This document shows, one piece after another, positions 1-20,372 of a stretch of DNA of 20,372 bases; the first letter of the stretch is position 1, and every line of letters begins with the position of its first letter. The notes below the pieces were generated by a model. That model was not told the origin of the DNA. It was given only the letters and a program-made list of their open reading frames with translations, and searched no databases. The DNA is taken from the NCBI GenBank assembly GCA_913020725.1, contig CAJWCD010000065.1, forward strand, positions 1 through 20,372, given 5' to 3'. The stretch is from an uncultured Pseudomonadota bacterium. Lineage in GTDB: Bacteria > SAR324 > NAC60-12. A program made the position numbers and the translations under genes.

Positions 1-1
1 C

Positions 2-1162
2 CTCAACCGTGGCGATGCCCACCGTGGGACACTGCCAGCCGGGCATTTCCTCGTAGGTCGGCTCGGCGGCCTCCACGTTCCGGGAGGGCAGCGTGGCGAC
101 AATTTCTCCGCTGGGAATCCGATAGCCCGTGGCAATCCGGAGGGTTTCCAGCGCATCCAGCACGTCGAGCTTGGTGACGGCGAGGCTGGTGATGCCGTTG
201 AGCCGCACGGCCTGTCGCACCAGTACGGCATCAAACCAGCCACAGCGCCGGGGTCGTCCGGTGGTCGCGCCGAACTCGCGGCCTTCCTTGCGCAGAAACT
301 CACCCGTTTCGTCAAAGAGTTCTGTGGGAAACGGCCCCGTGCCCACTCGCGTGGTGTAGGCTTTCACGATGCCCACTACATCCGTGATGCGTGTGGGGCC
401 GATGCCACAGCCTGTGCAAACTCCACCTGCCAAGGTGTTGGATGAGGTCACGAAGGGATAGGTGCCGTGATCCACATCGAGAAACGTGCCCTGCGCTCCT
501 TCAAAAAGCAGGTGCTTCCCGTCATCAATCATGTCGTTGACGAGGATTGAGGAATCAACCACATAAGTTTGGATCATTTCGTACTGCCGCTGGCACTCTT
601 CCAGAACCGGTTCCAGTTCAAAAGGAGGTTCGTCGGCCTCAAAATTCGTGAGCAGGCGGTTTTTCTCGGCAATCAGGAATTCGAGTTTCGAGCGCAGGTC
701 TACCGCATCTCCCAAGTCACCCACGCGCAAGCCTGCCCGTCCCACCTTGTCTGCATAGGTTGGGCCGATGCCGCGTCCGGTGGTGCCGAGCTTGTTTGTG
801 CCTCGCAAGACTTCCCGGAGTCGGTCGAAGGTTTTATGCCAGGGCATCACCACATGCGCTCGGTCGCTCACCTTTAGCGTGTCCTCGACCGCGATGCCCG
901 CCTTCCGGAGGTTGTCGATTTCCTGCGCCAAGCTGGCAACGTCCACCACCACGCCGTTGCCCAAGATCGAGGGCTTGCCCCGCAGGATTCCGGAGGGGAT
1001 GAGGTGGAGGATGAAGGTGCGATCCTCGAACATCACCGTGTGCCCAGCGTTTGCGCCTCCCTGATAGCGCACCACGGCATCCGCGTGTTCCGTCAGCAGG
1101 TCCACGATCTTGCCTTTGCCCTCGTCGCCCCACTGCGAACCGACCACCACCACACACGCCAT
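2..1162 (-). CDS. purA: Adenylosuccinate synthetase (3' end beyond window)
   Basis: Manual translation from ATG at 1162: MACVVVVGSQWGDEGKGKIVDLLTEHADAVVRYQGGANAGHTV...LHLIPSGI; later FEGAQGTFLDVDHGTYPFVTSS, EFGATTGRPRRCGWFD, TKLDVLD. Same frame continues to the window edge (…PTYEEMPGWQ…). Absent from the ORF track because it has no stop in the window. Confidence 0.98.
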   Translation of the reverse strand, partial: MACVVVVGSQWGDEGKGKIVDLLTEHADAVVRYQGGANAGHTVMFEDRTFILHLIPSGILRGKPSILGNGVVVDVASLAQEIDNLRKAGIAVEDTLKVSDRAHVVMPWHKTFDRLREVLRGTNKLGTTGRGIGPTYADKVGRAGLRVGDLGDAVDLRSKLEFLIAEKNRLLTNFEADEPPFELEPVLEECQRQYEMIQTYVVDSSILVNDMIDDGKHLLFEGAQGTFLDVDHGTYPFVTSSNTLAGGVCTGCGIGPTRITDVVGIVKAYTTRVGTGPFPTELFDETGEFLRKEGREFGATTGRPRRCGWFDAVLVRQAVRLNGITSLAVTKLDVLDALETLRIATGYRIPSGEIVATLPSRNVEAAEPTYEEMPGWQCPTVGIATVE

Positions 1163-1197
1163 GTCCGAAAAATCCCGTTAGAGTTACTGCTAAAAAC

Positions 1198-1273
1198 TCA
1201 CCACAGAGAGGCACAGGGTGCACAGAGAAAAATAAAAAAACAACCCTCTGCGCCCTCCGCACCTCTGCGGTGA
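1198..1273. repeat. REP-like imperfect inverted repeat built from CACAGAG/CTCTGCG units with an A-rich loop
   Basis: Left arm TCACCACAGAGAGGCACAGGGTGCACAGAG (1198-1227); reverse complement of right arm (1246-1273) is TCACCGCAGAGGTGCGGAGGGCGCAGAG; loop AAAAATAAAAAAACAACC. On the minus strand the hairpin is followed by GTTTTT. Confidence 0.75.
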
Positions 1274-1279
1274 ATCAAA

Positions 1280-2089
1280 TTACCGAGCCAGTTCCTTGGC
1301 TCGTTGATAGGCTTTTTGCAAGCCCTCTTGCAGGTGCTGCCCCACGGCTTGCGACTCGAAATGCGTCACTGCCGCCTCGGTGGTTCCTCCCGGCGAGGTC
1401 ACTTGCCGCCGTAGGGTTGCTGCCGAAACGCCTTTTTGCTCCCAGAGCAAGATAGCCCCCCGCAGCGTTTTTTGCACCAGCGTTTGCGCTGCCGATTCTG
1501 AAAACCCCAAATCTTGCGCTGCCACCATCATCTGTTCGGCAAGGTAAAAAACGTAGGCGGGTCCACTTCCGGAAACCGCCGTTGCCGCGTCAATCGCGTC
1601 CTCGTGGTCCACCTCCAAGCACGTTCCACACGCACCAAAAACCGCCTGCACTTGCTTGCGACTGGCTTCCGGAACCGCAGGATCGGCGTAAACGACAGTC
1701 ATGCCTTCCCCAAGTTGCGCGGGCGTGTTGGGCATGGTCCGGACGAGGCGCTCGTGCCCCAGTCCGTTCCTCAGCGTGGTCAAACTGATGCCCGCCATCA
1801 CGGACACCACGGTCTGCTCCGGAATCAGATGAGACCGGAGTTCTGCCAGCACCAATGGCGCTCCCTGCGGTTTGGTCGCGAGTAGCAGCAGTTCGTATTC
1901 GGAAACACGCCCGTCCATTTTGGACTGCACGGCGCATCCAGTTGCTTCCGAGAGGGCTGCGGCTTTTTCGGCTTCCGGCTCGACGAGCAGCAATCGTTCC
2001 GCAGGCACGATCCCCTGCGAGACCACCGCCCGCAGGATCGCACCTCCCATGTTGCCACCGCCAATCAGCGCCAGCGAGGCTCTTTCCAT
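1280..2089 (-). CDS. proC: Pyrroline-5-carboxylate reductase
   Basis: IGGGNMGGAI Rossmann motif, KPQ, RTMPNTP, TAVSGSGPAY, VTSPGGTT; 269 aa. Confidence 0.97.
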   Translation of the reverse strand: MERASLALIGGGNMGGAILRAVVSQGIVPAERLLLVEPEAEKAAALSEATGCAVQSKMDGRVSEYELLLLATKPQGAPLVLAELRSHLIPEQTVVSVMAGISLTTLRNGLGHERLVRTMPNTPAQLGEGMTVVYADPAVPEASRKQVQAVFGACGTCLEVDHEDAIDAATAVSGSGPAYVFYLAEQMMVAAQDLGFSESAAQTLVQKTLRGAILLWEQKGVSAATLRRQVTSPGGTTEAAVTHFESQAVGQHLQEGLQKAYQRAKELAR

Positions 2090-2199
2090 ACGTTTTCCAA
2101 GAAGTTGTACACGCTCACAGCTTAGCAGTTCCTGACCAAGATTCCAGTAGAAAACCAGCGGAGTTTGACTTCTCCGGACACCTCTGGTGTGCTAGTCCC

Positions 2200-3018
2200 A
2201 TGATATCCACGACCCCACCTGTTGAACTGAATCTGCCCCATCCGCAGGGTTTCCTGTACTTTGTTGCGGATTCTCACCTCGACACTCAGGACGCTCCGTG
2301 GGATGAGTTCGTCACTATGCTGGATGCGCTTCCGGACGCCCATGCCCTGATCTGCCTGGGAGACCTCTTCAAGGTCTGGCTGGCGCACCCGAAGTTTTGG
2401 GTGAAAATGCACGAGGAGGTGATGGCGGGATTCGCTAGGTTGCGGGAACGGACGGCGGCGGTAGCTTTTGTGGTCGGCAATCGGGAGGTGCTGGTTCCCG
2501 GCAACGCTCGCAGCTCGGACCGCGACGCCCTCCCCTTCACCCACATCGCACATGACGAACTGCGACTGCACTGGGGACCGCGCACCTACCGCTGCTTTCA
2601 CGGAGACACGCTCAACACACGGGATCGGCAGTACCTGCGCTGGCGGACCATCTGTCGGAGTCGCCTGTTCACGGGTTTTTTCCGGAACCTTCCCGGACCA
2701 CTCGCCCGCAAGATCGCAGACCGCGTTGAGGCCAGTCTCAACCACACCAACCGCGAATTCAAGATCGTCTTTCCGGAAGACGAAGTCGAACACTTCGCCG
2801 CGCAAGTTCTGCCCGGAACCGACGGCACCTTCATCGGGCATTTCCATCTCGACCGCGAAATCCGCATCTCCGACTGTGACGCGACCCTCCGGATTGTTCC
2901 GGACTGGCTGGCACAACGCACCGTGCTGCGACTGGATGCAGAAGGTCAAATTGAGCGATTGCGGTTTGCAGACGGGCAGTGGTCAAGCCCTCTAAATGAT
3001 CAAGACTCTGGAGCGTAA
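2200..3018 (+). CDS. lpxH: UDP-2,3-diacylglucosamine diphosphatase (LpxH-like metallophosphoesterase)
   Basis: Calcineurin-like motifs ADSHL, LGDLF, GNRE (Arg in place of His is typical of LpxH), HGD..D.QY..WR, GHFH. Start placed at ATG 2200; the track's 1855 start overlaps proC. Confidence 0.8.
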   Translation: MISTTPPVELNLPHPQGFLYFVADSHLDTQDAPWDEFVTMLDALPDAHALICLGDLFKVWLAHPKFWVKMHEEVMAGFARLRERTAAVAFVVGNREVLVPGNARSSDRDALPFTHIAHDELRLHWGPRTYRCFHGDTLNTRDRQYLRWRTICRSRLFTGFFRNLPGPLARKIADRVEASLNHTNREFKIVFPEDEVEHFAAQVLPGTDGTFIGHFHLDREIRISDCDATLRIVPDWLAQRTVLRLDAEGQIERLRFADGQWSSPLNDQDSGA

Positions 3019-3734
3019 GGGATCATGCCTTCCGGAATGGTGAAATCCAGCGGAACTCCCGAGGTTACAGGAAATACAACCTCCGTGAAGGCCAGCACGA
3101 GACGATTGTGGTCAAGTGCCTCAGTGATGAAAACTTTGCGAGGAAAGGACTGTCCGGAAAACGTTTGATAGCCGGAGATTCGCACCGTGTATTTCTCGAG
3201 GCCGTCCACCGCTTTCGTCAGCGTTTGCAAGTGACTGGACTCGTCGAGGGTGATGCGGAGAGTTGCGGATTCACGCTGGAGGGTTTGCGCTCCTGTATCC
3301 GCACCGATCACCTGCCATCCGGACATCGATGGCTCTGGAATACGCCCGCGCACGATCCATCCCAGTTCCTCCAAGGACAAATCCATCCCCAGCCACTCCT
3401 GCCGGACTTCCGGGGTGTTCTCGTCCAGCCAGTAGCGAGATTCTTGATGGTTCAGCACCAGAAAACGCTTCGGATCGCTACGCAACTCGTAGAGCAATGA
3501 CCCCACCAACGGTGCGAAAATTTGCAAGCGGAGGTGGTTGTCCGGACTCAGTTCAAGCGCCAATTCACCGGTGTGTTTTTCGCCACCGACGGCAAGGAGG
3601 ATGCGCCCCGAAGCGCGGAGATGTCCGGAGGAAAGTGAGGAACTTGGGATTTGGGGAGGAGCAGGGGTACGGCACCCTGCAATTAGGAGGATGCCGATAA
3701 AGAGAACGAGAACGCCACGCAGGCGGGGCTTCAC
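3000..3734 (-). CDS. Lipoprotein, LolB-like / DUF4292-like fold
   Basis: GTG start, basic N-terminus, hydrophobic stretch and lipobox LIAG-C; LQIFAPLVGSLL and WLGMDLSLEELGWIVRG resemble LolB-family segments. Overlaps the lpxH 3' end by 19 nt (convergent). Confidence 0.6.
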   Translation of the reverse strand: MKPRLRGVLVLFIGILLIAGCRTPAPPQIPSSSLSSGHLRASGRILLAVGGEKHTGELALELSPDNHLRLQIFAPLVGSLLYELRSDPKRFLVLNHQESRYWLDENTPEVRQEWLGMDLSLEELGWIVRGRIPEPSMSGWQVIGADTGAQTLQRESATLRITLDESSHLQTLTKAVDGLEKYTVRISGYQTFSGQSFPRKVFITEALDHNRLVLAFTEVVFPVTSGVPLDFTIPEGMIPYAPES

Positions 3735-3832
3735 GCCTTGTCCTGTAGGAACACCTTCTCGACAACGTAGAACAGTGCGAGGTAGAGGGTGCCCAGAACA
3801 AAGACCGTGACCAGAACGTTCATTTCATGCAT
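3731..3832 (-). CDS. 33-aa single-pass membrane microprotein (MHEMNVLVTVFVLGTLYLALFYVVEKVFLQDKA)
   Basis: GGAG 8 nt before ATG 3832; about 19-residue hydrophobic core; TGA stop overlaps the GTG start of the lipoprotein (GTGA). Confidence 0.7.
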   Translation of the reverse strand: MHEMNVLVTVFVLGTLYLALFYVVEKVFLQDKA

Positions 3833-3882
3833 CGTTTCAACTCCGAGATTGGATTGGATTGACAAGCAATCGTAATTCTGGA

Positions 3883-3911
3883 GTTATACAGGATTCGGCC
3901 TTAAGATTCAA
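3883..3911 (-). promoter_or_regulatory. Candidate sigma70 promoter for the microprotein-lipoprotein operon
   Basis: Minus strand TTGAAT-N17-TATAAC about 50 nt upstream of ATG 3832; the -10 lacks the conserved final T. Confidence 0.35.
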
Positions 3912-3944
3912 TCTCTTCCCGCAATCAAAGATTTTCCGCTCCAG

Positions 3945-4862
3945 ATGACCCAATCCGAAACCACCACTGGGCTGCTCTATGCCGTGCTGTGCTACAGCTT
4001 CTGGGGTTTCGTCCCGCTCTACTGGAAACTCTTTGGCACCCTGCCTGTCATCGAGATTCTTGCCCACCGGATGGTTTGGTCGCTTGCTTTTGTGCTGGGG
4101 ATACTGGCAGTGCAGGGGCGCTTTCAGGAACTTCGGGAGGCATTGTTTCCCTCCAAACAACTCCTCATCCTTCTCACCACTGCAGTCCTGATCACCTGCA
4201 CCTGGAGCCTCTACGTTTACAGCGTTCTCACCGATCAGGTCATTGAAACCAGCATCGGCTTCTACATCAATCCACTCGTGAGCATCATGTTCGGCTTCCT
4301 TTTCCTCAAGGAGCGGCTCAACCATTGGCAAATGCTGGCAATTGTCCTTGTGTTTGCTGGAGTGGCGAACCTCGTCTGGAATTTCGGAACATTACCGTGG
4401 ATTGCACTGGGGCTCGCTTTCAGTTTCGGACTTTACGGACTGCTCCGGAAAATCGCGCCCGTTGCCCCGCTGATTGGCTTGACAGTCGAAACCCTGTTGC
4501 TCACCCCCGTTGCTTTGCTGGCCATCGGTTACTGGGTTTGGGACGGCTCCAGTCATTTTGGCAAAGGTGAGTGGCTCGATCTGCTCTACCTCGGCTCCGG
4601 AATCGTCACCGCCCTTCCGCTGCTTTGGTTTGCCAACGCTGCCAAGCGCTTGCGGCTCTCCACGGTCGGGCTCTTCCAGTACCTTGCCCCCAGCATCCAG
4701 TTGATCCTCGCCATTCACTTCTACCACGAACCCTTCACCTCTACCCATCTGGTTACTTTCGGTTGCATTTGGGCCGCGCTCGCCCTCTACTCCGGGAACT
4801 CGATTCTAGAAAACCACCGACTCCGTGTTGCCAAGGCGCGAACGAGCGTGGCGCTAATGTAG
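3945..4862 (+). CDS. rarD: EamA/DMT-family transporter RarD
   Basis: WGFVPLYWK, EILAHRMVWS, SIGFYINPLV, SFGLYGLLRK, GLFQYLAPS; about 10 TM segments; 305 aa. Confidence 0.93.
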   Translation: MTQSETTTGLLYAVLCYSFWGFVPLYWKLFGTLPVIEILAHRMVWSLAFVLGILAVQGRFQELREALFPSKQLLILLTTAVLITCTWSLYVYSVLTDQVIETSIGFYINPLVSIMFGFLFLKERLNHWQMLAIVLVFAGVANLVWNFGTLPWIALGLAFSFGLYGLLRKIAPVAPLIGLTVETLLLTPVALLAIGYWVWDGSSHFGKGEWLDLLYLGSGIVTALPLLWFANAAKRLRLSTVGLFQYLAPSIQLILAIHFYHEPFTSTHLVTFGCIWAALALYSGNSILENHRLRVAKARTSVALM

Positions 4863-4983
4863 GGGCTGCGGTTCAGATGGAATGAACCTGCTTCTCATTG
4901 ATGTCAAGTGCTGGTGCAAAGGCAGTCATTGCCATCCGTCACATAACCCACGATAATGGACGAGCGTTTGCACGGATTGACAC

Positions 4984-6231
4984 ATGCCTATCTTTCACTA
5001 CCAAGCCCTTGACCCCAGCGGCACCCTGCACAAGGGTAGCCAGGACGCGACCACAGAAACCGAGGTGCGGCAGTTTCTGCGTGAAAAGCAGTGGTTCCCC
5101 ACCGAAATCCGGACAAGCCGTTTTACGTTCTCGCATCGGAAATCCGGGAGCGCCTCGAAAACGTCTTTCAAGCTGCCCAAGCTCTTCAGTCGCAGCAACC
5201 ACCAACGCTCACTGACGTTGTTTACCCGGCAGATCGAGGTGCTGCTGGATGCGACGATTCCCTACGACAAGGCGTTCCAACTCATCATCCCGCAAACGCA
5301 GGATCCCAAATTCCAGAGCATCCTTTCCGATGTCCGGGGTCGTGTGGTGGAAGGAAAATCGCTTGCCGGTGCGATGGCTCAGCATCCGGAAGCGTTTCCG
5401 GCGATGTATGTGAGCATGGTGCGCTCCGGGGAGAACGGCGGCACCCTTGGTGTGATTATGCGGCGGCTGGCGGAGTACTTTGAGCAGCGGGAGCAACTCC
5501 GGGGGCGGCTACGTTCTGCGATGATCTATCCTGCATTCATGACCGTCTTCGGAATCGCGGTGGTCGCGTTCATGGTGACGGCGGTGGTGCCCAAAATCGC
5601 GCAAATCTTCGAGGCGCAGGAAGCGGCCCTGCCCTTGCCCACTCGGATCCTACTTGGTCTCAGCGAGATGGTGACCCAACACTGGTGGGCACTGCTGCTC
5701 GGATTTGGACTGATTGCCACAGGATTTTCCACGTTCTGGAAGAGTCCGATCGGACAACGCTGGCAGGATCGGCTGGAGTTGACCCTTCCGGGGCTGAGTC
5801 AGCTGCGCATCAAGATTCTGGTCGCCCGCTTTTGCCAAACGCTGGGGCTGCTGCTGAAAAGCGGGGTGGACCTCAAGACGGCACTGGAAATCTCGAAGTA
5901 TGTGGTTGTCAACCGCAACTTCATTGCCCGACTCGACCAACTCATCATTGATGTCCACAACAAGGGAATGCCGCTCTCGGCAGCAATGGCGAGGATTGAA
6001 CTCTTTCCGGAATACGTCCGCCATGTCGTTGCCATCGGCGAGGAGGCGGCGCGGCTCGACGAACTGCTGGAACGGGTTGCGGAGCGGATGCAGGAGGAAA
6101 TCGGTGGGCTGCTGGAAGGACTCACCGCACTGCTGCAACCCGCCCTGATCCTGCTCATGGGTGGAGTGGTGGGCTTTATTGCGCTGGCGGTGTTACTGCC
6201 AATGCTCTCCATGAATCAGCTTTTGAGGTAG
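4984..6231 (+). CDS. gspF: Type II secretion / type IV pilus inner-membrane platform protein (GspF/PilC)
   Basis: MPIFHYQALDPSG start, FTRQ, EGKSLA.AM..HP..FP.MY.SMV.SGE..G.L, AMIYP, LPLPTRIL, IGEE, LLQPALI..MG.VV..I.LA.LLP; 415 aa. Confidence 0.92.
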   Translation: MPIFHYQALDPSGTLHKGSQDATTETEVRQFLREKQWFPTEIRTSRFTFSHRKSGSASKTSFKLPKLFSRSNHQRSLTLFTRQIEVLLDATIPYDKAFQLIIPQTQDPKFQSILSDVRGRVVEGKSLAGAMAQHPEAFPAMYVSMVRSGENGGTLGVIMRRLAEYFEQREQLRGRLRSAMIYPAFMTVFGIAVVAFMVTAVVPKIAQIFEAQEAALPLPTRILLGLSEMVTQHWWALLLGFGLIATGFSTFWKSPIGQRWQDRLELTLPGLSQLRIKILVARFCQTLGLLLKSGVDLKTALEISKYVVVNRNFIARLDQLIIDVHNKGMPLSAAMARIELFPEYVRHVVAIGEEAARLDELLERVAERMQEEIGGLLEGLTALLQPALILLMGGVVGFIALAVLLPMLSMNQLLR

Positions 6232-6309
6232 CCGCTGGTTCATTTCCGAATTGCAATTCTGGAAAAGATGCGTTCTTCTTGAAGAAAGCTCACCTGCGAC
6301 AAAACGACA

Positions 6310-6771
6310 ATGCGAGTACTCCAAGGGCTGCTGCTGTTGGCCCTACTCCTGCCCGCGAGCCTCTGCGCGGAAGAAATCGGCAGCGTGGACACGGTGTTCA
6401 AGCTCATTGGTCCTGACCACAAAATCGTCATCGAGGCGTTTGACGATCCGGTGGTGGTGGGTGTCGCCTGCCACCTCAGCCGCGCCAAGCAGGGCGGGAT
6501 CACTGGTGCCTTGGGCTTGGCGGAAGACACGTCTGACGCCTCCATCGCCTGTCGGCAGATTGGCCCCATTCACTTCAAACGCGAATTCAAGAACGGAGAA
6601 GAAGTCTTTAGCAAGCGCACCTCGCTGGTTTTCAAGACCCTGCAGGTGGTGCGTTTTCTCGACAAAAAGCGTAACGTGCTGATTTACTTGGTGTACAGTG
6701 ACAAGCTTGTTGAGGGCAGCCCCAAGAACTCGATTTCCACCGTTCCCATCATGCCGTGGAAGAATCCGTAG
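6310..6771 (+). CDS. creA: CreA family exported protein
   Basis: Signal peptide then [57 protein letters not shown]...[15 protein letters not shown]. Confidence 0.95.
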
Positions 6772-6799
6772 CCTTTTGGAAAAATCTGCAACTGTGAAC

Positions 6800-6829
6800 T
6801 TGACGTAGCTGTCCCAACTTTGCTAACGT
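6800..6829 (+). promoter_or_regulatory. Candidate sigma70 promoter (extended -10)
   Basis: TTGACG (6800-6805), N18 ending in TGC, TAACGT (6824-6829); upstream of the 6895 small ORF. Confidence 0.5.
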
Positions 6830-6894
6830 GAACTTAACTTCCGGATTGTCCAACAATGATTCGGACTTCCCAACATCCCCACCGAGACTGATCT

Positions 6895-7056
6895 ATGCGC
6901 ATCGTGATCCTCGTCGTCATCGGACTGCTCTCCTATTTCGTTGTCTTCCTGCCCGGCTACTTCCTACTGGTGCCTCGTGATCCCGATCTGACTTACGAAG
7001 AGGCAATGACGCCAGAGCCGATGCCCCTGCCTGCTGATTCCGCAGTAAATCAGTAG
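6895..7056 (+). CDS. 53-aa membrane-anchored small protein (MRIVILVVIGLLSYFVVFLPGYFLLVPRDPDLTYEEAMTPEPMPLPADSAVNQ)
   Basis: ATG 6895 to TAG 7056; 24-residue hydrophobic N-terminus followed by an acidic, Pro-rich tail; fills the gap downstream of a promoter-like motif; weak RBS. Confidence 0.6.
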   Translation: MRIVILVVIGLLSYFVVFLPGYFLLVPRDPDLTYEEAMTPEPMPLPADSAVNQ

Positions 7057-7146
7057 AGGTCGTTTGTCTTTGCAGGCTTTTCCGAAGCTTGCTCCGCTGG
7101 GGGTGCCTGCCCCCAATCTCCTCACCCTCGTTCATGGAGAATGCCC

Positions 7147-7434
7147 ATGTCGATTCATCTGGAATTCAAGAACGTCCGCAATTCTGAAGCAGTAACCACC
7201 CACGTTCACGAGCTTTTCCGGGAACTGATCCAAATCACGGAGGATCGGTTTGCTTTCCATGTGAGTATGAGCAAGCTTAACGAACAACACCAAGTCCACA
7301 TCAACTGCACCTACAACCAGAAAAAGCTCGCCAGCAGTGCAGAACATGTCAACCTCTACAAGGCGCTTTCCAAAGGCGTTGATGCCATGAGAACCCAAGT
7401 GATCCGCAAATCGGAGCGGGCACGGGCTGCCTGA
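7147..7434 (+). CDS. Ribosome hibernation factor HPF/RaiA-like protein (short form, divergent)
   Basis: About 95 aa; IHLEFKNVRNSEAV..HV...LASSAEHVNLYKALSKGVDAMRTQVIR fits the HPF/YfiA pattern. GGAGA lies 6 nt before ATG 7147, whereas ATG 7141 abuts the SD. Confidence 0.7.
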   Translation: MSIHLEFKNVRNSEAVTTHVHELFRELIQITEDRFAFHVSMSKLNEQHQVHINCTYNQKKLASSAEHVNLYKALSKGVDAMRTQVIRKSERARAA

Positions 7435-7447
7435 TCACCTCACTCTC

Positions 7448-7470
7448 CGGCCCGCCCCAACGGCGGGCCG
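7448..7470 (+). terminator. GC-rich stem-loop after the HPF-like gene
   Basis: CGGCCCGCC-CCAAC-GGCGGGCCG perfect 9-bp stem; only a weak U tract follows (CATTTCC). Confidence 0.5.
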
Positions 7471-7511
7471 CATTTCCACGTCAACCGTTCACCATAAACA
7501 TGGAAGATCGC

Positions 7512-7592
7512 ATGATGAAGTTGGTGGTCGCTGGGGCGGTCATCCTTGTGTTTTTCGCTGTCCTCCGCTGGTCCGGACTCTTCGACGGTTGA
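7512..7592 (+). CDS. 26-aa single-pass membrane microprotein (MMKLVVAGAVILVFFAVLRWSGLFDG; alternative start 7500 adds MEDR)
   Basis: GGAAG before ATGATG; 15-residue hydrophobic core flanked by K and RW; TGA 7590-7592 ends 6 nt from the convergent SDR stop. Confidence 0.5.
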   Translation: MMKLVVAGAVILVFFAVLRWSGLFDG

Positions 7593-7598
7593 GTCCTC

Positions 7599-8375
7599 TC
7601 ACATTGCGCTGAGGCCACCGTCGAGCACAAGCTCACTTCCGGTCATCAGCCGGGATTCCTCGGAGGCAAGATAGAGGACGGCATGTGCGACATCTTCGGG
7701 CTTGCCGACTATTCCCAACGGAATCTGGCGGGCGAGTTTGGCGAGCAGTTCTTCCCGAGATTGGTCGCCTTGAAAAGTGTCGAGAATGGGGGTGTCAATG
7801 AAGACCGGCAGGATAGCGTTGCAGCGAATCCCGGTGCGCTCGCGGGCGCAGTGCAGGGCAACAGAGCGGGTGAGGTGCCGAACCGCCGCTTTGGCGGAGT
7901 TGTAAGCCGCCGTGTTGGGCGCGGCAACGAGTCCAGAGATTGAGGCGATGTTGACCACCGCTCCACCCCCGCTTTTCCGCAGATGCGAAATCGCGTACTT
8001 GCAGCCGAGAAACACGCTGTCCAGATCAACCGCGTGAACCCGTCGCCATTCCTCCAAGCTGAGATCCTCCACACTCCCCAAGGAGGCGATTCCGGCGTTG
8101 TTGACCAGAATGTGCAATCCGCCAAAGTGGGACACCGCCTGTGACAAAACTTCCTGCCATTGCAATTCCTGAGTGACATCGTGTTCCAAGGCAAGTGCCA
8201 CTGCACCCAACGAATCCGCCACCTCCCGGACCTTGGGGCCGTTGATGTCTGTGAGGACTACTCGTGCGCCCTCACGCACCAGCATTCGTGCGATTGCCTC
8301 ACCCAGTCCTTGGGCGGCTCCGGTGATGAGCGCAGTTTTGCCTGCGACTCGTCCTGATTGATTTGGTGCCGTCAT
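7599..8375 (-). CDS. Classical SDR oxidoreductase (3-beta-HSD / cyclopentanol dehydrogenase-like)
   Basis: TGAAQGLG, NNAGI, NIASISG, YNSAK catalytic motif, TGSELVLDGG; AGGAG upstream; 258 aa. Confidence 0.92.
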   Translation of the reverse strand: MTAPNQSGRVAGKTALITGAAQGLGEAIARMLVREGARVVLTDINGPKVREVADSLGAVALALEHDVTQELQWQEVLSQAVSHFGGLHILVNNAGIASLGSVEDLSLEEWRRVHAVDLDSVFLGCKYAISHLRKSGGGAVVNIASISGLVAAPNTAAYNSAKAAVRHLTRSVALHCARERTGIRCNAILPVFIDTPILDTFQGDQSREELLAKLARQIPLGIVGKPEDVAHAVLYLASEESRLMTGSELVLDGGLSAM

Positions 8376-8557
8376 CTCATCTCATCTCCTGTTTGTGAAC
8401 ATTGGGAAGTTTTCCCCGATTGCCTTGCGAGGACAAGACGAATCCACAGCCCGGTGGTGATTTGCGGCCAAGCCTGAGCTAGAATTGTAGTTTACTTCAT
8501 GGTTGCACGAATCTTGAAACGGTTTTTTTAGCTCACCTTTTCACGAGAAAAAGAAAA

Positions 8558-8986
8558 ATGCGACAATTGACACGAGGGCTACTCGTCGGCTTGATGCTCG
8601 GCGTGGCCGTGCTGGGATCGGTAGGGGAATCCCAAGCGCAACAACTCAAAACGGTACTCGTTGATGGCCTCTGGGGTTCTGCAATTGGAGGGCTGACTGG
8701 ATTGGCCATGTGGGCCTTGCAGGAAAAGGACGGCACAGAAAAACTGGGCAAAGGCTACATCCTGCGGGGTGCTGCCTTGGGAGTGTTTGCCGGGGTGGCT
8801 TACGGATTTTGGGATGCGCAGCAAGGCGATGCCTTCAGCCAGCACACGCCCAAGGGCTTGCTGCACTGGAACCACGGCGCTCAACAGCTTGCCTTGCGGC
8901 CTGCACAGTTGGCTCCGGAATGGTCTGTCGATGCGGATTCTGGAGTGTCCCAGTATCAGTTTCGAATCTTCACCGCCGAGTTCTGA
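8558..8986 (+). CDS. Exported/membrane hypothetical protein with glycine-zipper helices
   Basis: Signal peptide ending SQA; GLWGSAIGGLTGLA and GAALGVFAGVAYG GxxxG helices; C-terminal YQFRIFTAEF. Confidence 0.7.
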   Translation: MRQLTRGLLVGLMLGVAVLGSVGESQAQQLKTVLVDGLWGSAIGGLTGLAMWALQEKDGTEKLGKGYILRGAALGVFAGVAYGFWDAQQGDAFSQHTPKGLLHWNHGAQQLALRPAQLAPEWSVDADSGVSQYQFRIFTAEF

Positions 8987-9102
8987 CCGTCATCAGCGGC
9001 AAAGCATTGTCGCAGGCGATCCGGTTGCACAACTTCATCCATGCGGCCTAAGCTTGTCGGAATCTAACATGTTTCATTCTTCCTTAAAACCGGACTCGGC
9101 CC

Positions 9103-10008
9103 ATGCCCGACCGGCCCCTTGTCTTGCAGGATGCGCTGCTTTCCAGTCCGGATGGGTTGGTGCAGCAACAGAACCGTCTCTGGTTCCACTTCCAGAAATA
9201 TCCTTGGAGTCTTGACTCTCCAGACACAAACCCAAGCTCCGGGGATCACCAGCGGCTCCTGCAGCAGCGACTCGTGAAAGGACTGCCAAACCCCAAGTTG
9301 GCCCAGCACCTCTCTGGTGCTTTTCATCTCGGACTCAGCCCTCACATCCACAGCTACTACCACCTGCTCACCGACTTGCTCCCACACCTACTTGCCCCCC
9401 CTCGGTATCCGGTTCTTGTTCCGGAAGGTTGGCCTCAAACCTTTGCGGATTTTCTGTGCGATGCGGGATTTGAGCTGAAACCTCTGTCTCCGGGAGTTTT
9501 CCGTGTGGACAAGTTGTGGATACCGGCAATGGGTCCTCCGGACTGGACTTCGGAGAAACGACAAGCGCTGCTCGCGTTTTTCGCAAAAGCAGTACCGAAG
9601 ACTGAAAACCACTCACCCCGAAAACTTTACCTCTCTCGGAGCAACGCCAAGCGGCGACATTTAGTGAACGAGATAGAACTGCTGCCGCTGCTTCAGCAGC
9701 ATGGCTATGAACTGGTGACCGCCGAAACCCTCACGATTCCCGAACAAGTGCAGCTCTTCCGGGAAGCCACGCATCTCGTGGCCCCACACGGAGCCGGGCT
9801 GGTCAACGGATTGTTCATGCCCCGCTTTGCACGGATCCTTGAAATTCGTCCAGTTCCGGAAAGCGGCGCGGGTTGCTTCGATGCACTCTTCCAGCTTGGT
9901 TGGCCCGGACACGAGGTCTTGGTGCCTCCCGATTCAGGACGGTTTGCACTTCCCCCCAAACAACTGTCTGCCGTGCTGGAGCGCTGGCGGCGAGAAGAAG
10001 CGCCATGA
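9103..10008 (+). CDS. Glycosyltransferase family 61 (DUF563) protein
   Basis: YYHLLTDLLP, RKLYLSRS.A.RRHLVNE.EL, E.LTIPEQVQLFREA..LVAPHGAGLVN..F...A.ILEI. Confidence 0.85.
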   Translation: MPDRPLVLQDALLSSPDGLVQQQNRLWFHFQKYPWSLDSPDTNPSSGDHQRLLQQRLVKGLPNPKLAQHLSGAFHLGLSPHIHSYYHLLTDLLPHLLAPPRYPVLVPEGWPQTFADFLCDAGFELKPLSPGVFRVDKLWIPAMGPPDWTSEKRQALLAFFAKAVPKTENHSPRKLYLSRSNAKRRHLVNEIELLPLLQQHGYELVTAETLTIPEQVQLFREATHLVAPHGAGLVNGLFMPRFARILEIRPVPESGAGCFDALFQLGWPGHEVLVPPDSGRFALPPKQLSAVLERWRREEAP

Positions 10009-10982
10009 ACAGAATCTTGCTCTTTCTGTTGCCCCCGGCTCTGCTGTGCTTTGGGACCGTCGGCTATGTCCTAGTCGAAGATTGGAACTGGCTGGATGCC
10101 TTTTACATGACGGTCATCACCATCTCGACGGTCGGCTATGGCGAGATTCATCCCCTGAGTGAAAGCGGGCAGACGTTCACCGTCGTGCTGATCTTCCTAA
10201 GTTTCGGCACTTTTGCCTACAGTGTTGCCGCGCTCACGAGGTTTGTTCTCGAAGGCGGTTTTTCCCAATCCTTCCGGAGATTTCGCATGGAACACGCCAT
10301 CGGTCAACTCAGTGGGCATGTCATCGTCTGCGGTCTGGGCCGCAAGGGACAGGCGGTGTGCCGACAGCTTCACAGCCACGGAGTCCCCTTCCTCGTCGTC
10401 GAACACCAGGAAGCAACCCTTGCTGAATTACAGCACCTTGGCTACTTGCAGATGCAGGGCAATGTCACCGATGACGACTTCCTTCGGCAAGGCCGGATTG
10501 AACACGCACGGAGCTTGATCGCCCTGCTTGGCAATGATGCGGAGAATGTCTTCCTGATCCTCTCCGCCCGGCAGCTCAACTCGGACCTTGACATCATCGC
10601 TTGGGGGTCCACTCCGGAGATGGAGAGCAAGCTCCGGCATGCTGGCGCCAACCGCGTGCTTTCTCCCTTTGAGCTTGGTGGATTCCGGGTGGTCCACACG
10701 CTGCTGCGTCCGAATGTGGTGGATTTTTTCCAGTGGGCACTGGATTGCGACAATGAGGATTTAGCATTGGAACAGTTCGAGGTGCCGGAACGCGCCACCA
10801 TCTCCAACAAGACCTTGAGCGAACTCGAACTGAGCAGCAGTCTCAACATTCTTGGGCTGGTGCGGGGTGAGGAACGCTTTTTCAACCTCACGGGTTCCAG
10901 CCAGTTTGAGGCGGGCGACATCCTCATCGTGCTGGGACCACGCCAAGAACTGAACCGCCTGGGAAATATCTTAGCGGCTTAG
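10005..10982 (+). CDS. Potassium channel with RCK (TrkA-N/TrkA-C) domains
   Basis: 2 TM segments and pore DAFYMTVITISTVGYGEI; HVIVCGLGRKG nucleotide-binding RCK motif; ATG 10005 overlaps the GT61 stop (ATGA). Confidence 0.93.
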   Translation: MNRILLFLLPPALLCFGTVGYVLVEDWNWLDAFYMTVITISTVGYGEIHPLSESGQTFTVVLIFLSFGTFAYSVAALTRFVLEGGFSQSFRRFRMEHAIGQLSGHVIVCGLGRKGQAVCRQLHSHGVPFLVVEHQEATLAELQHLGYLQMQGNVTDDDFLRQGRIEHARSLIALLGNDAENVFLILSARQLNSDLDIIAWGSTPEMESKLRHAGANRVLSPFELGGFRVVHTLLRPNVVDFFQWALDCDNEDLALEQFEVPERATISNKTLSELELSSSLNILGLVRGEERFFNLTGSSQFEAGDILIVLGPRQELNRLGNILAA

Positions 10983-13375
10983 CCCTGTGGCTTGGGCAGC
11001 AGAGGAGAAGGATTGCCACAGTGAAGCAGCCAAAGCTGGTGGGCGGCGCGAGTCACAGCCACATAGAGCAGGTGACGTGAACGCAGGTCAGAGGGGTAGG
11101 TTTGTGCATCAGCATCCGCCACCACGACATAATCGAATTCCAGTCCCTTCGTCTGGGCCACGTCCGTGACTTCGATCCCGGGCGTGAACGGAAATTCCTG
11201 ATCGCGGATGCGCCGCAGGTTGTAAACATCCGCCCGCACCAATCCCTCGTGGATCGCGTTGGCGGTTTCCGGATGCCGCGTCAGGACCGCAACACTGGCA
11301 TGAGGCTCCCGGATGGACAAGCTCTCCAGCGCTTCCACAAGAAACATGACCAGCGCGCCGGGTTCCTGAAACACGAACTGCCCGATCGGCGCCCCGTGCC
11401 GAGTCGCCTCCCAGTCCTGATTCACGCTGTACTCGCCAATCACCGCTCTGGCGAGTTCCATGACCTCGTGGGTGGAGCGGTAGCCAATACGGAGGGGTTC
11501 CAGTTCCGTGACGTTCTGTTCCAAAGCTCCCAGCGCCTCGGTCCAGTTCTGGTGCCGCCGACCCGCCATGATGCGCTGATCCATGTCGCCCGCCAGCGTC
11601 ACGCTCGGACGTTTGGGCGGCGTCAGGTTCAGCAGCAGCTTGAACTCGGTGGGGCTGAAATCCTGTGCCTCGTCCACAAGCAGGTGGCGGTACTGGAGCA
11701 ATTTGCCCTGCTTGCGTCGAAGCGGGCCAATCGCCATTTGGTAAAGCAACAGCAACAAAGTGTCGTCCTCCTCGTCGAGCATGGGCTGCTCTTCCTGAAA
11801 GCGTAGCTGCGGGGCAACTTGCTCCTGCTCGGCTTCCTGCTGCAAGCGTTTCCATGCAAAATCGTTGCGCATCCGTTCAGCTTCGAGACGTTTGTGGTAC
11901 TGCCGATTCGCCCACGCCCAAACACTCTCCAGTTCCCCCTCGGAGAACTCTCCGGGAGCAAACCGTTGGGCGGCGCTGACGAGTGTTTCTTTCCGGATCA
12001 GGCAGTCGTCCCACACCTGAATCACGAACTGCTCCGGTGCTTCCTCTAATTCCGGGATCAACTCCTCCACCAGCTTTTCCCAACACCGCAGCACCGCAGG
12101 TGTTTGTGCCGCCTGCAGTTTTCCAATCCGGTCTCGCCCCTGAATCCACCGTCCGAGGTGCTGCATCCTCGGCACCCACAGCGTTCCCTCCAACTGCTCC
12201 CACGCTTTCAGCACCACCTGCCCCTCGCTGATTCCGGAAAAGTGATGCTCCAGTTCCTCTCCAAAGTCCTGAACTCGACTCGCTACTTCTTCCGCAAACC
12301 AGTGCAGGACAAAGGCGTGGCGTTTCAACTCAATCGCCGCGACCGGAGTGTTTTCTGTATAAACCCTGGGCAGTTTTTGGAAGAGACGTTGACGCTGCCG
12401 CGACACCCATTGCTGATAAATTTTCGCAGGAACGTCCTCCACCCCCAACGAAGGCAGCACTTTGGAAATGTAGTTCGCTAGTGCCGGGCCAAACACGACA
12501 GGCATCACCGAGTTCGTGAAAAAATATCCCGGTTGTTTAGACATCAGGTAGGCGAGCCGATGCAACGCCACCGTCGTTTTTCCTGATCCCGCCCCGCCTT
12601 GAATGAGCAGGATTCCAGATTCCGGATGCGTGATCGCCTCAAACTGTTGGGGGTCAATCAGGGCCGTGATTTCCTGAAGGTGCTTGTCCGCTTGATACCC
12701 AAGCGTGGCCGATCCGGTGCCAAATTGATCTGCGGCTGTTGCGTAATCCGGACGCATGGCCACTCCACCACCGCCCTCCAATTGAGGTAGATTTACCTCC
12801 GAGCGCTCCCACTTGGAACCGTTCCAGAGAAAAACGCCTTCCGCCGTCACCACCTGAGTCAGTTGCCCCTCGTTGATCCGCAGGACGCGACGCAGCAGCA
12901 CCTCGCCTTCAACCTCCCGCTCGCCGATTTGCTCCACATACTCGTCCCCTTCACGGTAGCGGTAGAAGACCTTGCTGATGGGCGCGTTTTTCCAGTCAAT
13001 GATCGGGCAGGGCAGGTGCCGGGAAAGGCTGTGGTGACTGCCCAGCAGCAGGTCGCGCACCCGTCCATTTTCGCGGATTCGCATGTGGGCGAAGTAGGGG
13101 GCGTTCACGTCCGGCAACGGGGTTTTCCGGAACTTGTCCTGCTGGTGCGTGATCAGGATGAGCCGCTCCATTTGTGCCATGATCGCAGGAACATCCTGCC
13201 TCTGTGCTTCCCCCAGAGAATCGCGCAGCTCGATGATGTCGTGATATAAATTGGCAGAATCCTCTTCTGCCGTCAGCGTCAGCAGGCCCTGCTGCACCTT
13301 ACGGAGCAGTGACAGTTCTTCGTCTAGAACCGATTGTAATTCTGGAGCTAAGGAGGCGGACAATGAATCTTTCAC
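10979..13375 (-). CDS. helD: HelD-family SF1 helicase-like RNA polymerase recycling ATPase
   Basis: N-terminal coiled region then PYFAHMRI, IIDWKNAPISKVFY, LRRVLRI; ITALIDPQQFEAI, IQGGAGSGKTTVALHRLAYL, LVDEAQDFS, LAGDMDQ, YRST, TKGLEFD, LYVAVTRA. Start uncertain (GTG 13375, TTG 13363 or the track's 13438). Confidence 0.78.
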   Translation of the reverse strand: MKDSLSASLAPELQSVLDEELSLLRKVQQGLLTLTAEEDSANLYHDIIELRDSLGEAQRQDVPAIMAQMERLILITHQQDKFRKTPLPDVNAPYFAHMRIRENGRVRDLLLGSHHSLSRHLPCPIIDWKNAPISKVFYRYREGDEYVEQIGEREVEGEVLLRRVLRINEGQLTQVVTAEGVFLWNGSKWERSEVNLPQLEGGGGVAMRPDYATAADQFGTGSATLGYQADKHLQEITALIDPQQFEAITHPESGILLIQGGAGSGKTTVALHRLAYLMSKQPGYFFTNSVMPVVFGPALANYISKVLPSLGVEDVPAKIYQQWVSRQRQRLFQKLPRVYTENTPVAAIELKRHAFVLHWFAEEVASRVQDFGEELEHHFSGISEGQVVLKAWEQLEGTLWVPRMQHLGRWIQGRDRIGKLQAAQTPAVLRCWEKLVEELIPELEEAPEQFVIQVWDDCLIRKETLVSAAQRFAPGEFSEGELESVWAWANRQYHKRLEAERMRNDFAWKRLQQEAEQEQVAPQLRFQEEQPMLDEEDDTLLLLLYQMAIGPLRRKQGKLLQYRHLLVDEAQDFSPTEFKLLLNLTPPKRPSVTLAGDMDQRIMAGRRHQNWTEALGALEQNVTELEPLRIGYRSTHEVMELARAVIGEYSVNQDWEATRHGAPIGQFVFQEPGALVMFLVEALESLSIREPHASVAVLTRHPETANAIHEGLVRADVYNLRRIRDQEFPFTPGIEVTDVAQTKGLEFDYVVVADADAQTYPSDLRSRHLLYVAVTRAAHQLWLLHCGNPSPLLPKPQG

Positions 13376-13489
13376 TAAAGGAAGTGCATGAGAAAAAAAT
13401 GAACCCAATATGATAGCCCATGGTCCCAAACGCCACAAGCAGAACTGGCAGGCTGGGCTGGGAATGCCCCGTTAGCACTGGGGAGGCTC

Positions 13490-13561
13490 CAACTCATCCA
13501 GAGAATACGGCACGAGCGGCACCGGACTTTCCCCATGTCCACGCAGGTCGTAGGACACGAA
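13490..13561 (-). pseudogene. Remnant of an alpha/beta-hydrolase gene (3-oxoadipate enol-lactonase-like)
   Basis: 24 codons FVSYDLRGHGESPVPLVPYSLDEL match the D-x-R-G-H-G-x-S…PYSxDxL segment; flanking sequence is not hydrolase-like and a stop follows within 6 codons. Confidence 0.65.
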
Positions 13562-13655
13562 AGTAGACCCTATCGGTAATAGAACCACCTGTGCTACACT
13601 GGGTAGGCACGACCAACACAGGAAGCCCCAATGATCAGCCACGCCAAGATTTCCC

Positions 13656-13861
13656 GCCACCAATCCACTGCTTCGCAGCTTCCGCCCCATCACACCGGGG
13701 TTTCTCCTGCCCATTCTCGTGCCGCTCTATGTCGCGTGGTTCTTCTACATGCTCCGTTTTACATGATGCCGTGGTTCTTGGGGTATTCCGTGATGGGCAT
13801 GCTCTCCTTCCCGCGCGAAGGCGAGATCGCCAGAGCCATCTACAAAGCGTTTTCTCCCTAG
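13656..13861 (+). pseudogene. 5'-truncated, frameshifted membrane protein gene remnant (YggT-like)
   Basis: Frame A: ATNPLLRSFRPITPGFLLPILVPLYVAWFFYMLRF then ACA TGA; frame B from 13760: YMMPWFLGYSVMGMLSFPREGEIARAIYKAFSP*. Adding one T to the TTTT at 13757-13760 joins them. No in-frame start upstream (TGA at 13632). Confidence 0.55.
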
Positions 13862-14002
13862 AGAAGCACTGGCATCTGGCCAAAGTGTGTGGTATTCCTT
13901 AACCCTGTCCAGCTTCTCAACCGCTTGCTGGAATGCAAGAATCGCAATTTAAGTTGCAATTTTTCACAAATCCGCTAATTTAGACAAGACTGGAGATGAG
14001 CC

Positions 14003-15937
14003 ATGAGTGAAGACACGATCCTAGAGGTTGCCAAGTCCTATCAAGGCAAGGCGTATCTAGACAACGACGCCTACCTGAAGTTGTACGAGGAGTCCATCCG
14101 GGATCCGGAGGGTTTCTGGGGGCGGCAGGCGGATCGCCTCGACTGGTCCCGGAAGTGGGACCGGGTGCTGGACTGGGATTACCACAAAGCGTACATCCGC
14201 TGGTTTGAGGGCGCCAAGCTGAATGTCTCCGCCAACTGTCTGGACCGCCATCTAGAAAAGCGCGGCGATCAAGTGGCCATCATCTGGGAGTCCGACGATC
14301 CGGGCGAGGATCGCAAGCTCACCTACCGCCAGCTTCATACTGAGGTCTGCAAGTTCGCCAATGTCCTCAAGGCGCAGGGTGTGAACAAGGGTGACCGGGT
14401 GTGCATTTACATGCCAATGGTTCCGGAAGCCGCCGTAGCGATGCTGGCCTGCACCCGTATTGGCGCGATCCACTCGGTGGTCTTCGGTGGTTTCTCTCCG
14501 GAAGCCCTCAAGGACCGCATCAACGATTCCGAGTGCTGTGTACTGATCACAGCCGATCAGAGCATCCGGGGCGGCAAGAAGGTTCCGCTCAAGACCAACG
14601 CCGATAAGGCGTGCGAATCCACGCCGAGCATTCAGAAAATGATTGTGGTGCAACGCGGCGGTGCTCCCGTAGAATGGCAGGAGGGCCGAGACGTTTGGTA
14701 TCACGAGGCCATGGCCAGTGCCTCCGCAGATTGCCCTGCCGAAGCAATGGATGCTGAGGATCCGCTCTTCATCCTCTACACCTCCGGGTCCACCGGAAAA
14801 CCCAAGGGCGTGTTGCACACCACCGCCGGGTATCTGCTCTACACCGCCATCACCCACCAGTACGTTTTCGACTACAAGGACGGTGACATCTACTGGTGCA
14901 CCGCAGATGTTGGCTGGGTCACGGGTCACAGCTACATCGTCTATGGGCCACTTGCCAACGGTGCGACTACGCTAATGTTCGAGGGCGTTCCAAACTATCC
15001 GGACTTCGGACGTTTCTGGGATGTGTGCGACAAGCATCAGGTCAACATCTTCTACACGGCTCCGACTGCGATCCGGGCGATTGCGAAGGAAGGTGACGCG
15101 TTAGTCAACAAGCGTGACCTCAGCAGCTTGCGGTTGCTGGGCACCGTGGGCGAACCGATCAATCCGGAAGCGTGGATGTGGTACCACCGGGTGGTCGGCA
15201 AGGAACGCTGCCCCATTGTGGACACTTGGTGGCAGACGGAAACGGGTGGCATCCTCATCACACCACTTCCGGGCGCAACCCGACTCAAGCCAGGATCGGT
15301 GACGCGACCGTTCTTCGGAGTACAGCCGATGCTGGTGGATGAGAATGGCAAGGAACTGGAAGGCGCAGCCTCCGGAAATCTTTGCATCAAGCATCCGTGG
15401 CCCGGACAGATGCGTTCGATTTATGGCGACCATGAGCGCTTCTTCCAGACCTATTTCAGCACCTACAAGGGGTACTACTTCACTGGCGATGGTTGCCGAC
15501 GTGACGAAGACGGCTATTACTGGATCACCGGGCGGGTGGATGATGTCTTGAACGTCTCCGGACACCGCATGGGCACAGCGGAAATCGAGTCCGCGCTGGT
15601 GCTGCACGAAAATGTGGCCGAGGCTGCCGTTGTCGGCTGTCCACACGAAATCAAGGGACAAGGCATCTACGCGTATGTCACCCTGAATTCGGGGGTGGAA
15701 GCCACTGAGGATTTGAGGAAAGGGTTGATTCAACTCGTCCGCACGGAGATTGGCCCAATCGCAACGATTGACATTCTCCAGTGGGCACCGGGCTTGCCGA
15801 AGACGCGCTCCGGAAAGATCATGCGCCGCATTCTGCGCAAGATCGCCGAGAACGAGTTGAGCAACCTAGGCGACACCTCCACGCTGGCGGATCCGTCGGT
15901 CGTGGAGGATTTAGTGGCCAACCGTCCCGCCGTCTGA
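14003..15937 (+). CDS. acs: Acetyl-CoA synthetase (acetate--CoA ligase)
   Basis: [76 protein letters not shown]; 644 aa. Confidence 0.97.
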
Positions 15938-15952
15938 ACCGACACCCTCCTT

Positions 15953-15983
15953 AACCCCCGGATGTTTTCCGGGGGTTGGTTTT
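15953..15983 (+). terminator. Probable intrinsic terminator after acs
   Basis: AACCCCCGGA-TGTTT-TCCGGGGGTT 10-bp stem followed by GGTTTT. Confidence 0.65.
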
Positions 15984-16067
15984 CCGAAACCATCTTCAAT
16001 TTCAGTCATCTCCTGAGTGATCCGGAGCAGTATTTTTTCTTTCACCCAAACCAAACAAGGAACACAA

Positions 16068-16826
16068 ATGAATATCAAGGATAAAGTCATTGTCATCACT
16101 GGCGGGGGACGAGGACTCGGCAAGGCGTTCGCCCTAGATTTGGCCGATCGTGGTGCAAAGCTGGCATTGGCAGATGTGGATCAGGAAAATCTAGAACGCG
16201 TCAAGAACGCGTGCGAAGCCAATGGTGCAGAAGCACGGACTTATGTTGTGAACGTCACCAATGAAACTCAGGTGGTGCAGTTCTTTGATGATGTGGTTGC
16301 AGATTTCGGCACGGTGGATGGCCTCATCAACAATGCGGGCATCACCCGGGACGGTCTGCTTGTGCGACGCAAGGAAGGCAAGACCTCCAAAATGTCGCTG
16401 GAGAATTGGCAGCAAGTGATTGACGTCAACTTGACCGGAAGTTTCCTCTGCGGACGCGAGTTTTTCGCCAAACTCATCGAGCAGGAAAAGCCGGGGGTGT
16501 GCATCAACATTTCCAGCCTTTCACGCTCCGGCAACATGGGCCAGAGCAACTACACCGCCACCAAGGCTGGAATCGCAGAAATGACCGTGACTTGGGCCAA
16601 GGAGCTTTCACGCTACGGCATCCGAGTTGGCGCCATCGCCCCAGGTTACATCAACACCGAAATGGTTGCAGCGATTCGTGAGGACGTGAAGCAGAAAATC
16701 ATTGACCAAGTGCCACTCAAGCGACTCGGCAATCCCAGTGAGATCAGCCACACAGCAGTCTACATTCTCGAAAACGATTACTTCACTGGGCGCGTCATCG
16801 AGTGCGATGGCGGCTTGCGCATCTAA
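16068..16826 (+). CDS. fabG: FabG-like 3-oxoacyl-(CoA/ACP) reductase, probable PhaB-role SDR
   Basis: AAGGAA RBS, ATG 16068; TGGGRGLG, NNAGITRDG, NISS, GQSNYTATKAG, APGYINTEM, GRVIECDGGLRI. Confidence 0.8.
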   Translation: MNIKDKVIVITGGGRGLGKAFALDLADRGAKLALADVDQENLERVKNACEANGAEARTYVVNVTNETQVVQFFDDVVADFGTVDGLINNAGITRDGLLVRRKEGKTSKMSLENWQQVIDVNLTGSFLCGREFFAKLIEQEKPGVCINISSLSRSGNMGQSNYTATKAGIAEMTVTWAKELSRYGIRVGAIAPGYINTEMVAAIREDVKQKIIDQVPLKRLGNPSEISHTAVYILENDYFTGRVIECDGGLRI

Positions 16827-16859
16827 CCGTCCCCTTACCCCCAACCGGAGTTTCCAAGC

Positions 16860-18584
16860 ATGTCCACAGAAACGGATACTAAACAACCCCTCGATCAATT
16901 TCAGGAAATGTGGGGCCAGTTCGCCTCCCAAGCGGAAATGCCGTCCTCCGATCCGATGGGTGCGATGTAATCGTTGCAACGCGTGGCCGAGGCTTGGGCA
17001 AACAACCCCCAAGACCTCAGCAACACCATGCGCTCGTGGACGGAAAAGCTGACCGCGACCAATCAACAGATTTGGCAGGATTCCCTCAACCAGCGTCCAG
17101 ATCAACTGGTCGATGAAAAAGGGACTCCGGATTGGTCGAAACTCCCCTACTTCAAATGGATCCGGGAGTACTACCAAACCTATTCCGGATGGATGGAAGA
17201 GAGCATCCAGCAAGCTTCGGTGGAGGATTCGGTGAAGCGTGACGCGATCTTCTGGTCTAAGCAGATGCTCAGTGCGCGCTCTCCGGACAATTACTTCTGG
17301 ACCAACCCTCTGGCGATCAACAAGTTTGTGGAGACCGAAGGAGAGAGCCTACGCGCGGGGCTGCAAAACTGGCTGGAGGATACGAGCAAAGGAGATGGGC
17401 TTCCGGCGACGGTGGACAAAACTCCGTTCAAGGTGGGGGAAACGCTGGCAAACACACCAGGAAAGGTGGTTTGCCGCAACGAGTTGATGGAGTTGATCCA
17501 ATACTCGCCGCTGACCGACACGGTGTACGAGAAGCCGCTTGTGATCACACCTCCATGGATCAACAAATACTACATTCTCGACTTGGCTCCGAAGAAGAGT
17601 TTCATCCGCAACCTTGTCTCAAAAGGCCACACGGTCTTTGTGGTGAGTTGGAAGAATCCCACAGCGGAAATGCGTGAGGTCGGGATGGACGACTACTTGA
17701 TGCAAGGTCCGGTGACGGCATTGGAGGTGGCACAACAAATCACCGGAGCCAAGCAGGTTCACGCGGTTGGCTACTGCATCGGCGGCACTCTGCTCGCCTC
17801 AGCAATGGCATGGTTCAACCATCCGGACAACTTGAAGACGAACCCCGTAGAGGATTGGACGTTGTTGACCTCCCTCGTTGATTTTGAGCATCCCGGAGAC
17901 TTGGGAGTGTTCATCAACGAGGATACGCTGAAGCACCTTGAGGAAACCATGGCAGAGCAGGGTTATCTGGACGGCAAACAGATGGGCACGACCATGCGGA
18001 TGCTGCGTCCGGTAGAGTTAATCTGGTACTTCTTCATCAACAACTACCTCTACGGCAAACAGCCTCCGTCCATTGACATGCTCTTCTGGAATGATGATTC
18101 CACGCGTATGCCGGAGGCGATGCACAAGTTTTACTTGCGCCAGTACTACCTGCACAACAAACTGCGCGAATCCGATGGTGTCACACTGGCCGGACATCCC
18201 ATCGACTTACGCCGCATCAAGCAGCCGCTCTATTGCGTTGCGGCGGAAGAGGATCACATCACGCCGTGGACGCAGGTGTACCAGATCAACAAGCTGGTGC
18301 AAGGGCCGGTGCGCTTCATGCTCTCGACCTCCGGGCACATCGCCGGGGTCGTCAATCCTCCGGTGGACCCGCCCAAGCGTAGCTACTGGACGGGAGACGG
18401 GGATGCCGAACTCGCTCCGGAAGCGTGGCAGGCTCAGCAAAAGAAGGTGAAGGATTCTTGGTGGAACAACTGGGCAGTCTGGTTGGGCGAACGGAGCGGC
18501 AAGCAGGTCAAGCCTCCCAAGCTCGGCAGTTCCAGGTACAAACCACTCGCCGATGCCCCCGGAACCTACGTTTTGGAACCGTGA
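16860..18584 (+). pseudogene. phaC: Class I poly(3-hydroxyalkanoate) synthase interrupted by an in-frame TAA at codon 37 (16968-16970)
   Basis: GGAG then ATG 16860: MSTETDTKQPLDQFQEMWGQFASQAEMPSSDPMGAM*SLQRVAEAWANNP, in frame with the 16974-18584 ORF carrying SPDNY.WTNP, PPWINKYYILDL, GYCIGG, FWN.D, EEDHI, SGHIAG, DAPGTYV. Family call is near certain; pseudogene status is not. Confidence 0.8.
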
Positions 18585-18674
18585 CTTTTGTGCCCGTTTG
18601 GTCTAAAATATGGAGTTCGAGTGGGACGAGGGCAAACGCTGAAATGTACTGAAACTACACCCTTGAGAGGAAAG

Positions 18675-20372
18675 ATGGGCTACCAAGAGGAATACCGGGA
18701 ATCAATCGAGCAGCCGGAGCAGTTCTGGCGGCGACAGGCGGAGCAAATCGCGTGGTACGAGTTTCCGCAGAGCATCCTCACGCAGAATGAGCGCGGCTAC
18801 CACTGCTGGTTTCAGGGGGGCAAGCTCAACAGCAGCTACCTCGCACTGGACCATCACGTTGAGGCCGGGCGTGGCGGCCAACTCGCGCTGATTTACGATT
18901 CCCCCGTCACCGATTCCCAGCGCAAGTTCACTTTCACAGAATTGCGTGACGAGGTGGCCAAGTTCGCCGGAGTGTTGCGAGCACAGGGCGTGGAGCAGGG
19001 GGATCGCGTGATCATCTACATGCCGATGATCCCGGAAGCCGCAGTGGCGATGCTCGCCTGCGCGCGGCTTGGGGCGGTCCACTCGGTGGTCTTCGGCGGC
19101 TTTGCTCCCAACGAACTCGCGCTCCGCATTGACGATGCCAAACCCAAGGCGCTCGTGACCGCCTCGTGCGGGATCGAATTCACCAACGTGATTGAGTACA
19201 AACCACTAGTGGATGAGGCACTCCAAATCGCCAAACATCCCCCACAGACCATCGTCCTCCTGCAACGTCCACAATCACAAGCCGCGCTGCAATCTGGACG
19301 CGACCACGACTGGGATGAGCTAATGACCTCGGCCTCCCCCGCCGATCCGGTTCCCGTCGCTGCGACCGATCCGCTCTACATCCTCTACACATCCGGAACC
19401 ACCGGACGGCCCAAGGGTGTTGTCCGTGACAACGGCGGACACGCGGTCGCGCTCAAGTACAGCATGAAGACCGTGTACAACACCGACCCCGGAGATGTTT
19501 ATTGGGCCGGGTCGGACGTGGGCTGGGTGGTCGGTCACTCCTACATCGTCTATGCCCCGCTGCTGCACGGTTGCACCACCATCCTCTACGAGGGCAAGCC
19601 CGTCCGGACTCCGGACGCAGGCGCGTTCTGGCGGGTGATTGCCGAACACAAAGTGACCACCTTCTTCACCGCACCGACTGCGTTCCGCGCCATTAAGAAG
19701 GAGGATCCGGAGGCGAAGCTCAAGACGCAGTACGACATCAGTTGCCTGCGCACCCTCTTCCTCGCAGGCGAGCGGCTGGACCCGCCGACCTACGATTGGT
19801 TGATGGGGATCATGGACGTGCCTGTGATTGACCACTGGTGGCAAACGGAAACCGGCTGGCCGATCTGCTCCAATCCAATGGGGCTGGAACCGCAACCCGT
19901 GAAAACCGGATCACCGACTTTTGCAATGCCCGGATACGATGTGCGAATTTTGGACGAAGCGGGGCAACCCTGCCAGCCCGGAGAAACGGGCAACATCGCG
20001 GTCAAGCTGCCCCTCCCACCAAGCTGCCTGCCAACGCTCTGGGAGGACGACCAACGCTTCCGGGAATCCTACCTCTCGCAATTCCCCGGATACTACCAAA
20101 CAGGCGATGGCGGTTTGATCGACGAGGACGGTTATGTCTATGTGATGGGCCGCGTGGACGATGTCATCAATGTCGCAGGGCACCGCCTCTCCACTGGACA
20201 GATGGAAGAACTGATCGGCTCTCATCCGGCGGTCGCAGAATGCGCGGTGGTCGGCATTGACGATGAGTTGCGCGGACAGGTTCCAGTGGGTTTTGCGGTT
20301 CTCAAGGATGGGGCAGCACTGGATCAAGCACAGATGCAGCAGGAATTGGTGAGCATCATCCGCAAGGAAATT
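18675..20372 (+). CDS. prpE: Propionyl-CoA synthetase / acetate-propionate CoA ligase (3' end beyond window)
   Basis: GAGAGGA RBS, ATG 18675: MGYQEEYRESIEQPEQFWRRQAEQIAW…LIYDSPVT…GGFAPNELA.RIDDA.PK; YTSGTTGRPKGVVRDNGGHAVAL, LFLAGERLDP, DHWWQTETGWPI, LPLPP; frame consistent to the window end. Confidence 0.9.
   Translation, partial: MGYQEEYRESIEQPEQFWRRQAEQIAWYEFPQSILTQNERGYHCWFQGGKLNSSYLALDHHVEAGRGGQLALIYDSPVTDSQRKFTFTELRDEVAKFAGVLRAQGVEQGDRVIIYMPMIPEAAVAMLACARLGAVHSVVFGGFAPNELALRIDDAKPKALVTASCGIEFTNVIEYKPLVDEALQIAKHPPQTIVLLQRPQSQAALQSGRDHDWDELMTSASPADPVPVAATDPLYILYTSGTTGRPKGVVRDNGGHAVALKYSMKTVYNTDPGDVYWAGSDVGWVVGHSYIVYAPLLHGCTTILYEGKPVRTPDAGAFWRVIAEHKVTTFFTAPTAFRAIKKEDPEAKLKTQYDISCLRTLFLAGERLDPPTYDWLMGIMDVPVIDHWWQTETGWPICSNPMGLEPQPVKTGSPTFAMPGYDVRILDEAGQPCQPGETGNIAVKLPLPPSCLPTLWEDDQRFRESYLSQFPGYYQTGDGGLIDEDGYVYVMGRVDDVINVAGHRLSTGQMEELIGSHPAVAECAVVGIDDELRGQVPVGFAVLKDGAALDQAQMQQELVSIIRKEI

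Follow-up and report, generated by a model that had tools for sequence, protein, structure and literature searches.

A highly iterated TCCGGA palindrome in SAR324 bacteria follows a helical spacing rule whose sign differs between relatives

Copies of the palindrome TCCGGA recur throughout the genome of an uncultured bacterium (G000) that the names of its homologues place in SAR324, and close neighbours are arranged according to the helical phase of the DNA. Only TCCGGA and CCCGGA/TCCGGG, out of 1,904 hexamer classes, show a clear phase rule. Among relatives the phase axis is fixed while its sign flips, with four genomes avoiding and at least four preferring neighbours on the same face. We think it somewhat probable that TCCGGA (and, more weakly, CCCGGA/TCCGGG) is a weakly selected site of a putative protein with two-fold symmetry and a predicted bending effect on the chromosome. 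On this reading the word works like the cyanobacterial palindrome HIP1, yet is not HIP1. What highly iterated palindromes do has been a question for 30 years, and a neighbour rule this strong at 10.5 bp points to physical occupancy of duplex DNA and not to a by-product of coding or repair. The setting also provides a natural experiment, since the word emerged within a single SAR324 clade next to a sister genus (g3) that is not enriched, and the sign of the rule differs even among species of one genus. The same pair-distance test can be applied to HIP1 as well.

The stretch analysed here (the window; 20,372 nucleotides) contains 56 exact TCCGGA sites, the first at 136 and the last at 19706-19711, which is 9x the 6.2 expected from base composition. 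Eleven of them extend to TTCCGGAA; this number and the earlier count of about 56 both proved exact on recount. The window is real DNA, with at least half of its sampled words present in 18 of the 23 runs listed, one of which is possibly its source. Sites occur in genes of both strands and in all three frames, and five lie outside gene calls (2173, 3624, 6840, 7572 and 16021), confirming the frame independence and intergenic copies of the original prediction. Genome-wide, TCCGGA is the top-ranked hexamer, with 7,675 copies in 3,446,541 bp (2.23/kb, or about one per 450 bases) and a density of 1.2-3.0 per kb across all 125 contigs longer than 10 kb. This corresponds to 7.35x the expectation from base composition and 3.37x that of a Markov-2 model (5.6x for TTCCGGAA), while a Markov-4 model gives 1.00x, the count being fully accounted for by multiplying the half-sites TCCGG and CCGGA. 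The enrichment persists at 3.42x against a synonymous shuffle within genes (3.66, 1.88 and 4.32 by frame) and reaches 5.0x in intergenic DNA, so that it is limited neither to one frame nor to the window. Given that the fold varies with the control, the predicted ten-fold excess is a crude figure: a strong excess over base composition stands, of which about 3.4-4x survives coding controls. Across a control set of 80 loci from distant taxa, gathered with Acs, the observed/expected ratio (O/E) of TCCGGA was 1.02.

Pair distances between TCCGGA copies in G000, for which the original prediction had proposed a test of periodicity, proved to be periodic. The fitted period was 10.52 ± 0.04 bp, with minima at phase 0.25 ± 0.27 and a decay of 86 bp, and copies avoid whole helical turns. 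Within genes, we counted 24 same-face pairs against 172 expected from independent occupancy, and 313 opposite-face pairs (no depletion) against 246, using windows that were chosen after inspection of the histogram. The mean cosine was -0.264, compared with -0.106 ± 0.015 in 200 within-gene shuffles, and the positions at which the encoded proteins permit TCCGGA had a flat spacing distribution. Same-face avoidance was seen in every class of distance modulo 3, in pairs across gene borders (1 same-face, 15 opposite) and in pairs between genes (5 and 21). Control words gave a ratio of 1.02 within genes, although their ratio for border-crossing pairs was also low (0.6; 19 and 37). The effect is highly specific (TCCGGA, z=-23.6; CCCGGA, z=-13.9; next class, z=-3.7), and a generic shape effect of YYYRRR words was rejected because just two of the 27 classes scored showed it. 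Even spacing at a set-point density was likewise rejected, as the coefficient of variation of the gaps was 1.06 with an excess of long gaps. At long range, for distances of up to 30 kb on the same contig (the longest contig being 92 kb), pair ratios remained at 0.95-1.04.

Both signs of the rule were found among relatives when YCCGGR pairs were counted over whole genomes in spacing windows of 31-33, 36-38 and 41-43 bp. Same-face neighbours are avoided in G000 (67/259/82), G001 (19/213/32), G002 (52/174/68) and G014 (181/398/227), and preferred in G019 (230/35/139), G023 (48/9/35), G006 (239/90/237) and G020 (371/283/410). The quarter-turn windows were about equal in seven of these eight genomes, G006 being the exception. 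The two signs occur within one genus and even between sister species, with the word itself unchanged.

With regard to divergence, selection fits better than biased gain for the closest relative, and does not for the more distant one. At four-fold sites, the comparison of G000 with G002 gave log-likelihoods of -397 for selection, -413 for loss only and -429 for gain only, with lowered loss and raised gain of TCCGGA both present. Against G001, gain only (-909) was better than selection (-922); since G001 has fewer sites and a higher GC content, the stationarity assumption is broken in that comparison. Conservation of sites in relatives, which the original prediction proposed to test, is therefore seen against G002 and not against G001. 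These models, which take non-motif sites as neutral, would put selection on each site at roughly 0.2-2.9 log-odds, with most values near 2.

In the reading that we favour, the putative protein would occupy TCCGGA sites on the chromosome. Its footprint would exceed about 10 bp, because pairs 7-10 bp apart are free (73 observed, 75 expected genome-wide) and those 11-13 bp apart are depleted. Two sites on the same face may add their bends or touch one another, and it is possible that such summed bends or contacts carry a fitness cost in this genus and are favoured in genus g12. A chromosome-organising protein had been among the original suggestions, and it gains support from the helical-phase rule, but no candidate tracks the motif. 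The one that we consider, a ribbon-helix-helix (RHH) protein (G000:C1:54785-55057), is weak. It is family-wide and its distribution fails to follow the motif: the non-enriched genera g3 and g8 have it with identical predicted strand residues, and no copy was found in the moderately enriched G012 or G008. Structure prediction gave a poor model of the monomer (pTM 0.41), its matches to known folds are weak (E of at least 0.5), and no conserved TCCGGA operator was seen upstream of the gene. The length of its linker before the C-terminal helix correlates with phase (Spearman -0.78 in 14 genomes, a post hoc comparison in which kin are not independent): same-face pairing is strong where the protein has no tail and weak at 14-15 residues, and avoidance accompanies 16-23 residues. 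That this protein reads TCCGGA, with linker length tuning same-face attraction or repulsion as a helical-phase code across the marine SAR324 chromosome, seems to us quite doubtful. If true, it would identify what reads a highly iterated palindrome and provide a case of protein geometry shaping genome composition.

Other potential readers fared no better. An antitoxin-like RHH protein on contig C121 was rejected, having matches in just 3 of 41 genomes, and so was HU/IHF copy number, which is three in enriched genomes and likewise in the non-enriched G004 and G015. No histone fold was found in G000, and codon bias proved too weak to single out abundant proteins. We picked 120 loci on viral contigs by their TCCGGA triplets; 17 of these reached a density of 1.2 sites/kb or more together with an O/E of at least 4, several of them owing to tandem repeats. 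The viral contigs and G000 had just 8 scattered proteins in common, with no plausible reader among them. One locus of this viral set (L318) does not display the palindrome-avoidance pattern of the host genus.

That some viral contigs are TCCGGA-rich also speaks for the word being a methylation mark. In this unlikely alternative, an orphan alpha-class amino-methyltransferase (G000:C49:18035-19339) would, after a shift in specificity, place m4C or m6A at TCCGGA, selection would maintain the mark as a signal of self or for uptake, and the phase rule would stem from a nuclease, uptake protein or similar reader that acts on two sites. In this enzyme NPPY comes after motif I, with SPPY in its place in most orthologues, and HIP1 is linked to methylation-dependent transformation in the available text of PMC13756078. 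Matches to the gene were present in 36 of 41 SAR324 genomes, but these include non-enriched ones, and no clade-specific signature was seen when 21 aligned orthologues were compared by eye. Among its top family hits, none of which came near the cut-off, are tRNA methyltransferases. The uptake protein ComEC is present, although independently of enrichment, in all five genomes tested (three enriched, two not). When the called proteins of G000 were scanned crudely for motifs, no amino-methyltransferase besides this one appeared, and no C5-methyltransferase; searches of G000 returned no Eco57I-type enzyme and, for the N6_Mtase family, just a partial gene at a contig end. DndE was matched in none of five genomes, an uninformative negative given that control searches were equally without a match.

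A further, distinctly unlikely possibility is that TCCGGA is a neutral by-product of methylation-directed or biased repair, as in the GmeC ratchet of Elhai, with phasing produced by an enzyme that is blocked on one face of the DNA. The most frequent one-off variants of TCCGGA differ at the first or last base, as in that model in the available text of PMC4390886, and the G001 comparison was fitted by gain only. However, TCCGGA has no 5'-GC-3' step, and C5 methyltransferases were found neither in G000 (93% complete) nor in G001, G002, G014, G019, G020 and G023; matches in 14 of 41 genomes were patchy and did not follow enrichment. No Vsr was found in G000, nor is the bias limited to T-to-C changes as a Vsr-type signature would have it, transversions being biased as much as transitions. 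Reduced loss accompanies raised gain against G002, the stationary comparison, in which gain only fits worse than selection. Moreover, the 24 same-face pairs are fewer than the 49 expected were the second site simply to add nothing. The orphan methyltransferase with biased repair that had originally been proposed is thus not supported: these searches gave no C5 enzyme or Vsr, and the sole amino-methyltransferase is shared with non-enriched relatives.

It is also conceivable, though very unlikely, that no reader exists and that YCCGGR is intrinsically bent or flexible, with selection acting directly on the curvature of naked DNA. A-tracts, which are known intrinsic bends, dip in G000 at the same spacings as TCCGGA, and this fits selection against coherent curvature there; in genus g1, AA/TT steps show a weak preference for the face on which TCCGGA lies, which would cancel bends. 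Nonetheless, the restriction to two YYYRRR classes, a phase amplitude of 0.5-0.9 compared with 0.04-0.1 for A-tracts, and the opposite signs of sister species with an identical word all argue against it. The anti-phase of A-tracts is independent of the TCCGGA sign, as in G019, where TCCGGA is in phase and A-tracts are out of phase. That codon-pair usage, together with a strong avoidance of CCWGG and of palindromes of the restriction type, drives codons towards TCCGGA is scarcely credible and is already contradicted. In genus g1, CCWGG is indeed depleted 5- to 12-fold, as are many GC-rich palindromes, and CCCGGA/TCCGGG is one transition from CCWGG-containing words. However, G020 and G019, which do not avoid CCWGG (0.98 and 0.86), have an equally high excess; the excess also remains after the codon shuffle and in DNA between genes, and 10.5-bp phasing cannot arise from avoidance.

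The occupied, weakly selected word that we favour resembles HIP1 in being a short GC-rich palindrome at kilobase density that is frame-independent, extends between genes, is conserved at synonymous sites in the G002 comparison, shares its signal partly with one-off variants and has no known function. Its density falls inside the HIP1 range of 0.2-2.73/kb in the available text of Elhai (2015, PMC4390886) and Xu et al. (2018, PMC5861425). The predicted likeness to HIP1 is therefore supported for a frame-independent, genome-wide palindrome under weak selection, and fails for sequence and fold enrichment. HIP1 is GCGATCGC or its described variants in cyanobacteria, contains a GC step lacking in TCCGGA, for which we found no cognate methyltransferase, and its periodicity is 10-90 kb, whereas that seen for TCCGGA is helical, pairwise and of lineage-dependent sign. 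Highly iterated palindromes are enriched 16- to 317-fold under Markov-2, and the values for TCCGGA and TTCCGGAA are below the cut-off of >16-fold, which was defined for octamers (Xu et al. 2018, PMC5861425). Genomic 10-11 bp periodicity of dinucleotides and A-tracts is similar in that selection acts on spacing at the helical period and does so differently from lineage to lineage (Atzinger and Lawrence 2020, PMC7537859, where AIMS are also described). In that case dinucleotides fluctuate by about 2% and peak at integer multiples of the period. The variation in the present case is 50-90%, concerns one hexamer class, and consists of a deficit at whole turns whose sign is reversed in relatives.

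DNA uptake sequences, Chi and KOPS/AIMS are likewise short, over-represented, selected words read by proteins, but they are non-palindromic (Chi and KOPS are also strand-biased), whereas TCCGGA is palindromic and its copies interact pairwise by helical phase. MatP, which acts at matS, is a sequence-preferring nucleoid protein with an RHH fold. CdbA, an RHH nucleoid protein of Myxococcus xanthus, is a DNA-bending protein whose motif is matched 8,917 times, in the available text of PMC7156744. Both may serve as models for the putative reader, which would be symmetric, recognise thousands of chromosomal motifs, bend DNA and oligomerise through a C-terminal tail. The CdbA target differs in being a direct repeat one helical turn apart, and that part of PMC7156744 reports no compositional imprint on the genome.

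Within the window, the dispersed TCCGGA palindromes (136..19711) are accompanied over the same range by 41 one-off CCCGGA/TCCGGG sites, the class that follows the same phase rule genome-wide. The phase rule is not visible in the window alone, where YCCGGR pairs number 6 on the same face and 9 on opposite faces. The only TCCGGA pair at 11-69 bp (17126..17189) has a spacing of 58 bp, or 5.5 turns, and is thus on opposite faces; two closer pairs, at 10 bp (2888..2903) and 7 bp (19603..19615), have tolerated spacings. Among the intergenic copies, 2173..2178 is flanked by what we take to be proC-like and hydrolase-like genes, and 16021..16026 lies downstream of a presumably acetyl-CoA-synthetase-like gene (names suggested by the translations); 6840..6845 and 7572..7577 are also outside gene calls. 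Three one-off sites (1164..1169, 6245..6250 and 19293..19298) are TCCGGA in contigs from three other runs, and the TCCGGA at 17822..17827 is CCCGGA in a contig from one other run.

TCCGGA is the commonest hexamer of the source genome (G000; 3.45 Mb in 204 contigs, 93% complete), with 7,675 sites over the whole genome (2.23/kb), and its enrichment is real and genome-wide. Exact counting in the window, which is contig C65 of G000, gave 56 sites against 6.2 expected, 11 of which lengthen to TTCCGGAA, in agreement with the original prediction. The roughly ten-fold excess noted there holds for the window, but the genome-wide fold is lower (7.35 over base composition, 3.37 over Markov-2); against Markov-4 it is 1.00, meaning that the half-sites TCCGG and CCGGA, multiplied together, give the observed count. 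The excess survives codon-preserving shuffling: among the 3,046 genes from our own gene caller, those of at least 300 nt (n = 2,756) hold 6,975 sites, compared with 2,041 when synonymous codons are shuffled inside each gene. As had also been claimed, it extends to all three frames (3.66-, 1.88- and 4.32-fold over the shuffle) and to DNA between genes (593 sites vs. 119 expected). The 6,975 sites occupy a third of the 20,981 places that the proteins permit, where codon usage elsewhere predicts 1,699. T precedes CCGGA at 48–75% of four-fold sites vs. 12–18% overall, with transversions hit as much as transitions. Where 5-kb windows contain many palindromes that genus g1 (G000, G001 and G002) otherwise avoids, and so are probably recently acquired DNA, TCCGGA drops to 1.3/kb from 2.4/kb. 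Near start codons (−60 to +30), TCCGGA reaches only 1.2–1.4/kb vs. ~2.7/kb inside genes.

The periodicity check that had been suggested revealed a helical rule. The histogram of TCCGGA pairs in G000 is almost empty at 12–13, 20–23, 31–33, 41–43 and 52–53 bp; a damped cosine fits with a period of 10.52 ± 0.04 bp, a decay of ~86 bp and minima at whole turns (phase 0.25 ± 0.27). No comparable signal was present in nine unrelated control words, nor any such periodicity in the protein-permitted places. Using windows picked once the histogram was known, same-face pairs (whole turns apart) numbered 24 vs. 172 under independent occupancy (49 if a second site adds nothing, 6 if a pair cancels all benefit), opposite-face pairs (half a turn off) 313 vs. 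246, pairs at 11–13 bp 11 vs. 46, and pairs at 7–10 bp, which are unaffected, 73 vs. 75. The rule is present in every d mod 3 class and exceeds the shuffle inside genes (−0.264 vs. −0.106 ± 0.015). Same-face and opposite-face pairs number 1 vs. 15 across gene borders and 5 vs. 21 between genes; the control-word ratio is 1.02 within genes and 0.6 across borders, the latter from small counts. Only two of 1,904 hexamer classes clearly follow the rule, TCCGGA (amplitude −0.90, z −23.6) and CCCGGA/TCCGGG (−0.54, z −13.9); the third-ranked has z −3.7.

We counted TCCGGA in 41 genomes. With GC scaling that is rough (from 3–4 kb stretches for 30 of them), observed/expected ratios were 4–9 in genera g1, g2 and g12, about 3–3.6 in g5, 2–2.6 in g4 and g7, and 0.6–0.9 in g3. 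A single-gene tree (30 rows, excluding G019) placed g1, g2, g12 and g5 in one clade with g3 as sister (support 89/88, under the starred level). Pairs of YCCGGR were counted over whole genomes at 28–30/31–33/33–35/36–38/41–43 bp. Same-face pairs are avoided in G000 (142/67/132/259/82), G001 (106/19/74/213/32), G002 (114/52/95/174/68) and G014 (370/181/322/398/227). They are preferred in G019 (100/230/98/35/139), G023 (30/48/35/9/35), G006 (95/239/151/90/237) and G020 (322/371/308/283/410), and more weakly in G003 (236/246/216/218/305) and G013 (39/60/41/38/54). Counts are flat in G030, G040 and G022, and too scarce to read in many non-enriched genomes. Both signs occur inside g2. The quarter-turn windows (28–30 and 33–35 bp) are about equal in most phase-scored genomes, G006 and G016 (110 at 28–30 bp) excepted, so the axis stays at whole turns throughout while its sign varies. 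In 320 kb of G019, same-face pairs reach 3.4 times the far baseline with distinct spacers in 33/33, so repeats are not the cause; 392 kb of G001 hold 0 same-face and 19 opposite-face pairs.

The simplest reading, which we reach wholly by inference and consider somewhat probable, is occupancy by a protein. A word-specific, frame-independent interaction between palindromes, with a 10.5-bp period over ~85 bp, would reflect a symmetric protein sitting on the double helix and either bending the DNA or making contact with neighbouring copies along one face. The unaffected 7–10 bp spacings suggest that sites so close cannot both be bound at once. A fixed axis with variable sign would fit adding bends or touching proteins whose fitness effects are opposite between lineages.

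Among the alternatives, a methyl-mark system is improbable, if the best of them. G000 does carry one orphan amino-methyltransferase (C49:18035-19339), the sole one found, but this has matches in 36/41 genomes, enriched or not; no C5 methyltransferase, Vsr or Eco57I-type enzyme was detectable in G000, and C5 enzymes among relatives are distributed without relation to enrichment. The predicted orphan methyltransferase for TCCGGA is not supported by these searches. The amino-methyltransferase (also L001:514-2253) is alpha-class and kept vertically across SAR324; a lengthy run of low-complexity sequence lies at the N-terminal end of its G000 open frame. Separately, CCWGG and ~15 six-base palindromes of high GC content are depleted 5- to 12-fold in g1 (G000 genome-wide, G001 and G002 from samples), and G001 goes beyond this range; despite this, searches of all three g1 genomes returned no C5 methyltransferase.

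Biased repair, by which the sites would arise from mutation, is slightly less plausible still, and TCCGGA is probably selected. The proposed test in orthologues gave a divided answer. Between G000 and G002 (four-fold sites of 162 orthologues, 89% identical, similar TCCGGA density), mutation-selection fitted best (lnL −397) ahead of loss-only (−413) and gain-only (−429), and the first T was retained in 65/74 cases vs. 0.64 outside the motif. In the G001 comparison (250 orthologues), where the relative has fewer sites and higher GC, gain-only (−909) was slightly better than selection (−922), with stationarity failing. Among 37 population variants (40 of 228 rows, minus 3 from one divergent contig), 4 toggle TCCGGA, 3 of them toward it in other populations, too few to weigh.

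Intrinsic bending of the DNA itself is unlikely. G000 A-tracts do dip at the TCCGGA-depleted spacings (~10% in coding DNA), and the A-tract term at 11 bp is positive in two non-enriched relatives; however, it is also negative in non-enriched G033 and in G019, which makes the link loose. G000 A-tracts shun whole-turn spacings to ~105 bp, opposite to the usual bacterial pattern, with a like sign in G001, G002, G019 and G033. A compositional by-product is very improbable beside the synonymous-shuffle excess and the spacing rule.

For occupancy by a symmetric protein, a weak candidate reader is a conserved ribbon-helix-helix (RHH) gene at G000:C1:54785-55057 (L428:886-1158), matched in 20/24 other family members and 0/16 of the other family. 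Genes close by, from their translations, are presumably serA and one for the A subunit of a type II topoisomerase. The protein combines a basic arm at its N terminus with an RHH-like core (rmsd 0.6 Å to CopG over 35 columns) and a C-terminal helix; fold matches, CdbA and MatP among them, are weak (all E ≥ 0.5). The arm is invariant across the family, and the helix variable or absent (missing in g12). The linker before the helix has 23 residues in G001, 18 in G000 and G002, 16 in G014, and 14 in G003 and G020; its length correlates with phase ratio (Spearman −0.78, n = 14), a post hoc result with about three independent contrasts and one outlier (G005, 38 residues yet flat). Against the candidate, the predicted strand residues, placed by inference from a CopG alignment, are identical in non-enriched genera, and the gene was missed by an alignment search of G012 and G008. 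Histone folds, HU/IHF copy number and ComEC did not discriminate enriched from non-enriched genomes. Tandem histone-fold clusters in a 12-Mb SAR324 assembly (G007:C7 and C488; L233–L247) are probably eukaryotic contamination.

The original prediction of a HIP1-like palindrome stands as to working: TCCGGA behaves alike, yet it lies outside HIP1 by sequence, phylum and fold enrichment, as compared with the portions consulted of Elhai 2015 (PMC4390886), Xu 2018 (PMC5861425), Atzinger and Lawrence 2020 (PMC7537859), PMC13756078 and PMC7156744. Literature searches over a mostly open-access library found nothing relevant on TCCGGA as an iterated palindrome, SAR324 methylomes or helical-phase coupling of iterated palindromes. 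The geometric spacing rule is unusual, and its reader putative.

SAR324 is the name that homologues of a G000 gene bear in their own sources. At least half of the window's sampled words are present in 18/23 listed runs, mostly seawater metagenomes, one of which may be the source of the window. Six contigs of a viral collection (L321, L406, L326, L334, L318 and L309) carry TCCGGA at ~8–18 times base composition; from two of them, L334 and L309, CCWGG is missing too, as are most other GC palindromes. Two short intergenic stretches of the window (1190-1285 and 13490-13665), with many weak matches in related genomes or very high contig depth, are probably dispersed repeats. At 14003-20372, what we take from translations to be an acetyl-CoA-synthetase-like gene, a short-chain reductase and a PhaC-like PHA synthase stand in a row with a further long ORF resembling the first; on these names, the row is possibly a PHA operon.
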